Program-made: the position numbers and the translations under genes
Part shown: positions 1 to 64,000 of the stretch, piece by piece
Layout of the letters: the number at the start of each line of letters is the position of its first letter
Position numbering within the stretch: position 1 is the first letter of the stretch
The notes under the pieces: model-generated
Database searches by the model: none
What the model saw: only the letters and a program-made list of their open reading frames with translations
What the model was told of the DNA's origin: nothing
From: Psammoneis japonica
Lineage: Eukaryota
DNA length: 64,000 nt
Assembly: GCA_008632985.1 (NCBI GenBank)
Contig: QPGO01000073.1
Location: forward strand, 310,001-374,000
Reading direction: 5' to 3'

Positions 1-1855
1 AAGAGTGCAGCTCTGACACCCTCACTGAGGAGAAATGCCAATTGAAAAATTGACTCACAGCAAATCTGATGAATGACTGTTGTGTGCAGAGGAGTCGTGC
101 GCATCACTGGATGTCAGGAAGCCCAGACAAAAGGCCAAAGTGGCACACACTGGTCCACCAGCAGTCATTGCCTGCATGACACTTCTCCAGAAAAAGAGAA
201 AAATGAGCCTTTGTGTGTTCTGCTCAACAGCGGAACATTGTCGACCACAATTTTGCAGAAGTTTGTGTGAAAATTGAGAATGAAGAAATCTGCTGCCAAA
301 ACTTGGGAAACCAAGGGTGGGCTCTTCACAACTGACAGCTGCTGTTCAACTCAGTTCTCATTGCCTGAATTTGACAAGCATGAAAAGAATGAAGCCACTG
401 TGCATGTGGACATCAGCGCTGCTTCTTCATGTTGCTGTGATGTGGTCATGGGACATGACTTGATGTCCAGTCTTGGAATTGTCCTGGACTTTGTGAGTGA
501 AGAAATTGAATGGGAAGATGCCATGACCACACCCATGAAGAACCCAATGCCATTTTGGATGCCAAAGTGTTCGCACTGATGGCCAGTCACATTGAAGAAT
601 CTCATGCTGTGAAAAGTCTTGATGACAGGATTGACAAAATCCTTGCAGCGACTGTCATGCTGCCAACCTCAATGATGCAATGGCTGCTGCAACTCAGCCA
701 ACTCCAGTGGAGCAGAAACAACTGAACTTCCTCCTAAAAAGATTGGAGCCCTTTTTTGTGGTTCTCCAGGCAAATGGACAGGGAAACCAGCGCATCTCAA
801 GGTGAAGCTGGGTGCATGTCTGCATCACATGATGTCATTTCCCGTCCACAAGCCTTGGAGGCAACCACTTGCCAGGAGGTTGTGAGACCATGCAAGCCAA
901 AAGTGCTAAGAAAAATGACCATTTGAGTGGGCAGCTCCAACCTTTGTTCAACCCAAAAAATGGCCAAGTTTGGTTTCCACCCAACTTCCCTGAACTGAAC
1001 AGTGGTCAATGCATGCACTGCATCCTCTGCCAGATGTTCAGGACATGCATCAGAAGCCAGAAGGTTTCAGGTGTGCAAACTCACTTGATTTAAACATGGG
1101 ACACCATCATGTCAAGTTGGTGCCATTTGCACAGCACTTGCACAATTGTCATGTTGTGGGGCAAACATGAACATTGCAGACCACCCATGGACATTTGTGG
1201 AGCTCCAGACATCTTTCAGGGGGCACATGAGTGAGCTGATGGCAGGTCCAGAGTTTGTCAGGATGCGTGTTGACACCACATGCCATGCACTGAAAAAGGT
1301 GACTTCAAAAACCACCTCTCAACACAGATGATCTTCATGTCGCTCAAACAAGCTGGTGTCAAGCCACCAGAAGTTGACTGCTTGGGCTTTCACATCACCT
1401 GAAATGGCGTTGAGCCAATGCTTGAGAAAGTGGAGCAGATTTGCTCCATTGCAACTCCTGCAACTTGCAAGGAATTGCAGTGTTTCATTGGTGTGTCGTC
1501 AATTGCTTTTGGGGCATGTGGCCTGGACGGTCTCATGTGCTGCCCCTTGGCCAGACTTGGATGAGCACAGAACAAAAAGCCTTCAAAATGTGAAGTGCAC
1601 TGTGTCAAAATGTGTGCTGTTGTCATGCCCAAATTTCAACAAACCCTTTAAGACACACACGCTGATGCAAGCAGTGCTCAATTGGGGGTGGTTGTGACAC
1701 AAAACAACTGACCCATTGCCTTCTGCAGTTGCAAGTTAAATGCACCAGTGCAGATGCACTGCACTGCAACAGAAAAAGAACTTCTGTCCATGGTTGAAAC
1801 ACTTGAGGAATTCCAAAACATCCTGTTTGACGCGTTCCAGCCCTGGCAGGTGGGA
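1..1855 (+). mobile_element. Degenerate Ty3/Gypsy LTR-retrotransposon pol fragment (protease-RT-RNase H), hypermutated
   Basis: Protease-like VLLNSGTLST (LLDSG), WETKGGLFTT and CDVVMGHDLMSSLGIVLDF (YD..GRDL). RT motif SLDLNMGHHH (LDLNMGYYH) at ~1081. RNase H motifs PNFNKPF, PIAFCSCKLN (PIAFYSRKLN) and EKELLSMVETLEEFQNILF. Many frameshifts and stops. Confidence 0.9.
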
Positions 1856-2051
1856 GCTCGTAGTGCTGACGTGTGACACAAATAATTTTTGTCATCCGTC
1901 GTATGTTTCGCACGTGCATTTCTACGTGTGACATTAAAAAAAAATTGTCCAGACTCGCTGTTTTGCGAAGCCCCAGACGTTTTACATGACGAATTTATAG
2001 AAACAACAATGCGCCACAGTTACATTCTTCAATGTCTGAAGAATGTAACTG

Positions 2052-5000
2052 GCTGCTCAAGGCTGTCCCCTCAGTCCTGCCTTTTCCTGCCTTGTTTTGG
2101 CTCACGCATTCCACCCCATCAACGATGAATTGTGTCATTGACTTCCTCCCCATTCCAAATCCGCCACCTCCTTGTGCATCGACAATGCTCACATCTTCCT
2201 TCCTTTCTCCCAGCTCCCTTGGTTCCTCAAATGACTTTCTGCTTGCGGCCCCCAATTTGGTGTCAAGCTCAACGCCTCCAAGACCCAAATCCTCACATCC
2301 ATCACCGGCTCCTCTCCCATCAACCGCCTCCCACCCACCAATGCTGCCGCACTCTCCAAAGCCCTGGCCTTCCTAAATCCTCATGACAACCCCCACATCA
2401 CACCCGAAATCACCACCGGCACCCACTTCCTCAGTCAACCCATCGGCTTGCCCACTTTTGCCCTCGATTTCCTTCACGACAAGGCCACCTCCTTTGCCAC
2501 CAACCTTCGCTGTCTCACCGTCCACCTCACTGACAAACAAACACAAAGCACGCTCTTCCGCAAGTGCTCCATCCCCTCCATCACCCACCTGCTGTCCAGC
2601 AACGCATGTTGCAACCTCATGCACTCCGACAACCTTCCACCCCCTTTTCAATGGACATCCTCCTTTTCACCGACAAAATCATCGGCCACTCCCTGTGCTT
2701 CCTCACCTGCCTCACCCAACACACCAACCCGTTCCCATCTGCCACCAAACTCATTGCCACCCCACCCATCTCCCTGGGTGGCATCGGATGCCGAGATGTC
2801 TCCACTGTCTCCATCCCTGCTCTAATCACCTCCCTCATCAGATCCATCCGCCATGACAGAAATCAAAGAAGAGCTGGATTTCGGCAGCCAACCTTCACGA
2901 TGAACAAGAAAATGGTGAACAGCAGCAGCGATTAAACCAGCAGCACAAATGCCAATGGATCACTCCATTCCTCGCTCGGGGAATGGAAATCTGTCAGTGA
3001 CAATGGTGCATTCTGGTGCGAATTCCAAAGTGGGCTTGGGTTCGAGTCAACACCAACCGCGTGTCTTGGCCGTCTGGGTGTCTGTGCATCTGGGCGTGCC
3101 ATCGTGGGCACAAGACCAGGCACCTCCACCTGGCCAGACTGAAAACTGTTCCTGACCCTGGAACACATGTCCCCATTGTTCACAGGGGCACCTGCAATGG
3201 TCTCTGAGCGGAGACTCATCTGCTGTTTAGACAGCAGCAAGGTGTTGCACCAGGTCTGGGCCAGAGTTCTACTTGCCATGTCCACCTGACGTCATCAACG
3301 CTCGAATGACGGAGAAGAACAAGAGCGAGTCATTCTTGTTCAAATCCTGTCAGATTAACAATCTCGATGACACTCGCAAATGCGACGAGCTCTCATCGAG
3401 TGACGAGAACGTCGCAAGGACACAAGTGCACAAGTGGTGGCCAGCTTCGATTCTGGGGTCCATTTGACAGCGAAGCCAGAAGCCACTCAAGAGAAATGGA
3501 AGAATGACATTCACAGTGTCAGGTTGATGGGGAGTGACAGAAATCAAAGAAGAATTGGATTTTGGTGGTCAACCTTAACACCAACCGCGTGTCTTGGCCG
3601 TCTGGGTGTCTGTGCATCTGGGCGTGCCATCGTGGGCACAAGACCAGGCACCTCCACCTGGCCAGACTGAAAACTGTTCCTGACCCTGGAACACATGTCC
3701 TCATTGTTCACAGGGGCACCTGCAATGGTCTCTGAGCGGAGACTCATCTGCCATTTAGACAGCAGCAAGGTGTTGTGCTGGGTCTGGGCCAGAGTTCTGC
3801 TCACCGTGTCTACCTGACGTCATCAACGCTCGAATGATGGAGAAGAACAAGAGTGAGTCATTCTTGTTCAAATCCTGTCACGCTGCACCAAACATGGCAT
3901 TCCACTCACCGGTGGTGCCATCTTCCACCTTCCCTCAAGCTGCTCTGCCACTCTCAGTTCATGGTCCAACCCTCGCTCCACTCTCTCCCCTTTGCCGCAT
4001 CTTCCGTCACTGCGCTCCCACCCTTCTTAGACTTGATTCTTCCTCCTTCACTTCTCTCACACACGCTGTCAAACACCACAACCTGCGCGGTCTCGCACAG
4101 CGCCTTCACCTGCACCATCACAAGCACAACACTCCCCCCCAATCCTTGCTGATCCTTCCATTCAACCGGCGCTCCCATCCTTGTTGTCTCCGCTAACAAG
4201 CCCATGCCTTCACTCCCTGTCCCGCACTCCCACCTCCAACCGCCTTCCGCCTCATCTCTTCACGATCCTCCTCCTGCACAAGCTCCGTCTTCCAATTGTC
4301 CCACCCAACCTCTCCCAACACAACTGCCCATGCGGCCATGCTCACCCCAACCCATGCGTCAATCACACCTTTGCCTGCTCCAAAATGCACAAAGGCCCCT
4401 TTGCCAAATCACATCCGTGACACTGTCCACACCATCATCGAAACCGTTGGCCCTCTGTGCGGTCTCTGTCTTTCTCGCCAACAAGTCTACCTCAACCCTG
4501 CTGGACTCCTGCCCGACCACCCTCTCAAACGCCCTGCCAACATCAGTGTCCAACTCACTCCGGGCTCTGCACCACCAAATGCCCCATCCACCCATCAATT
4601 CTCAGCCATCGATGTCACCGTGCCGCCAGCTCCCCCGCCTCCTGCACCTGGTTTGCCTGTCCCTGAAAACCCACTGAACAAAGCTCACCTCAGCAGCACT
4701 CGGGACAAGCTCCTTGGCCATTCTACATCCTCTGCTCATGGCTCCGACGTCATTGATGCCATCAACCAAGTGGGCCTCTTCCTCCTCCCTTTTGCCTTCT
4801 GCCACCTCGGAGGCATTGGATGTCACTTCCACATCTTCTTCTTTGGTGCCTCCACCACCACCTCCTCCTCCATCCCACCCCTTCCTCCCAAACTGCCCTG
4901 GTCAAGCCCATCCTCTTTATCCAATTTGCAAGCATCTTTCTCCGCCTTCACCAACTCACTTCTGGCTCCTTCCAACCTCCTCTCTCGCCCAATCCAATGC

Positions 5001-5297
5001 GGCCTGGAAACAACTTTCACCGGACCACTTCGGCTCCTCTTGTCATGCTGCAACACCCCCACTCTGGGCCTCCCAAATCCTCAGTCTCAATTTTGGCTTT
5101 GCTCTCTCCAGCTACCTTTCCACATGTCAAGCTTTTCTCCTCCGTCATCACACCATCACCAACTCCTCCTCACAACCGTCTGTCCGTACCCTCGGCCAAC
5201 CCTTCTTTCTCTCCATCCCCCAGCGCGCTCCGCGCGCCTCTCCCACCACCTATTTCCCCAGCCCAACACCTACCAACCCCATAGACACCATAAACAA
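2052..5297 (+). mobile_element. 5'-truncated non-LTR retrotransposon with RT, Zn-knuckle and restriction-like endonuclease (CRE/R2-like), interrupted by an LTR mini-element
   Basis: AQGCPLSPAFSCLVL (QGxPLSP) at ~2055. CIDN at 2175-2186 in place of YxDD. GVKLNASKTQIL and FLSQPIG. C-terminal CPCG..NHTFAC..NHIRD and RPANI..AIDVTV (PD..D RLE motif). Strongly C-rich strand. Ends are approximate. Confidence 0.85.
2854..3880 (+). mobile_element. Non-autonomous LTR mini-element (TRIM-like): LTR1 2854-3352, 182-bp internal region, LTR2 3535-3880
   Basis: Both repeats start TGACAGAAATCAAAGAAGA and end CAAATCCTGTCA (TGACAG...CTGTCA inverted termini). Purine tract GATGGGGAG lies directly before LTR2. 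The 5-bp flanks CGCCA / CGCTG are a mutated TSD. LTR2 lacks ~150 bp present in LTR1. Confidence 0.85.
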
Positions 5298-5376
5298 GCC
5301 TCAAGTCACGGGTTGAACTTCGAAAAGAATCGAGCTCGTGTTCTGCGACGAAGGTGCCTTGACCCACAAGAAGACA

Positions 5377-8300
5377 ATGAATGGACATCGGCGAGCGAGC
5401 CTCGGGCGTCTCGATTTTTCGGTCGACCGTCGGCTGTGAGGAAGAGCAGGGGAAGTGAATCAACTTCGGGGTATCTTTGACCGAATATGCGAACCCGAAG
5501 CACCCGTTCAAGTGTGCATGGTACACGGCTTGTCTGGAACGGGCAAGACGAGGCTCTGTAAGGAATTGACAAAGCACGTTCCGATATTTTTGGAAGGAAA
5601 ATTCGATCAATACGTCGACTTTTCATCGCCGTATTCGGCCATCGTTCAGGCCCTTGATGGGCTCGGCAAAGCTTTGCTGCTCCGAGAAGAGGACGATAAA
5701 GACGTGGAAGATTTTCGAAATGCTCTTTCTCTTGAAGGAAAAGTCCTCACCCGGTTGATCCCCAGCTTTGCTCAGCTCGTGCTCAATGAGGACTTGTGTA
5801 AGTCTTCGTCGGGAAACCTCAACATGGCCTCCGAACGCCTTGCTGTCGCCTTGCGGGCCTTCTTGCGCACCTTCTGCACGCAATCACGTCCATTGGTTCT
5901 GTTTATTGATGATGTACAATGGGGTGATCTTAACTCATTGCAGCTGCTGTCAGCTGCGGTTGCAGATCAAGAAACATATCATCTTTTGCTGCTGATGGGC
6001 TACCGAGATGAGGAGTCGAGCAGGATAGACTCGTTTCTTTCGTCGCTACCGAGTTCGGTTCACAATGTTCCTGTTAAGAACTTGAACACTGAAGCTTTAA
6101 ACGATATGGTGGCGGAGATCGTGTCTCGAGATCCCGACGACACAAAGGAACTGGCTGATCTCATCCACCAAAAGACGTTTGGCAACCCATTCTACGCTAT
6201 TCAGTTTCTGGAAGGTCTACAATGCGACAAACTGCTCACGTTTGATATAATGTCTGTGCGATGGAACTGGAAGATGGAAGAGATACGTTCCCAAACAGTT
6301 GTATCCGAGAATGTTGCCGACTATGTGACAAGAAGAATTATAGAATTGGACTATAAAGTCCAGCAGGTCTTACAGCTGGCCGCTTGTTTGGGCTTTCTCG
6401 TGGACCTACAGCTACTGCGAGATTTGCACGACTCATCATCCGAGTTCTATCCCGAGAATCAAACACCTGACGAATCACAAAAGGAGAATGAAACGGCGAC
6501 GTTTGACTCTTCTATGTCCGTCGCACAAGAAGAGAATCTCGTTGAGACTACGGATTTCCAGTGCAGGTTTGCCCACGATCGGATACAGCAGTGCGCGTAT
6601 GAGCTCATCCCAGCCGGCGGACCCCGTGAGCGGCTACACTTTGCAATCGGGTCACACATTTCTCAGCTTGGTCAGGATCGGTTTGTCTTTTTGGCAGCAG
6701 ATCAGCTCAATCGCGGTTCAACGTGTATCAAGAGTGATGCAGACCGACTCGCACTCATTCAATTGAACATTGACGCAAGCAAAGCTGCCCAGAAGAGGGC
6801 TGGCGTCGTTCTGGTGGCACAGTTTCTCTCCCGAGCTGTAGATCTGGTTAAGAGTTCTGACTGGGACAGATCGTACGACCTTGTTCTGGACCTGTACTGT
6901 AGTCTTGCCGAGGTCGAGTCGACTCGGGGAAATTTTGACGCAAGCAACGATTTGGTTAACACTGTACTGAAAAGGTCAAAGTGCGATAACGACACAGTCC
7001 GGGTATTGTCAGCTCGGGCGAAGGCACATTTTTCGCGCCTAGATTGTCAAGCAGCTATCAGAGACTCACGAACGGCGTTGCGTCTTCTCGGTGTTCGCGT
7101 GCCACCGTCGAACTCCCTTTTGCTCTATGTGGAGCTGAAGAAGACGAAACGGCTTTTAGGAAGATTCTCAGATAATGATCTCCTCGAGCTGCCGCCAATG
7201 AGAGATGTAGGCAAGGAAAAGGCTGTGATGATCTGTCTCGATTGTGCTGTTTACGCCTGGAGCAATGACGATCCGATCACGTACGTGATGTTCTGTCTTG
7301 GAATGATGAAACTGTCTCTCCTCTATGGAAAGAGCGACGCAACTCCACAGGCGTTTGGTGCTTATGCTGAAGTGCTTGCTTTCATGGGCGAGAAATCGCA
7401 AGCCTTCCGGTTTTCGCAGCTGGCCTTGAATTCCATTGCTTCTCGCAAGGCCATTCCTCCTACATATGTGTCTGCTTATTGCTTCGTCAATCACGTGAAG
7501 CTACCTTGTGCTCTGAGCATCGAGCCCATGCTCACCGCGTATAGAATTGGAATCGAAACTGGGGACATGCTGTTTGGGTGTATCTGTTTGGCTTTCTACA
7601 GTGACTTCTATAAGTTCTGTGGACTGCCCTTGGCACGTTTGCGTCGGATTTGCGTCGCTTTGCGGGTCAGCTCAAGCTTTGCCGTCAGACACTCATGCTT
7701 AGTATGATGTTGCCAAACTACCAGCTAGCGTTGAATCTGTCTGGGCAGTCGGATGATAGTGTTGAGATTTCATGGGACGTGATCAAGGTGCACGGATTCA
7801 TCAGTGAGAATGACGCGGATTTTGAGAACAATAATGCTACTATCGTTATTGATTACAACCAGATGTTTAATGCCTATATTCTCGGGGAACTGGAAATTGC
7901 TCGAGAGGCTCTCGATCGGAGTCTTGAGCCGTAAAATCGGACAAAGGAGGTTCGAGGGGAATCACTTTCTCAATTATATGTTTAACTTCCTCGATGGTTT
8001 TGTTGGACGTGAACTCTACGCTGTAACAAAGAAGCGACGATATCAGAAGGTTGCCGAGCAAGCTCTGCGATGGCTGACAAAGACAAATACGGTCGACACT
8101 TTTCCGCTTCGGCGTCTTTGGAAGCCCAGAAGGTGTCATTGTGCCGTTCTGTTGATGGAGAGACTGCTAGACAAGGTTACAACGAAGCCATTGCTCTTTT
8201 GGCACGCGCGGGTTTCACTCATTACTGTGCAATTGCGAACGAGCAGATTGGAAAAGTCATGCTAGTTTTGTTGGACCACGAATGGGCGGAGCACTACCTC

Positions 8301-8537
8301 GCGAGTGCCCTCAGCCTCTACCAGGATTGGGGCGCAAGCGCCAAAGCCCAGCAAATGCTTGATGTGTGTGGCTTTCTGGCAGCCTCTGAGGCCAATGACA
8401 AGAGGACGTCAAACATTCTCGGGGTGGCTCGCTTTGACTCGAACAAAGATGTCAGCGAATCGGCGGATTCATCCAGCGCTCGTCGGGTATCCGAAGCGAC
8501 TATGCTTCCCAGGAATGAAGTCGCTCGGCTGCCATAG
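5377..8537 (+). CDS. Large AAA/STAND-type P-loop ATPase (COG3899-like, AAA_16 plus helical repeats); in-frame TGA at 5437 and ~3 frameshifts
   Basis: Walker A GLSGTGKT, Walker B LVLFIDDVQW, KTFGNPFY, FAHDRIQQCAY and C-terminal ALSLYQDWGASAKA, spread over ORFs 5455-7707, 7650-7934, 7804-8265 and 8070-8537. An ATG at 5377 is in frame upstream. Confidence 0.8.
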
Positions 8538-9314
8538 TTGAAGGAGAAATAGGTTGTCGGTAAAATGGTGCCGGAGGGGTCACAATCGTTTTGTCGGACC
8601 TGATCGCGATCCCATCATGGATCCGTTTGCCGGACAATGAAATGAATTTTCTCATTCCGTCCCTTTAAAGTAGGGTCACTAAAGTTGACGTGAAGGCAAT
8701 CACCCTGCGTTCCGGCTCAGAGCAAAGCGCAAAGGTGAGCCGTCCTTATGTCTTTGAAAAACCAGAGTTGTTTTGGAGTTGGACTGCACTTCGCGGGCTA
8801 GCTAAGAGCTTCTAGAAACAGCATCGCAAAGCTCATCTTTAGTTAAGATTGTCTTGCACAGTAAGTGACAATCAAGCAAAGTGACAAGTGTACATTTGTA
8901 ATTGGAATTGCATCTCCTAACATGGACAGAACGCTGTGCTGATTCTCTGGGTTCAATTGGCTATTCACCAAACTCCGCTCGCTAGTGCTACTAGCGCCGC
9001 GATCGCTGAATACGAAGCAATTCGGATTCATGAAGATGGCAAAGTTTAGATTTTCGTCTTGTACAAGGCAGTGACTCGTTGCTTCATCTTGCCGGAAGGT
9101 AGCTTAGAGCACAGCCGTTTACGGGATTGATAGATTTGCAATTTAGGTCGGTTTCAATAACAAAAGCATTAGGGCCCTATTATATTGAGCCTTGCAATAC
9201 TTGAAATGAAATAGAACAGTCAAAGTTACCAAAAAAAATCCCTGTGCAAAGCCATTTTCGTCGCTGTTGCCGGTTGATTGACTGACAGATATGCAAAAGC
9301 ACATTATTTGTCTA

Positions 9315-9380
9315 TCAATTTGTGTTCACTCCTCAGATCTCTAGAATAGGAAGTCTTGAGGAGGTCATTCCAACTGCAAC
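9315..9380 (-). promoter_or_regulatory. Candidate SECIS element in the 3' UTR of the DsbA-like gene
   Basis: Minus strand reads AUGAC-CUCCUCAAGACU...AGAUCUGAGGAG-UGAA: an RUGAN/KGAW core flanking a CUCCUCA/UGAGGAG stem, ~40 nt after the stop. The apical loop lacks a clear AA. Confidence 0.65.
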
Positions 9381-9417
9381 AACTCCAACATATGGCTGTT
9401 GTATGTATTCAATTCTT

Positions 9418-10074
9418 CTACTCTTCATCTTGAGACAATTCCTCAAACACTTGCAAAAAGGCCTGGGTTCGTTGCGCTCCCGAAAGACCATAGGGCGTTT
9501 GTCCTTCGGTCCCAATGACAAAAAAGGGAACACCCGATATGCGATAGCGTCGCCGTCCGGATTCAATTTCCTCCAATACTTGCTGCGTGCCCTCTTTGCT
9601 CTACAGAAATGCTCGAGTCTCTTGTGGCTCTAGATTTAATTTCGAACTTGCCACCTCGACAAGCGTATCCACGAGAGAAATATTTTCACCCTCTTCATAA
9701 ATAGCTTCAAAGAGAACTTGGTTCGCAAGACTCGTGTCGACGCTGTGCCTTGTGTTTGCAAACCACACGAGACGATGCGCCAAAAGGGTGTGTGGCCACC
9801 ACTTCCAATTCGAAAACGTTGCACCGTCTTCTTGTCGTTTTAGCTCACGCGTCCATCCGCTTCCACCCCAACGGCGACGATTGTAGGCTTCAAACTCTTC
9901 TCCCGCATTGTTGGTGCCGGGATCAATCATGTAGGGTTTCCACTCGACATGGACATTATTGCCCTGAAAGCGGTCGACGGCCTTGTTCAACCGCTTTTGC
10001 CCCACGAAACACCAGGGTCAGGCCAAATCCGAATAGACCGTGACGCGAATGGGTGGTTTCGTAGCAAGAGACAT
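9418..10074 (-). CDS. DsbA/FrnE-like thioredoxin-fold selenoprotein (UPWC); also an in-frame TAG at 9601-9603
   Basis: ATG at 10074 gives MSLATKPPIRVTVYSDLA-TGA-PWCFVGQKRL, with TGA at the first Cys of CPWC. The frame continues to RAFL-TAG-SKEG...ISGVPFF...LSGAQ...EE*, the canonical DsbA C-terminus. Confidence 0.85.
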
Positions 10075-10511
10075 GGTAGACTGGATGGTTAGCGATAACA
10101 ATACGAGTGATAAGAACCTCAGTAGCATGGTTGTTGTGCGTTGGTGTCAGGTGTGGATCGTTTTTCCAAACCGAAAAACAGATTGCAATTTCAAATTGCC
10201 CTTTTCCCGCCATTTTTCGTAGACTTCCGTAGGTATTCTACGGTTGTAGAAACAATATGACCGTCCACAGACACGTACAATTGCTACCGTGTTTACGTGC
10301 ACGGAAACTCTCATTTTTTCTGCGAACTTTTGTCGGCGGCAAACTTCCAACAACGTCACCTCATCTCGGCAGCTGGTCGGTGGTGGAAAGAGGCCCTCGT
10401 TCTGTTGCATTTTCTTTGCCAGCAACGAATCCATATCAGCCACTGAAGGAAACTCATTTGATATTTCCTTCCATAATTTCTTGAACAAGTGATCTGGACA
10501 CTTGCGTCGTC

Positions 10512-13500
10512 ATGTATTCACAAAAGATGATGCAGAGGATCGTTACCAATGTTGCTCGTCGCCGCTCCCTTGCTTTGCGACGAACAGCTGTTGCTCCAGG
10601 CCTTTTTGCACGCTCCCTGTCGAATAGCACTGTCATTCCAGGAGTCGGTGGTGGCTTGTCGAGTATTGCAGAACCCAACCCTTCGCTCTTTACCGCTCAG
10701 GAAATGGGCTCTTCTGCGCCAAAACATGATGCAACAGCCGATGCAGCACAGTGGAGGCACGACGTTCGTGCCATGGGATCCGTCTTGGGTCAAATCATCA
10801 AGGGTCACGAAGGAGAAGATATTTTCAACAAGGTGGAAGAAATGAGGAATCTTGCCAAGGTGAGAATTGCAGATTGAAATTGTTAAATGAGGAATGTGCG
10901 TTTTTTGCTACTGCAATGTAATTATCAATCTCAATTTCTGTTCTTCACCCTGCGTCGCTTTTTTTAGGAATGGCGTGAGGAGGGTGCGGGTCGGAAAGAG
11001 AGCGCCAAGGGAGACCAAGCCTTTTCATCTCTTGTGGAGTTTGCATCGTCCCTGTCCAACAGTGAGCTCTTTACCGTGAGCCGTGCCTTTACGCATTTCC
11101 TAGCGCTCGTCAATGCCGCCGAGGGACATCATCGTGCACGCACCCTCAAGGAACAAACACTTCAAGGCAAGAGTCTGGGTGCGTTGAGCCCCAAGGAGGA
11201 TTCGTGTGGTGGAGTGTTGTCGGAACTGCTCGAGGAACATGATGCCGATACGATTTATAATGCTCTCATTAATCAAACGGTCGAACTTGTCTTGACGGCG
11301 CATCCTACCGAAGTCAACCGAAGGACCATTATTGATAAACACCGACGTGTTCAAGAGGTACGCTTATGCTATATATGGCCATGGATATTTTCGGCGCTTC
11401 CTCAATCTCACGATATCAATCTTTGTTTATTTTTGTAGCTCTTGACCAATGTTGATTTGCATCGCGACACGGGTGGCCTCACCGAGTACGAAGCTCACGA
11501 ATTTGATGACGCGATTAAACGAGAAATTGCATCCATGTGGCAGTCCGACGAGGTGGCACGTGCCAAGCCCACGCCACAGATTGAAGCCGAACGCGGCACG
11601 CTCGTGGTGGAGACTGTGCTGTGGGAAGCCTTGCCAAAGTTTCTTCGCAAGCTGAGTGCCACCATGGAACACACACTCGGAAAGGAATTGCCTCTGGATG
11701 CGGCGCCCATCAAGTTTGCAAGCTGGATGGGTGGTGATCGGGATGGAAATCCCAATGTCACGGCCGATGTAACTCGTGAAGTGTGCCTTTTCAAGCGTGC
11801 CAATGCCGCGGCACTTTTTGCCAAAGATTTGTTGCGTTTGCGAGGTGAACTGTCCATCAATAATTGCTCTGATGAATTGAGGAAGGCTGTCGGAGAAGAC
11901 GCAAGGGAACCGTATCGCCGATTCCTCGACCCGGTAAGGAATAATCTCAGAATGGATCATATGTTTGTCTCAAGTCAGTGTTCTGATAGTTGATTTTTGC
12001 CACTTTTTTTCATAAAGATGGTGAAAAAGCTTCAGCTGACTGAATCATGGGCAAAGCAGGAGTTGGATCGCCTCCACAAAAAAGCCGGTACTTCCGGCTC
12101 AGAGAGAATCGAATTGGATGATATTTACCTATCTAGAGATGAACTCATGGAAGAGTTAAAAATTGTGTACCGCTCTCTGTGCGATACTGGCAATGAAACG
12201 ACTGCCAAGGGATTCTTGACAGACATTATGCGGAATGTGTCAGCCTTTGGATTGACCATGGTGCCCTTGGACATTCGCCAGGAAAGCGACCGCCACGCGG
12301 AAGCTTTGGACGCCATTACGCGTTACCTAGGAGTGGGAAGCTATGCAGAGTGGGACGAGCAAACCCGAATTACGTGGATTCAAAAGCAGCTTTCCTCTAA
12401 TCGCCCATTGATCAGGCCTGGAGACTGGAATAATCGTCCCGATATTTTCTCAGACACGGCAATCGAAACTCTCGAAACGTTCCGTATGATTTCGGAACAG
12501 CATCCTGGCAGTCTTGGAGCCTACGTCATTAGTCAGGCTACGTCTTGCAGTGATGTATTGGCTGTACTTGTGATGCAACGTGATGCTGGGGTGAAGAAGC
12601 CTCTTCGCGTTGTTCCTTTGTTTGAAACTCTTGATGATTTGAACGGTGCTGAAGAAAGTATGGAGCGCCTGTTCAACTTGCCTGTCTACATGGGTAGCAT
12701 TGGTGGAAAACAAGAGGTTATGATTGGGTACTCCGATTCGGCCAAGGACGCTGGAAGACTCGCCGCCAGTTGGGCTCAGTACGAAACGCAAGAAAAATTG
12801 GTACGTTTGAAGGTGTTGTATTATTTGCTTTTTTCAACTTTTGAGTCGTTCAATTCCCCAACACCATTCTTTTAATTACTTCAGGCTGCTGTTGCGAAGA
12901 AGCACAACATCGAAATGACCTTTTTCCACGGTAAGGGCGGTACGGTCGGACGCGGAGGTAATCCAGCAACGTTCAACGCGATTCTTTCCCATGCTCCAGA
13001 CACGATTAACGGAAGATTCAGGGTCACTGAGCAAGGAGAAATGATTAACCAGAACTTTGGTCATGGCGACCGCGCCGAACGTACCATGGACATTTACACT
13101 GCTGCGGTCTTGGCTGAATTGTTGAGGTCTAGACAAAAGCCGTCTCAGGAGTGGAGAGAAATGATGGGGAAGTTGTCGGACATTAGTTGCGCCGCGTATC
13201 GCCGGGTTGTCCGCGAAGACGAGCGGTTTGTTCCCTACTTTCGGTCTGCCACTCCGGAATTGGAGCTAAGTAACCTCAACATTGGCTCCAGGCCTGCCAA
13301 GCGCAAGGCCACCGGTGGCGTCGAGAGTCTGCGTGCTATACCCTGGAATTTCTCGTGGTAAGTGTTCATGGTTCTGTGTTTTATTTTGAATTTCTGGGTT
13401 GTTTAATTGCTCAACACCATTCTTTTCGTTACTTCAGGACGCAGACTCGTCTCAATCTTCCCACTTGGCTAGGTGTTGGCGAGGCATTCGATGAAGTTAT

Positions 13501-13924
13501 GCAGAGTGACGATGCTGATAAACTGCTTGAGATGTACAAAGAGTGGGGCTCATTCCGAACAACCGTGGATCTAGTGGAAATGGTCTTGGCTAAGTCAGAG
13601 CCATCCATTGCTCGCCACTACGACGAGACGTTAGTGAAGGACGAGAAGTCGCAAGAACTAGGTCAAGAGGTACGAGAGCTTCATTCGCAGACAGAGAAAG
13701 CGGTTCTCAATCTCACTGGACACGAGACGTTCAGTGAAGACAACACTTTGCTCAGACGTATCTTGCAGATTAGAAATCCATATGTCGATTGCCTCAATGT
13801 CTTGCAAGCAGAAACGCTCAAGAGACTCAGGGAGAGCGAAGAGGCGGGTGAGGATCAAGTCTTGAAGGACTCTCTTCTTACTACGATTACCGGAGTTGCC
13901 AACGGAATGGGCAACACCGGCTAA
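10512..13924 (+). CDS. PEPC: Phosphoenolpyruvate carboxylase, probably the mitochondrial isoform; 6 exons
   Basis: Motifs LTAHPTE, SWMGGDRDGNP, VMIGYSDS, FHGKGGTVGRGG, LRAIPW and terminal GMGNTG. GT-AG introns 10860-10967, 11358-11438, 11934-12017, 12801-12884 and 13358-13437. Arg/Ser-rich N-terminal presequence. Start could be 10512 or 10527. Confidence 0.97.
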
Positions 13925-14438
13925 TTGCTTTCCTGCATTGAAACTTTCGCGAACTCCCGTAGTTAGTTTTTTTCTTTCATTTTTGAAATGATATTGACAC
14001 CGCACTCGGGATAATTACAGTAGCGGTGGCTTTTCCTTGATCTCTCAACCTTACGCGATGCATTAACTGAAATCTTGGAATTTTTCCTTTTGACATTTTA
14101 ATTGTCTTCATGCATTTCTGCATGGTGCGTCGCATCTGATCTATTCTGGCAGGATATTTGAAAAATTGACATTGTTCATTTGTCTTCATATCTTTAGGTT
14201 CTATCAAATCATTCAAATAATCATGTACATTCTGAGCTCAAAAGAAATATATTATGCTCACAACGTGATAGTGAAAGCAAATTTTCAAAATGAGCGTTAA
14301 TTTTTTATGTTTTACTATCGAAAAATTCTCAACTTCGTTCGAGGGTTTGAGGCTGAGATCCAAAAGTTGAACCATAAAGGGACTAAAGTTTCGATTGAAG
14401 AGCATACTTTGTTTCATGTGCAGCATGCAAGGCATGCG

Positions 14439-15669
14439 ATGGCCGAGAACGTTCTTTGGCGCCGGTCTGCGACCAGGTTCGTCATAACATTCTGGATAAT
14501 ATCCGAAAAACTAATCAGTGCTGATTTGATGCACCCGAAATTCAACCCACGCCGTCGAACAAACGATTCACGAGAAGGCACGCCGCCTGCCAGGGTTCAG
14601 CTGGATCGGTTCATTTTTGAGCTAGCGCCCGTTCCACTGACATTGTCCGAACGAGACAAACGGGATATTTCCGATGTTCTGTTGCGACTACTCACCAAAC
14701 ATTTCTCCGAACAAGATTCAACCTTTGGCTTCTTGATTCTAGACAACCTGAAGGAATCTGACAGCTTAGTAACGCACGAACAACGAAACCGAAACTCCAA
14801 AATACCGCAGCATGGTCGACTGTTGCAATCATCCGCAGTTCGTTTCAGTACAGGCGGGATTGCTGCGTTCAATTTGCCGCAAGAACGAAGTCCTCCCACT
14901 GTGGACGAGATAATGAGGTGGGTTGCGCGTGCGATCGACTACGAGCTCGTTGTTAGCTTTCAAATCACTGAATATCAGTACATCGACACAGCAAAGTTCA
15001 ATCCTTTGATTTCTGTACCCTCACCGACCATTGCACCCACGCAAATGCCCACCCAATGTGAAGAGATAAGCAGCAGCACACCCTGGATCTTAATTGGAAT
15101 TCTTGTCGCAGCAGTTGGCTCGGACTGTGCATGGTCACTTTGACGGCATTTGCAATTTGGAAAGGACGAAGAAAATCTCGGCTGGGCATCTATCAAGCTA
15201 AAGGAACAGGCCGAGACTTGCTGCTGGATAATAGCAATACAATGTCCCGGAGTAGCGACGCAAGCGTTTGCGACGAGGATGAGTTCTCTGACCATGTCTA
15301 CGACGTGGAGGCATTGGCGGAGGACGCGATAAGTGCATGTGATCAGTCAGTGGACATTGCTACTATGAATCATTGGGATCGGCTTCATTCTTTGAGACGG
15401 AGTCATTCCAGTATGAAATGGAACCTGTCATTCGAAAAGATATGCTTCACACCACGGACGCATTTCTGATAGGCAGTTTCACGAACCAACCAAGGAAACA
15501 ACGATACAACAAAAGAGGTGACTACAGCTCTTTTGCTTCTGATAGGAGGAACGACTCTGCTAGAGATAGTAATGCAGGTCTGACCGCCGCTTTCCAAGCT
15601 AGTCGTTCCCCATTTGTTTTTGAAGCCAGCGACAACGTTGGAGAAAGGGTGGAAATACGCCCGCACTAG
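14439..15669 (+). CDS. Uncharacterised single-pass membrane protein (frameshifted); probable paralogue of 23558-24181
   Basis: Chained ORFs 14307-15143, 15131-15469 and 15373-15669. P/T-rich linker PSPTIAPTQMPT, TM WILIGILVAAVG, then basic KGRRKSR. Start uncertain. Confidence 0.55.
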
Positions 15670-16412
15670 ACTGCCTAAAAGTCTAGTCGATGCTTTACAT
15701 GTAACTATTTGAAAAAGAATAGCAGATTTCCCATCGATGGCACTGCAGAAACAATGAAAATGTCTCTATAGACCTGCATGATGCCGGGTATCGACAGCGA
15801 AATCTTTATGTGTAGAAGTATTTGAAAAGTTTTCCCTACCGGTAGATTTTTGTATGCAGTTTCTTAGGAAATCCTCTTTTCCAACTTATTCGAGAAAGAC
15901 ATTGCATTTGCCGAGAGCATGAATCGAACCAAGCAACGCAATAAATGTCAAGTCGGTCCATTCGTTGCCTCAACGCGGAACCGACAGTCATCTACAGGAT
16001 ACCACGCCGGATCAATCCAACATCCTCCTGGAGGACTATGCAAGGCCCTTCTATCTTCAATTACTACCCACAACTCCACCAGGACGGTACCAAAGGCTCA
16101 TCGACCCGCATCATGAGCCGCCCGACAAAACATAACGATCATGACGCAAATTATGCGGAGGCGTATCCGCTTGGCTGCCGCGTCCTCAATGGAAAGAAAG
16201 TCTCTATAAAAACTACTACTTTCATCTTGATCTTCTAGTCTCCTAACAGCAGAAAGATAATAGATGCATTACATAGGTACAGCAGATCTTATCTGTTGTG
16301 GGTAGTAAGCAGAAAAGGCTGCCTTACCTGCGCGCAGTAACAGGTGGATACTTTGGTCAGCCAAATTCAATCCACTTATCACTAGCCCATCATTATTTCA
16401 CTCCTATTTAAC

Positions 16413-17949
16413 CTACTTCCTGTTCTTTGGCTTAAGATACTCGTCGTATAGATCCTCCAAATAGATTTTTTCGAGGCCCTCCTTGTAATGTTCGAGACAC
16501 TCCATATAGTGAAGACATCCGTGTGCTTTCACTGCACTGTGTCCAAGTTTACAACATGTAAGGCATATCAAAGGTGTACAGACAAGTATGCGGAGACTGT
16601 GCTTAACTCGTTGACTCAAAACCTCGGAATAAAGCCGAAACTTGCTCTTGCCACCAGATGAGGGGTGCCACAAGCGACAGTCGTTTCTCCAACGGGGATG
16701 CAAGAGTAGTTTCATTCCAATGTGACGAAAGGAAGAGTTTAATGGAGACTTTGTCAGACAGTTTAGAGCCATGTCTGGTACCAATGGGACCGCGTCCCAT
16801 CGATTCACAACGCGAAGCATTCGGAACTCGTTTTGTCGCTCCAAAGCTTCGATGGCTAGACGGAACTGAAGGTTTCCTACTTTCGGGCTACCAATACTGA
16901 CGCAAGTAACTGGTTTAGGGATGCGTGGGTCAGGTGATGCGGCAGCTTCAGCGGCCAAAACAGACGCCAGTGCACCTGAATGATACAGACAGACAGAGCA
17001 AAAACAGAGTTGTAAGACTGTACCATCTATGCTCAGGCTATACCTGCCAAAGAAAAACATGCGTACCACCCAAAGAATGTCCAATGCAAGCAAGATCATA
17101 ACTTGGATTCTCTTCTAGTAAGATAGCGACTTTGGCAAGGATTCTCTGTGTCTTGTTGTGCATATCAGCCCTTCTTACTTGCCGTCGACGATTGTGTGGC
17201 GGAGGGTCACAGCTGGAACGGTCCTCGGAATCCAACTGTCCATATAGATAACTGACAAAGCCGTGATGCAGACCGAAATACTCCGCTTGGCCCTCCTCAT
17301 CTACAGGGTTTGGAATGTCCCTTAGGACAGCCTCTATGTTTCGGAGCCAATCGTTGCTTGTTACAGATCCACGAAACATTACCACGATTCGTCGGATTGA
17401 GTGAGACACTGTAATTGCGTAGACACATTCAGATTCCTGTTTTTCGTCATCATAATCGACTACCACACCTGGTTGACGAATCTCCCCTCCTGCTAGAGCT
17501 TCTTCATTGCGCTTCTTCCATTTTGCAGCTGCTGATAGGTAAAAATCTTTGCTTTCTCCTAGACGTGCCTCGAGATTCTGAAGATTACTCTCTAATATGA
17601 GAGAAATGTCGTATGGGCTCACGGGCAGTTGTAAGATCTTCTGTATTGCTCGCTCCGTTTCTGCGTTGGGGCTCGTCAGAAGGTCCTTCTGCGCCATCTC
17701 GCGAAGATCTGCAAACAAATACATCCACACAGAAGCCTGAATCGAATCCTCTACTTCCTCGTAAAGCGATCGTCGTCGAGGAGGAGGAGTAGACTCATTA
17801 TCCTGGTCAGATTTTTCGTTTTCAGGGGCGCCTGGACGCTCATCGACCTTCTCCTCTTTGTTTTCCATCGTAGGGGGTACGTCGCGAGTCGCGAAACAAC
17901 TTTTTTTTTTAATCAAGCTTCGTCTCTCTTTTTCGACATCTGGATCCAC
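16413..17949 (-). CDS. Class 3 lipase (alpha/beta hydrolase), 2 exons
   Basis: VVMFRGS, LHHGF and GHSLG|GALA across intron 17066-16976. GSPKVGN, RVVNRWDAVP and FRHIG follow. Start uncertain (GTG 17949 or ATG ~17868). Confidence 0.92.
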
Positions 17950-18249
17950 TCGTTTTTTCTATGTTCAATTTGGTAATTGAGTTAATAAAATATAGGTAGC
18001 TGCCAAAAGTCTCTGATAAACAGGAAGAAACAGGTAACAAAAGATGCTCTTTAGTAGGCGTAATGCCGCGGTAGACTATTTCCGAGCATCGCGGCGATCT
18101 CAGATCGATCGGCGGGCATCGCGGGCATGCATCCTACAGTATCATCTCATCGGGCAAAAATTAGCCGACTCATTCGACTCAACTCCCGCAGGGCACAGCG
18201 GCTTGGGAGTTGGTAGCAAGTTGAAAACAGGGCCAGTGTCGACCCTCGC

Positions 18250-20650
18250 AAGCTGAAATTGACACACTCTAGAGATGTGCTGAGTCTCCTAGCCCATGGG
18301 TTGGCCTGTCATTGCTGCTGCAGTCATGCAGTGCAAGTTGAGTCTTCTGCTCTCACTTGTTTTGTGCTTGCGGCCGACACGTCGGCTCTGCGCTGGATGG
18401 ACGAAGAACAACATCTCGTGTGCAAAGTTTGGCTTGGATGTCGTGCAGCAAAACACCCCAGAGGACTGATGTCAGCACCCTCAGCACTGTCAAACTGGGT
18501 CAGTTTCTTCACTCACTTGCTGTCACTCATGTGTTGTCAGATTCCATGCAAGCCTTGCCATTGGCCTTCTTCAACACACTCGACATGCTGCTGTGGCAGC
18601 AGCCCTTGACCTTGCGGGGGAGGAGACCTCAGCATGACAGCCAGAATGCTGCAACATTCTCAGTGCATGTGCTTTGCCAATGTGAGTGACAAGCCAGCAC
18701 TCCCAAGCCTTGCTGATTTGGGTGTCAGCCCAATTTTTGATGCTCTTCAGCGATGACATTTGAGAAGTCATTTTTGCTGTGGCTCGGCACCCGTGTGCTG
18801 TGAGACACACAGACTGAGTCATTTCAGATCAGAGCAGCAATGGGCACCAGTCACTTCCCTTGTGGCGCTGTGTGAGCATGTGCCTGAGATCATGCAGCTT
18901 CAAGGACACCTGTCAAGGGGCTCTCTCTGCCCCCTTTGCACAGTGTGACACTGCCAAGGGCTGCCAGCACAGTGGCCAGGCAAGGTGTCAGCATGCAGAT
19001 TTTTCTTTGCAGAGCTTCTCAGCAAACATGTCTTGTTTGCAGCTGGGCATTGCAACAAGCTCTGGCGCACTGGAAATCATGTCCAAGCTCCTCCTTCCTC
19101 TGCCAAAGCCAAACTTTGGATGGAAGGCCCAGGGATGAAAAAACTGTGCCACACAGCATGACCAACATTGTTGTCCACATGTCCACAAAAACTTCAAGCT
19201 GCTTTTTTGCCATGTTCTGGGTGCCACTCCTTCTGGAGAGCTTGAGCTTTGCCAGCATCTCACAAAAATGCTTCAGACTGCACCTGTTGGGTGGTTCCTG
19301 TGGACAAAACCACAGTGTGGGCTGCACATGCAACCAAACATTTTTTGTTGGTGGCTTTCAAATCACGCTGAATTTTGTCATTGTGGTGCTGGCTCAGAGC
19401 AATGTTCAGCCCGCCGACTGGTTTTTTTCCTTCCCCAACCATTTGACCCAAACCAGTGCCGCCTGCCCAAAACAAAAAGACAAGCAGCAGCATGCCACAC
19501 ACACATTGACTGGAGAGCTTGAGCTTTGTCAGCATCTCATGAAACTGCACCAGATTTTGCACTTGTGAGGTGTTCCTGTGGATAAGATTGCAGCGTGGGC
19601 TGCACACACAACCAACCATTGTTGTGTTGGTGTCTTTCAAACAATGCGCTGCTGATTCTTGTGAGTGTGGTGCTGGCTCAGAGCACCGTTCAGCCCGCTG
19701 ACCATTTTTTTTTCTTTGGCAGCCATTTCACCCACACCAGTGCCCACCCACAACAAAACAACAAGCAGCAGCATGTCACACACATTGACTGGAGTTTTTG
19801 CCCCCCCCCTTCCGTCATCACAGAGTCAGGCTGCTCATGTCCACTTTGGCGGCATTTTGCAGCGGGGGAAGGGTGGTGTGCAAAATCTCAGCTGAGTGCC
19901 ACCCACCAGGCTGAAGAGAAAGAATGTCATGCCAAGATGCACTTGCTGCTAGAGACTGGCAGCACAGCATCCCAGAGCAGTGGCACAAGTGTTTGCAGAT
20001 GACTCTCTGTGGCCAGGACACCCAACATGATGCGGAGCTCTGCTGGCCAAGGGTGCAAGAACAAGCATGCACCAGGCACTGGTCAGCCTGCAGATGCCAT
20101 CACTCCAAAGTCACTGGGGTTGGTTTTGCTCTTTGAGGCCAAGTCACTCAAGCATGCTTCCAGCTGGTGGCTGCTTCATGAGCCAGAGCCAGCCAACGAA
20201 ACAAAGATGCACAGCTCGCGCGAGTTGTGGTTGCGCAGCTCTTTGGCTTGTGCCAGATCAAACAACTCTGTCAGAGACAGTGGCACAGTCCTGGCTCATG
20301 CTTTCCCAGCCAGTCATCTCCCCCTGTTTCTTTGCAAAGCCAGCGACAATGTTGGAGCAGGGGGCTCTCTGTTCTTGCAGCTTGCAAGCGCAGCTCTGGT
20401 CTCCTCTGCCCCCTGAATCCCAGCCAGCATTTTGACACTTTGCACACAGCCATTTGAAAAAAGCCTTTGCATCAACAACAATGCAAAAGCACTTGAGGAT
20501 CTTTGTGGACCTGTGTGATGCCAAGTGTCAACTGCCAAACGTGTGTGCACACGGGGCGTCAGCTGTTGGCTCTCCAGACACTCCCAGACAGCTCTGCTCC
20601 ACAACAAGAAGATGAGGTGCTGATTGTGCTTTGCAGTTTCTCAGGGAATC
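18250..20650. mobile_element. TA-depleted degenerate repeat/transposon relic with an internal ~280-bp tandem duplication
   Basis: Near-total TA loss and Tyr-free spurious ORFs in six frames. Duplicated unit ~19236-19512 / ~19513-19790. Weak hAT-like hints only; family unassigned. Confidence 0.6.
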
Positions 20651-21064
20651 TTCTTTTCCAATTTATGTTCAAGAAGGACATGGCATTTACCAAATGCATG
20701 AATCGAACCAAGCATTGCAATGTCAAATTGCTGGTGTGAGAGATGCCTCCACTTCCGCAAATCTCAGCCGCGACCAAGGCGTGACCACTCAGTCTGCGTC
20801 CGCGATCATCTCAATTTTTTTGGCCTTTGCACCTCCTTGGGAGTGGCCTTTGCACGACTGGCTTCCGCTCGGCTCAACGCTCGCCATGATGGCCGCACGA
20901 CGAACGACGAGAACATTCTCTCACTCGTGTTGCCGTCACTTCTTGTCACTCTCGCCGCCGTCACGATTCTTACAGTAGGCCTCAAAGCGCTATGCGTACG
21001 CTACACGTTCTTATTTTGTCTTCCCCATCTTTCCACAGTCTGCTCACACAATATTTTAAGAAGG

Positions 21065-22627
21065 ATGATCACGTGTCCGGTTTGTAAAAAGGTACACCAT
21101 GATCGTGACTGGTCAGACTGGTCTCCAGGCCTTTGCTCGCACGGAGCTTTAGTTGTATATACATCTGCGCAGTGCCCCATTTGTCTTGAAGAAGCCAAGC
21201 CTGTTGTGGCTATACCGTGTGGGCACCTGTTGTGTAAAACAGATTTTGGAAAGTTAGGCGGATGCGTTCGGCAACCTCGGAATGAAAGAAGTCCGGATGG
21301 AGCAACTAGCCGGGCACATGCCGGTATGCCGGTAGATCGATACAGAATCCCAGACTTTGAATCCGAGAGTGACGTTGGAGAAACTCGATTAGATAGAGTC
21401 CCAGAAGAGGGGTGGGATTTTGGAACAGCGGCTGCTGCCAGCGTTCTTGGCATACCCGGTCTCGGGCATTCAGAGAGGGATGACGGGTCTGAAACCACAG
21501 AAAGTGCCACGCAGTCATCTGACGCAACAAGCGACAGTGACGAATGGGATATGGAATCAGAGTTTAGTAGTGACTTGTCTGATGAGGTAGACTCGCTGGA
21601 TGATGATGCTACTCAGAGCACTACACATGACGAATCACTTCCACCGAGAGAGAACCCAAGAGAACTGCACATTACTCAAGGAGCGAGAAGACGGCTCAGA
21701 GGAGGAGCTTGGATGCTTGTACCGGAAGAAGGCAACGCAACAAAATGCACTCTCATATATCAGGTACACGGGATTTCTCACGTGATGGGTGACTTTGCAC
21801 ATGGCAGTAAGCTCGTTCCAGACGGGAAGTCAAACAGCGTACTAGTTTGTTCTCCGCTGAGCACAACCGTGGATGGAAAGAAGAAATGGGCTATTTATCA
21901 CGCCAACCTTGAACGAACTACTCTGATGCACGAGATGAGTTGTCCTTTGCAAATTGTATCCAATTTAAGTGCTGGAGTCTGGACGTTGCATCGGCAAGGT
22001 CAAGAAACGCTACTCTCGTTTTACAACCGTCACTATCTAGACGGAAAACAAATAGCCAAGGTTCCAGCATTATCCTACTTGATTGCAGACTGCATGGGTG
22101 GAGCTTGGGTTCATGCCAGGTATAACAATACAGACAGCACCGTGGAGGGAATGCTGCAGCCGGGTCTATGGCATATTACAACTCGACGAAAGGTCCAGAT
22201 CTTTGAGAGTATCTCGGGGAATGCAAAATGTGTATCGGACGGGCTGGGGGGCGTTTGGGTACTCATTGAAACCGAGCCCTTTCACAGTATGGTAAAATTA
22301 AGTCGTGATGGCGTTAAATCAGAGACAAGTGTCGCTGTTTACTCGAATGCAGCAAAGCTTGTCGGGGACGGTGCAGACGGCGTCTACATTCATGACTTAG
22401 TAGATCGTAAATGGAAGCTGTATCATTTGACAGAGGAAAATGGACCCAAAGAGGTTTGTGATTGTAAAAGAGATGCCAGAATCGTACCAGATGGAAACTG
22501 TGGTGTTTGGATCATGGAGAGAAGATCAAGGGAGGATTCATCGAGAGTACTGAGACATGTTACTCGAAACGGACATCTTGCCGAAGAAGCGGAATTCCCT
22601 GTAGGCACTATGCTGTCGGCATTATAG
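21065..22627 (+). CDS. RING-finger protein with acidic linker and repeat-built C-terminal domain (putative beta-propeller)
   Basis: CPICLEEAKPVVAIPCGHLLCKTD (C3HC4-like; the last CxxC is replaced by CKTD), a D/E/S-rich tract and six DGxGGxW-like repeats. The ORF extends to 20720, so the true start is uncertain. Confidence 0.75.
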   Translation: MITCPVCKKVHHDRDWSDWSPGLCSHGALVVYTSAQCPICLEEAKPVVAIPCGHLLCKTDFGKLGGCVRQPRNERSPDGATSRAHAGMPVDRYRIPDFESESDVGETRLDRVPEEGWDFGTAAAASVLGIPGLGHSERDDGSETTESATQSSDATSDSDEWDMESEFSSDLSDEVDSLDDDATQSTTHDESLPPRENPRELHITQGARRRLRGGAWMLVPEEGNATKCTLIYQVHGISHVMGDFAHGSKLVPDGKSNSVLVCSPLSTTVDGKKKWAIYHANLERTTLMHEMSCPLQIVSNLSAGVWTLHRQGQETLLSFYNRHYLDGKQIAKVPALSYLIADCMGGAWVHARYNNTDSTVEGMLQPGLWHITTRRKVQIFESISGNAKCVSDGLGGVWVLIETEPFHSMVKLSRDGVKSETSVAVYSNAAKLVGDGADGVYIHDLVDRKWKLYHLTEENGPKEVCDCKRDARIVPDGNCGVWIMERRSREDSSRVLRHVTRNGHLAEEAEFPVGTMLSAL

Positions 22628-22687
22628 TTTATAAGAATCAGGGTGCACGCTTAGTAAAGTGCGTTGTAGAAATAAGCTCTCTAATAA

Positions 22688-22995
22688 ATTGGGTACACGG
22701 GATTTCTCACTTGATGGGTGACTTCAAACATGGCAGTAAGCTCGTTCCAGACGTGGAGACAAATAGTATACTCATCTACTCTCCGTTGAACACTACCATG
22801 GATGGAAAGAATAAATGGGCGTTTTATCACGCCAATCTTGAATGGACTACTCTGATACACGAGATGGCTTTTCCTTTGTAGGGAGGATTTATCAAGAGCA
22901 CTGAGACATGTTACTCGAAACGGACAAATAGCCGAAGAAACATAAGGCTCTATGCTGTCAGCAATCTAGTTCGTAAGAATCATCAGGGTGCACGC
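22688..22995 (+). pseudogene. Partial, internally deleted tandem duplicate of the 3' part of the RING gene
   Basis: GGTACACGGGATTTCTCAC...CATGGCAGTAAGCTCGTTCCAGACG repeats 21762-21950. CTGAGACATGTTACTCGAAACGGACA and CAGGGTGCACGCTTAG repeat 22550-22655. Confidence 0.8.
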
Positions 22996-23145
22996 TTAGA
23001 GCATAGTACATTGTAAAATATGTAGATGGTAGCTTTAGTATGTGTAAGAATGATGTGGTGTTGAGAGACCCCACGTGCTGTAGTGAGGCACGGGACTCCG
23101 AGGGTGCATGAAGGTATGATAGGCATACGAGTAAACTCCACAATG

Positions 23146-24181
23146 TCAAGCTCGAGCTGCTACCTCGTAATCATATCCGTCTTTCTTGATGATGCATTCA
23201 GGCTTGAAAGAAAATTGAAACTCCTGTAAACCAAAGCAAGCAAGGGCTGGAAAAAGTCGGCAAAGAGATTGACTGTTCTGCTTCTCTTGGTACATCATTA
23301 GGGTTTGTTCCCGCGATTCTCCTTGATCCAATGACGCGTCACCACGCTTGCAACATCCTCCTCTTCTGGTTGTACTTCGGAAATCCTTGGTCCAGTCTCA
23401 TCGATATCGCGAGACGTTGACTTTTTCTTTCTCCTGCGTGCAAACACAGCAAACGCTACTGCAACAGCAGCGGCTACACTCCCCACACAACGCCCACTAC
23501 AACTCTTGAACGATTAGGTCCTTCAAGATCTTTTCTCCACTACTTTGCTCTACTCCATCAACAATTGGAGGGTATTGGTGGACTTTCAATAGTAGTGGTC
23601 ACCGCGTCAGATTGAAAGACAACCTCATCAATAGATGCATACTGTGTTGTTGCTTGTAAGGAATCCAAAAGACCCTCCTCCACAGCCTCTTTGACCCAGA
23701 CATCGAGAGTATTCGTTGACGGCAGTTGACTAGAATCTGACGCTTGAAAAATGGCGGCACCCGATCGAAACTGAATTGTGCTGTCGCCGTCGTTTATTTC
23801 ACGCTTTTGATACAGTGTGCCCTCGTCGCGTCGTGCTAGCAAGACCTTTTCAAACACAACGTCAGATTGAAATATCTTGTTTCCAATATAATTTGTAATT
23901 ACGTTTTCAACCTTCACATGAATGTTTGCTACGTCGTTTTCATTTTCCAGCAAAAGACTTGGCAAGAGCGTAATGTTGAAGGACGAAAGAGCGACCCTCT
24001 GTCGCACCTCTTCGTCCGAATCGTTGGAAAACACGCCCGCAACTCGTCGATCGCGGGAGTGGGAATTCTCATTATTTTTTCTGACACGAACGTTATTATT
24101 GTGAACCGAAACACCATCTGCAAGACAAGCGCTGATGCTCACAAATAGGATTGGAAGGAATGAAACAGACAAAGAGATCAT
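23146..24181 (-). CDS. Signal-peptide, single-pass membrane protein (frameshifted)
   Basis: Hydrophobic N-terminus MISLSVSFLPILFVSISACLA. TM GSVAAAVAVAFAVFA followed by RRRKKK in the next frame. 3' end approximate. Confidence 0.6.
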
Positions 24182-24616
24182 GGTTGCATATTAGGAAGAC
24201 ATGCACAGCAGAAAAAGTGTTTCGCTTCCCGCGCTCCAGCTCACAGAAAAAAATTTTGCGACAAAAAGTGAGCTTCGTGGATGAGCGATTCTTATCTTCA
24301 GAACTTTATATTCAGGAAATAATATGATATGCATCATGATCTGATAAAGATTAATGTTAAATTCGTTCTAACGGTCGAAGAGCTTTCTTACCGGCTACCC
24401 GTACGATTTGTACAAAGAGTACTGTATGTAGATTCCTACATATCCGGGACTCATAGTCGTGCGTTGCGCACCACAAAACGCATGATCATGCGCGATAATT
24501 TCTGCCGCCAACAACTTCCCAAACTGTGTTTTTCCATTTCTTTTCTTTTGTGGCGTGTAGCAGTTGACAAAAACAGTTGATCTATCATCTATTCAAGTAA
24601 TCTTTGCGTTGGCAAC

Positions 24617-26020
24617 ATGGCGTCTCCTTGTCAGCTTCGTGTTCTACTGCTTGTCTTTCTATTTTCTGCTTTGACGGTCCTTTTGCAAACACTGCAGCTG
24701 CGCAGAGGGAGTGTCAGTAGGAGAAAAGAATGCCAGTTGTTGTTTCAAGAGCATTGTCAAAAAGTGATGGCATAAATGTCGAGGAATTGCAAAGAAATGG
24801 GGGATACAATCAGCAGCATCCATGCGATTGCTTCATCAAATTGCAAACAGGAGTTGCGCAACTACAATCGTGAAGAGGACTTTGTACATTTTCATCACTG
24901 TAAGTCTCGTCCTTGATTTCTCGCATTTTACGAAAAGCTTTTCTTAAAAATCCATTTCTTCAACTTTCTTCTCCACAGTAATGAAGACTGGTGGCACCTC
25001 CATTTCACTCTTGCTGGAACAAGCATTCACGGTAGACCGCATTTTACCAGGATCGCGACATTCACGCCAGTTTAATTTCCAAGAAGCAAACGATAAGCTT
25101 GCCGACAGAGGCGACATCGGTGCCACAAGAAATTATTTGGTCTCTTTTTCCCACAATGATATACGACCGGGTTTTGGTCCAAACCAATCCAAGTTCTCAA
25201 AATTTATTTCGAGTCACAATGTGACTGGGGGTAAACGATTACGAGCGATTACAATGATTCGAGATCCTGTGTCGTTTCGTGCTTCTCACATGGCCATGTG
25301 GATGTGTGGTCTGAACCAGGCCGTTAGCAAGCACAATAAAGGTCGGGTTGCCCTGGGTCTTGAGCCACAATGTGGGCTTGAACTCAATCTAACGGCCTTG
25401 ATCGATGTCAGAGTATACACAATTAGAACAAAGTGCAGGGAGGGAGGCTATCACATTCCTGAACACTGCGACTTGCTGCGGGATGGAAAAGATCCTCTGG
25501 AACATTGCCGCTCGCCTCAAAATTTGCTACAATCGGAAAATTACGACCGACACATGCACAACATGTACAAAGTCATCATGGGGAGGTATTCATTGCAAAG
25601 CGGAGATAAGGAGGTATACCTACAGCAGAAGAAGTGGCACAGTATACTTTGGAGGACTTGGGTGGACTGAATCCAAGAAATGATGGAGATTCTGCAGTCG
25701 AAGCGGACTTTATCTGGTTTGGGATTACCGAGCGCATGGACGAAAGCATTTGTTTATTTTATTACATGCTCCAAATCACCCCAGTCCTAGCAGAGACGCC
25801 AACCGAAAGAGTCATGAAATGCTCGCCATCGTCCTGGTGGACAAAGCAAGACAAGGAAGAAGTAATAAAAAGGGAAACGCTCGACTATGCTGTTTATAAT
25901 GCAGCAAACGCAATCATGGACGTGAGGCTGGCCAAGATGCGGAATGAGATACAAGATCAACTTGATGCTGGTGGAACGCTAGAGTCGATACCCCATGTTG
26001 CACCTGGGTGCTTTCGTTGA
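24617..26020 (+). CDS. Golgi-type sulfotransferase (Sulfotransfer_2 / Gal-3-O-sulfotransferase-like), with frameshifts
   Basis: Signal anchor; FVHFHHL|MKTGGTS (5'-PSB) across intron 24900-24978; TMIRDPV (3'-PB); WFGITERMDESICLF. Confidence 0.82.
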
Positions 26021-27725
26021 TTTCATCTCGATTTTTCTCGGTAGCATCTAAAAGAACGTGTGATTGGTGGTCGTCCCCGACACAATTCCTCCAGTGCGTT
26101 GTTGCGGACATTGGATGCAGGATCGGTTCACTGCCGACAAGTCAGGGGTAGGAAACAAGAGCTTCCAGAAGTTTTCCCTCTACAGTACTCTTGAATTCTG
26201 CCGATTGATTTTGCGGCGGCAGTAGTGTTCGCCCTGCGTTACCCACATTATTCCAATGATCCAGTTGAGGATGGTTCCTCGATTTGCTCCTCCCTTTGAA
26301 ACACGGGGCTAAATGACTTAAGGCGCTATTGCCGTATGCTTGTTTACACATTGAACATGACTTGGCTGAACTCATTTTGTTTGTCCCTTAACCCATCTGG
26401 AGCGCGTGTTCCTCGCTGATGCTGTTGCGTCATCACCACTTTGACGATTCTGCAGCAGAGCACACTGGCGCGGGAAAACATTGCGCTTGCGGCCTGCGGC
26501 ACAACGCAACAAGGCCAGCAGTAACCGCTGCTCATGAGCTTTGTAACATTCGCAACAGCATGTGCCAAGAAGCCTGTAACACCTGTTTTTACATGTCCGG
26601 GACTCGTTGTTGATGTGTGTTGCACCACCACAAAACGCATGATGATGGATTCTGTCACCAACTGCAAGTGCTGCGGCACCTCATTTTTTTCCATTTTGCC
26701 TTTGATGATGCGTGCTGCCAGTGGCCAGCAGTTGACAGAAAGATGCGCAGCTTCACCAGCTTGGTGTGGTGGTTCTTTTGCAAGCACTCCAACTGTGTGC
26801 AATGGAAGCATGAAAAAACAGGGCCAGCTGCTTCAAAAAGGAGTTGTCAAAAAAAGCTCACAAAAGTGCATCAGAGGAGGAAATTTTGCAAAAAAGCATG
26901 GGAGGGTTGTGCAGCCAGCATCAGAGCTGTGCAACTGCTTGGCCAGCTTGTGCAAACAAAGAGCTGTGCAGCTGCAATCCCAAAAAACATTTTTCTTGCT
27001 TGTTTCTGGCATTGCAGGTCTTTCATGAACTGAAACAAGTGCCCCAAAAATCATGCCAACAACAATGCTGACAGCTCCTTGCATGTGCCTCTGTGCCACC
27101 AGCTGACACCACCAGGCAGATGGCTCTTGTGCAAGCAAGCCAAGGCAGCACAGAGCTGGCACCATGAAGTGATTGCTGCAAATGGCCACCCATCTGACAG
27201 TGCCTTTTTGCCACAAATGTTTTCTCACCTGCTGAAGGGCACACTGCACCCCAGTGCTCTTGACTTTGTTTGGTGTGTGTGAGTGTCCATCCAGTTTGCT
27301 TGTGATGCTGGGTCCTGCGAAGAGTGAACAAGAGAGAGAGAAAGCACCACTTTGCAGTGGTGCCACAAGAAAGAGCTCTTGTGTTTTTGTTGCAGCACAG
27401 CTGCACCAGCTTGCCACCAATGCATGCCACCACCTGCTGAACAAAGAAAGAAGATCTAGCCTGTGGGTCAAGCAGCAGATCATGTGGGTCAAAACAGGAG
27501 TCCCAAAAATCACAGCACAAGAAGAAGCAGTGGCCCATTGCACACTTGTTGAGTCCCGAGTGTTTGATGCAGGCGGGACCGACCAATCACTTCATGCCGG
27601 CGACCGGCAACCATCACATCGCACGGCGAACAAAAACAAAAAAGGTCAACAATGGCAATGACGAAGCCAAGCTGAAAGCATCCCATCCACTGAACAGATG
27701 CAGACACACATGCTTGCAATGAACA

Positions 27726-28556
27726 ATGATGGGACGCTTCAAGATTCTGTGTGTCTTTAATCCAGAAGATGCCTTTGGCTTTGTTTGCACCCATGACAAT
27801 GAGCAAGGATGTCCTGAGTTCATCGCTCTCAACACACCACGAAACAAGGCCAGCCGCATTGGCAGTGTCATGCACTTTTTGTCCAAACACATGATTGAAC
27901 ATGGCAATGCAGTTAGAAGCAATGGGTTGGATTTTCTAACCAAGCTGGTCAAAGGCAACCGCAAGGCAGAGCTCATGCGCACACATGCAACCATGACAAA
28001 CAAGAATGCGCAGCTGTTTGAGCTCCTTCCTTGGTTTGAGTTTGACCGGCTGGAGGACTGGGAAAGTCACGAACCTGCACCAAAAGGCCACGATGAGTTT
28101 GTGTGTTCCATGTCAGAAGTTTGGCAGACAAAAGGCAGCTTCATTTTGCACATTGATGGGGACAAATCGAGTTGTGCCTTGGTGAATTTGAAGCATGTTG
28201 ATTCAGCTGTTGCCTTGCAACATGTTGATGACTGGACAGTTGACTGGGACATGAATCTCATGTTGGAGCAGCAAGCATTTGTTTGCACCCATTCTCGACA
28301 CTTTGGCAAACTTGCCAAAGTTTGTTTTCGCGAGAAGAACATTTGTGCCTGTTGCAGCCTGATTGACAATGAAAAGTTGAGCAAGTGCAGGCAGTGCAAG
28401 CAAACTTTGCATTGTTGCCACAAACACCAGGCAGCCAACTGGCCTGCCCACAAAGGCAAGTGCAAACAGATGAAAAGCATGCGCGACAACAAGAACAAAC
28501 ATGGAGGCCGTCGATCCAACAACAAACAGGGTGACAAAAGCAAAATGAACAAATGA
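27726..28556 (+). pseudogene. MYND zinc-finger gene, hypermutated but still open
   Basis: CACC...KLSKCRQCKQTLHCCHKHQAANWPAHKGKC matches MYND (CxxC..CxxC..YC..Q..W..H..C) with Tyr positions replaced. The 276-aa ORF has no Tyr. Confidence 0.8.
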
Positions 28557-30502
28557 TTCTGATGAAAGTGGGGGTGGACAGAAGATTGCACAGTTCTGAC
28601 AAACAGACATTCCATGGGACCATTGTTGTGTCTCATTCAAATCAGAGAAGAACAGAGACCCTTCTCCAGATTCAAAAGTTGTGGGATCACTCTCCAAAAT
28701 GTGAGCAGAGCTGTGAGTTTTTTTCATTTCTTGGACACTTGCAATCCATCACTTCTGTTGGGATTTGTCATCATTGGGTCTTGGCAACAAACCCAATGGC
28801 AGAATTGATGTTTTCATTTCATTTGGTTTGCAAAAGTCTGGACCAACTGCAGGCATTTTGCTCATCGCGCACGAGGTTCCAATGTTTCAAGGAACATTCT
28901 GGTCTGATGAGCTTGTCACATTTTCTTGTGAGTTTCATGCGGATGCCCTCAAAACCCTGTGTTGTTGACAAGGGGATCACTCTGTGGGATCATTCCACTT
29001 CAATGCAGTCTCAACCAAGCCATCTGCATTTTGTGGGAGTGTTCGTTCTTCACAATGCAGCAGTCTCTTGCCATTCAGTCCGACCAGAAGAGATCTTGTC
29101 AAGACAAATCACACGGACACAAATGTTGACTCTAGAGAAAGATGCTGGCTCACAGGTGTGCATCAGTTTTCAACAATGTTGTTCTTGTGCGCCAACCTCC
29201 ACAGATGTTTCTCTGTCATTGCGCATCTCACACAAGCAGAGGACAACCAATTGCGGGAATGTGATGCTGCCAAGCTCTGCCACCATCATCATCCTGAATG
29301 AATTGCGCATCAAGCTGATGATGAAGATTGTGCTTGGCATGAATGTCAAAACCTGGAGCATGATCTGCAATGGGGAATGATGAGGTCTCCAACATGCAAA
29401 GCAAACAATGCAATGCTGAAGACTGGGCAGCAAGACTGGAGTGATGAAGGACGCGGCAGGGCCAAGGAAAAGAACACATCAATGAGATGGAGAAATTGAG
29501 GGCACCTGCAGCCATGGGTGTTTTGGCTCAATGATGCACCCGGTGGATCTTTTGCACCCAAGCATTGTCACAATGCTCATGTGACTTGTTTCTGTGAACA
29601 AACTTGAAGCCAACTGCAGCACTTCATGCACGCACATGACCCACCTTCATTTTTCTTCATGTTTCCCAGATTTGTGCAGCCCGTTGGTCTACGGCGTTTT
29701 CAGTGTGTGTTTTGCATGCATGATTTTCTGCACACTTCACAACAGTGCACCCTCTCCCCAAAGTTTGAAAAATGAGAGTGTGCACAGCCATGGCGGTGAA
29801 AGACTTTACCCCATTGGCCGATGACAGCAGCTCAATGCATGGTGAAGCCTGCCATCCTTCTGGTTGGTCAAGATGGGGTTTCGTTTGGGTGCAGCTTGAA
29901 TTTTGTGATCGCAAGTGTGCTGTCACGAATCCGCCGCATCCAGAATGCTGAGCTCTGGTGTGTTGTTGTGTGTTGTGTGCACGCACATCACAAACTTGCT
30001 TTTCTGCAGTGTTGGCATGATCGCGCACATCAGAGTTTTGCATCCAGAGTCATCACAAGTTGCCATAAATTGCACTGTTCAAACAAGGCATGTACAAAAA
30101 GAGGTTCATTGGTTTTTGATGCATTCGCCAACAACACATCCGTCTTCTCCAATTTCTGTGTCCAGATCCAGAAAGACTGCAGGCGGTGCTTGTTCCTGCA
30201 GCTCTCAGAATCACCATGTGAAAAGTTCTTTGCCACACATGAAACTCTTCAAAAAAGGCATGCACAAAAAGAGCTTCATTTGTTTTTGATGTGTTCACTT
30301 GTGTTGCATCCGTCTTCTCCAATTTCTACACCCAGATCCAGAAAGACTGCAGAGGTGGAGAGTGGGGAGGCAACCCATTTGAGGTTGCCTGAGTTGTTGG
30401 GCTCATTTTAAAAGGCTTCCCAAGTCTCTCCGCTGTTTGTGGTCAAGAGCAGGGGGGTCGACTACAACAACCTCAGCAGCTGCCAATTCCATGTCGATGG
30501 GT

Positions 30503-31000
30503 CGGGAACCAGCAGCAGAAGCTCCCAAATCGGCGGCGGTGGATGCACCTGCAAGTCCACATTGCGGTTTCAATTGGTTGCTGCTGTTGTCCTGCACACT
30601 CTCACAAAGCATTTTACATTTGTTTGCAATGAACAAGGTGGATCAGAGCAATGTCACTTCACCTGATCCAGAATCAGCTTTGCGGGGTCAGGAACCGGCA
30701 GCAGAAGCAACCGAATCTGCCACGGCGGATGCACCAGCAAGTCTGCGTTGCGGTTTTAATTGGTTGCTGTTGTCATCTCATGCACTCTCACAAAGTGTTT
30801 TGCACTTCTTTGCAGTGAATGAGGTGGATCAGAGCAGCGCCACTTCACCTGGTCCAGAATCAGCTTTGCGGGGTCAGGAACCGGCGGCAGAAGTGACCAA
30901 ATCGGTGGCAGCGGATGCACCTGCAAGTCTGCGTTGCGGCTTCAATTGGTTGCTGTTGTTGTCCCATGCACTCTCACAAAGTGTTTTTCACTTCTTTGCA
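30503..31000. repeat. Three tandem copies of a ~185-bp unit
   Basis: GGAACC(A/G)GC(A/G)GCAGAAG...GGATGCACC(T/A)GCAAGTC...AATTGGTTGCTG..CACTCTCACAAAG recurs at ~30503, ~30690 and ~30876. Confidence 0.9.
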
Positions 31001-33062
31001 ATGATTTGCCATTGTGAACAGAGTGTCACTCCTCGTTTGAAGGCGTTGCATTTGGATTGCTTGCCATGTCTCAGCATCAAGATTGTGCTCTCAACTGCAT
31101 GGCAGTGCAAGTGGAGTTCAAAGAGGTCCAAGCTTGTGCTCATGAAGGCAGTGGTGCACTCCACTTTTGCTGCAGTGAGCTCTAGCTCCGCCATTTTGTG
31201 CATCAGCTTTGCACCTTTCTTCTCTTGGAATTCAGTCGTTGCCTCTTTGAATTCATTGACAAGCCTTTGTTTCCGTCTGCGTCATTTAAATTAAGTGCAA
31301 ACAACAAAACAGAACGTTTGCAATGCAGGTGATTTTAAATTGCAGGTTTTGCAGGAATGGAGGGTGGGCACTCTCACAGGGAAAATGGTTGGCTGTTTCA
31401 CAGTGAATGGTGTTGCCTCGTGGGACAGTTGCGGGCTCCACAGCAATGAAGTTTGTCTTTCACAGTTGACAAATTGTCACCACGTACACAACCAATGAGG
31501 TTTGAAACCATGAAATTTTTAACTGTGACAGATTAAAAAATTCACTGTGAGAAAGTTGGTCTGATTGCCACATTGCATGCTCTGATGGAAGCCAGCATCA
31601 AGCAGCACAGAATGACCAGCTGCACCCCTTGTGAGAACAAGGGCCATGTGACAAAACCTGGCAGCATGGTTGTTGTCTCCAGTGCCACCCACATGGGCTG
31701 GATTGCACAACCATGAACAGACAAAGATGGCCTCTTGAGCTGGCAACTTCCCTTCTTGGTTTCCCACGTTCTTGGCTGCATTCTGATGCTGCTTTTTTGA
31801 CAGACGAGAGTGGCAGGAACCCCTCCTTGCACCTTTGAACTGCCAGAACAGAAGGAAGGGCAACCCATGGTGCCAGTGCGGATGTGTTGTTTGCACTGCA
31901 AAACAACACTGGACAACGCCAAAAGCAAAAACAAATTGTGAACAAAATTTTGCTGCAGTGACCCAACTGAAAAAAGGAAAAAATTGAAGCAAACAAACTT
32001 GTGCATTGAACAGGACATTGACACAATTGGTGCTGCAGGTTGAAATTGTTGCAGTCGTTGAAAAACAGCTTTGCTGTGGGGAAAAAAGAGGTGGCAATCA
32101 AAAGGCAAAAAAAACTGGCATCACACCCAAAAAGAGCAGGTGAATTTGCACAGGGCATCCATGTGGAGAACACATGGGAAGGATGCCTGCTGGGAGAAAT
32201 TGGGAGAATGTGTCTGTTTCACGCAGAAGAAGACAAATTAAATCCGCCAGAATTGTTGGTTGATTTTGACCATGCTGCAGGAGTCATGCAGGCCCCACTG
32301 GAGTTGTGGAAACAATGCAGGTTTGTCACATTAAATGAGGGTTGCCCTGCATTTGAGGAATGGATGCCCAATGGATCAATGCAAAGCACAAGCAGTGCAG
32401 CAACTGAAGCTTTGCCCATTTTCATGTTTGTGCAGCTCAACATGACAACCCAATGCTCCACAGAAAAGGAGGCACTTCAAAGACATGTGTGTGCTGTGCC
32501 TGTTGCCATCAAATTGCCACAATGCTGGGCTGCCATGCTGCTCTGCAGGAGGTGGCCAACCCAACAGCATGGCTGTTGAGTTGTGCAAAAATGTCATGGC
32601 TCCTTTTGAGAGTGCAACCCAGCACTGTCTGACTGAACAGGCAGGAGTGACCTCTCTCTGCACGCACACACACACCCTCTGGTGGGATGATCAACAAGAA
32701 GAACCTGCTCTGGGCAAAAACAGATTTGGAGATCTTCTTGTGCAAAGAGGCAGTGGTGAGATTAAACAAGAAGTGAACATGGCACCCGAAGCTTCCAAAC
32801 AATCGTCAGCTTGCAAAACAACACAAACATCGAATCGCAGGAACAAGCAGCAAATGTTCTTGAGCTCACCTTGAGGTGACAGAGCGAAAATCAATTTTTC
32901 TGACTGGACACTGGGGCCTGCCTGATTGTGGTGGGAGTCCATGTGGGCTGCAGCAGTGAGAATGAGGTGTCGTGTGTGCACAGCGTTCTGTCGTCGTCGA
33001 CGGGTCGTCATGATGTCGTCATCCGTTCGTTCAAGCGAGTCCCGAATGGACCAAACCATTTT

Positions 33063-33129
33063 GAGTCCCGAACACTTTACCAAAATTTTGGCACACTTTA
33101 CCAAAATTTTGGTAAAGTATTCGTGACTC
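33063..33129. repeat. Near-perfect palindrome/hairpin with an internal ~21-bp duplication
   Basis: GAGTCCCGAACACTTTACCAAAATTTTGG-CACACTTTACCAAAATTTTGGTAAAGTATTCGTGACTC. Confidence 0.85.
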
Positions 33130-33199
33130 GCATTCGTGACTTGCATTCTCGTCAGGGATTTCCAATTTCCAACTTTCGGTGTGCTGCTACGATGCAACC

Positions 33200-34414
33200 A
33201 TGGCGTCCCTAAGGAGTTCAGCTTTCCTTGGCTCATACTATGCTACCACGACAGTGCTTGCACATGGACGCATACCATGTATAGCGGTCGCAAGGACTGA
33301 GCGCCGACCATTCTCGGTTCTGGTACACCGAGTGGCGTTCAACTCGGTATTGCAACATCATCCAAACTTCGGCTCCGGTGTCAACTTTCCACGAGATGCA
33401 CACATTACCACTGCAACGATTGCTTCCTCAACAATGCACAAATACTTGTCTACTGAAAGATACGACGATAATCAAGATGAAAGCAAAGAAAAAAGAATTA
33501 GATTATCAAAACTTATTTCTCAATATTCAAGAAATCTCGCATTGAGTCGTCGAGAAGCAGAGCGAAGAATTTCACAAGGTCGAGTGACGGTGGCTGGAAA
33601 GGCAATTACCACTCCCCATTTTCTCTTATCTTGGGGTGAAGCCTATAACAATATCAAGGTGGATGGAAAACTCGTTGTCATGTCAAAAACAAGACAAGAT
33701 CAATCACCACAACAACAACATGAAACAACACGAGTATGGCTTGTGCACAAGCTCGCAGGAGAAGTGGTTGCGGAAAACGATCCCAAAGGCCGTCCGTCCA
33801 TGTTGGAACGTTTGGTTCGTGGTGGTGTTGGAAAAGTAGTACGTGGTGGTAAAAAGAATAAGGAACGACAACATTTGAAACCCATTGGTAGACTCGACAT
33901 GTCCACACAGGGTCTCATTCTCGTGACAAACAACGGTAGCTATGCCCGGGAAATGGAGTTGCCCTCGAATCAAGTACATCGTGTTTATCGGGCACGAGTT
34001 CACGGGAGAGTGACGCCTTATAAACTGAAAGCGATTCAATCGGGAGTTACAGTTGGCAATGTGCATTACGGGCCAATGAGGGTATCCGTCGAAGCATCAC
34101 CCAGAAATAATAATCGGTCACCTACCAATTCCTGGCTTTGTATTGAATGCACCGAGGGGAAGAATCGTCAAGTACGAAATGTATTGGGTCAGTTGGGTCT
34201 CACCGTGACGAGGCTTATTCGTGTATCGTACGGTGACTATCAGCTGCAAACGATCCCACCGGGAATGGCTTTGGAAGTTCCCGTCAAGCCTCTGGCTCGG
34301 CAGAAACGGCAAGGTGCTCTCTTTCCGTTGAAAAAGCGCAAAGAGGAAAAACCCAAGGAGACTTTGAAGAATCCAGTACAATGGGTCACTCACTTTTCGT
34401 CCTTGAATCGATAA
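33200..34414 (+). CDS. Pseudouridine synthase, RsuA/RluB family with S4 domain, probably organellar
   Basis: S4 domain (RLSKLIS..SRREAERRISQGRVTVAG), catalytic IGRLD, YRARVHG, EGKNRQVR and VTRLIRVSYG. Confidence 0.93.
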   Translation: MASLRSSAFLGSYYATTTVLAHGRIPCIAVARTERRPFSVLVHRVAFNSVLQHHPNFGSGVNFPRDAHITTATIASSTMHKYLSTERYDDNQDESKEKRIRLSKLISQYSRNLALSRREAERRISQGRVTVAGKAITTPHFLLSWGEAYNNIKVDGKLVVMSKTRQDQSPQQQHETTRVWLVHKLAGEVVAENDPKGRPSMLERLVRGGVGKVVRGGKKNKERQHLKPIGRLDMSTQGLILVTNNGSYAREMELPSNQVHRVYRARVHGRVTPYKLKAIQSGVTVGNVHYGPMRVSVEASPRNNNRSPTNSWLCIECTEGKNRQVRNVLGQLGLTVTRLIRVSYGDYQLQTIPPGMALEVPVKPLARQKRQGALFPLKKRKEEKPKETLKNPVQWVTHFSSLNR

Positions 34415-35105
34415 AAAACCAAACGATTTCATAGCTCAAGTTGGAAAGTCGTTGCATTTGGTGTTCAAATCTTACTCGGCGCTGCTATGTCACTGCCGCA
34501 AATCAATACACCTTCGAACTCGTTTCTTTGTGCTCGTATAACATTGTGACAAATTCGAGGTATTGTCCATGAGGTCGTTGGTAGCTTGAAGTAGTTAAGG
34601 GAGTCAATGGACTCGGGATTGAGAAACAGAAACAAGCACTGCTTCCTTCTTGACTCCACGTTGTGCGCCACAATTCAAGGTCGACCTCGATACAGTACAG
34701 CATCCACCATCAATTTGGGCGCACCCCCGAAACATGTAAGCTAGTACCACTGTGCGCCGTGATATGAATTTTGATCTACCCTTAACTTGTCTATGATACT
34801 GTTCAAGAACACGATCATCTTGCGGAAAGCTTGACTACTAACTGTCGCTATCGTGCATGAACGCCTTATTAACTAACTCCCGGGACGGGCAACAAACTAC
34901 ATCTCAACAAAAAAAGTTTGACCAAACCAACAGGCAACGACACTCGCGTACTAAAGGAATCATCGTCGATACGAAAGGCGAATCTTGCATTTTACACTCT
35001 GGATTCGCGATGTCTTTGCCATGCACAAAGCCTGCTTTGTCTGCCTCCTGCAGTGAAAATCGTTAGTCGACGAGACGCCAATGTAGCAGGCATGTCAGAA
35101 CGACT

Positions 35106-36540
35106 TCATGTCTCCGTCTTTGCATCTTCCAACTGCGCCATCAACTCTTCTCGATGAAGATCTCTCATGTATGGTCCAAACACGTTGACGAGGCCATCAT
35201 CTTCACCTCCACTCAGTAGTTTTGTAATACCATATTCAGATTCTTTGCATCGATGGTCCGTAACTCGATCCTGAGGAAAATTATACGTTCGTATCCGTTC
35301 ACTTCGATCGCCTCCTCCCATGAGACTACTCTTCTCCTCACCACGCAATCGCGCCTCTTCTTCACGCTGTTTTTCTCGGACTCGAGCCGTCAATAATTTG
35401 AGTGCCTTGGCTTTGTTTTTGTGTTGACTCCGTTCGTCTTGAATGGACGCCGTGACGCCCGTGGGAATATGCGTAATTCGAACCGCGCTCTCGGTCGTGT
35501 TGACATGCTGTCCACCCGCTCCGGAAGCACGCATGGTTTCAATTTTTAACTCTGCCATGGGCAAGAGCGATCCCTTGTCGATTGTACTATCCTCCGGTGG
35601 AGACGCCAAGACTGCGACAGAACAAGCGCTTGTATGGATCCGAACGTCATTGACTGGCACTCTCTGCACACGATGTACTCCACTTTCATATTTAAATAAT
35701 CCGTATGGACCAAGGTTTGCAGACGAATCCCCACCATAAGATGATCCATACGAGGAACTCGAGATAGAAATGGCGGCCTCCTTGATTCCACCGAGATCTG
35801 TCTTTGTTATATTGAGAACCTCGGATGCCAATCCTGCATCCTTGGCTGTTTTCAGGTACGCATCCAGTAACTCGCCGGCAAAGAGAGCAGCCTATCGCAT
35901 GCCAGAAAGCAAAAAAAATTATGAGAAAGTTTAAAACAGATTTATAAACACATCAACACGAAAAAAAAAGAACGATTCGTGTTACTCACCTCATCTCCTC
36001 CAGTGCCAGCGCGAATCTCGAGAATAGCATTCGATCCATCCTCTGGATCCTTGGGTAGTACGGCATCAACAAGCTTTTGTTCAATAGTTGCTCGCTCTTG
36101 TTTTATTCTTTCTATTTCTTCGTTGCATTCTGCTTGCATGGCATTGTCCGACGCTGCCTCTGCTCGGCTTGTAAATCACGAAACGATACTTCTTCGTCGT
36201 TGAGCGATTCCAATTGCTCCTGGAAGGAAGCCACGGGTGCCAGCGTCGATAGCTCTTTTCCCAAGGATGCTGCAGTGTTGCTATCCCCCGTTTCGTTATA
36301 TTTCATTATTTGATCTAGCAATTCATCGTGTCGTCCGACAAGGACCGACACGCGATGGAGTACATTGTCCGACAAGAGATGGCGTCGTTGTTGAAATTGT
36401 TGTAAAGCTCGACATGCAATTCCGACTCGTATTCGTTCGCTTTTTGAAACAAACAACGTGTTCCGGTACGCAAGCCAATCATGGCACAGCAATTTTGGTA
36501 TCCAACGTCAACAGCAGCAGGAGAATGGATGAAACGCATG
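35106..36540 (-). CDS. prfA: Peptide chain release factor 1 (organellar); intron 35989-35892, one frameshift near 36150
   Basis: [50 protein letters not shown] and [20 protein letters not shown]. Start uncertain. Confidence 0.93.
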
Positions 36541-36892
36541 CTTTGTATCTTGCTTTCTCATCGCATTTCGCTCATTTTTTGCATGTTTCGATGCGCGTGT
36601 TTTCGCGTGTTTTGCTGGTCAGAAGAAGCGTTGACGACATGTTGACGTCATGAAGGGCTTAAATCTTGTTGACAAATCCTTTCCATCAAAACGGAATATA
36701 AAACATAACTTCCGTTGACATTTCAAAATGTCGTGTGTTCGGGAACACGACAAAAAGCGAAGCTGAACCAAATCCCGCACACAAAACCGGTTTCAGCTCC
36801 CCACTTTCAACACATATTCGCAAATCTCGAAGATCCAAGTCCACCGAGAAGCTCATTTTCCTGTGCAAGTTCTATTCTGATACAAAATCATC

Positions 36893-38227
36893 ATGCAGAG
36901 AAGGCACAGCGGTAATCCAGCAGTATCTACCTTGCCGGTGACGGTAACGTGCGATGGCACTCCAACCAACTCGTCGGCCGCCAATCGCAAGATGGATCCT
37001 CCCAGTGAATGTAGTCCAAATGGATATCATCATCGAAAGAGCCCTACAAGTTTTCATCGAAAACTTGTCAACAGCAATTCGTCCTCCCAGAGCATGTCTT
37101 CGTTTCGAAAGGGAGCAGGAGCGACAACGCCATTACAAAAAGTTGCCGTTGTACTGCTCATGGCGGTCATGTTTTTCGCCGGGCAACACGTAAATAAAAA
37201 TCAAATGCAATCACAAGTAGCGACTGTCGTAGAGGAGCGGGACCGATTGGAGTCCAATGAGCGGAGGCTGCTTCATGAGTTGGACGAGGCTCATCAAAAA
37301 CAAGTGGATTCGACCGAGGAAGAACACGAGCTACAACAAGCCATTGACCAATTACAAGAAGAAAAAAGCGAACTCCAAGCCTTGTTGGATGCTCAGATTG
37401 ATACTATTAGAAAGAAGTCGCATCAAGAAGACAGTCACGAAGTTCCAAACCCGACAAGAGAAGAGGTTAAATCCTTGAAAGCTAGCATTCAGAAAATATC
37501 CCGGGAACAAGCGATCGAACAGTACGTGTTTGCTTTTGAATGTTACCGATATCTTCGTTTCGTTTTCATTGTTCTCATTGATCATTTTTCATTTCGATAC
37601 CATTATTGTTTATCTCTCGACTTTAGTTTCGGTTCAGGACCGCATTATGTAGAATTCGAGGTTGCACTTCCAAAAGCTAGCGACAAGAGCACCATGGAAC
37701 CCGCATACTTTACCTTGGAAATGGCTTCGCTTAGTCACATGCCGACAACTGTCAATATGTTTTTACGAGCCGCAAAGAAAGGGTTGTGGGACACGGGTCA
37801 CTTTGCACAGAATGCTCATCACGTGGTAATGGGAGAACCCGCCGACATGGGCAAATTTATTCGAGAGGGCGTGGCACACCTGCCCTTTCGCGAATACTCT
37901 CCCAACGTTCCACATGAACCCTATACCATTGGTCTTGCTGGAAACCCACCTGGACCAGCATTTTACATAAACAAGATTGACAATACGAATTCTCATGGTG
38001 CCAACGCTGCAACGGGTTCCGAGGGTGAGCCCTGTTTTGGTCGTGTCATTATCGGCAAGGAAACCATTGACCGAATGGTGCAACAACCGAATCAAGAGCA
38101 ACATGAAAACGCATTCGTTGACCCAATACAAATCAAGGCAGCTCGTATTATAGGTCTCCATGAGGCTCATGGGGGTGAAGAGTTCTTCAAGATGCACGCC
38201 AGCACCGATCCTTCATCCGACGAGTGA
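36893..38227 (+). CDS. Type II membrane protein: TM, coiled coil and cyclophilin-like domain; probable intron ~37522-37626
   Basis: TM VAVVLLMAVMFFAG and a heptad-rich region. HEPYTIGLAG..GPAFYINKIDNT..HG..EPCFGRVIIG resembles the cyclophilin-like fold. Confidence 0.7.
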   Translation: MQRRHSGNPAVSTLPVTVTCDGTPTNSSAANRKMDPPSECSPNGYHHRKSPTSFHRKLVNSNSSSQSMSSFRKGAGATTPLQKVAVVLLMAVMFFAGQHVNKNQMQSQVATVVEERDRLESNERRLLHELDEAHQKQVDSTEEEHELQQAIDQLQEEKSELQALLDAQIDTIRKKSHQEDSHEVPNPTREEVKSLKASIQKISREQAIEQYVFAFECYRYLRFVFIVLIDHFSFRYHYCLSLDFSFGSGPHYVEFEVALPKASDKSTMEPAYFTLEMASLSHMPTTVNMFLRAAKKGLWDTGHFAQNAHHVVMGEPADMGKFIREGVAHLPFREYSPNVPHEPYTIGLAGNPPGPAFYINKIDNTNSHGANAATGSEGEPCFGRVIIGKETIDRMVQQPNQEQHENAFVDPIQIKAARIIGLHEAHGGEEFFKMHASTDPSSDE

Positions 38228-38586
38228 GTGATAGTGATCTTCCTTGACGGGGCTAGTTTCTTTCGCATTAAAAGCTAGTAAATCCTTCTTCTTATACGTT
38301 TTGCTTTCATTATCTCCTCTTTCCCAATAAGCATCTAAAATGCAGTTACGGTAGCTACAAGACATGGGATAGCACTCGAGACGCTTTGAATGCAGCTGTA
38401 CGATTCAATCGACTGACTCATCCAACTCTCTTTTTTCGGGTTCCTGAGTGACGTGTCGGAGGGAGTTTTGCGAGTTTGAAATTCTCTCGCTGTTTGTCCA
38501 TGGAAATGCTTTTTAACGATGCCGATGTAGCGGTGAGACAACTGCGGTTCATACACACCCGTATTCTTGCTCTCCTCGTTTGCGAA

Positions 38587-39887
38587 ATGAGGTTTTCCAT
38601 CAATTGGAACAGCCAAGTGTGCCGTATCACATCGTTCTGGGCTATTGCGTTGGTTGGAACAAAAAATACACGAGTCTGCAAGGCTTTCGTTCCTCCCGCT
38701 TGCCGTCATTCAAGCCTTTTACAACAACAGCAGCAGCAGCTCTCCATGACGACGGCCATCACAACAACCGACTCTGATACTGTTCAAGACATTCGTCACG
38801 TTGATGGAATTCGACACATTGCCAATGATTTTGATATTTTCCTCTTGGACATGTGGGGAGTGATGCACGATGGCTCCAAACCGTACGACGGTGTTTTGGA
38901 TTCGATTCAACGTCTCAAGGACTTGAAAAAGACCATGATGATTCTATCCAACTCTAGTAAACGACAGGACAACTCGGTGCGCATGTTGAAAAAGCTTGGC
39001 TTTAATCCAGACGATTTTGATCAAATCATTACATCAGGAGAGGTGAGATTCAATTCAGTATCTAGATTGGAAAAAGGTCGTCATGTATCTGAAGCAACCA
39101 CAATGCCATTTCTAATTCGTCTTTATATTCCTGCGTCGGGACCTTTCTATTGCTTTAGTTATCCTATCGAATGTTATCACATGACGAAACTTTGGAATGT
39201 GAGCCCTGGTCAGTGCTGGAAGACATGAAACAGCAGTCTAATAAAAAGGTGTTTTGCCTCGGTTCTGGCAGCCAAGATGTCGAGTATTGTGAATCTTGTG
39301 GATGGACCATGGCACCCGTGGAAGACGCCGACTTGGTTGTGGCGCGTGGAACTTTTACCATTGTCGATTCGGAACAAATGATTCACAAGGAACAGGGTGA
39401 AGATGAATACTTTCGAGTCTTGGACGAGAGTTTAAAGGTGGCAGCCAAACGCCAGCTTCCGCTCTTTGTGACAAACCCGGACAAGGTACGACCCGACGAG
39501 GGTCTTCCTCCCATGCCCGGAGCAATCGGTGACGCGTACGAAGCAATATTAGGTGACAAACAGGGACGAGAGCTCGTCAAACGAGTAGGAAAACCATTTC
39601 GAGATGTCTACGATTTGGCTCTAGCTGGTAAAGAGGTGGACATGTCGAGAGTATGCATGATTGGCGATGCGCTCGAGACGGACGTGATGGGCGCATCGAA
39701 AATTGGTTGCACGTCCGTCTGGGTAGTCAACGACGGCATTCATAGTGCGGATATCGCAGAAAAAGCAAATGGTAAACTCGAAGTGGGAACTGCCGCGATT
39801 CTGGAGGAGTTTAATGAAAAGGAGGGGACCTATGCCAAGGATAGAAGACTCATGCCCGATATCTGCGTACCCCACTTTCGGTGGTAG
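38587..39887 (+). CDS. HAD-superfamily subfamily IIA hydrolase, likely plastid-targeted; intron 39043-39158
   Basis: FLLDMWGVMHDG, LSNSS, IITSGE|L, TNPD, VGKP and MIGDALETDV. Presequence with KA-FVP cleavage motif (ASAFAP-like). Confidence 0.92.
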
Positions 39888-40716
39888 ACGTTTGGTACTG
39901 AATCGCATCACTATTATTTGGACGAGGCCGTCAATGACCCTGTTGCTCTCTTTCACTTGTAAGATGTATTGTAACAAGCAGCGCTCCTCCGACAACCTCT
40001 TTTTTCTCGACAAATTCTGTTTGATCTCAACGAAAACGAATCGTAGATCGTGAGCACGCCTTTTTAAATATTAGCATAACTCCACTTCAATAACGGGAGC
40101 TACTTTCCGATACATGCTGTATGGACACCCCCAAAAGGACATTGACTTAGTTGGGAAAACATCCTATTCGTTTCGAGCCTGAGCATCCTGAAAAATTTTA
40201 AGAAGTGCTTCTTGGATCCTGAATTCAAGTAAAACACAGGAGCAAAAGTGTTATCGACATTGTAAGCGGTCGGATCTTTCAAATGGGAAGCTTATAATGC
40301 GTAGCTAAACGAGCTCTATCGAACAAAACAAGTTTCGATCTTCAGCGCAATGACTGGTTTGGATTCTACTGTAGCTGCGCTGCTCATTTCATAAAGTTGC
40401 ATCATTGTAGGCGCCATTTAGCATTGCTAGAGTCCTTAAAACCCCAGTTTGTCGTGGATGAGGTGCTTTCCTTGGAGGAATAGAGTGAGGAATAAGAGTG
40501 GCAGTGAATGAAACACCATTTATAATTGAGCTTAAGTCTAGTGTAGAAGTACCGTGCTCTATTACAGACTGTTCTGCTTTGAAATCTAATGTTTTTCCAT
40601 GAGAAACAAACCAATGCCACTCGAAGAACAACGTGGTATCTTTCTGTAGTGGAAAGAAAAATAAACCATCGGAAGGCAGGAACAAATCAGTAGGACCTTT
40701 TGCGTTTTCTTGGATT

Positions 40717-41472
40717 CTACTCTTGTTGTAAGTAGCCAAACAAGTCGGGTTTCGTTTGAAGCAGAGAAAATAGCAAACTTAGCCTACCCGGGGCTTTCTT
40801 GTGTCCAACTGTTGCAAACGCTTGTGCCCATAAACCAGGATGGGCGTTGTCGGCAGCCAACAACCGTTTCGCATGAGCTTCCATCAAGAACAACCTTACG
40901 GGTTCACAGGCTCTTCCGATTGCACAATTAATCGGCATGCGCCCCTTGTTGTCACTAGCATTCAAATTTGCGCCTTGTTCAATCAGCACACGTGCCACAT
41001 TTACATGCATGCCGATGCATGCGTTGTGCAGCGGGGTTCGTCCATCTCTGTTCACTGCGTTCAAATCAGCACCATTTTGTATGAAGAACTCTACAAGAGA
41101 TTCGTTCCCTACCATGGCAGCTTTATGCAGAGGCGTGGAGCCCCAGTCATCTCTAGAATCCACTTCAGCCCCGTGCGATAACAGCAATTGTGCTTTGGAT
41201 GCGGGTCTGCGCACGGGAAGGGAGCAACAAGCAATTTTATGCAGCGGCGTAAAACCCCACTGTGTCGAAACCTGATTCACATCAGCACCGCATTCCAGAA
41301 TTAGCTCTAACATGGCGTCTTCTCGGACTCTGAGAGCTAAAAATATTGGAGATTCTCGCAAGCCACGTCCTGACAGCGTTGCGTTCACGTCCTGTCCTGC
41401 ATCAAGGATGCTTCGAGCTTGATCCACCTCTCCCCCTTGAATGGCATTAAAAAAAGCATCAGAACTAGCCAT
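40717..41472 (-). CDS. Ankyrin-repeat protein, copy 1
   Basis: MASSDAFF... with repeats GFTPLH, GSTPLHKAA and GRTPLHNAC; open frame. Confidence 0.92.
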   Translation of the reverse strand: MASSDAFFNAIQGGEVDQARSILDAGQDVNATLSGRGLRESPIFLALRVREDAMLELILECGADVNQVSTQWGFTPLHKIACCSLPVRRPASKAQLLLSHGAEVDSRDDWGSTPLHKAAMVGNESLVEFFIQNGADLNAVNRDGRTPLHNACIGMHVNVARVLIEQGANLNASDNKGRMPINCAIGRACEPVRLFLMEAHAKRLLAADNAHPGLWAQAFATVGHKKAPGRLSLLFSLLQTKPDLFGYLQQE

Positions 41473-41959
41473 GATTGTCAGTTGATTCCAATTCTCACAA
41501 TCCGTTCTGTCGCAATGAGAACAGAGCCAGACCACAGCAATGCATGACTGGGTGACTAAAAAGCTCTCATTGCAGGCGGCAGTAGAAGGTGGAAGATGTC
41601 GGAACGGGCGGGGGGACACATGTGCAGGGTATTTCGCGCCTTCCAACGAACGTCTGTCCAACTTGCATCTACAACATGTACAGACTCATGAGCCGACATG
41701 CTGGCGTCAGATTATGAGAGGGGCCGATCGTTTCTTTATCCTTTGCCCCCGGATCCAAACTGGAAAACCAGATGCGCGATCTTTTTGCCGCGACGCGCAC
41801 GGCGGCGACACGGGGAAACAATAAAACGGGATTGTAGTGCCGGTAGAAGCATGTCGTGGGTTTCGCTCTCTAGGGCCCTAGGGCTAGAGTGCTCTAGCTG
41901 GCTGCTGGTAGAGTAGAGAGCAGCTCTGCCAGCTAGCTGCTGCAGTCTACCGGCATGAT

Positions 41960-43700
41960 GCGACATGCCAGAATGCCTTGTGGAGCATGCAGTGGCGCGT
42001 CGCATGTCTGAGACACGCACACCAACTTTCGCGTGCTGTGTGCAGCGTGGCGTCTTGGGCTCACGTGTTTTTCTGGTGCTGGCACACGGCAATTAAATTC
42101 CCCAACAAACAATGCTGCAGTGAGTGATGACAGTGCCTCATGCAACAACACAACAAAAACACAAAAGACAACACCACATTGCTGCCTGGCATGCTGTGGC
42201 TGTTCTTTTTGACGACTCGCCATGTCTTCCCAGTCATCAATGGCCACGTTCTTTCACCAAAAAAGCATTGCTCCAAAGCAATCACAGCCACTGCCACCAT
42301 CTTCTGCAACTCCATTGGATGTGACACCAGCGCTGAAAGTGGAGAAAGAGCTCACCCTGCTCAAGCATGACCAAGAAAACTGAGATGGAGTGCGACAAGT
42401 TGACTCGCATGACAAAGGCGTGCTGATCAATTTCTTCTTTTTCCTTGTGGTGTTGCCATGGCAATGGACTGTGTGCTCATCTGGAGCATGCCTGCCATGC
42501 CAGTTTGAAGTTGTTCGAGGGCCGGGACTCACAGAGCCACTTGAACAAGCTCTTTTGTCATGACAGATTTTCCACTTGATCTTGACAAAAATGATCTCAG
42601 ATCGCAAGCATGCCATTTTAAACATCTTGCTGTTGCTGCTTTCCAATGTTTGTGGCATCCCTGACTCTGGAGAATGATGTCCTCAGGGGAAAGCACATGA
42701 CCAAATCGACCTCACACCTGTTGTTTTCCAAGATTCATGAAATGTGATGGCTGACCCACCAGTCTTGGCTTGTGCTTTGAAGCAAGGAAAAAACAGCTCA
42801 AAAACAAAAAGCATTTTTGTGGGCAAATGTGGTGCACACTGATGACAAGCCCCACTCAATTTCTGAGCATCATTTGCACTGCAGCGGTGGTGTGCTGCTG
42901 GTGCAACACACAGCCAAAACGAGCAGCGGGCATGCAAGTCAGTCAAAGCAATGCAAAGGCATGGTTGCCTTGCTCCTGTTGCATTTTCAAGCATCTTTTT
43001 CCTTGTGTTGTGCTGAGCTGCCCATGATGGTGTGTGTCTGGCAGGTGGCAGCTCTCTGCAAAAAGAAAGAAAGAGGGGAGGCAAGAAGTGAGCTGCAGAA
43101 ATGACCTGTGGCATGGCTGGCTGCAGAAGACAGTGCATTTGCCTGCTGCTGCTGCTCTGTTGTGTGCTGCCAACAGGGGATTTGAATTGCAGCAGAGTCG
43201 GCCATGACAGTTTTGCATTTTTGGTGTGCCATGATTCGTGCAGTGTGCTGTTTGGGCGAGACTTGAGACGTGCAGCAGAGAGAGCCCAACTCTCTGTGGC
43301 AAACAAGAGATTTCATCTTTGTGCAATTTTCTGCTGCAGCTGGCACCAACCAGAACTAGGTGATGTTTTGGTTGATTCTGTGATTGAGTTCTGGCAGAAC
43401 ACCTGCATCTGTCTGGTGTGTTTTGCTGCCCACTGGCAGCCCAGTGACCCACTCAGCACAAAAGAGCCTGCCAGAGCAGCGCTGGCTCCTGACCCCAACT
43501 TTTTCAACTGACACACCTTGAGTGCTGCAACTTTCAAATCTTTGAAAAACTCAAATCACTCACTCAAGACATGTGCCATGTCACCCACCAACAGGTCACC
43601 CGACAGCAGGTCACTTGCCAGTGGGCATCTGACTTTGTGTCTCCTGCTGTGTGCAGAGCAGCAAGCGCCCACCAAAGACCGAGTGGTGGGTTTTTAAAAG
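41960..43700. mobile_element. TA-depleted degenerate repeat block
   Basis: Abrupt loss of TA and most CG; spurious C/H-rich ORFs; no family assigned. Confidence 0.55.
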
Positions 43701-44799
43701 TAAATGCCAACAATGTTAATTTTGAAATCTGTGGGGAAAAAAGTTGTTCACCTGTTTGAACAAAACGTGTGCCACAGTTTCGATCGGCGGAGAGAGATAG
43801 ACGACACACGCAACGGCACAGCACCTGCTGTAGGCTGTAGGGCCCTAAAAAATCGCATCGCTCGAAAATACGAGCGATCTTGTCGTCGTCCGACGCTCTA
43901 CCGAAAAAATAAAGAAGCAGAAGAGACACAAAACTCCATCACCATGATGAATGATGGCGGCGTCTCCATCCATCACGTCGCTGGCTGCAAAGTCTGCTTC
44001 CAATTCTCTGAAACGAGCATGTGTATGTTTGATGACGGAAACATTAAGTGAATGCTCCTGGAAAAACTGCTACAGCCAAGCAAGCGGGTCGATTAGTGGC
44101 GTTCAACCAAGCAACAAAAATACCAGAGACAGTTAGTAGGAAATGTTGCAGGCGATGGAGTTTTGGCTTTGCCAAACAATGCGAAGCAACATACAAAGAC
44201 CGGTGCATCTGCTGCCTGCTGATGGAGGTATTCTCGTTGTAAGTAACACACCGTACTTTTCTTATTTCTGTGATGTTTGATTCAGCTCATTTGCAGCCAG
44301 GCGTTCTTACAATCTCCTCTTTACTCGTGTTCTTCCTCAGAAATCCAACACTCGTGTCAAACTAGCAGCTACTACATGACACACGCAGTGAACACTTGCG
44401 ACAGTGCGTTCGTCTCACTCGGGTTCGTTCGGTTGCCTTTGATCCCACAAACGAAATGTTTGCCACGAGTGGAGCCGTTCGAGTCATTAGAATTTGGGAC
44501 TTTCCGATAGCTAGTAGTGCTGGTGCTTGAGACGCTTTGAAAATTACATTGATTGGACATGCTTGTTCTAAGAACAACAGGGGATGGCTAGATGGTGGCA
44601 TTCATCCGTCGTTTCCCTGTTTGACTGTGTTTCTCAGCCGCAGCAGATCCCTTACTACCGTTTTTGAAGTTATGATTTGGCTTTCCTCCATCCTTTGTTG
44701 AAACCGTTATCTCTTTGCCGGTGGGAGTGCGCTGAGGTCGGGCTCGAGCTCCTAACGACACCGACCGAAATTTCTTTGCTGCTCTTCTTCTCAGGTAAC

Positions 44800-44915
44800 C
44801 GTGATTGCCGGTGCGCTCGAGACGGACGTTCCGGGCGCATCGAAAAGTGGTTGCACGTCAGTCTGTGTAGTCAACGAAGGCATTCATCGTGCAAACATTG
44901 GAGAAAAAGCAAAAA
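44800..44915 (+). pseudogene. Duplicated fragment of the HAD gene 3' exon (39657-39770)
   Basis: GCGCTCGAGACGGACGT..GGGCGCATCGAAAA.TGGTTGCACGTC..GTAGTCAACGA.GGCATTCAT is shared with 39669-39743. Confidence 0.85.
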
Positions 44916-45656
44916 CAAGTTGGGTTTCGCTTGAAGCAGAGAAAATAGCAAACTTAGACTACCCGGGGTTTTCTTGTGTCCTACCGTTGCAAACGCTTGT
45001 GCCCATAAACAAGGATGGGCGTCGTCAACAGCCAACAACCGTCTCGCATGTGCTTCCATCAAGAGAAACCTCGCGGATTCGTGGGCCTCTCCGATTGTAT
45101 AGTGCATCGGAATGCGCCCCGATCTGTCACTAGCGTTCAAATTTGCGCCTCGTTCAATCAGCAAGCGTTCGACATTTTCATTGTTGCCGATGCATGCGTT
45201 GTGCAGCGGGGTCTGTCCCGCTCTGTCCACTGCGTTCAAATCAGCACCATTTCGTATTAAGACCTCGACAACAGCGTCGTTCCCATTCAAGGCAGCTTTG
45301 TGCAGAGGCGTGGAGCCGCTGTTGTCTCTAGCATCCACTTCAGCACCATGCGACAGCAGCAATTGTGCTTTCGATGCGGGGTTACGAGCGGGAATGGAGC
45401 AACAAGCAATTTTGTGCAGCGGCGTAAAACCCGAATATGTCGAAACCTGGTTCACATTAGCACCGTATTCCAGGAGGAGCTCTAACATGTCGTCTTCTCG
45501 GACTCTAAGAGCTAAAAAGATTGGAGTTTTTAGAAACCCACCCAACCCCATTCGCGTTGCGTTCACGTCCTGTCCTGCTTCAAGGTTGCTTCGAACTCGA
45601 TCCACCTCTCCCCGTTGAACGGCATTAAAAAAATGATCATAACTGCTTCTAGCCAT
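44871..45656 (-). CDS. Ankyrin-repeat protein, copy 2 (C-terminus from antisense HAD fragment)
   Basis: Intact 261-aa ORF, closely similar to copy 1. Confidence 0.92.
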   Translation of the reverse strand: MARSSYDHFFNAVQRGEVDRVRSNLEAGQDVNATRMGLGGFLKTPIFLALRVREDDMLELLLEYGANVNQVSTYSGFTPLHKIACCSIPARNPASKAQLLLSHGAEVDARDNSGSTPLHKAALNGNDAVVEVLIRNGADLNAVDRAGQTPLHNACIGNNENVERLLIERGANLNASDRSGRIPMHYTIGEAHESARFLLMEAHARRLLAVDDAHPCLWAQAFATVGHKKTPGSLSLLFSLLQAKPNLFLLFLQCLHDECLR

Positions 45657-47249
45657 GATGGTGTCAGTTGACTCTAATTCTCACAATGCGTTCTGTTGCG
45701 ATGAGAAATGAGAACAGAGCGTGCACCACAACAATGCGATAAAGTGCACCGTGCGCCGCAGCAGAGTGTGGTCGGCGCGGCAATCGCAATCGGCGGCAAC
45801 AGTGAGGTGAAGTTGCATGTCTGCGCACGACTTGTTTTTGCGCGACTTCGGCCGGCTTTGAAGTCGCAAGCATGGTGTTCTGCTGATGTGAGTGCAGGGC
45901 AGTGATGCGGCAGAGGGCCCCACGATGTCGATGGGCCATGAGATGAAACTGGCTCCATGATGGCAGAGAAAAAAACAACCTGCGACTTCACCAGTGCTCT
46001 TGATGCTCCAGTGGTGCCTCCAGATGAACTTGGTGTTGGGGAGATTGTGAAAACTCTCCACCAACTGGGCATGCCACCAGAGAGGGGGGTTTGAGTTGCT
46101 GGTTGCACGGTGTTTGTGTGGGTGAAACCCTCTGTGCGCAACAACACTGACAGAGGGGGAGGTCCCAATTGTCCCAAAAGAGGCTGGTTTTGAGCCAATG
46201 CCAGGAAAGAGGCACCTCCTGTCAGACCCAAAAAAGAGGTCAATCAAGAGCTCTGTTGTCGACAGATCCCTTGGCCCCAGCTGGAGTGCAAAGTGCCCAC
46301 TTGCCAGCGCCAAAGGGCAAGAGTGATCAAAAGTGAGAGGTGATTTTCAACTTGTTCTGTGATCCTGTTGAAGAACCAGACAGGGGCCATTTTCTGCCAG
46401 AATCAGAGGAAGCAAAAAATTTGCAATGGGCGCGAAGCAAATCATCTCCACAGAGCTCGTGTTTTGGCCGAGAAGCATGGCCCAAAGGGGGCAAAAGAAG
46501 CTGAGAAAGATGCAACAGGATGCAAGGTTCTGGCGAAAACTCTCAACAAAGCAAGGCTTTCAACACAGAGGTGGGAAAGAAAGAGGAGGCTCAAGAGGAG
46601 TGCAGCAAAGCAGCAAGTGAGAAAAGTGACAAAAGAGAGGTCTGAGTCAGAGCTTGGCCTCACACCCCCAGCTCAACTCAATGGAGGCAAGCACTCAGCC
46701 CAGAGCTGCAATGTTGAGCCAACTGTGGTTGCAACTGTTGGGCTGTTAGGATGGATCAACAAGTGGAGACAGTTGGTCAAGGGCTTTTGTGATGAGTTCG
46801 GGGGGTGGTGCCCAGAAAGGGGCTGAGCCCTTGTTTTCAAATCTGTCAAGCAGGCTGAACAATGGCCCTTGGCTCCCCTGAGCTGCAAGCATCCAAGAAG
46901 CCCAAACTGGGCACTGCTGTTCAATGGGTGCTTGGGGTTTGAGGCCATTGTGCTGCATGGACTCCCCTGAAAAGACACTGGCTTGACCTGGGAAAATGTC
47001 CCACTCTCACTTTGTGCCTGAGCATGCTGAGAATTAAACCCATTCTTGGCTCTAGAACTCAATTGAAAGTTGGATCAATGGTGCTGTGGATGTTGCATGA
47101 GGTCAGGTTTTTCACATGGGACAAGCTTGGAGTGCATGGCAAAATGAACTCCATCAAGCAAACAACAAAGGGGACTCTCCAGAAACAGCAAACCAAAAAG
47201 TTTCAACATCTTGAGCCAAATTATTTGTTTCATGAAGTTGCAACATGGC

Positions 47250-47850
47250 ACACTCCATTTGGTGTTGCTCAAGGCCTTTTAAAATCAACAGTTTGTTGTG
47301 GAGGAGGTGCTCTGCTCTGTGTTGCAGACCAGCCCCCTTTTAAGAACAAGAGTGGCAGTGAACACAGCACCATTTGTGATGAATTTTAGTCTGGCACACA
47401 AGCAGATCATTTTTTGCATGCTCTGACACAGAAACAAAGCAGTGCCACTCAAAGAACAACATGTTGCTGTCTTTCTGCAGTTGAAAGGAGAACAACAAAC
47501 ATGGGAAGAAAGGAACAAACAATCAATCGGACCTCTTGGGACATCTTGGATTCCACTTTTGTTGTAAGTGGTCAAACAAATTGGGTGCTGTTGAAGCAGA
47601 GAAAACAGCAAACTTGGTTTTTTCAGTTTTTTTTTGTGCCCCACTTTTGCAAATGCTTGTGCCCAAATGCCAGGACAGGTGTTGTCAACAACAACAGCCA
47701 ACAAATGTTTTGTGTTGGCTTTCATCAATGCCAAACTCATGGGTTTGGAGGCCATGTTGATTGCAAAATCAGTTGGAGTGTGCCCCCTGTTGCCACTTGC
47801 ACTCAAATTTGCAGCTCATCTAATCAGCGCATGTGCCACATTTTCATGAC
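47250..47850 (-). pseudogene. Ankyrin gene copy 3: heavily mutated 3' half plus downstream flank
   Basis: GIWAQAFAKVGHKKK..SLLFSLLQQHP. The flank aligns to 40410-40710 and 54450-54740. Confidence 0.85.
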
Positions 47851-49846
47851 CTGTCTCCATTCTTTGCTTCACTCAAATCAGCACAATCTTGCATCAAGAG
47901 CTCTGCAAGAGCATTGTTCCCACACAAGGCAACAAAACAAGATTGTGCCCATGCCCTGTCACACAAACAACACCTCAAGTCATGCTGCTGACATCATTCA
48001 AAGAGATGGCAAAAACACACAAAATGTGCCCACACTCACCTGGGTTGCTTGTCTGGGTCTTGCACACAACAAGCAGGGCACACAATCAATTTTCCAGCTG
48101 CTGCTTGGTCAAAGACTGACTTTTGCTCTGCAAGTGGCAAAAGTTGAGATGTTTTTGTGTGGCACATTGGCCACACATGTTGGCAACAAGATTCGCTCAA
48201 AATGTCATGGCTTCAGGCAAGAGAAGAAAATCAGCAGCAACACTTTGACACAGCAGTGGCAACTTGCCATTTTCATTTGACAAAGCCCACATGTTTTTAC
48301 CATGTGAACAAGGTGCTTGCCACCACACTGGCTTTGAGATCTCTGTTTTCCCAAGCAAGGGATTGAAGACAGCCTGCAGTGTGCGACTGTTGTGTGCACA
48401 TCCACAATTGTGTGTCATTTGCACGTCAATCGCACCACAGTCGTGGATGCGCACAAAGGACAGAACGATCACACAGAGTTGATTGGATGTCAAAAATTGC
48501 AATCGCACCTGGACAATCTGTTGTCACGATTGTGTTCTCTGAAAGGCCTTTTGTCTGCAGAAGCAGTGCAGAAGCTTCAGGCCATTGAGAACTCGTTCGG
48601 AGAAACCAAAAATCACAGAACAAAATTCAATCTCACAATTTCCACTTTTTGCACTTTATTCTGCTTTTGTTTGCACTCGTTCTTTGAGCACAGTGCAAGC
48701 CCAGTCAAAAGCAGTGTGAGAAGAAGCAGCAAAAATGAGCCCAGAAGGGGCCACCAGAGTGGAGGCAAAGAAGGGGCATGTGACACAGAGCACGCAGGGT
48801 GCTTCAAAAAAGAAGTGGGGGAAGAGTCCTTGGGAAGGGCAGAGAAAAAGCAAGGGGCACATGGGTGGTGAGATGATGAGCAATGTTGCAGCCCTGACTT
48901 GTCCCAGGCTTGGGTGCAGTCCAAACTTTGGCACAATTTTCAACAGTTGAAATTTGACAATTTTTAAATGTGTTGTTGTGGGCACATGCAGAAAGGTCTT
49001 GTGCATGCACACACATGCACTCAAAACTGAGGATGGACCCCAAGTTGTTCATTGCTGAGCTGCGCCACAAGATGAGAGCTTGGTCTTCCAACGAGTGATT
49101 TGAAGCTGTGCTCTTGTGTGGAGAAACAATGTAAATCAGTGTTCTCCTGTACAAACCAATTCTTGCATGATGCGTGTGGCACAAACACTCTTTTGTTCAA
49201 ATGCGTGAGAGCACAATTTGCTCTCAAAAGACGACTCTCAACAAAACATTCATTGAGCAACAAGTTTCAGAAGGCACAAGAAGAAGCAAAGCTCAGCCCA
49301 TGCAATGGTGTCAACTTTGGACCCTTTTTTGCTTTTTTGTCAGCACAAACAACTGACACACTTGCACCAGCTGAACCAAACGGCAAAACAGCTTCGAACT
49401 CTGTTTCAGGTGGTCGAAAAACGATGACAAAGAATCTAAAATCGAGGAGCTCCTGGCCTTGCTGTCATCCGCGACAAACTCGTCAGTTTTCGATCATGCA
49501 TTGAAAAAAGACACAAGCATCCGCAAGAATCCACCATGGTGCTCCATCCACGTTGCTGTGGTTGCAAAGTCTGCTTCCAACTCTGTGAAACATGCACATG
49601 AATGTTTGATGATGGAACGGTGTAATTGTTCCCTGGTGCAATGACGATGATCTTTGGGAAGCTTCAGTCAATCGTCGGATGCATGTTCACTGTGTGCTTC
49701 TGACAAAGCTGCTCCAGCCAAGCAAGTGGGTCAATCAGTTGCATTCAACCAAAAACAGCAAGCATCAAAAATGCCAATGACAGGAGATGGTGTTTTGACT
49801 TGATGTCTTTCTGTCATTGAACGAACCATCGGAAGGAAGAAACAAA

Positions 49847-50634
49847 TCAATCGGACCTCTTGCGCTTCCTGGGGTTCTGATCTTCTTGCTGCAAGGAATC
49901 AAACAAATCAGGTTTCTGTTGAAACAGAGAAAACAGCAGACTCAGCCTTCTTGGGGCTTTCTTGTGTCCCGCTGTTGCAAACGCTTGTGCCCACACACCG
50001 GGATGGGCGTTGTCAACAGCCAACAAATGTTTTGCATGAGCTTCCATCAAGAGCAATCTTGCGGGTTCGTGGGCCATTCCCATTGCAAAATTAATTGGAG
50101 TGCGCCCCGATCTGTCACTGGCACATTCAAATTTGTGCCTCGTTCAATCAGCAAGTGTTTGACATTTTCATTGTTGCCGATGCATGCTTTGTGCAACGGG
50201 GTCTGTCCTGCTCTGTCCACTGCATTCAAGTCAGCACCATTTTGCATCAAGAGCCCTACAACAGCATTGTTCCCTACTCCGGCAGCTTTGTGCAGAGGTG
50301 TGGAGCACCTGTCATCTCTAGCATCCACTTCGGCACCATGCGACAGCAGCAATTGTGCTTTGGATGCGGATCTAAGTCTGGCAGGGAAGCCAGCAATTTC
50401 CTGCAGTGGCATGCCCCCGAAAAGTGGTGTCAAAACCTGGTTCACATTGGCACCGCATTCCAGGAGGAGCTCTAACATGGCGTCATCTCGGACTCCAAGA
50501 GCTGCTGTGATTGGAGTTTCTGGCATGCCACCCAGCGGTGCATTCATGTCATGTCCTGCTTGAAGGATGCTTCAAACTCAATCCACCTCTTCCCATTGAA
50601 TGGCATGAAAAAACTCATGAGATCTGGTGGACAT
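49847..50634 (-). pseudogene. Ankyrin gene copy 4, moderately hypermutated
   Basis: Full-length homology to copy 2. CGA->TGA stops at 50580-50578 and 50574-50572, and a frameshift at ~50122. Confidence 0.9.
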
Positions 50635-51499
50635 GATTGTCTGTCGAGTGAATTTCTCACACTTGTTTGGCTGCGATGATGAGCTGGGACAGTGAGTCCA
50701 AAGTTGATGGCACAACGGAATGAAGTGTGTCTTGCCTGACTGAGCTGAGGTGATCAAGTCTGTCGTTCCAACAGGCAGACTAAACTGGATGAGGTCAATG
50801 CCATGCACAAAATGATGCTCTAGCCAGATGTTGTGAGAGGAGTGGCTCTGATCTGGAAAGTGATCGACAGCGTGTTGTGGAGAGCAAGAAGCAATTTGGG
50901 CCATGTCGATTGCTGTTGGAGTTTTTGTTTGCACTGCGTGGCACTTCTGCGATCAAAATGAAAGTTCAGTCGTGGTTTCTTGAATGATGCAAGTCCATTC
51001 AATCGTGAGAGGTTCTGTGCATGTGGACACAGGGAACGTGGGATGATTCCTGTCATGTGCCCCCCCCCCCCCCTTGAATCGAATGAGTGAAGGTGAAGAG
51101 ACATTCAGAAAAGCATTTGAGCCAGGAGACACCAAAGGGCACAATCAACCATGCCCAAGTCTTCTTGGCACCTTGAATTTTGTGAGAATGTCTGCAAGTG
51201 TTGTCATTCCTTGGGGCCCAAAAAGTCCCTCTCAAACACCCCCCCACATGTCTTTGTTTGAACTTGTCCCATCTGCTGGCCACTCATGCTCCTCCAACAA
51301 GCAGCAGCCTTGTTGTCCAGCAAGAGGATGAAAAGAGCAGCAGCAAGACATTGAGGTTCAATTGAGTGGGTCCACTTCTTGGCTCCAAGGCGGGTGAAAT
51401 CGCAGGCCAACATGTGTGGTGCAAAGAGGTCAGCAACAAGTGCTCACCCCCACAGACTTGGGCTTTGCACAAGACCTGACAGCAGGGGTCAGAACAATC

Positions 51500-53150
51500 A
51501 AGTTGAAGTCAAGCATTGCCCACCAAAGAATGCCACAAATCCAATGGTTGATCTGGTGGTGTTGGGATGGTCTCCTGTGCCAGCTCTTGCATGGTGTGAA
51601 TGCTGCAAAATCAGAACAGCTGATGTTGTGGGCCTTGCACTGCAGAGCAGGAGGCTCTTAGATGGATCTCTGACTGGAGCTTGATTGAAAAATCCTGACA
51701 CTTTCAAAGACAGACAGAAAGACAGACAAAAGCACCAAAGTCTTTCACACCAGAAGGTTCAGCTCAATTCCTGGCAAGCTTGCAGGTGGTTGACAGGCGC
51801 CGTCTGTGAGGGCACCCCAGGGGTGACACCTTTCTTCAATCTCCTTGCTCAGTTTTTTCCCAAAAATGCAGCGTGTGCACACACAAGAAATTGAATTTTT
51901 GTGTGCTTGCATGCAGTTTTTGTTTTTTGAGTGTCCAAAGATGGGTTTTTGGAAATGTGATCCAGCGCTGCACTTGATTGATGGGTTTTGTTTTTGCCTG
52001 GGGCCAAGGTGGTGACTCCACAAAAGAAACAACAAGGGGGCAAGTGAGTCACAAAAATGACCCAGGCTGGCTGCAGAAGATGGCATGTCCCACGCTCTGC
52101 CTTGTGCTGGGGCACCAGATCTGAGCTCATTGTTGTCACTTTGGAGGCAGTGTTGCCAGCATCAGAGGCACAAACATCAGAAAGGCTTGTGTCAACAAAG
52201 TTGTCATCTGCTGGGTTAGAATGAGAGCATTGTTGTCATTGACCAAGTCAGGGTTGTCCTGAAGCTTGCACTCAAGAAACGTGTTTGTGAGTGCAAGGGC
52301 TTTTAGCATCTGTTGAGTGGCCACCAAAATCTGTCAACATGTTGGTTGTGGCACTGGTCAATGTTGGCAGCACAGCCTGCTGGCGTGCTGCCAAACTGTT
52401 GTCTTGCCAACAGCAAACAAGAGGAAACAGTGTGTTCTTCATGCTCATTTTCTGTTGAGCCTGCACACTCTGCTCCCATGGTGCAAGGCTGTGCATTGGC
52501 TCCCCATGGTCTTTGCAAGTTTTGACACAGCTCCAAAGTTGAGTCTAATGTGGTGTGTTTGTTGCAGCCCAGGTGTTGTTCTGCCATGGTGACATGGCAC
52601 GTGGAAGGCACAGTCACCATGAAGATGAGCATGACAACGGGTGGCTGTGTGCACTCAAAAGGCAGGTTGTCACATGGGCTGCAGCATGGGCTTTGTCCTC
52701 AACCATGCAGGTGCAGTGCATGTTCAATCTCCAGCATGAGTGTGCTCACCCTGTGTGCACAAGCTCAAACTCATTTTGGGCACAAGGACCTTTGGCACAC
52801 AAAATTCTCTGTCAGCCTTGACCATGCCAAATTTAAAGCTGTGTCCCTGGCACACACACACATTCCAGTTGGCCATGGAGACCACAAATCCAAAGTAGAG
52901 GGTGATGCCAATGGCCATGAGGGAGTGGCCCTGGTTCACAAACATGATGTTCATTGCCAAGACCACTTTGCAGTGTCATTCAAAGATGGGAGTGAGCACT
53001 TTGGCAGCTTTGCCAATGACCAGGCATCTGGCTGATGCACGTTGTTGCCCTTTTAAGTGCTCCAACATTGTGGGAGCCAACCAAAGTTGTGACTGGCATT
53101 GGTGACATCTCAGCTTTTTGCCAGGCAATTGACCATCTGGTTCTGGCCCA
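51500..53150 (-). mobile_element. Degenerate Ty1/Copia (diatom CoDi-like) integrase region
   Basis: NCLAKS*DVTNA..VGALK (NCPVT..D..NA..GALKGKT), VLAMNIMFVN (L..DIMFVN), FKFGMVKADREF, GEH..EIE, LPF and WGANAQ (FGAYVQ). Boundaries approximate. Confidence 0.7.
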
Positions 53151-54741
53151 CCAGTGTTTCCCAGCAAGTGTGAATTTTGGTCAACCAAAATGGGCATTTT
53201 GGACAATCCCAAACACTTTGGTGGGCCAATTTGCCAACCAAATCAAATTGGTCACAACCATTTTGACATTTGCAAAATTTTGGCCAAACTCATTTCCTGC
53301 ATGTTTCTGCACACTGCCAATGCTGACACAGCTTCTGCAAAAATTGGTGCAGTGTGCCAACATGCTCATTTTCCAATGGAAAGATTTCCTCCAAAGTGCA
53401 CCAAATTCTGCCAACCAAAATGAAGTTCTCGGAAACAAAGTCATTTTTGTCAGGTGAGCTTCAGTTTTGTCAACAATTTCGCACTGACCAAAATGAATGT
53501 TTTGGTTGGCCAAAGCACACATTTGGGGTGCATCACAGCTGGGCACTTGTGTGCTTGGTCAGAAGGTGCCATGGTGTGATGTTGCTTGGCTTGCTCTCAG
53601 TCAGTTGCTTGGTCTGCAAGCACCATGCTGTGCTTGGTCATGGCAATGGGCACGGCACACATGCTGCCTCTTGTGGATGAGAACCTTGCAAGCAATCCAC
53701 GCACACAGTGAAAACTTTGAAAGCATCATCACTTTGGTTGTCAAGTGCACTTGACTCAACAGTGCAGCTGGACTGTGGCCAAACAAGATGAGGGTGGCAC
53801 ACCTGAAGTGGGAAGTGCCACGATTCTGGAGAAATTTGAGAAAAAAGGGAACTCACTCTGCCAACAAGGATGGTGCATGCTCATGCCCAACATCAGCGTG
53901 CCTCATTTTTAGTGGCAGATGTTTGGCACTGCATCACATCACTGTTTGGACGAGTGCTGTGAGGGCTCAGACCAACATGCTGGATGGGCTGCCCAATGAT
54001 TTTTTCGAGTGTGGCTGCTGCGACATTGGCAGCAAGCACTCCATTTGTTTCAAGCCTGAGAAACTGAGAATTTGAAGCTCTTCTCGGATCTTGAATTCGC
54101 AAGAAATGCAAAAGTGGAAAAAATGCATGTTTGAGAAAACCAAAGATTTCCAGTTCTGGATTGCTCGCAGCACAGGCTTGTTGAAGGAAATGAAGCAACA
54201 AGGCATTAGGAAAAAAAAAGGTTCAAAACGGACAGTGGATGGGCTGTCAAAATTGTGGGTGGTCGGATGTTTCAAATGTGGGAAGCTTAGAATGCGCAGC
54301 CAAAAACGAACTCTGCCGAACAAACAAGAAAGTAGACTCGTGTTCTTAACGATTTCAGACCTCTCTGCTAGAAGCAGCACAACAGCCAAAAATGATTCGT
54401 TTCGATTCTGCTCTTGTTGCGCTGCTCTTTTCATGAAGTTGCAAAATGGCAGGTTCCATTTGGCATTGCGCGAGTCCTTTTGAAATCCACGGCTTGTCGT
54501 GGTTGAGGTGCTCTGCTTCGTGCTGCATAGTCCGATTCCCTTTTAGGAACAAGAGTGACAGTGAATGTAGTGCAATTTATAATAGAATTTGAGTCTGGCA
54601 TAGATTGCAACACTCTGATACAGACTGTTCTGCTTTGGAATCCAATGTTTGTCGTGGGAAACAAACTAATGCTGCTCGAAGAACAACGTGGTGTCTTTCT
54701 GTCGTTGAAGGAACAATGAAACATCGGAAGAAAGGAACATG

Positions 54742-55531
54742 TCAGTCGAATCTTTGGCGTTTCATTGGATTCTGATCTTGTTGTAAGTACCCAAACAAGT
54801 CGGGTTTCGTTTGAAGCAGAGAAAATAGCACACTTAGACCACCCGGGGTTTTCTTGTGTCCGACAGTGGACAACGCTTGCGCCCATAAACCCGGATGGGC
54901 GTTGTCAGTGGCCAACAACTGTTTCGCATGAGCTTCCATCAAGAGAAATCTTACTGATTCGCGGGCCTTTCCGATTGCATAATAAATCGGAATGCGTCCC
55001 CTGTTGTCACTTGCATTCAAATTTGCACCGCTTTCAACCAGCACGCGTGCCACATCTTCATGTATGCCAATGCATGCGTTGTGTAGCGGGGTCCGTCCCA
55101 CTCTGTCGACTGCGTTCAGATCAGCGCCATTTTGTATCAAACTTCGGCAACAGCGTCGGTACCTCCGCGCATGGCAGCTGCATTCAGAGGCGTGGAGCCC
55201 CACTCATCTCTAAAATCCACTCCAGCCCCATGCGACAGCAGCAATTGTGCTTTGGAGGCGGGTCTATGCCCGGGAGGGGAGCAAGCAATTCTGTGCAGCG
55301 GCGCAACACTGTAACATGTCGAAATCTGGTTCACAACAGCCCCGTTTTCAGGAGGAGCTCTAACATTGCGTCTTCTCCGACTTCGAGAGCTAAAAAGATT
55401 GGAATTTCTAGAAACCCACCCAACCCTATTCGCGTTGCGTTCACGTCCTGTCCTGCTTCAAGGATGCTTCGAACTCGATCCACCTCTCCCAATCGAACAC
55501 CCACAAAAAAATCATCAGAACTGCTAGCCAT
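54742..55531 (-). CDS. Ankyrin-repeat protein, copy 5 (two frameshifts; error or young pseudogene)
   Basis: ORFs 55331-55531, 55137-55334 and 54742-55203 join into one homologue of copies 1 and 2. Confidence 0.82.
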
Positions 55532-55853
55532 GATGGTGTCAGTTGATTCTGTTTCTCACAATCCGTTCTGTTGTGATGATGAGGACAGAGCAAACCGTTG
55601 TGCCGTCGCAGCAATAATAGCGAAATAATAGTTGCGCTATGAACGTGGAACGCGGGGGTGGGTTTCAGCGTGGATTTCGCGCCGCCGTCGACCGAACGTC
55701 TATCTCACCAGCTTCTACGGACTCGTGTTTGGATTTGCTGGCGTCAGATTATGGGAGGGGCCGATGGATTCCCCCCCCCCTTCCTCACCAAACGCGAGGT
55801 TTTGCGCCGTGACGAGCGACGACAACACATAACAATACCGCATCTCACTTACC

Positions 55854-56779
55854 ATGTCATCCAGTCCATACGAGAACAAGATTGTCCTCATTACGGGTGC
55901 TTCTGCCGGCATGGGCAAAGCCACGGCGCTGTACCTTGCTGCCAAGGGAGTAAAGGCCTTGACACTTTTTGCCCGTCGGCCCGAGAAATTACAATCGTTG
56001 AAAACGGAGCTCAATGAATCCTTTCCCGCTGTTGAAACGTTGGTGGTGGCGGGTGATGCAGCCAAGGCACAAGACAACCAACGAGCAGTCGAAGAAACCG
56101 TAAAGGCTTTTGGTGGAATTACGTCGGCCTTTGTGAATGCGGTAGGTATCGTTTGTACAGGACAAATCATGTGTAGCCTTATGGCATGAGAAGTCCCTGT
56201 ATCTAACGAGTAAACAACACGTGTTGCTTCTACACCATTCACGCAGGGAGCCTTTCGTGGAGGTGCTCCAATTCACGACTCGAGGACCAAGCCATTGAAG
56301 ACTCCATCAATGTCAACATAAAGGGCGTGATTTACGCCTTTCGATACCTCATTCCAGCCATCAAAACTACCGTCGGTGATGAAGGACCAACAGGGTCGAT
56401 TGTTGTCAATAGCAGTTGTATGGCCGACACTGTTATTGCACCCAAGAGTATTGGCTCGGGTATTTATTCAGCCTCCAAGGCCTTTATCAATAGTTTGATT
56501 CAAACTGCCGCGATTGAAAACGCCCCTCTCATCCGTGTCACCGGTGTCATGCCCGGAGTGATTCACACGGAACTAATGCCCCTGGATGGCGATTTATATG
56601 ACAAGATTGCACAAGGTGTGCAGCCGTTGTATGGAAGAGCCGGAAAGCCCGAGGAAGTGGCCAGTCTAGTGGGTTACTTGCTTAGCGACGAAGCCTCCTT
56701 GGTATCAGGCACGTCCATCAAAGTGGATGGACTTTGGTCCTTGGCGGGAGGTTCTTTTCCAGACATGAGTAAAGTATAG
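55854..56779 (+). CDS. Short-chain dehydrogenase/reductase; intron 56142-56246, one frameshift near 56280
   Basis: ITGASAGMG, NA|G, VNSS, YSASK, PGVIHT and GKPEEVA..YLLSDEAS..G..IKVDG. Confidence 0.93.
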
Positions 56780-56929
56780 CAGCATTATACTACTTCTAAT
56801 CAAAATGTGTCCCGATCGCTGATTCAAACTCTCGAACTAATGTTTGGTCTGAGAACTGATTTGTTGTAAAAATGTGATATGAAAAGCCGTTCCCGATCCC
56901 AGCTCGGGAGACACGTGACAGAGCAAACG

Positions 56930-58450
56930 TGATGTGATGTCGACGGAATCCTTTCAGAGTGCTGAGTGCTGGTGCTGATCTTTGATGACACCAGGTACGA
57001 TGCTGTTCAACGTGCAGCAAGAGACTACAGCTGGCATTGATTGCTTGATTCCAATGACACTCGAGGGAAATCATCCTTTGGGGTGGCACTGGAAAGAACG
57101 GGACAGAATGCACGCATCATGTCTTCAAAGGTTGGTTAGACTGCAACAGTGGACCTGTCTCCCTGCAAATGGCAGTTTGCTTTGTTTCCCAGAGACATTG
57201 CTCAGCAGAAACCTGGGCCATTTCTTGCAGCATGACAATCAGCACACTGGATCACCCAAAGGTTTTTCTCTTTCTGGCCTTTGCCAGTGGCCAAATGCAT
57301 CAGGCTTTGTCACTCTACATTGCATCATCTGCTGGAATCTTCACCAAAAGACAGAAGTTGAGCAGGCATCCCACACTTTGTGAGAAGATGCCAGCTCTGC
57401 AGCCGTTGCAGGAGAACTTTGCAGACAAACCTGTGAACTCAGAGAGAGCTTTGTTTTTGTCTTGGCCGGCTTTGCACCAACATCTTGAAAATGCTGCTTG
57501 GCATCAGCTGCAGCAGCACAAGTCTCATCACAGTTGATGTTGTCATTGACCCACAAGAGCATGTCACAAATCTCATCAACCATGGCACAATCTCTGGCTG
57601 GCTGGTGCTGTCATTGGCACCTGGAAATGCCTTGGTCAACTGTGAGTCAGGGGGGAAGGTCATTTGCTCATGGCACTGGGTTGCATGTTGGCACATGCAA
57701 GCTTGTTTCACAAACACTGTCTGTCTGTTGAAAGCACAGTTGGCAGTGGTGTGTCGCTGGGACTTGGTGGCAACAGCAGCCACCAGATCGCCAGAGCAGA
57801 GGACTTTTCAACCACTTCAAACAGCAGCTCTTTTGACAGCAAACTTCAGTGAACCAGTGCCCTTGCAAGCTCAGCAGCACTGTGGGTGGGCACGTCAACA
57901 CATGCCATTCTGGCAACTCAACAAAGCTGCAGTGCGAGCATTGTGGCTGACGACAGCAGTTGCCCAGAGGAGGCTTGTGATGGAAGACAGATGCACATCA
58001 TTGTTTGCTGTGCTGCTCTGACATCACTGTGCAACATCCATGTTGTAGCAGCCAGTGCTTGGCTGGTCATTCTTGCACAGTGTGGTGCCCTGCAGAGCTG
58101 TGTCCTCACTCCAATTGGAGCATGATCGCTGAAAATCCAGCCAAAACTTGTCATGTCACAAAACATCATGTGAGATGCAAACAAGCAATCATGATGTGGT
58201 CAATGTTTGCCAAATGAGAAACCCATGGATCAAGCAAGATGGAGCTCCATGCCAGGCATCATGTCACTCTCCTTGATGCACAGAACGAAAAGGAGCCGCT
58301 GCCGGAGGTGAGAGACACAAGAACGACATGCATGCTGTGGAAATGCACAGCAAACCTGCCAAACAATCTCTTTAGAATCAAATCAGCACCCTTCCTCTTT
58401 TCTTTCGTTGCTGAATCTCTGTTCTTGGGGCATGGACAGTGGAGAGGCAT
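56930..58450. mobile_element. TA-depleted degenerate repeat block
   Basis: Same dinucleotide signature, lying between two normal genes; family not recognisable. Confidence 0.55.
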
Positions 58451-58720
58451 GCATTGCTGTTGCGTTAGTTGCACAGACAAATTTTTGTCCATCCTTCGAT
58501 CCCTTACTTGTCGTCACGCAGACGCAGTCGTCATCCTGTCGTCATCGCAGTCAATTTTCGAATTTGGATTTTTGACACCGCAAAAGCTCATCAAGATGCT
58601 TGGACTGTAAGCCAAGCCGCTGCAAAGGCAAAGGGTATTCCAACTCTATCTTGCTAGCTCAGAACTGTTCCTAGCCAGCTCCTTGAGTGCATTAACCCTG
58701 CACAGTGCACTGAAATCACA

Positions 58721-60022
58721 ATGGCTGTACGCCCGTCGATCAGCTGGGCTACACTGTCTCGTATGACAGCAGCAATCATCTTCGGACTCTCTTTCAGCGA
58801 TGGGGAAGTGTCTGGCCGAGTGTCTTTCCGTATTGCTGTCTGAACGTGTTGATTATGATTCTTGTAGCTTGGATTGATTCTATAAAGGGTATCGACTTGG
58901 CCATTTCCGACAATGGTCACAAATTTCTTTCGATTCTCGTCTCCTTTTTGGTGGTTTCTCGCGTCACAATTTCTCTCGGACGCTACAACGCGGCGAGAGA
59001 ACACCTCGAGCACCTTTATACGGCAACGCGAGACGTTGTCCAGTTGGTTGTGCTTTACACTCGAGATCGGTCCGATGTGGGAACCAAAGAATGGAGAAAC
59101 AATGTCGCATGGCGAGTGATTGTGCTCTTGCGGTCCGCCATGGCTGTAATCGACTACGGCACGGACGGTATACCGGCGTGGGAAATACCCGAGCTTGAAC
59201 CATCAGAGCAAGCAGAATTAAAGTCTAACTTGTATCTGGGTGGAAGTGATTCCAGTGTCATTCAGTGGGCTCATGAGGAGAAGCGAACCGAGAGGGAAGA
59301 AAGTATGCGTGTCCCAGTCATGTTGGCATTTGAACTACGTTGTGCAATTCTTGACAACTCCAAGTACTTGGGAAGGTCTAGACGTTATTCTAGAGAAGAC
59401 CCTCCTTGAAAAAGTTGACCTCTTCATGAATGGGTACTATGGGTAAGATGTGTGATCTGCTCTAGCTACAAAGCGCACATTGATCAGTGTACCGCACATT
59501 CACTATTTCAACGTTTACTGTTTCTGCAGGATACAAAAAGGCATGACGACACCATTTCCGTTTCCGTTGGTACAAATGGCACAGACTGTACTGTTCTTCT
59601 ATGTGTTTACTTTGCCTTTGCCTTTGTGGACGACATGAGTAATCAGTTTGCCCTCGTTTGCACTGTTTTTGTCATTACCTATGGATTCGTTGGCCTGGAG
59701 AAGGTCTCTATTCAACTCGACCACCCGTTTGGGAATGATGCAAACGATTTTGACAATCTTCGAATGGCATATGTAAGAGAAAGCGGTGTTGGCTCCTCAA
59801 GGATCTGTTCGCGGTTTGTACCCTGTTAGGTTCTCACTGTTCTCTCTCTCGCTCTCTTGTGCTTTGCACTACTCCTAGACTGCCATTGAAGATGTCTATT
59901 TGATCATATACAAGGCAAATGGTCCTGAGTATGTTGATAAACTTCGAAGTAGGATGAAGAATGCAAAAGTTGACAAGCCGCTGCCGACGGAGCAGACATC
60001 CCTTCTCGATAGAAGAGTCTAG
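58721..60022 (+). CDS. Bestrophin-like anion channel; introns ~59443-59530 and ~59772-59878, frameshifts
   Basis: WGSVWPSVFPYC, SFLVVSR..GRYNAAR, TTPFPFPLVQM and GLEKVSIQLDHPFGNDANDF. Confidence 0.85.
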
Positions 60023-60268
60023 TAGATCTCTCTAAAGAGATGTTTGCTTTGCACTAGCTAGCTAGAGGGAGTTCATAACTCTTAACTTTTAACAATTCAT
60101 AAGTTCGTGGTCTTTGCGTCGATCTAGTAGGCCAATCCGCAGATAACGACTTGCGTTTTTTGGGAAGGGGCATGCCTTTGCATGTAGGATGCGCTCCCTG
60201 GCGTCGTCTCGAACTCATGACGCCGTGTAGTGGCAACGGACGTACTTGTCTGAGATTTAGTTGTTGCA

Positions 60269-63111
60269 CTACACTGCCAATACTGACCAGTAGCGCCTTA
60301 TAGTCACCAAACAAATAACTAGAATCGAAAAGGCTGGTATAAAGAGAAGGTTCATCAATTGCCTCAAATTGATGACTCCGACAAACGAAATGAAAAAGTC
60401 GCCGCAGGTTCGACCAAGCTGAAACGTTATAAAAAATGGGAACAAGTATATGAGCAGGGTCAGCTTCTCCTCACAAGTCTTTCGAAACTAGGAAAATGAC
60501 CAAGAGATGCCACTTACGGTATCGACAAGGGTTGCCAAAAGACCCGATTTAACGTTCCCGAAGCCAGAGCCGTCGGTATCACTTTGCTCAGGGCTGATCC
60601 AATCACGCCTTCAAAGGACTGGATAGAACAAAACGTCAAAAAGTATCCACTAATGTATCGAACGGGATTCACAGCCAATGGATTTCCCTTGTTGTACGAA
60701 TCGGTCGGTGTGGCAATCAGATCCGATATATCAATCAGCAAAAACATGCCAAAGGCTCCGGTGGACACGAGCCACGCCATGAGGACGCGGTCTTGATGCG
60801 ACATGGACAACCACCCCACCAGGACCGATAGTGGAATGACCAAGAGTCCATTAATGTATCCGAGCGTCCCAACTTGAGTCACTTGCCACGAGTACCGATT
60901 TTTAGTCAAGGCGGACGTACAACTCACGAGTGACTCAATGACAAAGACCTTGGCAAACAAGAATGCCAAACACAATCGTACAGGCAACGTCAACATGCCG
61001 ACACGACGTTTCACGTCCAGACAACAAGACACCGATCGTTGTTGTTGTTCTTCCTCTCCGAGACTCATGTCATCCTCTGGAAGTGTTTCGCCACTAAAAT
61101 TGTATTCAAATCATCTTCGGCAGGATGGAACGATAGTGCTTGTTCACATGCCAATTTTTCGGCTTCAATTTTCTTTTGTTCTTGTAAACCTTGACGATCC
61201 GGTTCGTCAAAGGTACAAATCACAACCACGGTAAAGATACCCCACAACAAGGCCATCATCCAACCCGGTCTACAACAATGTACAACAGCAAGAAAGGAGT
61301 GAATATCGGGTTGATTTTCAAAATCCCAAACAACAATAAATCTGACTCTCTCTCCCCACAGTATATTTGTTTCATTTCACACACGTACCCCGTCATGCCA
61401 TTGACGTAAAATTTCCCAATGAATGGAATTCGAAAGGAAAAATCGAGTCGATCCAACAAAATCGCCAAGGCGGGTCCCAATGCCGATCCTGCCGCCACCA
61501 CCATGCCAAAGGCGGCATTGACACTGGTTCGAATCACCAAAGGTGTCGTATCGGCCATGTACCGTCGTACAATCACTTTGGGTGCACCCAAACCGGTTAT
61601 AAACCGTCCCGCCAATGCTATACCAAATGTCTTGTAGGAATACGCACAGGCATAAATGACATTGCCCGTCATTAATAATAGAGACGCCACAATAAGTGGA
61701 TATCGAAACGATTTGTTGGTCCACATGGAATAACCAATCGACGAAATAAAGGCGGCCCATGGCATCATGCCAATGAGCAATCCCGACATGGCATCGTGTG
61801 CACCGAGTGCACTGGCATAATTGGTACTGGACGGTTCGACAATGTAATAATTCATGAGATACAAGAAACCCGCCAATAAATTGAGACCCAATGCAAAGAG
61901 TTGTTTGAGTGTCAACATGCGGGGTGATGTCGTTGGATGTTCAAGATGCTCTGATGACTCTTGTTGTTGTAGTAGTGGTGCACGACTGCAACTACTACTA
62001 CTACTCCGCCACTCGGCAATTTGTTCCACTTCTTCCGTTAAACTCGATCCCCGCATGATTAACAAACTCGGTTCCAATCCTAACGAATCCGCCACGGTTC
62101 CTAATAAAAAGTAATCACGCAAGGTTTGTACAAAAGAATCTCGCAAAACTTCATGTCCCTTGGATGCCAATTGTTCCTTGCGTTTCGAGGAAACAAAATA
62201 TCTTCAAACATGTTGACTTGAACTAAAAAGGAATCACGCAATTCAGCATGTTGTCGTCCAGCCTTTTCATAAAACATGCCCGCGACAGCCTTTAATTCAC
62301 AATGACGCAGCAAAGCACGAAACGAGGATGTGTTGTTGTAATTTTTGCGTCGTTTCGACATTTTCTTCATGTACCATGCCAACAAGGGTGTGCCACCACC
62401 ATGATTGTGTGTCCGACAAAAGGCATCGTATCGTATAAGAATTTGTCGTACCGCCAATACATTCATGGCACAATACGCGTAGAGTTGTAAAATATCATGT
62501 GCCAATTGTTTCGACAACGCACGGTATTCTTCGAGCTGTAATTGTTGATGAATCTCGTAAAGTTCCGGTAAATCTTCTTCTTGTTGGGATAAATGTTGCC
62601 ATGCATTGTGATAGTACAGTGCACACTTGTCGAGTTGATGTGATAAAAACATAATCAACTCGTTGCGTTCCAATTGCGTCACGTGGGCCATGACGTGACG
62701 TTTGTAAATGCGATTTTTTGTAGCATTGTGTTTTCCTCCAAAAAATGAAGAGGAAGAAGCGGCATCGGAATCGGTATCCGTTTCCATCAACAAATTGTAA
62801 TGATTGTGTGGCATAGTACTGCTACCACTGCTACTACTCGGATTGCCCATGACGTCTTGTTGTTGCTGTTGCTGCTGCACTTTATCACTCGTTGGTGGAG
62901 AAACTCGTACAGCAAACAATTCATCCCGATCAATATAGCCATCAATCGAATGACCTATAGCCCATCGAAGACGTCGTCGTCGAGTGGCAAACGATACAAG
63001 TGTCTTTTTAAAATGCCCATAATCGACATAGTACGAGCAATCGGGAGCACCACCACTCCCGCCCATGGCACGTTCCATGGTGCGTCGAAAGCCGTCATTG
63101 TTCATATTCAT
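60269..63111 (-). CDS. SPX-domain major-facilitator transporter (vacuolar phosphate transporter-like), with introns and frameshifts
   Basis: SPX motifs YVDYGHFKK and NVLAVRQILIRYD. MFS motifs FLYLMNYYIVEP, GRFITGLG..RRYMAD and SALGPALA. The last exon ends LGRTCGDFFIS...VLAV*. Confidence 0.88.
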
Positions 63112-63624
63112 GATTAAAGAAAAAAATGGAAGCGATTTAGAGAGACCCTAATTTGTAGCTGTAAGAAACATTCAACAGAGAGAGCAGCCAGCCAATGCTA
63201 TCTCGTCATGGCGATGATTGGATGAGGTGAGTGAGCAATGATTGTGTTCTTTGCTTGGGCGGCATCCGTTGAGGTGCGTCGCCAACACGGAATGAACAAA
63301 ATGAGAGCTGAAGGTGGATATTGAATTTGTTTTATAATTTTGATAGTAAAATCGTTTTTAATATTATTTTATTTATACATTAAATAACAGACCCAATATA
63401 AAAATAACGGTTACGTGTGCAACGGACAACAGATCTTTGTTTGTGTGGCAAAAAAGTATGTGTCATTTTCGTCTGTGTTGTAAAGGTTGCAGTACCAGGT
63501 AGCTTTCCGCGCGGCAGTTCGTCCTCTTGTGTGCTTTTGTTTCTGCCGCCGACACAATGACCGCGACGCACTACTGCGTTCTGCGTTCTCATTTCTCCTT
63601 CATACTAAACTAATACGAATAACA

Positions 63625-64000
63625 ATGGGTTGCTGTTGTAGTTGTTGTTGTGTCAAAGGTGCATCGGGTGCTTCTCTAGAAGCGGAAATGACAAGTACGT
63701 CATCCAATAATAAAAGGAACTAATTTGTCGATATCCAAAACCATGTCGGCACCCACGATACGATGGATTGCCGAAAACAAGGTGTGTTACTACTTTTGCT
63801 TTTAATGTATTCATACAATAGAACGAATCTTACAGTGCTGTCTTACAACTTGTTATTCTCTATTTTTTTTAACAGATTTCAGGAACAGGTTTGGCATTGG
63901 CAGGAGTAACGATTGAACAAGATGCCGCGTATTGGGAATGGCATTTAGAAACTTCAGAAGACGACGACGACGAGTCGTCATCGGCAACAGACGTTATGTT
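63625..64000 (+). CDS. 5' part of a SPRY-domain (SPRYD7-like) protein with acylation-type N-terminus; runs off the window
   Basis: MGCCCSCCC. After an intron ending ~63876: ISGTGLALAGVTIEQDAAYWEWH. Confidence 0.65.

Follow-up and report, generated by a model that had tools for sequence, protein, structure and literature searches.

Discrete TpA-depleted blocks in a diatom chromosome suggest in-place TpA hypermutation combined with CpG decay

Results

Genes and blocks in the window

The window analysed here is a stretch of 64,000 nucleotides from Psammoneis japonica (GCA_008632985.1, contig QPGO01000073.1, positions 310,001 to 374,000 of the forward strand), and all coordinates refer to it. Seven blocks in which the dinucleotide TA is almost absent alternate with genes in which TA is ordinary, with observed/expected ratios (o/e) of 0.49–0.63. 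The blocks contain copies of ankyrin and MYND-family genes, tandem and direct repeats, and a high-copy repeat, while unmutated ankyrin copies are found nearby (Table 1). The window also carries a PEP carboxylase gene, whose nearest named homologues are all from diatoms.

Table 1. Blocks, gene copies, and repeats in the window. TA and CG values are observed/expected ratios.
Feature	Coordinates	Strand	Description
Block 1	1-1861 (left limit open at the window start)		TA 0.04, CG 0.16
Block 2	2046-5113		TA 0.09, weaker CG loss (0.53)
Open frame	2235-2822	+	Block 2; no more than a weak lead to a reverse transcriptase (Atlas feature score 0.92)
304-bp direct repeat pair	3049-3352 and 3577-3880	+	Block 2
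Block 3	18290-20971; CG-depleted core 18443-20756		Contains a TA-free run of 1293 bp
284-bp tandem duplication	19233-19794		Block 3; 4 TG<>CA doubles
Block 4	26590-33078; CG-depleted core 26747-32787		TA 0.06, CG 0.35
MYND-family gene relic	27723-28553	+	Block 4; family of ~277 aa, MYND finger at the C terminus; E 6e-60 to the best homologue
High-copy repeat, unclassified	29341-31608		Block 4; contig depths sum to 900-6500, against ~55-60 elsewhere
186-bp tandem array	30499-31004		Within the high-copy repeat of block 4
Ankyrin paralogue N1	40600-41560	-	Unmutated, comparator
Block 5	41949/42094-43695		TA 0.04, CG 0.31
Ankyrin copy N2	44800-45760		Unmutated
Block 6 (largest)	45740-54207/54528		TA 0.06, CG 0.27
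Ankyrin gene fragment M2	47228-47930	-	Block 6; heavily converted
Ankyrin gene copy M1	49750-50700	-	Block 6; partly converted
Ankyrin copy N3	54640-55610		Unmutated
Block 7	56879/57137-58373/58608		TA 0.06, CG 0.22

Composition and edges of the blocks

Block limits were refined using TA-free runs and change points. The blocks total 25,415 bp, and each lies within about 300 bp of the coordinates given in a preliminary description of this DNA. They hold 92 TA dinucleotides, against approximately 1014 expected when scaled from the 1539 in the 38,585 bp outside, and the longest TA-free runs reach up to 1293 bp. Inside and outside the blocks, respectively, the o/e is 0.06 and 0.57 for TA, 0.30 and 1.01 for CG, and 1.76 and 1.18 for CA/TG; the GC content of the blocks is 0.47–0.55. 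The counts confirm what the preliminary description had claimed: seven blocks of about 25 kb in all with near-zero TA, low CG, and high TG/CA, separated by genes with normal TA.

The losses and gains balance. The summed frequency of TA and CG is down by 0.0737 and that of CA/TG up by 0.0730, a match within 0.001, and total YpR is preserved (0.225–0.253 inside, 0.235–0.254 outside). AA/TT occurs at the same frequency inside and outside (0.1615 vs 0.1636, ratio 0.99), whereas TA drops 11-fold (ratio 0.09); the AT ratio of 0.78 is accounted for by neighbour effects. The + strand of block 2 is C-rich, with 348 CA against 217 TG.

The edges of the blocks are sharp, the TA rate stepping between 0–0.004 and 0.027–0.054 per bp. 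The change points of TA and CG lie 6–322 bp apart at 13 edges, and 30–322 bp apart at the 12 that have a long normal flank; at 8 of these 12, the TA-depleted domain reaches approximately 140–320 bp past the CG-depleted core. On its right side, block 6 ends inside a duplicated ankyrin unit (TA change point 54207-54528). As the blocks are without TAA and TAG stops, they contain many long spurious open frames, which are a hazard for annotation.

Block content

Among 213 block-overlapping open reading frames of at least 70 aa, none matches a transposon or reverse-transcriptase family in Pfam at E <= 0.01, a screen that omitted four frames merely reaching in from the normal flanks. The ankyrin relic and a weak zf-MYND match are the only Pfam matches inside the blocks, and six of the open frames, rescreened at E <= 10, added nothing relevant. 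The open frame in block 2 has neither a Pfam match nor a homologue in a word-index protein search. For the MYND family, a single-protein, close-relative scan of viral contigs, which is a weak test, turned up no relative. The preliminary description held that every block of identifiable content holds transposable-element relics or duplicated genes; the content identified here comprises two ankyrin gene copies, the MYND relic, the repeats, and the weak reverse-transcriptase lead, and the part concerning transposable elements is not confirmed by Pfam.

The same description had the process restricted to repeats. The high-copy repeat and the gene copies are indeed affected. However, most of the block DNA is at single-copy depth (at >=90% identity, in contigs from sequencing run X1), the three ankyrin copies N1, N2, and N3 are untouched despite 80–83% identity over 800–1200 bp, and a duplicated unit is crossed by one of the block edges. 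The term repeat-restricted is therefore too strong, being supported only partly.

Direction of change in gene copies and repeats

In the ankyrin copy M1, six of the eight ancestral TA have become CA or TG, compared with changes at 77 of 427 other dinucleotides (Fisher p = 8e-4), and 17 of 26 ancestral CG have changed, 14 of these to TG or CA. In M2, all three ancestral TA and all nine ancestral CG have changed. The normal ankyrin copies show no such excess at TA (3/11, 2/10, and 4/12 changed). When normal and block sequences are paired in alignments, TA>TG/CA is seen 78 times and its reverse 4 times, CG>TG/CA 135 times and its reverse 18 times; these counts are pseudo-replicated approximately 3-fold.

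The MYND relic records the same changes at the level of codons. Its three conserved Tyr columns are all occupied by Cys (TGC) or His (CAC, CAT), and its open frame has no Tyr, where 14 homologues have between 4 and 13. Conserved Arg residues have become Trp, Gln, or His via CG>TG/CA, and replacements of Ile by Met (ATG) and of Leu by Ser (TCA) are consistent with TA>TG/CA. The ankyrin family is without a conserved Tyr column, and the Tyr test is informative in the MYND relic alone; there, the previously claimed conversion of conserved Tyr to Cys or His holds in every column.

Repeat pairs within the blocks differ in a similar manner. The 304-bp pair has 14 mismatch columns, made up of four TG<>CA doubles, two TA<>TG/CA, three CG<>TG/CA, one other transition, and no transversion, so that YpR transitions account for 13 of the 14. 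The tandem arrays contribute 4, 3, and 2 further TG<>CA doubles. The polarised comparisons of ankyrin paralogues, the MYND relic, and in-block repeat pairs agree with the preliminary description in its proposal of a second transition process, TA to TG/CA, distinct from CpG decay and acting on both strands in discrete domains. They show that both TA>TG/CA and CG>TG/CA arose in situ, after duplication, and on both strands. The coupling of the two processes is not strict, since in block 2 CA is well above TG and CG loss is moderate.

Strand behaviour and flanking bases

TG and CA are about equally frequent in six of the seven blocks (TG/CA = 225/207, 263/286, 720/733, 196/176, 966/948, and 141/161). 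No strand runs of TG or CA were detected (runs z −1.9 to +2.6), and there is no sign of processivity.

The survival of TA depends on its neighbours. If the original TA contexts of the blocks are taken to be those of the surrounding DNA, 33.6% of YTAR, 3.6–6.2% of YTAY/RTAR, and 1.1% of RTAY have survived. YTAR makes up 62 of the 92 surviving TA compared with 280 of 1545 outside (p = 3e-23), and it is the commonest or joint-commonest class of survivor in all seven blocks (in block 7 as a tie, with one of three survivors). The survival classes fit a per-strand product model (0.104 × 0.58 = 0.060). A direct test of the products is small and fits in part: YTAY has given TG three times and CA never, as predicted, and RTAR has given CA ten times and TG six times. 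These observations fit hits that are independent on each strand and favour TAY approximately 4-fold over TAR. TA is palindromic, so that a change of A>G on either strand looks identical to T>C on its complement. The survival of CG is lowest in WCGW (22–26%) and highest in GCGC (73%).

Alternative explanations

Base modification of TA and CG in silent DNA might have caused these sites to be miscalled as TG/CA during sequencing or assembly. The window and the contigs of run X1 differ by approximately 0.4%, single-base indels included, as would suit a long-read assembly; run X1, whose platform is not on record, may share its sample with the assembly. Nevertheless, blocks 3 and 4 reappear in the k-mer contigs of this run, at a depth of ~52–60, with 24 letter differences over 6081 b and with the identical choice of TG or CA at each site across kilobases. 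Among 40 of the 124 differences between window and run, two TG<>CA doubles and two TA>TG/CA changes lie inside blocks, no more than hints of a raised de novo rate. Miscalling would yield neither codon-level replacement of Tyr by Cys or His in an otherwise alignable gene relic nor a flank rule matching the per-strand product, and it would give chimaeric calls instead of a joint absence of CG and TA, which makes such an artefact very improbable. Equally hard to sustain is a derivation of the blocks from edited RNA, in which retroelement transcripts would first undergo ADAR-like A-to-I editing and then be reverse-transcribed and inserted as edited copies. ADAR prefers a 3' G, and the 3' preference seen here is for a pyrimidine. 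The balance of TG and CA and the lack of strand runs in six of seven blocks, the in-place TG<>CA doubles between adjacent repeat copies, and the conversion of host gene copies, together with a block that ends within a segmental duplication, all argue against this route, even with a weak reverse-transcriptase lead in one block and the known preference of ADAR for U before the edited A (bioRxiv 10.64898/2026.01.13.699255). A foreign or selfish origin, with DNA intrinsically poor in TA and CG, or selection against TA, would dispense with any special mutation process, and some mobile DNA does have odd dinucleotide signatures. This is extremely unlikely in view of the polarised conversion of host paralogues, the conserved codons turned into disruptive residues, the repeat pairs that differ almost solely at YpR steps, and the equality of dinucleotide loss and gain.

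The two remaining alternatives concern the agent of the TA change. Error-prone repair by a Y-family polymerase recruited to methylated chromatin was among the candidates of the preliminary description, and Pol eta does produce A>G errors when a T precedes the A. Its WA>WG spectrum also covers AA, however, and AA/TT is unchanged in the blocks while TA collapses; patch repair would moreover not be expected to convert one dinucleotide almost fully. This candidate is accordingly disfavoured, and we regard it as highly unlikely. The target could instead be thymine, with a TET/JBP-type dioxygenase or another modifier forming 5-hydroxymethyl- or 5-formyl-uracil from the T of 5'-RTA-3' in silenced DNA, where mispairing with G would lead to T>C. 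Given the palindromic nature of TA, all of our results fit T>C in RTA equally well. 5-Hydroxymethyluracil (5hmU) opposite A is weakly mutagenic, which counts against the idea. In dinoflagellates, 5hmU is described as enzymatically made and tied to transposon silencing (PMC11572971). In Crypthecodinium, studies of the 1980s, as cited in a later article, located it with a preference for TA and TC contexts, but the same article describes 5hmU without sequence preference in Breviolum (PMC11071213). Our literature search found no diatom data on this point, and a thymine target seems to us unlikely.

Discussion

We consider it very likely that the blocks result from in-place TpA hypermutation together with CpG decay in silenced domains, whichever enzyme is responsible. 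The sequence itself shows the composition, the polarity of the changes, their in-place origin after duplication, the strand symmetry, the flank rule, and the domain edges. The blocks would then be intergenic stretches of a diatom chromosome that have been silenced, that contain tandem repeats, a high-copy repeat, and defunct members of multigene families, and in which two transition processes have acted in place. One would be ordinary CpG decay (CG>TG/CA), presumably via 5-methylcytosine. The other would be a TpA-specific, nearly complete hypermutation of TA to TG/CA, operating at the DNA level on either strand and at each site independently, with its probable target an A that follows T and precedes a pyrimidine (5'-TAY-3', equal to RTA on the opposite strand) at an approximately 4-fold preference over TAR. 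The domains are probably methylated or heterochromatic, by analogy with Phaeodactylum tricornutum, where transposons are reported to carry DNA methylation together with H3K9 and H3K27 methylation (PMC4504042). That TpA loss and CpG decay occur in the same domains suggests that silent chromatin recruits the process. As to the chemistry, the observed changes could come from a deaminase that is drawn to such chromatin and turns adenine into hypoxanthine, which is then read as G. This single step is inferred, and DNA adenine deamination is a favoured guess that we hold tentatively.

The signature of the blocks is the same as that measured in the chlorarachniophyte Bigelowiella natans. Mutation-accumulation lines of this alga are reported to undergo TpA>TpG/CpA hypermutation at ~1000-fold over background; the targets are integrated viral DNA in two regions, and an ADAT2-like deaminase is proposed as a candidate (Mettrop et al., bioRxiv 10.64898/2026.01.13.699255). 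The same preprint describes 124 clusters in the B. natans genome that are depleted in TpA, enriched in CpA and TpG, and rich in unannotated and transposon-like sequence. The preliminary description knew of no account of such a process, a claim overtaken by this work. Both cases share the products TpG and CpA (here six of eight sites in M1 and three of three Tyr columns), the restriction to TpA among A/T contexts (here an AA/TT ratio of 0.99 vs 0.09 for TA), the confinement to discrete regions adjoining normally mutating DNA, and a long-term footprint of TpA loss with CpA and TpG gain.

The differences are also informative. The host here is a diatom, a stramenopile, and the footprint is near saturation, with a TA o/e of 0.06 compared with 0.45 reported for their NCLDV region. 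The recognised targets in our window are host-family gene copies and repeats, with no viral relative in the close-relative scan, a weak test. CpG decay coincides with TpA loss here, whereas the main text of the preprint makes no mention of CpG; nor does that text contain a flank rule, and the TAY/RTA rule is new here. The rate was measured directly in B. natans, while we read a footprint from sequence alone. As far as we found in the literature, the signature has been described once before, in this 2026 preprint on a rhizarian alga, and a full-text search returned no published description of TpA loss in diatoms, a candidate article (PMC9258296) proving unrelated. Twelve diatom-like loci (~72 kb) among 80 metagenome PEP carboxylase loci contained no TA-depleted block, a sample far too small to generalise from. 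One marginal stretch was seen in that survey, in a bacterial-type contig of 68% GC (L079).

TpA hypermutation can be viewed as the mirror image of the repeat-induced point mutation (RIP) that Neurospora and other fungi undergo. Both are heritable, act on DNA, produce only transitions in selected segments with sharp edges and some spill-over, and kill duplicated genes and repeats. RIP, however, converts CpA to TpA and so creates TA and raises AT, whereas here TA is destroyed and the GC content is 0.47–0.55. RIP is also triggered by duplication, with a threshold of ~400 bp at ~80% identity; in our window, ankyrin copies at 80–83% identity are spared, an edge lies inside a duplicated unit, and most of the block DNA is at single-copy depth. 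Decay of methylated CpG matches half of the signature, namely CG>TG/CA (CG o/e 0.30; 14 of 26 ancestral CG in M1 and nine of nine in M2), but it cannot remove TA, and the TA-depleted domain is wider than the CG core at 8 of 12 edges. ADAR and TadA/ADAT resemble the process inferred here in that A is read as G and T/U stands directly 5' of the target, and the natural site of TadA, U-A-C-G, fits TAY. Unlike it, these enzymes act on RNA, and the products of ADAR are specific to one strand; to our knowledge, ADAR is restricted to metazoans.

A case at saturation in a diatom indicates that the process is peculiar neither to one species nor to viral inserts. The flank rule, with TAY/RTA targets hit independently on each strand, is a requirement for any candidate enzyme, and such an enzyme should be findable, as diatoms, which are ecologically dominant, can be transformed and gene-edited. 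It is possible, though we put it forward as a speculation, that diatoms possess an enzyme, guided by chromatin, for deaminating adenine in double-stranded DNA at 5'-TAY-3', and that this enzyme and cytosine methylation would form a two-armed, heritable defence by which silenced repeats and gene duplicates are permanently scrambled. Such a defence would operate in chlorarachniophytes too, and may be old and widespread in SAR. If true, a natural sequence-specific DNA adenine editor would be relevant both to genome defence and to base-editing technology.

Composition of the blocks

The 500-bp sliding profile of the window shows seven stretches, numbered blocks 1–7 from left to right, in which the observed/expected ratio (o/e) of TA falls from 0.4–0.8 to 0–0.1 and that of CG from about 1 to 0–0.5, while that of TG/CA rises from 1.0–1.3 to 1.6–2.1. 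The block borders are narrower than the step of the profile. The longest TA-free runs measure 1293 bp, a length impossible by chance at the ~4% TA found outside. In total, the blocks hold 92 TA in 25,415 bp, against about 1014 predicted from the outside density (1539 TA in 38,585 bp), which bears out the preliminary description of seven blocks nearly devoid of TA, reduced in CG and rich in TG/CA.

As a share of all dinucleotides, TA declines from 0.0399 outside to 0.0036 inside and CG from 0.0555 to 0.0181, a combined deficit of 0.0737 that is matched by a CA/TG gain of 0.0730 (0.1469 outside, 0.2199 inside). Since the total of pyrimidine–purine (YpR) steps is conserved (0.225–0.253 versus 0.235–0.254), the palindromic YpR steps became the non-palindromic one via transitions. 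The GC content is near constant because the TA and CG conversions cancel. The blocks are packed with open frames of 200–300 codons on both strands (six frames), as TAA and TAG cannot occur, and gene finders would predict spurious Cys/His-rich, Tyr-free proteins there.

Block 2 is unlike the other blocks, with a GC content of 0.55, 37% C versus 18% G on the plus strand, and 348 CA versus 217 TG, a skew present in nearly every 300-bp bin. Its TA loss is strong and its CG loss merely moderate. It abuts the 5' side of the STAND NTPase frame. The PEP carboxylase gene served as a lineage marker for the window: the nearest named homologues of one exon are all from diatoms (60–76% identity), which places the host among the diatoms and not in Bigelowiella; these homologues include Stephanodiscus, Ditylum, Odontella, Nitzschia, Thalassiosira and Skeletonema.

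Features of the window, with refined limits for the TA-depleted blocks
Feature	Position	Remarks
Block 1	1–1861	
Block 2	2046–5113	
Block 3	18290–20971	
Block 4	26590–33078	
Block 5	42094–43695	
Block 6	45740–54528	
Block 7	57137–58373	wider bounds 56879–58608
STAND NTPase	5440–7704	frame; AAA_16/NB-ARC plus TPR
PEP carboxylase	10968–13921	five exon-sized frames, short introns between
MYND-family relic	27723–28553 (+)	block 4
HAD hydrolase	39159–39884	
Ankyrin genes	39.6–55.7 kb	unit present five times
Ankyrin copy M2	47228–47930	block 6
Ankyrin copy M1	49750–50700	block 6
Class-I peptide chain release factor		
Pseudouridine synthase		
Lipase		
Short-chain dehydrogenase		
Bestrophin		
MFS/SPX transporter		

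Support for the bases

The public sequencing run X1 contains 80% of the words sampled from 25001–35000. Its k-mer contigs, at a word depth of about 52–60, cover blocks 3 and 4 with 0.5–6 kb pieces that match the window (24 differing letters in the 6081 b of the piece over 23577–29657) and show the identical TG-or-CA choice site by site. Their depth and accuracy imply that the underlying reads are accurate, and a sequencing or assembly artefact is unlikely. Because the sequencing platform of X1 is unrecorded and its sample may be shared with the assembly, this confirmation is strong, not fully independent. Over 29341–31608 the summed contig depth reaches 900–6500, identifying this part of block 4 as a high-copy repeat; elsewhere, blocks 3 and 4 are single-copy at an identity of at least 90%.

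Direction of change

The region 39645–55800 is an array of five ankyrin-repeat gene units, three intact-looking and two dead (M1 and M2, block 6). In front of every unit stands a fragment similar to the HAD hydrolase gene's 3' end. The three copies in normal DNA (N1–N3) share 80–83% identity, and sites at which all three agree were taken as ancestral. In M1, 6 of 8 ancestral TA are changed, every one to CA or TG (Fisher p = 8 × 10−4), as are 17 of 26 ancestral CG (p = 4 × 10−7), with TG or CA as the product in 14 cases, compared with 77 of 427 other dinucleotides. In M2, all ancestral TA (3/3) and CG (9/9) are changed. Each normal copy, compared with the other two as a control, has no excess of changed TA (3/11, 2/10 and 4/12). 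Alignments of normal against block copies, in which one block site was scored against up to three paralogues, give 78 TA>TG/CA versus 4 reverse changes and 135 CG>TG/CA versus 18. The polarised conversion of M1 and M2 makes an intrinsic composition of the block DNA an unlikely explanation, and the counts uphold the proposal of a second process, from TA to TG/CA, beside CpG decay. The M1 region at 50.0–50.75 kb is a less-mutated island in block 6 (TA o/e 0.17–0.20).

The MYND-family frame in block 4, initially recognized by a weak zf-MYND match, is a full-length relic of a family of roughly 277 aa with a C-terminal MYND finger (HMMER, 166 proteins at E ≤ 0.001, best 6 × 10−60). The family is present in NCBI, Logan, JGI and MMETSP transcript data, and no Pfam model was found for its first 200 residues. 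Among 95 columns conserved in 14 homologues, the relic matches 74 and departs in 21. All three conserved Tyr columns now read Cys (TGC), His (CAC) and His (CAT), in agreement with the earlier claim that conserved Tyr codons become Cys or His, and the relic has no Tyr versus 4–13 in the homologues. Further departures include an invariant Ile to Met (ATG), Leu to Ser (TCA), conserved Arg to Trp (TGG), Gln (CAA) and His (CAC), and Pro to Leu (CTG). One of the homologues, P0130, carries Cys and His in two of those Tyr columns and might be a copy from another genome that was hypermutated in part.

Strands and flanking bases

A 304-bp direct repeat in block 2 (3049–3352 and 3577–3880) has 14 mismatch columns: four TG/CA doubles, two TA opposite TG/CA, three CG opposite TG/CA, one other transition and no transversions. 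TG opposite CA between copies is the expected outcome when one ancestral TA or CG is resolved independently on opposite strands. Further TG/CA doubles (4, 3 and 2) stand in the tandem arrays of block 3 (284 bp) and block 4 (186 bp). The changes arose in situ, later than the duplications and on both strands. Among the 40 of 124 window–X1 differences shown, TG/CA doubles occur in blocks at 18955/6 and 20325/6, and the residual TAs 19584 and 27457 are TG or CA in X1, which hints that the TpA process is recent or ongoing.

The survival of TA follows a flank rule that is new with this analysis. YTAR accounts for 62 of the 92 surviving TAs versus 280 of 1545 outside (p = 3 × 10−23) and ranks first or joint first among the survivor classes of all seven blocks (a tie at 1 of 3 survivors for block 7). 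Relative to the outside density, survival is 1.1% for RTAY, 3.6% for RTAR, 6.2% for YTAY and 33.6% for YTAR, and 53% for TTAA alone. A per-strand model in which each A is hit independently, with survival of 0.104 before a pyrimidine and 0.58 before a purine, predicts 0.060 for the mixed classes, near the observed values; the implied preference for TAY (RTA on the opposite strand) is about 4-fold in rate. The paralogue alignments, a small test, agree partially (YTAY to TG 3, CA 0; RTAR to CA 10, TG 6). CG survival shows the usual pattern, lowest in WCGW (22–26%) and highest in GCGC (73%).

Precedent and mechanism

The preliminary description knew of no such process, a claim superseded by a report of TpA hypermutation in Bigelowiella natans. 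In 15 mutation-accumulation lines, 231 of 302 new mutations fell within two integrated viral regions, 230 of these 231 being A>G or T>C, all at TpA, at a rate of about 6 × 10−7, three orders of magnitude over background; 124 clusters in the genome are depleted in TpA, enriched in CpA+TpG and have an excess of transposon-type domains (Mettrop et al., bioRxiv 10.64898/2026.01.13.699255). Adenine deamination is the mechanism suggested by its authors, with an ADAT2 homologue as the named candidate; their main text mentions neither CpG, flanking bases nor diatoms. Full-text literature searches found no report of TpA loss in diatoms. The P. japonica window is a second lineage bearing the same TpA>TpG/CpA signature, here in a diatom host, with a far more saturated footprint, spatial coupling to CpG decay and the added flank rule. 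The comparison sample from other diatoms, about 72 kb, is too small to judge distribution. A TA-poor stretch in a 68% GC bacterial-type metagenome contig (L079:1401–2200; TA o/e 0.15–0.18, TG/CA about 1.55, CG normal) is probably mere high-GC composition.

For this single 64-kb window, analysed as sequence, our tentative preference is for an enzyme that deaminates adenine within DNA at TAY, on account of the independent hits per strand, the strict requirement for T before A, and the B. natans precedent with its proposed candidate. RNA editing is an unlikely source: TG and CA are about equally frequent in six of the seven blocks (block 2 being the exception) and their order lacks strand runs (z −1.9 to +2.6), indicating that neither RNA editing of one strand nor processive action on one DNA strand occurred. 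Pol-eta-type repair (WA>WG), a candidate put forward earlier, is equally disfavoured, as the inside/outside ratio of AA/TT frequency is 0.99 and the process is thus TpA-specific, not WA-specific. Modification of the thymine of RTA, such as oxidation to 5hmU or 5fU, would account for the same data because TA is palindromic, and dinoflagellates are described as oxidising thymine to 5hmU for transposon silencing (PMC11572971; PMC11071213); we regard it as less likely than adenine deamination.

Definition of the domains

Across the 13 edges tested, 6–322 bp separate the change point of TA from that of CG, each uncertain by roughly 50–100 bp; for the 12 edges with long normal sequence next to them the distance is 30–322 bp. 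In 8 of these 12, the TA-depleted stretch overshoots the CG-depleted core by about 140–320 bp, as if the TpA mutator reached slightly beyond cytosine methylation. The overshoot in blocks 3, 4 and 6 and in block 7 at its wider bounds corresponds to the length of one or two nucleosomes. The TA and CG counts show no correlation inside the blocks (rho 0.22, p = 0.13).

The blocks occupy intergenic space and end where intact genes end. The proposed restriction to repeats stands in part: the blocks contain the high-copy repeat, the tandem arrays and the dead ankyrin copies, but three copies at 80–83% identity are untouched and, by alignment of unit N1 with unit N3, the right edge of block 6 falls within a duplicated unit. 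Homology alone thus does not define the domains, and repeat pairing is probably not what recruits the mutator. Recruitment would be to silenced chromatin, of a type reported in Phaeodactylum tricornutum to bear DNA methylation together with H3K9 and H3K27 methylation on transposons (PMC4504042).

Follow-up and report, generated by a model that had tools for sequence, protein, structure and literature searches.

TpA-depleted blocks in a diatom-like genome carry a probable footprint of transition hypermutation with a 3'-pyrimidine preference

In the analysed window (the whole stretch of DNA, 64,000 nucleotides long), several blocks are nearly devoid of TpA. We consider them probably to be silent non-genic DNA under TpA to TpG/CpA transition hypermutation by adenine-deamination chemistry, of the kind described in the chlorarachniophyte Bigelowiella natans. 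A preference for TAY>TGY (equal to RTA>RCA) is supported. It is graded by the 3' base (T > C > G > A) and also reaches N-A-Y sites outside TA.

Localised TpA>TpG/CpA hypermutation in B. natans was reported in 2026 (Mettrop et al., bioRxiv 10.64898/2026.01.13.699255). As given in the main text of that preprint, 231 of the 302 new mutations in mutation-accumulation lines lay in two integrated viral regions, 230 of these 231 were A>G or T>C, and these AT-to-GC changes were all on TpA. The window shares with B. natans the TpA-centred A>G/T>C changes, the discrete regions, the TpA depletion with CpA+TpG enrichment, the transposon-type domains in the depleted DNA and the proposal of a deaminase. However, B. 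natans is a rhizarian in which mutation was measured live, whereas the window is diatom-like and offers a fossil footprint alone. The depletion is near complete in the window (TA O/E 0.00-0.15), against the TpA O/E of 0.45 given in the preprint for a viral region, and the blocks hold dead host-gene copies, unlike the B. natans viral regions.

TA-poor blocks and their composition

Two-state segmentation delimited six TA-poor blocks covering 26.7 of the 64 kb (1-5250, 18291-20970, 26591-33077, 41949-43694, 45676-54527, and 56879-58607). The features are listed in Table 1, where seven blocks are counted. The blocks are discrete regions of 1.7-8.9 kb with sharp edges (TA O/E 0.00-0.15, TG/CA about 1.4-2.3), and TAs number 1.5-5.9 per kb within them vs 33-49 per kb outside. 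TpA is down by about 95% and CpG by about 70%, and TG and CA are raised about twofold, with 221 TG+CA per kb in the blocks vs 145.5 outside. When conversion of TA and CG was simulated on the window's normal DNA, a proxy for the ancestral composition, TG+CA reached 221.0 per kb, and 221.1 per kb was observed. TG and CA are about equal in six of the seven blocks. The earlier note had followed the pattern to 33050. Its observation is confirmed as real, and since the blocks run on to 58607, the pattern extends past that end.

Table 1. Blocks, separating island and intact reference copies in the window
Feature	Coordinates	Strand	Remarks
Block 1, decayed Ty3/gypsy-type RT-RNase H relic	1-1850	+	5 TAs, all YTAR
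200-bp island of ordinary composition separating two TA-poor blocks	1851-2050		10 TAs and 13 CGs (1859-2012)
Block 2, C-rich, TA-poor, mild CpG depletion	2051-5250		TA O/E 0.07-0.13, CG 0.40-0.80
Intact copy, ancestral-state reference for block 3	14899-15955	+	
Block 3, mutated paralogue of the adjoining intact gene region 14899-15955	18291-20970	+	purine/pyrimidine-alphabet BLAST
Block 4	26591-33077		24 TAs in 6.5 kb
Intact ankyrin unit, reference for mutated copies in blocks 5 and 6	39760-41560	-	gene 40720-41472 (-)
Block 5, between two intact ankyrin genes	41949-43694		3 TAs in 1.7 kb
Second intact ankyrin unit	43919-45760	-	
Block 6	45676-54527		38 TAs in 8.9 kb
Third intact ankyrin unit, ordinary composition	54391-55610	-	
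Block 7, between SDR gene and bestrophin-like gene	56879-58607		8 TAs in 1.7 kb

The substrate would be transposon relics, dead gene duplicates, and unidentifiable DNA between housekeeping genes. Block 1 (TA O/E 0.00-0.06, CG 0.14-0.19, TG/CA 1.4-2.1) matches Pfam RT_RNaseH_2 with E=4.9e-8 when stops are read as X. Block 2, with a GC skew as low as -0.53, gave no match in the Pfam search. Block 4 includes a MYND-finger gene relic at 27723-28553 (+), whose nearest atlas clusters are zf-MYND (score 0.91, taken as a lead), and ends about 60 bp short of a pseudouridine synthase ORF at 33140 (Pfam). In block 5, positions 42531-42626 are paralogous to the normal stretch 39978-40072. Block 6 contains two mutated ankyrin-gene copies (46949-47900 and 49796-50692, both on the - strand), with Ank Pfam matches on 50050-50571 (-), together with mutated copies of the flanks of intact ankyrin units; the mutated segments 53785-53960 and 54034-54120 match normal 39760-39931 and 40157-40248. 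Its boundary cuts a homologous ankyrin unit just past the gene of the third unit. RNA-like contigs of X2 match 40764-41563, in the first intact unit, with 0 differences.

Pfam searches of the block frames recognised a transposon domain in one block only, no viral genes were recognised among the frames searched, and the remaining searched frames gave no Pfam match beyond the gypsy relic and the ankyrin copies. No deaminase was found among the 22 window ORFs searched. In environmental diatom PEPC loci, sequence windows of the TA-poor, CpA+TpG-rich type occurred in 0 of 41 loci (235,117 bp); the best named PEPC relatives are diatoms throughout, at 63-72% identity.

Both lost dinucleotides are palindromic and of the methylation-bearing sort, and modified-base miscalls resemble transitions. 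These points would suit a sequencing or assembly artefact in which methylated CpG and modified TpA are systematically miscalled, a reading that we regard as extremely unlikely. The 31-mer contigs of run X1 (word depth about 60-80), which may be the assembly's own data, agree with three blocks to within 0-2 differences over 1.2-3.8 kb. Contigs in block 6 agree with 1-2 differences over 1.2-3.8 kb, and a 1812-bp contig in block 7 is identical (0 differences). A single T>C at a TpA (47222) was found between the window and run X1, the one hint of an elevated rate of new mutation. The outcomes are cleanly TG or CA, not mixed, and the mutated copies in older pairs also carry 5-11% transversions plus indels relative to the intact copies, which we read as ordinary decay.

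Surviving TAs and the flanking bases

YTAR accounts for 64 of the 108 TAs in the blocks vs 278 of 1529 in the rest of the window (Fisher odds ratio 6.5, p=1.5e-19). The trimmed block cores retain 87 TAs, of which 59 are YTAR, 18 YTAY, 7 RTAR, and 3 RTAY; ATAT, ATAC, GTAT, CTAT, and ATAG are each at 0. The earlier note had described ATAT/GTAT-type sites as essentially absent and every TA in 1-1850 as CTAA or TTAA, and both descriptions are borne out, the latter by 735 CTAA, 907 CTAA, 1091 TTAA, 1649 TTAA, and 1737 TTAA. Its statement that survivors are mainly YTAR stands overall and in five of the seven cores, where YTAR is the commonest class. YTAR ties in core 18500-20600 (1 vs 1) and trails 3 vs 4 in core 57000-58520.

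After within-block correction for flank composition, the 59 YTAR observed compare with 28.1 expected (chi2 55.2, 3 df, p=6e-12). The survivors are fitted by a strand-symmetric half-site model in which the rate is set by the base 3' of A, with k(T)=3.58, k(C)=1.94, k(G)=0.83, and k(A)=0.37. Equal depletion of the 16 NTAN contexts is rejected (null vs Y/R model, likelihood-ratio 111.7, p=4e-26; residual deviance 18.0, 12 df, p=0.115). A at +2 gives added protection. The target would be an adenine with a 5' T, attacked at a rate that depends on the 3' neighbour (T > C > G > A), and a hit on either of the two adenines would suffice for the loss of a TA. RTAY would be lost first because it has two good half-sites, YTAY and RTAR next because each has one, and YTAR, TTAA above all, would last longest because it has none.

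The YTAR excess might instead arise with no rate preference, from new TAs made out of TG/CA once the process had ended, from an unusual ancestral composition, or from selection (e.g. TTAA target sites). The ancestral composition is a proxy, and among 17 alignable TAs in the mutated copies the intact copy has TA at only 9, so some of the apparent survivors may be new. However, xTGy+xCAy is flat over the four classes (1397, 1344, 1274, 1447), and new TAs in proportion to it would be about 23% YTAR (1274/5462), vs 68% observed. The excess persists after the flank correction given above, and the 3'-pyrimidine rule recurs away from TA and in the bulk products, which are independent of the survivors. 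Retention in the mutated paralogues points the same way: TA is still present at 5 of 32 YTAR sites of the intact copies vs 4 of 98 in other contexts (p=0.04), in agreement with the earlier view that YTAR is sometimes hit. We consider an excess free of rate preference very unlikely.

Mutated copies compared with intact copies

Over 895 alignment columns, block 3 and its intact copy are identical at 67%, with transitions at 25% and transversions at 8%. The comparisons of paralogue pairs are unpolarised except for one three-way family, and background transitions in the pairs are high, at about 10-16% per site. The 130 TAs of the intact copies have become TG at 39 sites and CA at 52, remain TA at 9, and are in another state at 30. 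The same-site outcomes are thus 91 transitions vs 25 single transversions (TT 9, TC 6, GA 6, AA 4), with 5 double changes besides (CG 3, CC 2). Per strand, A>G is found at 102/272 TA adenines vs 15-17% in other 5' contexts, with TAT 32/61, TAC 24/65, TAG 28/78, and TAA 18/68 (TAT vs TAA, p=0.004). In the three-way alignment, A>G is polarised to TA in copy 49740 (6/16 vs 2-5% elsewhere).

The preference for a 3' pyrimidine is also seen away from TA. Non-TA A>G in the pairs occurs at 162/683 adenines (23.7%) before a pyrimidine vs 85/850 (10.0%) before a purine (p=5e-13). At R-A-Y it is polarised to the mutated copy (forward 104/451 vs reverse 58/403, p=0.0016), whereas R-A-R lacks polarity (forward 57/571 vs reverse 61/567, p=0.70). 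The polarised excess at non-TA R-A-Y indicates that a TpA-only rule is not strict over a long time, and a weaker activity on any N-A-Y may be responsible. Bulk composition gives a similar picture. For the blocks, (YTGY+RCAR)/(YCAY+RTGR) comes to 1.45, against 1.16 in a context-free simulation and 1.46 in the context model, both starting from normal DNA of the window, and the loss of ApT with gain of GpC is reproduced only if A>G acts before a 3' pyrimidine. The TAY>TGY preference proposed in the earlier note thus gains support from non-TA A>G in the paralogues, the per-strand order at TA, and the bulk products. The direct product direction in the pairs favours the prediction weakly, with 33 as predicted vs 21 against (p=0.13). 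CTAY went opposite to the model (CA 10 vs TG 2), and the product asymmetry is absent in 1-1850 (ratio 1.13) and 2051-5000 (0.77).

CpG decay in the same blocks

The 148 CGs of the intact copies correspond to TG 53, CA 47, CG 23, and other 25 in the mutated copies. C>T is raised at CpG alone (per strand 112/306 vs 15-17% in other contexts), with TCG 42/94, ACG 31/81, CCG 20/57, and GCG 19/74; at CpA it is 79/512, similar to CpC and CpT. This restriction of C>T to CpG, giving TpG/CpA, resembles methylated-CpG decay. However, the CpG decay of silenced repeats leaves TpA untouched. A separate, ordinary decay of putatively methylated CpG to TpG/CpA may have gone on in the same blocks.

The loss of TA and CpG in the same blocks would also be expected if T:G mismatches from 5-methylcytosine deamination recruited mismatch repair together with a polymerase-eta-like enzyme whose errors at A:T pairs then built up in methylated blocks, as they do in the second phase of antibody hypermutation. 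Polymerase eta mutates A:T pairs, and its WA hotspot includes TA, which favours such error-prone repair. In the pairs, however, AAR (30/326) and AAY (64/261) resemble GAR/GAY and CAR/CAY, and with no 5' A enhancement the WA motif is not matched. The changes are nearly all transitions, the 25 single transversions at TA are near the background transversion load, and the events in the B. natans viral regions were transitions in 230 of 231 cases by the preprint's main text (10.64898/2026.01.13.699255). The losses of TA and CG are also partly uncoupled (TA O/E about 0.1 and CG 0.4-0.8 in 2051-5000). Polymerase eta WA mutagenesis of the SBS9-like type is therefore disfavoured, and we think error-prone repair quite unlikely as the source of the TA loss.

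Mutation in place

The process worked on the DNA itself, in situ and on both strands. Within the blocks, duplicates show 35 CA/TG double differences, and tandem copies separated by a few hundred bp have independent TG vs CA outcomes, indicating that the DNA was mutated where it lies. In the internal duplicate pair of block 2 (3047-3357 and 3575-3885), the youngest such pair, all 15 differences are transitions and 14 of them are in the TA/CG/TG/CA classes. Block 3 has a 284-bp internal tandem duplication at 19233-19794 (TRF), and block 4 a 186-bp tandem repeat of 2.7 copies at 30499-31004 (TRF), whose copies differ in CA/TG, CA/CG, and CG/TG states. One block edge crosses a repeat unit that has a wholly intact second copy.

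These data bear on a route through RNA, in which transposon dsRNA underwent ADAR-like A-to-I editing and the edited copies were then reverse-transcribed and inserted. ADARs favour G on the 3' side. ADAR hyper-editing resembles the window in its A>G clusters in repeats and in favouring a 5' U (10.64898/2026.01.13.699255, main text), and one block is a retrotransposon relic. However, its substrate is RNA, while the blocks hold mutated copies of neighbouring host genes and flanks in a tandem arrangement, with one edge falling within a unit, and nearby tandem copies were mutated independently. TAG is also slower than TAC and TAT, unlike a 3' G preference, and the new B. natans mutations were in single-copy DNA according to the same main text. 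ADAR-type editing is thus disfavoured, and we hold the RNA route to be highly improbable.

Comparison with known systems and chemistry

Fungal RIP produces C>T changes, chiefly at CpA, and so leaves TpA enriched (PMC2621366). It is like the window's process in being a region-limited, DNA-level transition hypermutation on both strands with a dinucleotide footprint, and in destroying repeated or foreign sequence. RIP was rejected: in the window TpA is depleted, not enriched, A>G is dominant, and C>T at CpA is unremarkable. RIP also mutates both copies of a duplicate, whereas intact and mutated family copies adjoin and coexist here.

The most likely chemistry would be enzymatic deamination of adenine to hypoxanthine, which would be replicated as G, and our leading guess for the agent is an adenine deaminase. 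The earlier note pointed to TadA-family deaminases, which act on UAC in tRNA, as a suggestive link. The natural target of tRNA adenosine deaminases, A34, is always preceded by U33, and this order in TadA/ADAT2 matches the 5' T rule of the window. To our knowledge, TAT is not a natural anticodon-loop context and natural substrates of these enzymes exclude U-A-U, whereas in the blocks TAT is the site that changes fastest. One engineered TadA variant does edit an A that lies within 'YAC' (PMC13109818). Amphioxus BjADAT2 deaminates both A and C in DNA, with A preferred in GAA and C in TCG (PMC10354150), which differs from the window's T-A-Y.

The same footprint would be left on the other strand if the T in R-T-A were modified by a TET/JBP-type enzyme (e.g. 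to 5-hydroxymethyl- or 5-formyl-uracil) and paired with G, giving T>C. The flank rule then reads RTA>RCA and R-T-N>R-C-N. Every sequence result is symmetric, and nothing in the window separates A deamination from a change of the paired T. C in the mutated copy from T in the intact copy is commonest where a purine precedes (ACC 21/68, ACT 25/89 vs CCC 8/81). In dinoflagellates, TpA and TpC are the preferred places for 5-hydroxymethyluracil to stand in for T, and 5-formyluracil promotes T>C mutation. However, we know of no such thymine modification in diatoms. The sole measured case of TpA hypermutation is also read by its authors as A deamination, which is a proposal in the main text of the preprint (10.64898/2026.01.13.699255). 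Thymine chemistry thus seems unlikely to us, and adenine deamination is the reading we prefer.

Under adenine deamination, the window may present the saturated, long-term footprint of the process in a diatom-like genome. In the main text of the B. natans preprint, the terms trinucleotide, tetranucleotide, flanking, context, and CpG do not occur, so it describes neither the 3'-neighbour rule, nor leakage to N-A-Y, nor the co-decay of CpG (10.64898/2026.01.13.699255). These three features are new here, as is the diatom host. The preference for a 3' pyrimidine flank is the sort of fingerprint that enzymes leave.

TA-Poor Blocks and Their Genomic Setting

Dinucleotide counts in 500-bp steps separated two kinds of sequence in the window. 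Most of it has a TA observed/expected ratio (O/E) of about 0.3-1.0, with CG O/E near 1 and TG and CA O/E near 1.1-1.3. The TA-poor blocks, delimited by two-state segmentation (Table), have TA O/E of 0.00-0.15, CG O/E of 0.03-0.8, and TG and CA O/E of 1.4-2.3. There are 108 TAs in the 26,744 bp of blocks and 1529 in the remaining 37,256 bp. The earlier note had placed the pattern in 1-33050; it is present there, but three further blocks lie beyond 33050.

Table. Window-relative coordinates of TA-poor blocks and associated features.
Feature	Position	Strand	Description
Blocks 1 and 2	1-5250		Split at the island into 1-1850 and 2051-5250
Block 3	18291-20970		
Block 4	26591-33077		
Block 5	41949-43694		
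Block 6	45676-54527		
Block 7	56879-58607		
Island	1851-2050		200 bp of ordinary composition (10 TAs, many CGs) flanked by two erased blocks
C-rich stretch	2051-5000	+	C 1089, G 528; GC skew to -0.53; CA 337, TG 209; long stop-free frames rich in P/S/T; CpG depletion only mild
Youngest duplicate pair	3047-3357, 3575-3885		Within block 2
MYND relic	27723-28553	+	Stop-free frame in a TA-poor block, recognisable MYND-finger pattern at its end
Tandem repeat	33072-33112		Perfect two-copy 21-bp repeat at the exact edge of block 4; pseudouridine synthase ORF ~30 bp further on
Ankyrin-unit array	39.7-55.6 kb		Tandem; intact units (40.3-41.6, 44.8-45.8, 54.4-55.6 kb) alternate with hypermutated ones (42.0-43.7, 46.9-47.9, 49.5-50.7 kb)
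Stretches skipped by run X2	44238-44341, 56140-56246		102 and 105 nt skipped, GT..AG ends
Variant site	47222		T in window (surviving TA, TTAT); C at full depth in contig of run X1 (68.9/68.9)
High-copy repeat	48004-49337		In block 6; X1 word depth 23,212 (48004-48670) and 1,778 (48671-49337), elsewhere about 60-150; many variant joints and loose ends around 48425-48700

The ordinary stretches carry housekeeping genes, encoding a STAND ATPase, PEP carboxylase, DSBA, a class 3 lipase, a RING protein, pseudouridine synthase, RF-1, cyclophilin, a HAD hydrolase, ankyrin proteins, an SDR, a bestrophin-like protein and an MFS/SPX protein. For the PEP carboxylase, every named best relative is a diatom (Stephanodiscus, Ditylum, Odontella, Nitzschia, Thalassiosira, Skeletonema, Chaetoceros and Epithemia; 63-72% identity), and we take the host to be a diatom or close kin. 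The ankyrin protein had no close relative in the protein collection, the best reaching 39%. No TA-poor window was seen in 41 environmental PEPC loci (235 kb), which are short and mostly genic and so have little bearing on the repeats of other diatoms.

Pfam families were absent from the full six frames (X at stops) of 2051-5200, 18300-21000 and 26600-33050. In the other blocks, 34 stop-free frames gave a single family hit, ankyrin repeats in one frame, and the remaining 33 gave none. Pfam gave no detection for the MYND relic, whose nearest Atlas clusters are zf-MYND proteins (score 0.91); an H replaces the conserved Y of the family, the change expected from TAY>CAY. The island at 1851-2050 could have been inserted later or could be a protected element, and 48004-49337 is a very high-copy repeat inside a TA-poor block. 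Run X2, on record as 'DNA?', is spliced-RNA-like and confirms two short introns in normal regions, since it skips GT..AG stretches; most TA-poor bins have no X2 cover.

Flanks of the Surviving TA Sites

The five TAs reported earlier in 1-1850 were all recovered at the positions given, as CTAA, CTAA, TTAA, TTAA and TTAA. The survivors are, as had been noted, mainly YTAR, which accounts for 64 of 108 TAs in the blocks versus 278 of 1529 outside (p=1.5e-19). The 87 TAs in the cores (trimmed blocks) comprise 59 YTAR, 18 YTAY, 7 RTAR and 3 RTAY, and the corresponding TA densities relative to normal DNA, the rest of the window, are 0.33, 0.07, 0.03 and 0.01. YTAR is the commonest class in five of the seven cores, tied in one and behind in one. 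Against a baseline of within-block flank composition only, 28.1 YTAR were expected (chi2 55.2, 3 df, p=6e-12).

We fitted a survivor model to the 16 contexts, in which the two adenines of a TA are hit independently of each other, each at a rate k set by its own 3' neighbour, so that the survival of xTAy is exp(-(k[y]+k[complement of x])). The fitted k was 0.37 for a 3' A, 0.83 for G, 1.94 for C and 3.58 for T. Equal depletion of all contexts, the outcome that the earlier note had set against a flank preference, was not found: equal rates were rejected versus a purine/pyrimidine split (likelihood ratio 111.7, p=4e-26). The four-rate model brought a further gain of 22.8 (p=1e-5) with a residual deviance of 18.0 (12 df, p=0.115). 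The preference for TAY with slow YTAR, first proposed from the survivors in the earlier note, is thus supported by the fit and refined to a graded order of T>C>G>A. Where a TA-R half-site (one adenine of a TA with its own 3' neighbour) survives, A occupies +2 in 55% of cases versus 33% in normal DNA, and the most protected sites are therefore TTTAAA-like.

Comparison of Intact and Mutated Paralogues

With ordinary BLAST, we detected an ankyrin gene family of three intact and two mutated copies. Recoding to a purine/pyrimidine alphabet, in which transitions disappear, let BLAST recover further paralogues: the intact 14899-15955 has block 18291-20970 as its mutated copy, and the flanks of intact ankyrin units have mutated copies in parts of blocks 5 and 6. 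Seven alignments of intact with mutated paralogues, covering about 3,360 columns, contain 12-25% transitions and 5-11% transversions. These pairs are unpolarised except in one family, and the ancestral composition is a proxy; in the three-way ankyrin alignment, the changes are polarised to the mutated copies.

At the 130 TAs of the intact copies, the mutated copies have TG at 39, CA at 52, TA unchanged at 9 and other dinucleotides at 30. The 148 CGs became TG at 53 and CA at 47, with 23 unchanged and 25 other. TA retention was 0/23 for RTAY, 1/44 for RTAR, 3/31 for YTAY and 5/32 for YTAR (YTAR versus the rest, p=0.04). Of 17 alignable TAs in mutated copies, about half (8) face a dinucleotide other than TA in the intact copy. 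Per strand, A>G at TA descends from TAT (32/61) through TAC (24/65) and TAG (28/78) to TAA (18/68).

The 3' neighbour also matters at non-TA sites, where A>G was seen at 162 of 683 adenines before a pyrimidine versus 85 of 850 before a purine (p=5e-13). When forward and reverse changes were compared with a 5' A or G only, which avoids CpG effects, R-A-Y showed a forward A>G excess (104/451 versus 58/403, p=0.0016) and R-A-R showed none (57/571 versus 61/567, p=0.70). The direction of the products gave a weak signal, with 33 predicted and 21 opposite outcomes when pooled (p=0.13). RTAR yielded CA 23 times and TG 10 times, as predicted, and YTAY yielded TG 10 and CA 11 times. Within YTAY, the ratio of TG to CA was 8 to 1 for TTAY, as predicted, and 2 to 10 for CTAY, the opposite. 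The chemistry could be deamination of the adenine or, instead, modification of the thymine paired with it.

Bulk Composition and Simulation

We simulated the hypermutation on the window's own normal DNA. The simulated density of TG plus CA was 221.0 per kb, and the observed density was 221.1. In the blocks, the class ratio (YTGY+RCAR)/(YCAY+RTGR) reaches 1.45, and 1.57 when the odd C-rich block is excluded; it lies above that of normal DNA (1.5-kb tiles, p=0.009). Simulation gave a ratio of 1.16 for a context-free process, 1.46 for the fitted model and 1.59 for the fitted model with 10% N-A-Y leakage. No product asymmetry was present in 1-1850 (ratio 1.13) or 2051-5000 (0.77).

ApT falls from 66 per kb in normal DNA to 52 in the blocks, and GpC rises from 58 to 76; the O/E values in the blocks are about 0.6-0.8 for ApT and 1.3-1.8 for GpC. 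Both shifts were reproduced only with A>G before a 3' pyrimidine, and we attribute them to A>G before C and T. They provide a handy second marker for spotting such blocks. The SSE, summed over ten symmetrised dinucleotide classes, was 225 for the context model with V-A-Y at 0.10, 668 for the context model at TA only, 1077 for the context-free model at TA only, and 1341 for the context model with leakage at all non-TA A (V-A-N 0.10).

CpG Decay in the Same Blocks

In the pairs, C>T is raised at CpG only, so the CG loss resembles ordinary methylated-CpG decay, a second process in the same blocks. The losses of CG and TA are partly uncoupled, with TA O/E about 0.1 and CG O/E 0.4-0.8 in 2051-5000. 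If a single deaminase caused both losses, C>T outside CpG should also favour a 5' T, but no such rule was seen (TCH 16-20% forward versus 16-18% reverse). CpG decay in the pairs was somewhat faster after T (TCG 42/94, ACG 31/81, CCG 20/57, GCG 19/74), in numbers too small to build on. TCG, the fastest context in this small sample, is also the one at which amphioxus ADAT2 reportedly deaminates cytosine in DNA (PMC10354150).

Site and Target of the Process

The process acted in place on DNA, because duplicates within the blocks differ mainly at YpR steps (35 CA/TG double, 33 CG/TG or CG/CA, and 13 TA/TG or TA/CA). The youngest duplicate pair has 15 differing sites, all of them transitions and 14 in those YpR classes. 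Both strands were hit alike, with TG about equal to CA in six of seven blocks. The C-rich stretch at 2051-5000 is the sole block that violates both strand symmetry and the product-asymmetry rule. Block edges lie roughly 60-300 bp from the ORFs of neighbouring genes, and one edge falls inside a repeat unit whose sister copy is intact. These edges point to a chromatin domain rather than a sequence family as the target.

RNA editing followed by reinsertion does not fit the in-place differences between duplicates, the hits on both strands or the edge inside a repeat unit. An assembly artefact is unlikely, since k-mer contigs of sequencing run X1 (word depth about 60-80), possibly the assembly's own data, match three blocks with 0-2 differences over 1.2-3.8 kb. 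The T>C difference at 47222, at a TpA inside a block and between data sets both labelled as one organism, is a possible sign of recent activity.

Relation to Known Systems

The phenomenon is of a kind with a single, very recent precedent in a different lineage, the rhizarian alga Bigelowiella natans (B. natans). According to the accessible part of a preprint of April 2026 (10.64898/2026.01.13.699255), two integrated viral regions took 231 of 302 new mutations in mutation-accumulation lines; A>G or T>C made up 230 of the 231, all of those on TpA, at a rate of about 6e-7. The genome has 124 clusters in which TpA is depleted and CpA+TpG is enriched, and an ADAT2 homologue is the proposed agent (10.64898/2026.01.13.699255). 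The words trinucleotide, tetranucleotide, flanking, context and CpG do not occur in the main text as far as accessible (10.64898/2026.01.13.699255). Our literature search found nothing on TA>TG hypermutation in diatoms, and neither TpA nor 'transposable' occurs in the accessible text of a P. tricornutum mutation-accumulation paper (PMC6604790).

Fungal RIP hits both copies of a repeat, whereas intact and mutated copies stand side by side here. ADAR prefers a 3' G, a preference absent here (k of 0.83 for G, below 1.94 for C and 3.58 for T). The WA motif of polymerase eta does not agree either, as a 5' A brings no enhancement. The amphioxus ADAT2 enzyme can deaminate both bases in DNA, A at GAA and C at TCG (PMC10354150), in contrast to T-A-Y here. 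An engineered TadA edits within YAC (PMC13109818).

We infer an enzyme and a targeting signal behind the blocks. A joint reading, which we regard as tentative and rather unlikely in full, would be that diatoms and chlorarachniophytes have in common a natural enzyme that deaminates adenine in DNA at a T-A-Y motif and is recruited to silent, probably methylated chromatin. Such an 'adenine RIP' would strip transposons, viral inserts and dead duplicates of TpA, and of their reading frames and regulatory sites along with it. In the boldest form of this doubtful reading, the same ADAT2-like enzyme would also speed (T)CpG decay, driving both palindromic YpR steps to TG/CA. We know of no natural DNA adenine deaminase of such specificity, and adenine base editors for laboratory use were obtainable only by evolving TadA; such an agent would therefore also be of practical interest.

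Implications

The novel points are a diatom-like host, a graded rule for the 3' neighbour with N-A-Y leakage, an effect of the +2 base, CpG decay in the same blocks, and dead host-gene copies among the mutated sequences. The flank rule (an obligatory 5' T, a 3' order of T>C>G>A, N-A-Y leakage, +2 A protective) serves as an enzyme fingerprint, which can be checked in any other genome by a simple NTAN count. For annotation, such blocks conceal transposons and pseudogenes from homology search, and alignment in a purine/pyrimidine alphabet recovers both. A saturated footprint of the B. natans kind in a diatom-like genome suggests that the system is older or more widespread in SAR groups.

Follow-up and report, generated by a model that had tools for sequence, protein, structure and literature searches.

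A probable small LTR element and its family

Within the window, that is, the whole 64-kb stretch of diatom DNA analysed here, a repeat search and blastn identified two direct repeats in the same orientation on the forward strand, a 499-bp 5' LTR (2854-3352) and a 346-bp 3' LTR (3535-3880), which aligned as 3049-3352 with 3577-3880 (304 bp, 95.4% identical) and as 2854-2898 with 3535-3579 (45 bp, 84%). Both have TG..CA termini, and their ends are 6-bp inverted repeats (TGACAG...CTGTCA). The gap in the alignment corresponds to a 150-bp segment (2899-3048, forward strand) that is present in the 5' LTR only and deleted from the 3' LTR, a feature not mentioned in the preliminary description of this DNA; the segment was covered by other family contigs (in variant rows with 4-13 contigs), and one contig skipped from 2895 to 3049. 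The LTRs enclose a gene-free interior of 182 bp (3353-3534, forward strand), which closes with a purine run of 6 nt only, GGGGAG (3529-3534), just before the 3' LTR. The start of the interior showed no complement of a tRNA end, and no primer-binding site was recognised after the 5' LTR, the tRNA scan of the window having yielded no genes for comparison. On the forward strand the element is flanked by the pentamers CGCCA (2849-2853) and CGCTG (3881-3885), a possible target-site duplication in which three of the five bases are identical and the other two are CA in one and TG in the other; the chance of such a pair is 0.016.

Neither gag nor pol was found between the LTRs, and the ORFs of at least 90 aa, including the two that overlap the element, gave no Pfam match; because its 182-bp interior is so devoid of coding matches, the element was called non-autonomous. 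While blastn detected no further copy and no autonomous partner was found in the 64-kb window, 522 contigs of run X1 matched the family at 80% identity or more, indicating that it is multi-copy, and five of them joined 3534 to 2854/2855, so that the junction of interior end and LTR start is common to other copies. The inverted termini, the flanking pentamers and these junction contigs bore out the earlier proposal that the two copies are LTRs of one element, and 2854-3880 thus looks, by its sequence features, like a small non-autonomous LTR element belonging to a multi-copy family.

The LTR further contains an abundant module of about 60 bp (3187-3247), more than 1000 times as abundant as the rest in run X1, where its summed contig depth reached 1e5-6e5 against about 36 for single-copy DNA and where 23 loose contig ends were found at each of 3187 and 3247. 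An Rfam search of 2000-5500 at E <= 1 returned no match, two LTR stretches used as exact patterns were absent from both the metagenome contigs and the viral contigs searched, and runs X2 and X3 contained almost nothing of the element stretch.

Differences between the two LTRs

The preliminary description had counted by eye 10 differing sites in about 300 bp, nine of them interchanges among TA, CG, TG and CA. Base-by-base comparison of the 304-bp shared part confirmed this count, giving 14 differing bases at 10 sites, and every example quoted was present. All 14 were transitions, and 13 lay inside pyrimidine-purine (YpR) steps, the exception being 3173 (CC vs TC). Four sites were TG-vs-CA double differences (3224/5, 3248/9, 3251/2 and 3274/5), and the remaining YpR sites were TA/TG at 3271, CA/CG at 3278, CA/TA at 3283, and CG/TG at 3310 and 3326. 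When 14 changes were placed at random 200,000 times on the 304 bp, 49% of whose positions fall in YpR steps, the probability of at least 13 of 14 in such steps was 0.0006, and that of at least four adjacent pairs was 0.0018. The differences are context-specific, and their pattern is very unlikely to be due to chance. A further six transitions were found in the first 42 aligned bases of the LTR; three fall in YpR steps, among them a fifth CA/TG double, that of 2885/6 (hence five doubles in 346 aligned bp). One C/A transversion lies at the edge of the 150-bp indel. The C/T sites were skewed, with C in the 5' LTR and T in the 3' LTR at 10 of 12.

To the preliminary description, the doubles meant independent hits on the two strands of a palindromic TA or CG. 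One candidate source would be methyl-CpG decay alone: every double would be a CpG struck in each copy, and ordinary C>T or G>A changes would account for the two TA-containing sites. In line with this, the element has a CG o/e of 0.55, four CpGs were singly hit (CG/TG or CG/CA), and diatom transposons are methylated, through DNMT5a, according to the accessible part of PMC9998398. Nine CpGs, on the other hand, were intact in both LTRs, which shows the CpG arm of the process to be slow or patchy here. A one-rate CpG-only model fitted on these nine intact and four singly hit CpGs predicted 0.22 visible doubles as against the five seen (P = 3.8e-6), so that CpG decay by itself would require special, very hot CpGs beside nine untouched ones. 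Adding a TpA class (N_TA = 12, p_TA = 0.84) improved the log-likelihood by 3.65 over the best CpG-only fit, and the fitted N_TA differed little from the 10.9 TA that 346 bp would be expected to carry in normal DNA. The modelling favours a TA contribution to the LTR doubles, though on a small number of sites; with nothing but the LTR pair to go by, CG and TA cannot be told apart as their source. We also considered, by eye, a quasi-palindrome template switch, and the TG form of 3224/5 does complete a 7-bp hairpin, but such a mechanism cannot explain the pattern seen across the window and was rejected.

The ancestral states were assessed in the family alignment that the preliminary description had suggested, built from run X1 contigs rather than a whole genome and covering the 40 listed of 205 variant rows, so that the consensus is partial. 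That description had taken the TA/TG and CA/TA pairs to implicate TA directly. At 3271, which was the sole TA site polarised, G accounts for 88% of the family's contig depth (14 contigs); TA therefore looks derived there (TG>TA), contrary to that claim and, at this site, in the way that the same description had named as refuting it. Among the rows listed, the family majority was CG at 3278 and T, at 57%, at 3326. By these three states, ordinary GC>AT changes explain several of the LTR sites, and with the family polarity every single change is GC>AT, as methyl-CpG decay alone would have it. CG also persists at two TG/CA-polymorphic places of the family, 3007/8 and 3401/2, where, among the rows listed, C exceeds A by 8-13% of depth; this makes CG, and not TA, the likelier source at these two places. 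The only double among the rows listed that leans to TA is 3224/5, by 8% of depth. By themselves, the LTR sites fail to establish TA as the ancestral state.

The differences were strongly clustered, which the preliminary description had likewise passed over. Eleven of the 14 lay in the 60 bp of 3224-3283 (forward strand; partner 3752-3811), for which random placement gave P = 4e-5, and none in 3049-3172; counted by YpR step, seven of the nine hit steps fell within 60 bp (P = 0.0035). Such clustering is not predicted by a uniform in-place process, even among YpR steps, and leaves room for gene conversion or recombination with a diverged family copy, by which patches 2873-2888 and 3224-3283 would have been imported and the differences would be old family polymorphisms. 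The many family copies could have supplied donors, and each of the five LTR-differing places among the rows listed varies within the family, at 46-88%; shared polymorphic places would, however, also follow from recurrent hits at hypermutable sites. By family majority, and on the assumption that the variant rows listed are those with the largest share, the derived states alternate within the cluster, lying in the 3' LTR at 3248-52, the 5' LTR at 3271, the 3' LTR at 3274/5 and the 5' LTR at 3278, and no single tract copied from a consensus-like donor would yield such an alternation. Moreover, the CA/TG swap recurs in the flanking pentamers, which lie outside the LTRs, and the tandem repeats and paralogs described below carry the same signature. 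We thus regard gene conversion as quite an unlikely origin of the differences.

Depleted blocks and the direction of change

The window was bimodal in composition. Twenty-five of its 64 1-kb bins had a TA o/e below 0.25, with mean o/e values of 0.08 for TA, 0.33 for CG and 1.77 for TG/CA at a GC content of 0.493, as against 0.55, 0.99, 1.20 and 0.47, respectively, in the other 39 bins, and TA and CG were correlated across bins (Spearman 0.74, p = 4e-12). The six depleted blocks together make up 23.8 kb, or about 37% of the window. The element (TA o/e 0.12) lies in the block 1-5071, whose left end is beyond the window and which is interrupted by a TA island at 1649-2046; its part 1-1702 holds 4 TA and 15 CG, and its part 2197-5071 holds 14 TA, 102 CG, 201 TG and 329 CA. 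The other blocks are 18341-20791 (4 TA, 42 CG), containing a 284-bp tandem repeat (19233-19794); 26590-32918, in three adjoining segments, containing a 186-bp tandem repeat (30499-31004) and no TA at all in 28001-29000; 42110-43631, between two normal ankyrin genes; 45827-54169, in three segments, with eroded ankyrin copies at 47290-48100 and 49760-50700; and 57068-58436. The TA that survives in the blocks is mostly YTAR, RTAY being nearly gone. GC-biased gene conversion was discarded as a cause, AA, TT and AT not being depleted in the blocks and GC being 0.49 there against 0.47 elsewhere.

A genome-wide neutral bias against TA and CG, with purifying selection sparing the genes, would make the blocks simply non-functional DNA that nothing has targeted. 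The ankyrin cluster does consist of normal genes and depleted spacers, TA is low (0.55) even in normal DNA, and few of the ORFs in the blocks have a recognisable domain: 133 ORFs of at least 90 aa overlap the blocks, and of the 132 submitted to Pfam (20702-22624 was scanned separately) 130 gave no match, the other two being a marginal MYND finger and an eroded ankyrin copy. ORF-free segments in normal DNA, however, had TA at 0.62-0.70 and CG at 0.97-0.99, those of 650-850 bp keep TA at 0.55-0.9 of expectation with CG near 1, TA at the codon junction 3-1 of 20 long ORFs is 0.44 and not 0.08, and the block edges are sharp at 1-kb resolution, all of which renders this explanation very unlikely. 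Non-coding DNA outside the blocks is thus not depleted, and we read the depletion as targeted rather than as the default state.

As for the content of the blocks, a decayed retrotransposon pol remnant at 1712-1876 (forward strand) matched the RNase H-like domain of reverse transcriptases (PF17919, RT_RNaseH_2; E = 2.1e-5), with a score of 24.9 bits that falls short of the curated cut-off, 29.8. Permissive scans of pol-like ORFs gave nothing beyond this remnant, and two pol fragments searched against PDB sequences brought no usable match. Pfam recognised no viral gene among the 132 ORFs, and the eroded ankyrin copies are host-derived. Because TA-free blocks lack TAA and TAG stops, they contain long spurious ORFs in all frames (e.g., 4197-5480).

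Both tandem repeats bear the mark seen in the LTRs, CA/TG being the commonest adjacent double difference in 30499-31004 (8 of 15) and in 19233-19794 (6 of 17). The direction of change was assessed in a five-way alignment of ankyrin paralogs, in which three copies in normal DNA (40600-41560 on the reverse strand, 44775-45760 and 54650-55610) served as outgroup for the eroded copies d47 (47290-48100) and d49 (49760-50700). CG common to the three normal copies was kept at 10 of 29 sites in d49 and at 0 of 20 in d47, having become TG or CA at 15 sites in each; common TA was kept at 2 of 8 and 0 of 5 sites, with 6 and 4, respectively, having become CA or TG (10 of 13 pooled, a small count). When each normal copy was instead compared with the other two, TA was kept at 8/11, 8/11 and 8/12 sites and CG at 29/34, 29/33 and 29/35. 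In these paralogs A>G occurred at 10 of 25 A in TpA and at 21 of 292 others (odds ratio 8.6, p = 2e-5), and C>T at 25 of 79 C in CpG and 33 of 259 elsewhere (odds ratio 3.2, p = 3e-4). Where TG stood against CA (43 columns), another copy had CG in 11, TA in nine, both in two and neither in 21. The paralog columns thus trace to TA about as often as to CG, in keeping with the earlier reading of doubles as hits on either palindrome. These comparisons support TA as a direct target in this genome, and there is good support for an erosion of TpA and CpG alike, in place and confined to blocks. Methyl-CpG decay alone, which leaves both the TA deficit of the element and of the depleted bins and the TA>TG/CA changes of the paralogs unexplained, is accordingly an unlikely account.

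Neither the tandem repeats nor the gene paralogs went through an RNA stage, and yet both carry the signature; mutation of the DNA in place, as the preliminary description had argued for the time after integration, is therefore the best reading. A RIP-like process (C>T at CpA or CpG in duplicated DNA), or else RNA-level editing during retrotransposition, could accommodate the all-transition spectrum and the C/T skew between the LTRs, and RID-related DNMT4 genes of unknown function are described as widespread in diatoms in the accessible part of PMC9998398. RIP, however, raises TpA, which is almost erased here, and the normal ankyrin paralogs, 77-82% identical to one another, are unaffected; RNA editing can neither make the LTRs of one insertion differ nor act on tandem repeats or gene paralogs. 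We consider these processes highly improbable. A sequencing or assembly artefact at modified bases, in favour of which nothing was found, would be more improbable still: a run X1 contig (depth 36) covered 2700-2843 with no difference, although run X1 may underlie the window assembly and so is not independent of it; 57% of sampled 31-mers of 2700-4050 were present in run X1; identical contexts have TG in one LTR and CA in its partner, which systematic base-calling error would not produce; and the eroded paralogs also carry indels and other substitutions.

Proposed process and known systems

Taken together, in-place erosion is the reading that we favour: 2854-3880 is probably a small non-autonomous LTR retroelement situated in a diatom block at least 5 kb long, itself eroded through block-restricted, dinucleotide-specific transitions that turn TpA and CpG, the two self-complementary pyrimidine-purine dinucleotides, into TpG or CpA on either strand. 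The LTRs would have been identical at insertion and each copy then hit independently, so that a CG or TA site hit in both copies could give TG in one LTR and CA in the other, and a site hit in one copy only would give CG/TG, CG/CA, TA/TG or TA/CA. By analogy with diatom transposons, the CpG arm may be deamination of 5-methylcytosine in silenced, methylated DNA. The TpA arm may be of the same kind as the TpA-only A:T>G:C hypermutation of Bigelowiella natans, and would probably consist in enzymatic adenine deamination on DNA; about half of the TG/CA doubles of the LTRs may have begun as TA. The LTR pattern is then not special to LTRs but a local manifestation of a process removing both TA and CG from whole genome blocks, and YpR hits of this kind would badly inflate LTR-divergence dating in such genomes.

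More tentatively, and with somewhat less than even confidence, we propose that diatoms carry a block-targeted, RTAY-preferring DNA-editing defence that erases TpA and CpG from silenced, repeated or foreign DNA, and whose footprints in the window would be the LTR pair, both tandem repeats and the two eroded ankyrin copies. This could be either one ancient system common to diatoms and Bigelowiella across SAR, or one chemistry with both 5-methylpyrimidines as its substrates (thymine in TpA, 5-methylcytosine in CpG), such as that of an oxidase or of a dual A/C deaminase. Should the TpA arm prove real, TpA-specific hypermutation of selected blocks would be present in a second algal lineage, only distantly related to the first, and a single-species curiosity would become a candidate for a widespread eukaryotic genome defence. 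To this the diatom case would add near-total erasure, by which targets are easily mapped from sequence alone, a coupling to CpG loss that suggests a link with silencing and methylation, and, in the loss of RTAY and the survival of YTAR, a tetranucleotide preference that places constraints on the enzyme.

Terminal-repeat retrotransposons in miniature and internally deleted LTR elements have two TG..CA LTRs, a short non-coding interior and a purine run, and are multi-copy. The element at 2854-3880 resembles them in its LTRs, TG..CA ends, short interior, purine run and multi-copy family, and differs in that no primer-binding site was recognised, its target-site duplication is imperfect and no autonomous partner was found in the window.

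In the silenced transposons of vertebrates and plants, methylated CpG decays to TpG or CpA. The blocks share with this decay the CG deficit and TG/CA excess in repeat DNA, the raised C>T at CpG, and the TG-vs-CA pairs that arise from independent hits on two strands; but methyl-CpG decay spares TpA, which is lost here more completely than CpG (0.08 vs 0.33 o/e). Fungal repeat-induced point mutation (RIPCAL paper, PMC2621366), which turns CpA into TpA and enriches TA, is similar as a genome-defence-like set of context-specific transitions that mark repeats and leave a dinucleotide scar, whereas here TA is removed and diverged repeats outside the blocks are untouched.

The only report of TpA hypermutation in an alga found in the literature searched is that on the chlorarachniophyte Bigelowiella natans, and no report of TpA depletion or TpA hypermutation in diatoms was found there. 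As described in the accessible part of that preprint, mutation-accumulation lines showed TpA-restricted A:T>G:C hypermutation of integrated viral or foreign DNA, with a spectrum almost exclusively AT>GC and de novo mutation running about 1000-fold above the background rate (Mettrop et al., bioRxiv 10.64898/2026.01.13.699255, 2026 preprint). So far as that part of the text goes, the two cases agree in the change itself (TpA>TpG/CpA on either strand), in its confinement to particular regions, and in the nature of the affected DNA, which is largely unannotatable with reverse-transcriptase domains among its few matches. They differ in host, the rhizarian Bigelowiella and the diatom, a stramenopile, belonging to different branches of their supergroup. 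They also differ in content, the diatom blocks containing a pol remnant, an LTR element, tandem repeats and gene paralogs but no viral genes recognised among the 132 ORFs, and in depth: the erosion here, as read from the sequence, is far deeper, with whole kilobases holding 0-3 TA and about 37% of the window affected. The retention of YTAR and loss of RTAY has no counterpart reported in that part of the preprint, and neither 'CpG' nor 'diatom' occurs in it, whereas CpG is also depleted in the same diatom blocks. This accompanying loss of CpG to TpG or CpA would represent either a second process or a broader variant of the Bigelowiella type; the closest known case is the TpA-only hypermutation of Bigelowiella, plus ordinary methyl-CpG decay.

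The LTR element and its family

The feature at 2854-3880 comprises a 499-bp 5' LTR (2854-3352), a 182-bp interior (3353-3534) with a short purine run at its end, and a 346-bp 3' LTR (3535-3880), both LTRs starting with TGACAG and ending with CTGTCA. The 150 bp at 2899-3048 are missing from the 3' LTR, and this indel was attributed to a deletion there because other family copies carry the segment. The flanking pentamers, CGCCA and CGCTG, share three bases and otherwise differ by a CA/TG swap (chance of such a pair, 0.016). No gene was found in the 182-bp interior, no primer-binding site was recognised in the element, and no further copy was found within the 64-kb window. In the contigs of the public sequencing run X1, the LTR family was multi-copy (522 contigs matching at 80% likeness or more; single-copy depth ~36), and the junction from interior end to LTR start was seen in 5 contigs. 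The element looks like a non-autonomous LTR retroelement, miniature or internally deleted.

Within the LTR, a module of ~60 bp at 3187-3247 had contig depths in X1 that summed to 1e5-6e5, vs ~36 for single copy, with loose ends at either border (23 contigs each). It contains two short hairpins, gave no Rfam match, was also found in the small run X3, and may represent a very abundant mobile module or a satellite piece. The DNA flanking the element (2000-2853 and 3881-5300) is multi-copy too (~10 contigs, depth ~660 at 2774) and strongly strand-asymmetric, with C at 0.42-0.44, G at 0.13 and 67% pyrimidines on the + strand, an asymmetry that transitions alone cannot produce. Further upstream, 270-1900 (+) holds frame-shifted fragments resembling retrotransposon pol, in which the only Pfam match was an RNase H-like domain of reverse transcriptases (RT_RNaseH_2, 1712-1876, E = 2.1e-5, under the curated cut-off); they belong to an eroded, older element preceding the small LTR element. 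The segment 1649-2046, lying within a TA-depleted block, has a normal TA density (12 TA in ~400 bp) and borders on a palindromic match of 35 bp (2017-2051); a more recent insertion or the edge of a block could account for it.

Differences between the two LTRs

Repeat search and blastn aligned the LTRs as direct repeats of 304 bp (3049-3352 vs 3577-3880, 95.4% identity) and 45 bp (2854-2898 vs 3535-3579, 84% identity). Base-by-base comparison of the 304-bp part revealed 14 differing bases at 10 sites, the same count as in the preliminary description, every quoted example of which was found. All 14 were transitions, and 13 lay in pyrimidine-purine (YpR) steps, the sole exception being 3173 (CC/TC); the observation that nearly all differences are TA/CG/TG/CA swaps is thus confirmed. 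The YpR differences comprised four TG-vs-CA doubles (3224/5, 3248/9, 3251/2 and 3274/5), TA/TG at 3271, CA/CG at 3278, CA/TA at 3283, and CG/TG at 3310 and 3326. When 14 changes were placed at random 200,000 times on 304 bp, 49% of whose positions fall within YpR steps, at least 13 changes within such steps occurred with P = 0.0006, and at least four adjacent pairs with P = 0.0018. Six further transitions were found in the initial 42 aligned bases of the LTRs; three fell in YpR steps, and a fifth CA/TG double (2885/6) was among them. The edge of the 150-bp indel carries one C/A transversion. The 5' LTR has C opposite T in the 3' LTR at 10 of 12 C/T differences, and A at 5 of 8 G/A differences, skews that may reflect strand-biased hits on each copy.

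Clustering of the differences, absent from the preliminary description, was also observed: at least 11 changes inside 60 bp were expected with P = 4e-5 under random placement, and 7 of 9 inside 60 bp with P = 0.0035 in draws from the 75 YpR steps alone. Gene conversion between family copies could account for such clustering; however, the derived states seem to switch between the LTRs within the cluster, and the flanking pentamers as well as unrelated duplicates carry the CA/TG signature. A sequencing or assembly artefact is unlikely, given that a run contig was identical to the window over 2700-2843 and that the LTRs show TG in one copy vs CA in the other within identical contexts. RNA editing was rejected, as it cannot make two LTRs of one insertion differ.

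The aligned YpR pairs of the LTRs were CG/CG (9), CG/TG or CA/CG (4), CA/TG (5), TA/TA (1) and TA/TG or CA/TA (2). A CpG-only model with a single rate (p = 0.18), fitted to the intact and singly hit CpGs, predicts 0.22 visible doubles vs 5 observed (P = 3.8e-6), so that decay of methyl-CpG alone predicts too few of them. Addition of a TpA class (N_TA = 12, p_TA = 0.84) gained 3.65 in log-likelihood, ~10.9 TA being expected in 346 bp at the level of normal DNA, the remainder of the window outside the depleted blocks. The modelling thus speaks for TA as a source of some doubles, although the sites are few and a model with a very hot CpG class would fit too.

Family states were taken from X1 contig depth, with 40 of 205 variant rows listed. 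Among these rows, the family has G at 88% of depth at 3271 (TG majority), and hence the TA of the 5' LTR looks derived. The argument that pairs of TA/TG and CA/TA implicate TA directly fails at this, the only such site polarised. The listed rows further gave G at 68% at 3278 (CG majority), T at 57% at 3326 and T at 67% at 2888. At 3224/5, C at 46% and A at 54% imply that TG equals CA and that TA exceeds CG by 8% of depth, so that comparison with family copies leans to TA there. At 3007/8 and 3401/2, TG/CA-polymorphic in the family, the excess of C over A is 8% and 13% in the rows listed, and therefore CG persists there. Among the listed rows, TA makes up about half or more of the family depth at 2957, 3068, 3442 and 3488, where the element has TG or CA. 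The remaining differing sites are not among the listed rows, all of which have a share of at least 46%; if rows are ordered by share, the 5' LTR letter would be the family majority at those sites. The LTR pair alone is modest evidence, and the general claim of TA targeting is backed by evidence outside the LTRs.

Depleted blocks and direction of change

The genes of the window are eukaryotic (PEP carboxylase, ankyrin, STAND ATPase, SPX-MFS and others), and the nearest named relatives of one protein are diatoms, at 50-60% identity. The dinucleotide content of the 64 bins of 1 kb was sharply bimodal: the 25 bins with TA below 0.25 had observed/expected ratios of 0.08 for TA, 0.33 for CG and 1.77 for TG/CA (GC 0.493), vs 0.55, 0.99 and 1.20 in the other 39 (GC 0.47), and TA and CG levels were correlated across bins (Spearman 0.74, p = 4e-12). 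Segmentation defined six blocks totalling 23.8 kb (1-5071, 18341-20791, 26590-32918, 42110-43631, 45827-54169 and 57068-58436); 28001-29000 has no TA at all, and the LTR element lies inside the first block with a like composition (TA 0.12, CG 0.55). ORF-free segments of normal DNA showed TA of 0.62-0.70 and CG of 0.97-0.99, and TA across codon junctions of 20 long ORFs was 0.44; the depletion is therefore not simply a non-coding default, and a genome-wide neutral bias masked in genes by selection is contradicted by the same ORF-free values. RIP was rejected, since it enriches TA, opposite to the blocks. GC-biased conversion was a poor fit: AA, TT and AT show no depletion.

Hardly anything in the blocks could be annotated. 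A Pfam scan of 132 of the 133 ORFs of at least 90 aa overlapping them returned a marginal MYND finger and an eroded ankyrin copy, and nothing else. Long overlapping ORFs across several frames of either strand (e.g., 4197-5480, 26836-29377 and 47390-48277) arise because TA is nearly absent and TAA and TAG stops are hence missing; such ORFs gave no Pfam match, are probably spurious, and present a trap for gene prediction. The 122 surviving TA in depleted bins are mostly in YTAR (TTAA 29, TTAG 13, CTAA 13), while RTAY is nearly erased (ATAT 0, ATAC 1, GTAT 2, GTAC 4) vs 92-121 per tetranucleotide in normal DNA (ATAT 98), perhaps because the process that removes TA favours certain tetranucleotides.

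The direction of change was assessed in a cluster of five ankyrin-repeat paralogs of one orientation (40349-55628). The three copies located in normal DNA (40600-41560, 44775-45760 and 54650-55610) retain long minus-strand ORFs, the two in depleted blocks are eroded (47290-48100 and 49760-50700), and block edges fall between adjacent copies; an ankyrin score of E = 1e-19 remains at 50050-50571 (-). Dinucleotides common to the three normal copies were followed into the eroded ones, each normal copy compared with the other two serving as control. CG was kept at 10/29 sites in 49760-50700 and 0/20 in 47290-48100, with 15 changes to TG/CA in each (controls 29/34, 29/33 and 29/35), and TA at 2/8 and 0/5, with 6 and 4 such changes (controls 8/11, 8/11 and 8/12). 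Per base and strand-symmetrised, A>G occurred at 10/25 TpA vs 21/292 other A (odds ratio 8.6, p = 2e-5), and C>T at 25/79 CpG vs 33/259 elsewhere (odds ratio 3.2, p = 3e-4). Therefore, TpA and CpG were both converted in place to TpG/CpA within the blocks, and methyl-CpG decay alone, which leaves the TA loss in blocks and paralogs unaccounted for, fails.

In the 43 columns with TG vs CA between any two copies, another copy has CG in 11, TA in 9, both in 2 and neither in 21. In one column, TA is common to the three normal copies and the two eroded copies differ, with TG vs CA; the following column of this kind shows the same split from CG. A TG-vs-CA pair can thus derive from either dinucleotide. 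On the + strand of the eroded copies, CG>TG outnumbered CG>CA by 21 to 9, suggesting that the CpG arm is strand-biased. Two tandem repeats in depleted blocks, each with 1-2 TA (19233-19794, 284 bp x 2.0; 30499-31004, 186 bp x 2.7), differ between units mainly by CA/TG doubles, which make up 6/17 and 8/15 of their adjacent doubles, respectively; these repeats never went through RNA.

Mechanism and comparison with known systems

The block-restricted, in-place conversion demonstrated by the paralogs probably explains the LTR pattern as well. The CpG arm would correspond to deamination of 5-methylcytosine in silenced DNA; methylation of diatom transposons is reported, and it is gone upon DNMT5a loss (PMC9998398). 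A single chemistry on both arms, by a dual A/C deaminase or by oxidation of two 5-methylpyrimidines, is speculative. No report of TpA depletion or hypermutation in diatoms was found in the literature searched. The TpA arm would match the TpA hypermutation of Bigelowiella natans, the only comparable report found. Erosion of this kind is striking and, in the literature searched, has been described only recently and in one unrelated alga.

In B. natans, two integrated viral regions reportedly mutate ~1000-fold faster, almost only by A>G/T>C and all at TpA; clustered 1-kb windows elsewhere in the genome are TpA-poor and CpA+TpG-rich, and an ADAT2-like adenine deaminase has been proposed as the enzyme (10.64898/2026.01.13.699255). 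The available text of this 2026 preprint mentions neither CpG nor diatoms. By comparison, the erosion in the P. japonica window is far deeper, couples TpA loss with CpG loss, and adds a possible context preference in which YTAR survives and RTAY is almost gone.

Follow-up and report, generated by a model that had tools for sequence, protein, structure and literature searches.

Reciprocal changes in the target-site duplication of a nested LTR element within a TpA-depleted block of Psammoneis japonica DNA

The 5-bp target-site duplication (TSD) of a nested LTR element was found to differ between its two copies, CGCCA on the left and CGCTG on the right, in a 64,000-nt stretch of Psammoneis japonica DNA (hereafter the window). 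The element (2854–3880, 1,027 bp) was non-coding and of the LTR type, and its host was a dead non-LTR retrotransposon. The feature was judged to be real, with CGCTA as the favoured ancestor of both copies, and it represented a small, well-polarised case. The site was probably one instance of a block-wide hypermutation of TpA to CpA or TpG, with CpG loss alongside.

The following course of events would account for the site. The insertion of a non-autonomous LTR element in a TAC (Tyr) codon of the non-LTR retrotransposon would have left the 5-mer CGCTA on both sides. The repeat block would then have been converted at the DNA level, with TpA changed to TpG by A>G on that strand or to CpA by A>G on the other strand, and ordinary CpG loss would have accompanied the conversion. 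The two copies of the duplication would have been changed independently on opposite strands, which would yield CGCCA and CGCTG.

Nested element and target-site duplication

The element lay on the forward strand and was composed of a 5' LTR (2854–3352, 499 bp), an interior (3353–3534, 182 bp) and a 3' LTR (3535–3880, 346 bp). Both LTRs started with TGACAG and ended with CTGTCA, which formed a 6-bp inverted terminus, and three TA dinucleotides remained in the 5' LTR (O/E 0.11). A purine-rich tract at the end of the interior (3521–3534; 11 of 14 purines, ending in GGGGAG) abutted the 3' LTR and was likely the polypurine tract. The LTR termini, this tract and the 182-bp interior were all present as described in the initial annotation, the tract being imperfect. 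No protein was recognisable in the six-frame translation of the interior, read by eye, and no Rfam family matched positions 1800–5400. The interior began with GATTAACA and not with TGG, and no canonical primer-binding site (PBS) was seen after the 5' LTR; no tRNA genes were present in the 64-kb window.

The 3' LTR lacked a segment of 153 bp that was present in the 5' LTR (2896–3048). Among the contigs of the public run X1, a joint between 3573 and 2933 revealed another copy with sequence where the 3' LTR has its gap, and the gap was therefore probably a later deletion. A further joint, between 3537 and 2855, belonged to a second copy in which the polypurine–LTR junction was followed by sequence like that of the 5' LTR. 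The summed read depth was 18,500–48,300 over positions 3205–4005, compared with about 90–185 on a gene. For a family with the same 182-bp interior, no contig with the whole interior was present among the joints listed (15 of 88).

When the two LTRs were compared over 346 aligned columns, 20 mismatches were found in 15 events, which comprised five reciprocal CA/TG pairs, two cases of TA against TG or CA, four of CG against TG or CA, and four others. Thus 11 of the 15 events fell within the TA/CG/CA/TG class, compared with a fraction of 0.475 by chance (p 0.04). Three of the four off-class changes of the 3' LTR were located within its first 42 bp (p 0.006), and a chimeric 3' LTR was considered as a possible reading of this clustering. 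TA loss was near 85–90%, at which reciprocal pairs should be frequent; five were present between the two LTRs. Under such near-saturating conversion, the reciprocal TSD is an expected by-product and no separate phenomenon.

The element had been called TRIM-like, and the term was appropriate to its layout. As in the TRIM definition given in the available text of PMC6696364, it was about 1 kb long, with two TG...CA LTRs, a short non-coding interior, a purine tract and a 5-bp TSD (4–6 bp expected). Unlike a TRIM, it had LTRs of unequal length (499 and 346 bp); no canonical PBS was seen, and the interior may be a one-off deletion product. The element would work like a TRIM, but the likeness is one of layout only, and assignment to the TRIM family was withheld on account of the unequal LTRs and the PBS that was not found. 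Diatom Ty1/copia elements (CoDi) have TG/CA termini, a terminal inverted repeat of up to 8 nt and LTRs of 153–844 bp, as stated in the accessible part of PMC2806351. The 6-nt inverted terminus and the LTR lengths of the element were within the CoDi range; unlike CoDi, it contained neither gag nor pol, so no lineage was assignable.

The flanks at 2849–2853 (CGCCA) and 3881–3885 (CGCTG), on the forward strand, read as first annotated. The match between them was weak by itself, with three of five letters equal, and when lengths of 2–11 were tried, only length 10 was equal by proportion (6/10). The 5-bp duplication was shown by four empty-site contigs of run X1 (from the 15 of 88 joints listed), in agreement with the length originally proposed. 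In three of these contigs the left flank was joined to 3886, with a spacing that removed exactly the element plus 5 bp. In the fourth, 2848 was joined to 3882 with one letter between, and the spacing was identical to that of the other three. Run X1 is perhaps the window's own source sample and not genome-independent, and the empty-site contigs represent other copies of the host element. The left copy would carry a T>C change and the right copy an A>G change at the presumed TpA.

Host retrotransposon and the ancestral 5-mer

The 5' part of the host element (2056–2853, forward strand, left limit approximate) ran from where the RT region ends as far as the motif GGxGxRD...RSIR and was frameshifted, with O/E values of 0.05 for TA and 0.60 for CG. 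The 3' part (3886–5150, forward strand, right limit approximate) contained a Cys/His motif, HIRD, RPAN/D and AIDVT, with O/E values of 0.10 for TA and 0.58 for CG. The window copy was thus 5'-truncated, frameshifted and hypermutated. The empty-site reading frame, ...RSIR-x-TKHGIPL, was continuous across the site, and the flanks formed one interrupted non-LTR retrotransposon, which bore out the proposed nesting in a LINE. We take the Cys/His, HIRD, RPAN/D and AIDVT motifs to be the layout of a restriction-like endonuclease. The host is presumably a CRE-like element (R2 group) with an RT and a C-terminal restriction-like endonuclease. Its homologues resembled this group: RVT_1 was detected in four of seven scanned homologues (three above the cut-off), and a Cys/His motif with RPAD...IDVT came after it.

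No relatives were obtained when the hypermutated LINE itself served as the query. A phmmer search with 61 aa found no matches among 1.84 billion representatives, word searches with pieces of the LINE matched 0/8000 and 0/142 candidates, an Atlas search with such pieces gave no usable match, and a Pfam scan of them gave no family. Homologues were obtained with a DNA motif of degenerate letters that followed GGxGxRD-14-RxIR and put no constraint on the codon after it. The motif was present at 61 metagenome loci and at none in viral contigs; nine of the 61 were true homologues by tblastn, and the other 52 were chance matches and were left out. A profile built from the nine metagenome homologues identified five proteins, four of which were kept, while P0005 was left out for its coverage of 9%, which gave 13 homologues in total. 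These were distant, with local protein alignments about 23–57% identical, and none was an intact copy of the same family.

The codons TAC (Tyr) and CGC (Arg) are the only ones located one transition away from both CAC and TGC. The residue after R-x-I-R in the 13 homologues was Tyr in four (P0001, L012, L018 and L035, the last two being 80% identical in DNA), Leu in six, Ile in one and Asn in two (P0002 and P0003, in which the motif has diverged), and Arg in none. P0001 gave the best local match, with 57% identity over 35 aa; it has RSIRYASQGIPH where the window has RSIR-x-TKHGIPL. Because Tyr was found in 4/13 homologues and Arg in 0/13, and because the best match has this reading, CGCTA with the Tyr codon TAC is favoured over CGCCG, and we hold with high confidence that it would have been the duplicated 5-mer. 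The greater number of Leu than of Tyr among the homologues is a counterpoint. The CGCTA ancestor proposed initially was thus upheld, and the check proposed with it, reading the codon in homologues of the LINE, returned no Arg-Arg in these distant relatives.

Plain CpG decay of a CGCCG 5-mer (Arg-Arg), in which deamination struck the methylated C of the bottom strand in the left copy and that of the top strand in the right copy, would account for both flanks by a single change per copy. The blocks described below are CpG-depleted (O/E 0.29), and polarised changes from CG to TG or CA occur in paralogues, with CG kept at only 9/27 and 0/11 sites in the two ankyrin copies inside the blocks. Furthermore, the LTR events with a surviving CG numbered four, against two with a surviving TA, and, according to the available text of PMC9998398, diatom transposons are known to be CG-methylated. 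However, the site and its neighbour behaved differently. The empty-site contigs read CAC, CAC, CAC and TGC at the codon, and when the TSD copies are added, 6/6 copies were changed at the site, whereas the true CpG one codon upstream was kept in 5/6 (Fisher p 0.015; the copies may share ancestry). These six copies come from the 15 of 88 joints listed, a possibly biased sample, and the unlisted joints could read TAC or CGC. In addition, the LINE copy retained about 60% of its CG, while its TA was mostly lost (O/E 0.05–0.10). With Arg in none of the 13 homologues as well, decay of CGCCG is an unlikely origin of the two flanks.

The composition of the LINE copy was compared in the same manner. Tyr accounted for 1/554 codons in the window copy, compared with 1.3–2.4% in 9/12 homologues. 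At Arg positions with CGN or its decay product (27 rows in total), CGN was kept in 8/11 well-supported rows and in 10/17 when weak rows were included. Tyr positions aligned with the homologues gave seven rows, weakly supported, none of which had His or Cys. A rough likelihood ratio of TA to CG was 2.6–16 on the two TSD copies and 17–4400 on all six copies.

A target that read CGCCA or CGCTG before the insertion, with one copy changed twice afterwards, is very improbable, as is an assembly error in one flank. Other LINE copies do have CAC or TGC at this codon, but a pre-mutated target calls for transitions at two neighbouring positions, and these would lead away from CA and TG, stable end products that were kept at 37/43 and 32/34 sites in paralogue i1. 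Matching contigs of run X1 had small gaps against the window, that is, some indel differences; against an assembly error, the contigs of this run, which may be the source, matched the TA-free positions 462–751 with no other letters and 926–1588 with three.

TpA-depleted blocks and direction of change

The insertion site with its element was located in a TpA-depleted block (1–5150), one of seven in the window, which extended past the left end of the window and was broken by a TA-retaining insert of high read depth at about 1829–2055. The seven blocks contained 88 TA in 24,956 nt (O/E 0.05), compared with 1481 in 36,406 nt outside (0.57), a contrast that is partly circular as the blocks were defined from the TA map; the paralogue test below is free of this. 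The O/E values of CpG, CpA and TpG were 0.29, 1.73 and 1.81 in the blocks and 1.01, 1.17 and 1.17 outside. Block edges were sharp, the genes between blocks were unaffected, and the blocks also contained copies of host-type genes (ankyrin, MYND). A sequencing or assembly artefact was rejected for the TA-free blocks, as the two X1 matches, with 0 and 3 other letters, covered 290 and 663 bp, X1 being possibly the source.

The direction of change was examined in the ankyrin family, which had three copies outside the blocks and two inside. TA conserved in the three outside copies was kept at 2/8 and 0/4 positions in the two inside copies, and nine of the ten changes were to CA or TG, whereas the outside controls kept TA at 8/11, 8/9 and 8/12 positions. 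Over all paralogue pairs, TA in an outside copy was aligned with 93 positions of inside copies; these had CA in 33, TG in 22, TA in 9 and other letters in 29, so that CA or TG made up 55 of the 84 changes. The initial annotation had named no cause for the mutation, and the block-wide process from TpA to CpA or TpG was found here. The three outside ankyrin copies, about 80–84% identical to one another, remained unconverted, which would not favour simple repeat counting.

The surviving TA showed a preference for certain neighbours. YTAR accounted for 58/88 of the TA in the blocks, compared with 266/1481 outside (p 2e-21), and YTAR is the sole class without 5'-TAY on either strand. The direction of change in the paralogues followed the TAY target at 19/27 informative sites (p 0.026), a modest trend. 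At the TSD site (C-TA-Y) this preference predicts TG, yet four of the six copies read CA; the TAY preference is therefore a bias and not a rule. We lean slightly towards an ADAT- or TadA-like adenine deaminase as the agent, which would act on each strand separately, on the A of 5'-TA with a preference for 5'-TAY, in silenced, probably CG-methylated, chromatin, the inosine being copied as G. A biased repair or replication pathway is the alternative to a deaminase. According to the accessible text of PMC13109818, base editors use deaminases derived from TadA to change DNA, and an engineered variant prefers YAC.

Timing of the changes and comparison with known systems

Given a TA ancestor, the TSD changes very probably occurred after the insertion, and since the LTRs, the interior and the host LINE were all converted alike, independent later hits give the simplest account. 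The mutation had originally been dated after the nested insertion; this remains the likeliest timing, with the reservation that editing at integration predicts the identical polarity of CA on the left and TG on the right. In the geometry of integrase action, the original top strand serves as template for the right TSD copy and the bottom strand for the left one, and both are single-stranded until gap repair. If the A of TA were deaminated on each overhang, or if the duplex were already edited on both strands, the predicted polarity would be left CGCCA and right CGCTG, which is the polarity observed. The deaminases of PMC13109818, in the text available, also act on DNA, including the variant preferring YAC. 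Such editing at integration is nevertheless improbable, as only a single site is at hand and half of reciprocal pairs show such polarity by chance; in addition, the surrounding LTRs, interior and LINE were equally converted, so that double-stranded editing after insertion is needed anyway and suffices. If editing at integration were true, the TSD changes would date to the insertion itself and not later. A single TSD adds little alone, and it is the left/right polarity of reciprocal TSDs that separates integration from later editing.

A hypermutation of TpA to TpG or CpA has been reported in Bigelowiella natans, where it affects NCLDV and virophage DNA that has integrated, by Mettrop et al. (bioRxiv 10.64898/2026.01.13.699255, a 2026 preprint). 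In the available text of this preprint, the process was followed through new mutations that arose in viral inserts, and it was well short of completion, with a Rho TpA of 0.45 in the NCLDV region. Clusters of sequence windows were TpA-poor and rich in CpA+TpG, RT and DDE domains were among the TpA-poor genes, and an ADAT2-like deaminase was proposed. The process there is ongoing, with the rate per generation raised about 1000-fold. The words 'CpG' and 'diatom' are absent from its main text.

The change from TA to TG or CA, on both strands and confined to regions, was common to B. natans and the Psammoneis window. However, the process in the window, as read from sequence only, was near completion (O/E 0.05) and affected retrotransposons and duplicates of host genes. 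The spectrum of almost only A:T>G:C in B. natans did not hold for the window, where strong change from CG to TG or CA was also present (CpG O/E 0.29), a two-part pattern. Furthermore, as far as the accessible text of the preprint allows the comparison, the window differs in showing a flank bias and in belonging to a different, probably diatom, lineage. The gene set of the window would fit a diatom. No description of TpA hypermutation in diatoms was found in the literature covered, which included few of the subscription journals. A regional mutator of TpA to TpG or CpA, previously in one preprint on viral inserts of a chlorarachniophyte, was thus found here on retrotransposons and duplicated host genes, probably in a diatom.

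RIP, which operates in Neurospora and other ascomycetes, changes C>T at CpA and makes TpA from CpA/TpG. RIP proper was rejected for its wrong direction, as the window was depleted of TpA and enriched in CpA and TpG (O/E 1.73 and 1.81). Like RIP, the process in the window scarred repeats within defined regions, by transitions alone and on either strand, probably once they had inserted; unlike RIP, it acted on A:T pairs and removed TpA. Diatoms carry DNMT4, which is related to RID, as stated in the text available of PMC9998398. The process in the window destroys perfect TSDs and LTR identity, and LTR finders that require them can be expected to miss such elements; element ages based on LTRs would likewise be inflated by TpA conversion.

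The same signature was present in retroelements of other origin. Of the nine metagenome homologues, six were poor in TpA and shared the flank bias, and the other three were not depleted. Between L001 and L044, which were 98.6% identical, 21 transitions were counted, and 10 of them set TA against TG or CA (0.17 by chance; p 0.001), with the direction unpolarised. This suggests that the TpA mutator extends beyond a single strain, and the signature in retroelements of unrelated metagenomes would fit a genome defence that is widespread and linked to silencing. A broader reading, which we consider improbable, holds that an adenine deaminase which attacks one strand at a time and prefers 5'-TAY is spread over microbial eukaryotes and also edits integration gaps with fixed polarity (left CA, right TG). 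If it were true, TSDs would be a genome-wide readout of the base and strand attacked; as part of the same improbable reading, the homologues L001 and L044 would be copies caught mid-conversion.

Flank dependence of the remaining TpA sites

The TA dinucleotides remaining in the seven TpA-depleted blocks of the window (1–1800, 2100–5150, 18300–20700, 26600–33000, 42000–43600, 45800–54100, and 57000–58400) survived in a manner that depended on their flanking bases. Relative survival was 0.011 for RTAY, 0.025 for RTAR, 0.074 for YTAY, and 0.318 for YTAR. Six of the nine metagenome homologues of the non-LTR retrotransposon that hosts the mini LTR element were also TpA-poor (L001, L002, L016, L020, L044, and L058; TpA O/E 0.18–0.48), and RTAY was almost gone from these copies (0–0.17), which resembled the window. 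The remaining three homologues, L012, L018, and L035, showed no depletion, with TpA O/E values of 0.79–0.81.

Two of the metagenome copies, from a related non-LTR element, were compared pairwise. L001 (positions 1–1898) and L044 (positions 952–2849) were 98.6% identical, with 26 differing sites. TA was opposed to TG or CA in 10 of the 21 transitions, which were unpolarised, and the share expected by chance was 0.17 (p 0.001). The pair looks like the same TpA process, part-way, in another organism.

Host-type genes and repeats in relation to the blocks

The ankyrin family was composed of three unconverted copies located outside the blocks (40349–41543, 44913–45737, and 54391–55591) and two converted copies located inside them (47228–47921 and 49798–50683). 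The conversion of these host-type gene duplicates appears to follow the block of residence rather than repetition. A MYND-finger-like frame in a TA-free block (27723–28556; Pfam E 0.0007, below cut-off) was apparently a further host-type gene swept into conversion. Three tandem units of 186 bp, inside a converted block (30499–31056), could act as a further internal mutation assay.

The AAA_16/TPR gene (5373–7506) adjoins a converted block, and its reading frame was broken near 7700. Second, divergent versions of this gene, with 54 differences over 480 bp, were present in X1, a public run that is possibly the source sample of the window, and in X2; the second version is an allele or a paralogue.

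Left-end elements and the LTR pair

Decayed Gypsy-type pol fragments, whose motifs were read by eye, occupied positions 1–1828 and carried His or Cys in place of Tyr codons (TA O/E 0.04, CG O/E 0.15). An insert within a converted block (about 1829–2055) retained 10 TA, with a CG O/E of 1.25 and a very high read depth of about 50,000. This insert is probably a small transposon of recent origin, which either integrated once conversion had taken place or escaped it.

In the LTR pair of the mini-element, the initial 42 bp (2854–2895 and 3535–3576), which adjoin the 153-bp deletion, contained six differing columns. Three of these were off-class, that is, not among the TA/CG/CA/TG interchanges, and the remaining 304 bp contained one off-class change. 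The differences in the start segment possibly reflect a chimera or error-prone repair. Loose contig ends were found upstream of the equivalent LTR position, in 11 contigs at 3187 and 13 at 3715. Therefore, a more abundant relative has only the 3′ 165 bp in common with the LTR, and its 5′ part is different.

Follow-up and report, generated by a model that had tools for sequence, protein, structure and literature searches.

Tandem ankyrin paralogues point to position-dependent, in-place conversion of TpA and CpG in two of five copies

A tandem array of five ankyrin-repeat paralogues, all on the minus strand of the window (the whole 64-kb stretch of DNA analyzed here), spans both gene islands and domains depleted of TpA and CpG, and we consider it likely that a two-armed conversion acting in place eroded copies 3 and 4 of this array, with position deciding which copies are hit. 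The paralogues constitute a natural, internally controlled experiment in which the same sequence occurs inside and outside a depleted domain a few kb apart, and they reveal in which direction and how specifically the process acts, that host-type genes are among its targets, and that position takes precedence over repetition.

The five copies share 68-84% identity (BLAST), and the 75-84% to be set against the near-identity described in the initial annotation falls well short of it. Copies 1 (40717-41472, minus strand) and 2 (44871-45656, minus strand) are intact genes of usual composition with open frames of 251 and 261 aa, matching ankyrin repeat profiles of Pfam at E=2e-53 (Ank_2) and E=1e-33, respectively. 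The 3' end of copy 2 is a chimera with a piece resembling 39658-39769. Copy 3 (46949-47921, minus strand) is truncated, comprising the 3' flank and some 370 nt from the 3' end of the ORF, and is matched by BLAST after purine/pyrimidine recoding (40113-41007 against 46949-47848, score 575; control maximum 107), an approach that recovers homologies overlooked by ordinary BLAST. Copy 4 (49798-50683, minus strand) is a pseudogene, recognized by its stop codons and a 2-nt insertion, whose 166-aa remnant ORF still matches Ank (Pfam, E=7e-20). Copy 5 (54742-55531, minus strand) has an ORF of usual composition; in the window it contains two 1-nt gaps (55140/55141 and 55345/55346), full-depth contigs from run X1 have one extra letter precisely at 55140 and at 55345, and insertion of an N at both gaps yields an open frame of 263 codons.

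Contigs from run X2, which derive from the same sample as those of run X1, match 800 nt at copy 1 with zero differences (40764-41563), 44985-45755 at the copy 2 locus, 54801-55191 at copy 5, and 43927-44863, the last spliced GT..AG over 44239-44340. Copies 1, 2, and 5 are located in transcribed islands and retain TA and CG, silent sites and flanks included. Of the four T>C differences listed for run X1 relative to the window, two fall at TpA (45675 and 47222), which is too few to count. A database search found no outgroup for the ankyrin copies, the best relatives being at most 39% identical, and the five-copy tree is unrooted; the mixed phylogenetic signal among the copies (splits of 18, 10, and 6) suggests that gene conversion may have occurred among them.

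Six delimited depleted blocks, with edges 0.1-0.6 kb wide, interrupt an otherwise normal window, and the observed/expected (o/e) ratios in these blocks compared with the remainder are 0.08 versus 0.57 for TA and 0.33 versus 1.01 for CG. TpA o/e is at most 0.2 in 24 of the 64 1-kb windows, all 24 of which also have CpG o/e of at most 0.6 and CpA/TpG o/e of at least 1.58. Block B (45741-54206, 8.4 kb, delimited by dinucleotide counts), which contains copies 3 and 4, holds 32 TA and 117 CG in 8401 nt and is bounded by the last TA ahead of it at 45740 and the first beyond it at 54207; its 1-kb windows have TpA o/e of 0.02-0.12 (about 0.05) and CpG o/e of 0.04-0.52, with CpA/TpG o/e reaching about 1.8 and the two strands in balance (920 CA versus 931 TG). 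A second depleted domain, block A (41949-43694), lies between copies 1 and 2, where TA ends at 41948 and restarts at 43695. At all four edges examined, CpG survives 50-600 nt deeper into the TA-free zone, and the segment 48401-48600 holds nine CG and no TA. Within the blocks, surviving TA favors TTAA (4.4x) and never occurs in ATAT (0 of 132 sites), and surviving CG favors G+C-rich flanks (GCGC, 2.1x). The near absence of TAA and TAG stops gives the blocks long spurious frames, 106 of them at least 100 aa from stop to stop, which may mislead gene prediction; 105 of these 106 have no Pfam match above the cut-off, and none carries a viral or transposon domain.

The ankyrin ORFs show directional loss of both dinucleotides from copies 3 and 4, as the initial annotation had proposed, and its absence from copies 1, 2, and 5. 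TA/CG counts over the ORF columns are 22/38, 23/51, and 18/46 for copies 1, 2, and 5, compared with 6/20 for copy 4 and 1/2 for copy 3, the last counted over the 678 nt of copy 3 that fall in columns 103-872 of the ORF alignment, where the 3' half alone aligns reliably; copy 3 is the more heavily affected, as had been suggested. When branch-specific singletons were counted over 721 ungapped columns, the 65 changes on the copy 4 branch included seven TA>CA/TG and 17 CG>TG/CA, the excess that such an alignment had been expected to reveal, compared with one and three of 28 changes for copy 1, none and one of 26 for copy 2, and two and two of 47 for copy 5. As a share of changes, the excess on copy 4 is clear for both classes together (Fisher p=1.7e-5) and for CG alone (p=3.8e-4), and marginal for TA alone (p=0.049) because few TA sites are common to the copies. 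Counted per shared site, copy 4 lost 7 of 11 TA, compared with 3 of 33 for copies 1, 2, and 5 combined (p=7.6e-4), and 17 of 34 CG, compared with 6 of 102 (p=5e-8). Other transitions and transversions are similar in copy 4 (15 and 24) and copy 5 (16 and 21).

Pairwise comparisons give the same direction. From copy 2 to copy 4, 14 TA became CA or TG with three kept and none in reverse, and 28 CG became CA or TG with 16 kept and two in reverse, whereas the control pair outside the blocks, copies 1 and 2, is roughly symmetric (TA, 3 versus 8; CG, 5 versus 9). All eight of the copy 2 to copy 4 examples quoted in the initial annotation lie at aligned positions. The ancestral TA proposed for several of these sites is supported at four of the seven quoted TA sites, where TA is present in copies 1 and 2 (three of them also in copy 5), and the other three, with TA in copy 2 alone, are unpolarized. 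Both examples quoted for copy 3 are real, although their partner is copy 1 with its 3' flank (40644 versus 47475 and 40517 versus 47371) and not copy 2; between the flanks of copies 1 and 3, 22 TA became CA or TG and none was kept. At the ACTTAG site, copy 3 has TG and copy 4 has CA, two distinct one-step derivatives of TA.

Beyond the ORFs, eight non-coding before/after pairs pooled give 60 TA>CA/TG (2 kept, 20 other, 3 in reverse) and 51 CG>CA/TG (9 kept, 13 other, 1 in reverse), with both strands affected (TA>CA 32 versus TA>TG 28; CG>TG 23 versus CG>CA 28). In block B, a mutated copy (53792-53946, plus strand) of the 3' end of a HAD-hydrolase gene region (39767-39915) has kept no TA and two CG in pairwise comparison, with seven TA and five CG converted to CA or TG. 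An independent mutated duplicate of 15009-15943 lies at 19704-20722 (plus strand) in the block 18000-21000, where recoded BLAST identifies four segments (scores 198, 135, 135, and 117; control maximum 107) in which one TA is kept and 25 are converted, and three CG are kept and 26 converted.

That position rather than homology decides the target, as the initial annotation had suggested, follows from block edges that run through duplicated units. The unit 39767-41527, duplicated at 53792-55591, is mutated solely in the portion inside block B, and the blocks have almost no repeats in common by recoded BLAST. In the edge zone of the copy 5 3' flank (54391-54790), compared with the copy 1 flank, TA loss is partial and CG loss is nil: copy 1 TA faces copy 5 CA or TG at 14 sites and the reverse holds at one, whereas the same comparison of the two ORFs gives 6 versus 6, and the CG counts for the complete unit show no such asymmetry (7 versus 11). 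The sparing of the copy 5 ORF next to a partly affected flank could reflect selection or transcription-linked protection instead of a fixed edge.

In the scenario that best accommodates these observations, two context-specific transition processes have acted in place and on both strands inside the domains, TpA to CpA/TpG and CpG to TpG/CpA, both converging on CpA/TpG. Copies 3 and 4 came to lie within a depleted domain and eroded there, copy 4 being the younger, half eroded and stopped by two CGA>TGA changes, and copy 3 the older, truncated and almost completely converted. Position, delimited by edges of 0.1-0.6 kb, and not repeat status, determines the target; a chromatin domain may be what sets it. 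The TpA arm is probably of one kind with the TpA hypermutation observed directly in Bigelowiella natans, most likely enzymatic adenine deamination in TpA context in silent DNA, and the CpG arm most likely reflects the usual deamination of 5-methylcytosine in the same domains, presumed to be methylated. The arms thus seem to be distinct processes with a common target domain. The claim that the mutator inactivated copy 4 stands in part: its two TGA stops (50578-50580 and 50572-50574, codons 19 and 21; CGA in copies 2 and 5) indeed arose by CG-site changes at CGA codons in a frame open but for them, but no stop is owed to the TA arm and a 2-nt insertion at 50124-50125 is also present. Because of this frameshift the mutator need not be the cause of inactivation, and mutation may have followed silencing.

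Several alternatives could produce parts of this pattern. The TpA changes might be a by-product of a base modification marking silent DNA (modified thymine or N6-methyladenine) that mispairs at replication, in parallel to 5-methylcytosine and without a dedicated deaminase or defence. Modified thymines can favor T>C changes, and both targets are self-complementary pyrimidine-purine steps, affected equally on both strands, co-localized in domains, and dependent on flanking bases; however, the TA and CG footprints diverge at the edges, and the bursts described for B. natans, in just 11 of 15 lines, fit regulated activity better than steady decay (bioRxiv 10.64898/2026.01.13.699255), leaving this account unlikely. 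A single deaminase of dual specificity, acting on A and C in DNA, would explain why TA and CG depletion coincide in 24 of 24 strongly depleted 1-kb windows, and ADAT2-type enzymes, reported to edit both bases in DNA, are cited in the same preprint. Such an enzyme is nonetheless improbable, since CpG outlasts TA at every edge examined and across 48401-48600, the flank preferences of surviving TA and CG are opposite, losses in copy 4 reach 64% for TA compared with 50% for CG, and the hypermutable regions of B. natans, as the preprint describes them, have no C>T excess.

It is more doubtful still that the blocks arose by insertion of mobile or foreign DNA, TA- and CG-poor on arrival, with copies 3 and 4 as captured fragments and no mutation in place. 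The blocks lack recognizable host genes, most of their frames have no Pfam match, and the preprint associates genes poor in TpA with domains of viruses and transposons, but those frames lack viral and transposon domains as well, host-type sequences are converted site by site with homologues of normal composition a few kb away, a block edge falls, graded, within a duplicated unit, and conversion is half complete in copy 4 and full in copy 3, as for a process acting over time. Duplication-triggered, RIP-like mutation of the ankyrin repeats gains something from the tandem nature of the affected family. We rejected it as having almost no likelihood, as RIP creates TpA from CpA (PMC2621366) whereas TpA is here destroyed (TpA o/e of 0.08 in the blocks; TA>CA/TG), copies 1, 2, and 5 are equally duplicated yet untouched, and most of the 8.4-kb block B is unrepeated within the window. 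Similarly, RNA editing has a like preference for A>G at UA steps, and copies 3 and 4 could in principle be retro-copies of RNA hyper-edited by an ADAR-type A>I activity. This origin, rejected on strand symmetry (TA>CA 32 versus TA>TG 28, and the balance of CA and TG in block B), is scarcely credible, as the changes run through flanks and an uninterrupted 8.4 kb of DNA, and C>T at CpG would be left unexplained.

Separate, position-directed arms of conversion remain our preferred reading, in which the process accompanies CpG decay and yet is separable from it. The sole report to date of chromosomal TpA-directed hypermutation is a 2026 preprint, limited to viral inserts in one alga (bioRxiv 10.64898/2026.01.13.699255); the TpA mutator itself is thus already in print, and what is new here is that host-type gene duplicates are targets, that a CpG arm with a narrower footprint is co-localized, and that the organism is probably a different, diatom-like one. 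Should it prove to be other than B. natans, the phenomenon is no curiosity of a single lineage. As a tentative and somewhat doubtful generalization, a homology-independent mutagenesis linked to defence or silencing may exist outside fungi, turning TpA and CpG into CpA/TpG across non-genic domains in a diatom-like stramenopile and in the rhizarian B. natans, old or recurrent in SAR, and destroying host duplicates that come to lie beyond active gene islands.

The closest known system is found in B. natans, where giant-virus and virophage DNA integrated in the genome undergoes TpA-restricted hypermutation (Mettrop et al., bioRxiv 10.64898/2026.01.13.699255). In two hypermutable regions of its mutation-accumulation lines, A>G or T>C changes, without exception at TpA, made up 230 of 231 new mutations, which arose in bursts in 11 of 15 lines. 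Common to both are TpA>TpG/CpA on both strands, restriction to regions, and a long-term signature of clustered 1-kb windows that have lost TpA and gained CpA+TpG, and here too A>G/T>C is confined to TpA (60 versus 3 in reverse; 7 of 11 sites in copy 4 versus 3 of 33). In contrast, a CpG>TpG/CpA arm is present here, whereas the preprint's main text mentions CpG zero times and reports no raised C>T rate in the hypermutable regions, so that a link between the arms draws no support from that study. The targets here are tandem host-type gene duplicates and their flanks rather than viral inserts, although some of the B. natans coding sequences affected probably stem from the host; copies 3 and 4, like the HAD-gene fragment, duplicate adjacent host-type sequences and do not qualify as foreign targets. 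Depletion is also far deeper (o/e 0.02-0.1 versus 0.45 in the NCLDV region of the preprint) and affects 24 of 64 kb, compared with 124 clusters in a 95-Mb genome. The diatom-like organism is probably another, since for two genes the best named relatives come from diatoms and the database contains no near-identical proteins.

RIP in ascomycete fungi similarly makes irreversible context-specific transitions, destroys duplicated genes, and leaves a blockwise dinucleotide signature. The unlikeness to RIP noted in the initial annotation is nevertheless borne out: RIP converts CpA to TpA, the opposite of TpA>CpA, and is triggered by duplication and affects both copies, whereas three of five copies are untouched here and unique DNA is affected. 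The decay of methylated CpG in vertebrate and plant repeats resembles the CpG arm in its CpG>TpG/CpA changes with depletion (17 of 34 sites in copy 4 versus 6 of 102; 51 versus 1 in the non-ORF pairs), in silent DNA whose CpG o/e falls far short of 1, and in a CpG that persists better where flanks are G+C-rich, but it accounts for only one of the two arms. Finally, APOBEC3, acting on retroviral cDNA, and ADAR, acting on double-stranded RNA, likewise deaminate unwanted nucleic acid with neighbor-base preferences, yet their substrates are single-stranded cDNA or RNA and the mark is left on a single strand, whereas the changes described here affect both strands of chromosomal DNA in fixed domains.

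Six stretches of the window, at approximately 1-5000, 18000-21000, 26000-33000, 42000-43600, 45800-54200 and 57000-58400, are depleted in TpA and CpG and rich in CpA and TpG. Summed over 26,405 nt, these blocks contain 132 TpA (observed/expected, o/e, 0.08) and 526 CpG (0.33), with CpA at 1.71 and TpG at 1.78, whereas the remaining DNA of the window (34,295 nt, block edges excluded) contains 1389 TpA (0.57) and 1896 CpG (1.01), with CpA at 1.18 and TpG at 1.17; base composition is almost alike in the two. Counted in 1-kb windows, TpA o/e is at most 0.2 in 24 of 64, all 24 of which have a CpG o/e of at most 0.6 and a mean CpA/TpG o/e of at least 1.58, and CpG o/e is 0.81-1.30 where that of TpA is at least 0.43. 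Because TAA and TAG are nearly absent, the blocks carry 106 overlapping stop-to-stop frames of at least 100 aa over all six frames; 105 match no Pfam family above cut-off, the sole match being the remnant of an ankyrin gene, and four sub-threshold matches (DUF6283, zf-MYND, ROS_MUCR and the like) were disregarded as weak. Such spurious long frames are a pitfall for gene-finding programs. The blocks also harbour short stretches duplicated in tandem at 79-95% identity (3049-3352 vs 3577-3880, 30499-30818 vs 30685-31004 and 19233-19515 vs 19510-19794). At 2001-3000 and 4001-5000 in the first block, plus-strand C strongly exceeds G (GC skew -0.46 and -0.53) and CA outnumbers TG (559 vs 452), unlike in the symmetric block B (45741-54206).

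The window is eukaryotic, with introns of about 100 nt bounded by GT..AG that are seen in cDNA-like contigs, and its genes are common nuclear ones: PEP carboxylase, lipase, pseudouridine synthase, RF-1, cyclophilin, HAD hydrolase, SDR, bestrophin and an MFS/SPX transporter. Diatoms are the best named relatives of the PEP carboxylase exon (62-70%) and of the pseudouridine synthase (50-60% identity), no near-100% relative of either being present in the protein collection, and an Atlas match is weak (0.84, commonest taxon Bacillariophyta). Judged by this database content, the organism is missing from the protein collection and is probably a diatom or related to diatoms, and probably not Bigelowiella natans.

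Among these genes lie five minus-strand ankyrin-repeat paralogues, c1 to c5, which we located by direct-repeat search, self-BLAST and MAFFT. Both c1 (40717-41472, 251 aa) and c2 (44871-45656, 261 aa) are intact and, like c5 (54742-55531), sit in normally composed DNA; block A (41949-43694) lies between c1 and c2. Block B, with 32 TpA and 117 CpG in 8.4 kb, contains c3 (46949-47921), of which only the 3' flank and the final ~370 nt of the ORF are represented, and the ankyrin remnant c4 (49798-50683). BLAST identity is 80-84% within c1, c2 and c5, 75-80% between c4 and these, and 68-73% for c3; Pfam ankyrin profiles are matched by c1, c2 and the c4 remnant. The best relatives of c1 among 158 matches in the protein collection are at most 39% identical generic ankyrin proteins that offer no outgroup, and the five-copy set is consequently without a root. 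An Rfam scan of 39000-58500 gave no match. The 3' end of c2 is chimeric, its last codons coming from a piece (44802-44913) that is 87% identical to 39658-39769 within the HAD-hydrolase gene, and in the region 43927-44913 a cDNA-like contig continues from this end across a GT..AG intron (44239-44340) down to 43927.

Two sequencing runs from one sample bear on these copies: X1, a DNA run, and X2, recorded as 'DNA?', which resembles cDNA in its behaviour, since it has GT..AG joints (44238/44341 and 56140/56246). Contigs of X1 match the blocks nearly letter for letter, an agreement that is not independent support since X1 may derive from the sample behind the window assembly. In c5, the window sequence has two 1-nt gaps (55140/55141 and 55345/55346); X1 contigs carry one additional letter at full depth at both sites (55140 and 55345), and with N at both gaps the frame is open for 263 codons. 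The gaps thus probably stem from assembly error or from variation between strains; the c5 gene itself is probably intact. Its use as a pseudogene control outside the blocks was dropped, as X1 contigs contradict both frameshifts. The stop codons of c5 and c1 are not the same, c5 having a TA>TG change (plus strand, 54773). Among the matches listed, X2 contigs fall on c1, c2, c5 and the SDR gene, and there are block stretches with little or no X2 cover, although thin cover cannot count as silence. The four T>C differences listed between X1 and the window over 43800-52500, two of them at TpA (45675 and 47222), were rejected as a sign of ongoing mutation, being too few and the sample possibly that of the window assembly. 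Within block B, 48376-49009 (core ~48400-48700) has a summed X1 contig depth of 22,479 vs ~65 elsewhere and many loose ends, which indicates a very high-copy repeat; 48401-48600 has nine CpG and no TpA, as in a more recent insertion from which TpA, but not yet CpG, would have been lost.

The initial annotation had proposed that a mutator converting TpA and CpG to CpA/TpG had inactivated the ankyrin copies inside the affected block while those outside survived. All eight of the c2-to-c4 changes that it quoted are present at aligned positions, and TTCGAACTCGA in c2 (also in c5) corresponds to TTCAAACTCAA in c4, placing TGA at c4 codons 19 and 21. The two changes quoted for c3 are likewise real, but their reference is c1 and its 3' flank. 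The claim that TA is ancestral stands for part of the seven sites quoted: TA is found in c1, c2 and c5 at three and in c1 and c2 at one, but in c2 alone at the remaining three, which are unpolarised. At the ACTTAG site, TG in c3 and CA in c4 are different single-step derivatives and hence require TA to be ancestral there; CG sites at alignment columns 630 and 820 split into two different derivatives in the same way.

The ORF columns retain 22 TA and 38 CG in c1, 23 and 51 in c2, and 18 and 46 in c5, against 6 and 20 in c4 and 1 and 2 in c3. Using c1, c2, c4 and c5, we scored changes that occur in a single copy across 721 ORF columns free of gaps. The c4 branch has 65 changes, including 7 TA>CA/TG and 17 CG>TG/CA (reverse, 1 and 1), 15 other transitions and 24 transversions. 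The corresponding counts of TA, CG, other transitions and transversions are 1, 3, 10 and 11 on the c1 branch (total 28), 0, 1, 7 and 12 on the c2 branch (total 26), and 2, 2, 16 and 21 on the c5 branch (total 47). As a proportion of total changes, the two classes together are in excess in c4 relative to pooled c1, c2 and c5 (p=1.7e-5; TA alone p=0.049, CG alone p=3.8e-4). Per available site, the excess of TA-context changes predicted for the c4 branch is borne out (7/11 vs 3/33, p=7.6e-4), and CG changes are in excess too (17/34 vs 6/102, p=5e-8). Other transitions and transversions in c4 are similar to those in c5, which shows that the c4 excess is specific to TA and CG contexts. In c3, scored over 381 columns, 14 of its 75 changes belong to the CG class and 3 to the TA class, for which little shared TA is left to score. 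Site patterns group c2 with c4 against c1 with c5 at 18 sites (14 transversions) and support the other two splits at 10 and 6; with all three supported, sequence was probably exchanged among the copies.

Outside the ORFs, we recoded the window as purines and pyrimidines, which masks transitions, and compared it with itself (reversed-sequence control maximum 107), revealing homologies that ordinary BLAST overlooks. These pair the c1 3' flank (40113-40716) with 46949-47500, the end of the HAD gene (39767-39915) with 53792-53946, 43964-44145 with 49542-49789, and, in unrelated sequence, 15009-15943 in normal DNA with 19704-20722 in another block. An open 280-aa frame (14301-15143), without a Pfam match and with only a weak Atlas link to hypothetical proteins of diatoms, overlaps the normal copy of this last pair. 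Pooled over eight non-ORF segments, a ninth, overlapping segment being excluded, TA of the normal copy appears in the block copy as CA/TG 60 times, is kept twice and is otherwise changed 20 times (reverse, 3); for CG the counts are 51, 9 and 13 (reverse, 1). Both strands are affected alike (TA>CA 32 vs TA>TG 28; CG>TG 23 vs CG>CA 28), and in control pairs with both members outside blocks the change counts are roughly symmetric.

Whether homology or position selects the DNA to be converted can be read from the copies themselves. Copies c1, c2 and c5 are duplicated as much as c3 and c4, yet are untouched. A second copy of the unit 39767-41527 lies at 53792-55591, where conversion is complete as far as ~54200; further on, in the c5 3' flank (54391-54790), TA is partly converted (14 vs 1) and CG is not, and in the c5 ORF the TA changes are balanced (6 vs 6). 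Small internal tandem repeats aside, no sequence is common to different blocks within the window. These data clearly demonstrate that position, not homology, decides which DNA is converted. The observation of the initial annotation is confirmed, and the core of its interpretation holds.

The TA and CG arms differ in extent. At the left edges, TA ends at 41948 and CG at ~42087 in block A, and at 45740 and ~45983 in block B; at the right edges, CG is back at ~43601 and TA at 43695 in block A, and at 53821-54006 and 54207 in block B. CpG thus reaches deeper into the block than TA at all four edges examined. Surviving CG in the blocks favour G+C-rich flanks (GCGC 2.1x, CCGC/GCGG 1.9x), and the 132 surviving TA favour TTAA (4.4x) and CTAA/TTAG (2.8x), with ATAC/GTAT at 0.16 and ATAT at 0/132, which points to a wider recognition context in which R-TA-Y is most mutable. 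Edge offsets and survivor flanks suggest that the arms are two processes with a common target domain. Cytosine methylation of transposons is known in diatoms. Just upstream of the c2 transcript, at 45741-45983, every TA is gone and dense CpG remains (~20 in 240 nt); this stretch resembles an unmethylated CpG-island-type promoter within the TA footprint.

Besides papers on RIP, our literature search for a TpA-loss signature returned only a preprint on TpA hypermutation in Bigelowiella natans; none was found on methylation in that species. In two viral inserts of B. natans, 230 of the 231 newly arisen mutations are reported to be A>G/T>C, each of these 230 falling at TpA, and the new mutations are present in just 11 of 15 lines; the preprint further describes 124 clusters of 1-kb windows poor in TpA and rich in CpA+TpG, proposes an ADAT2-like candidate enzyme and makes no mention of CpG in its main text (Mettrop et al., bioRxiv 10.64898/2026.01.13.699255). 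RIP, as reported, is the nearest functional analogue of the process in the window, but it runs in the opposite direction and needs duplication. The process is best filed as a variant of the very recently described regional hypermutation of B. natans, beyond which the window shows a CpG arm, host genes as victims and the deciding role of position.
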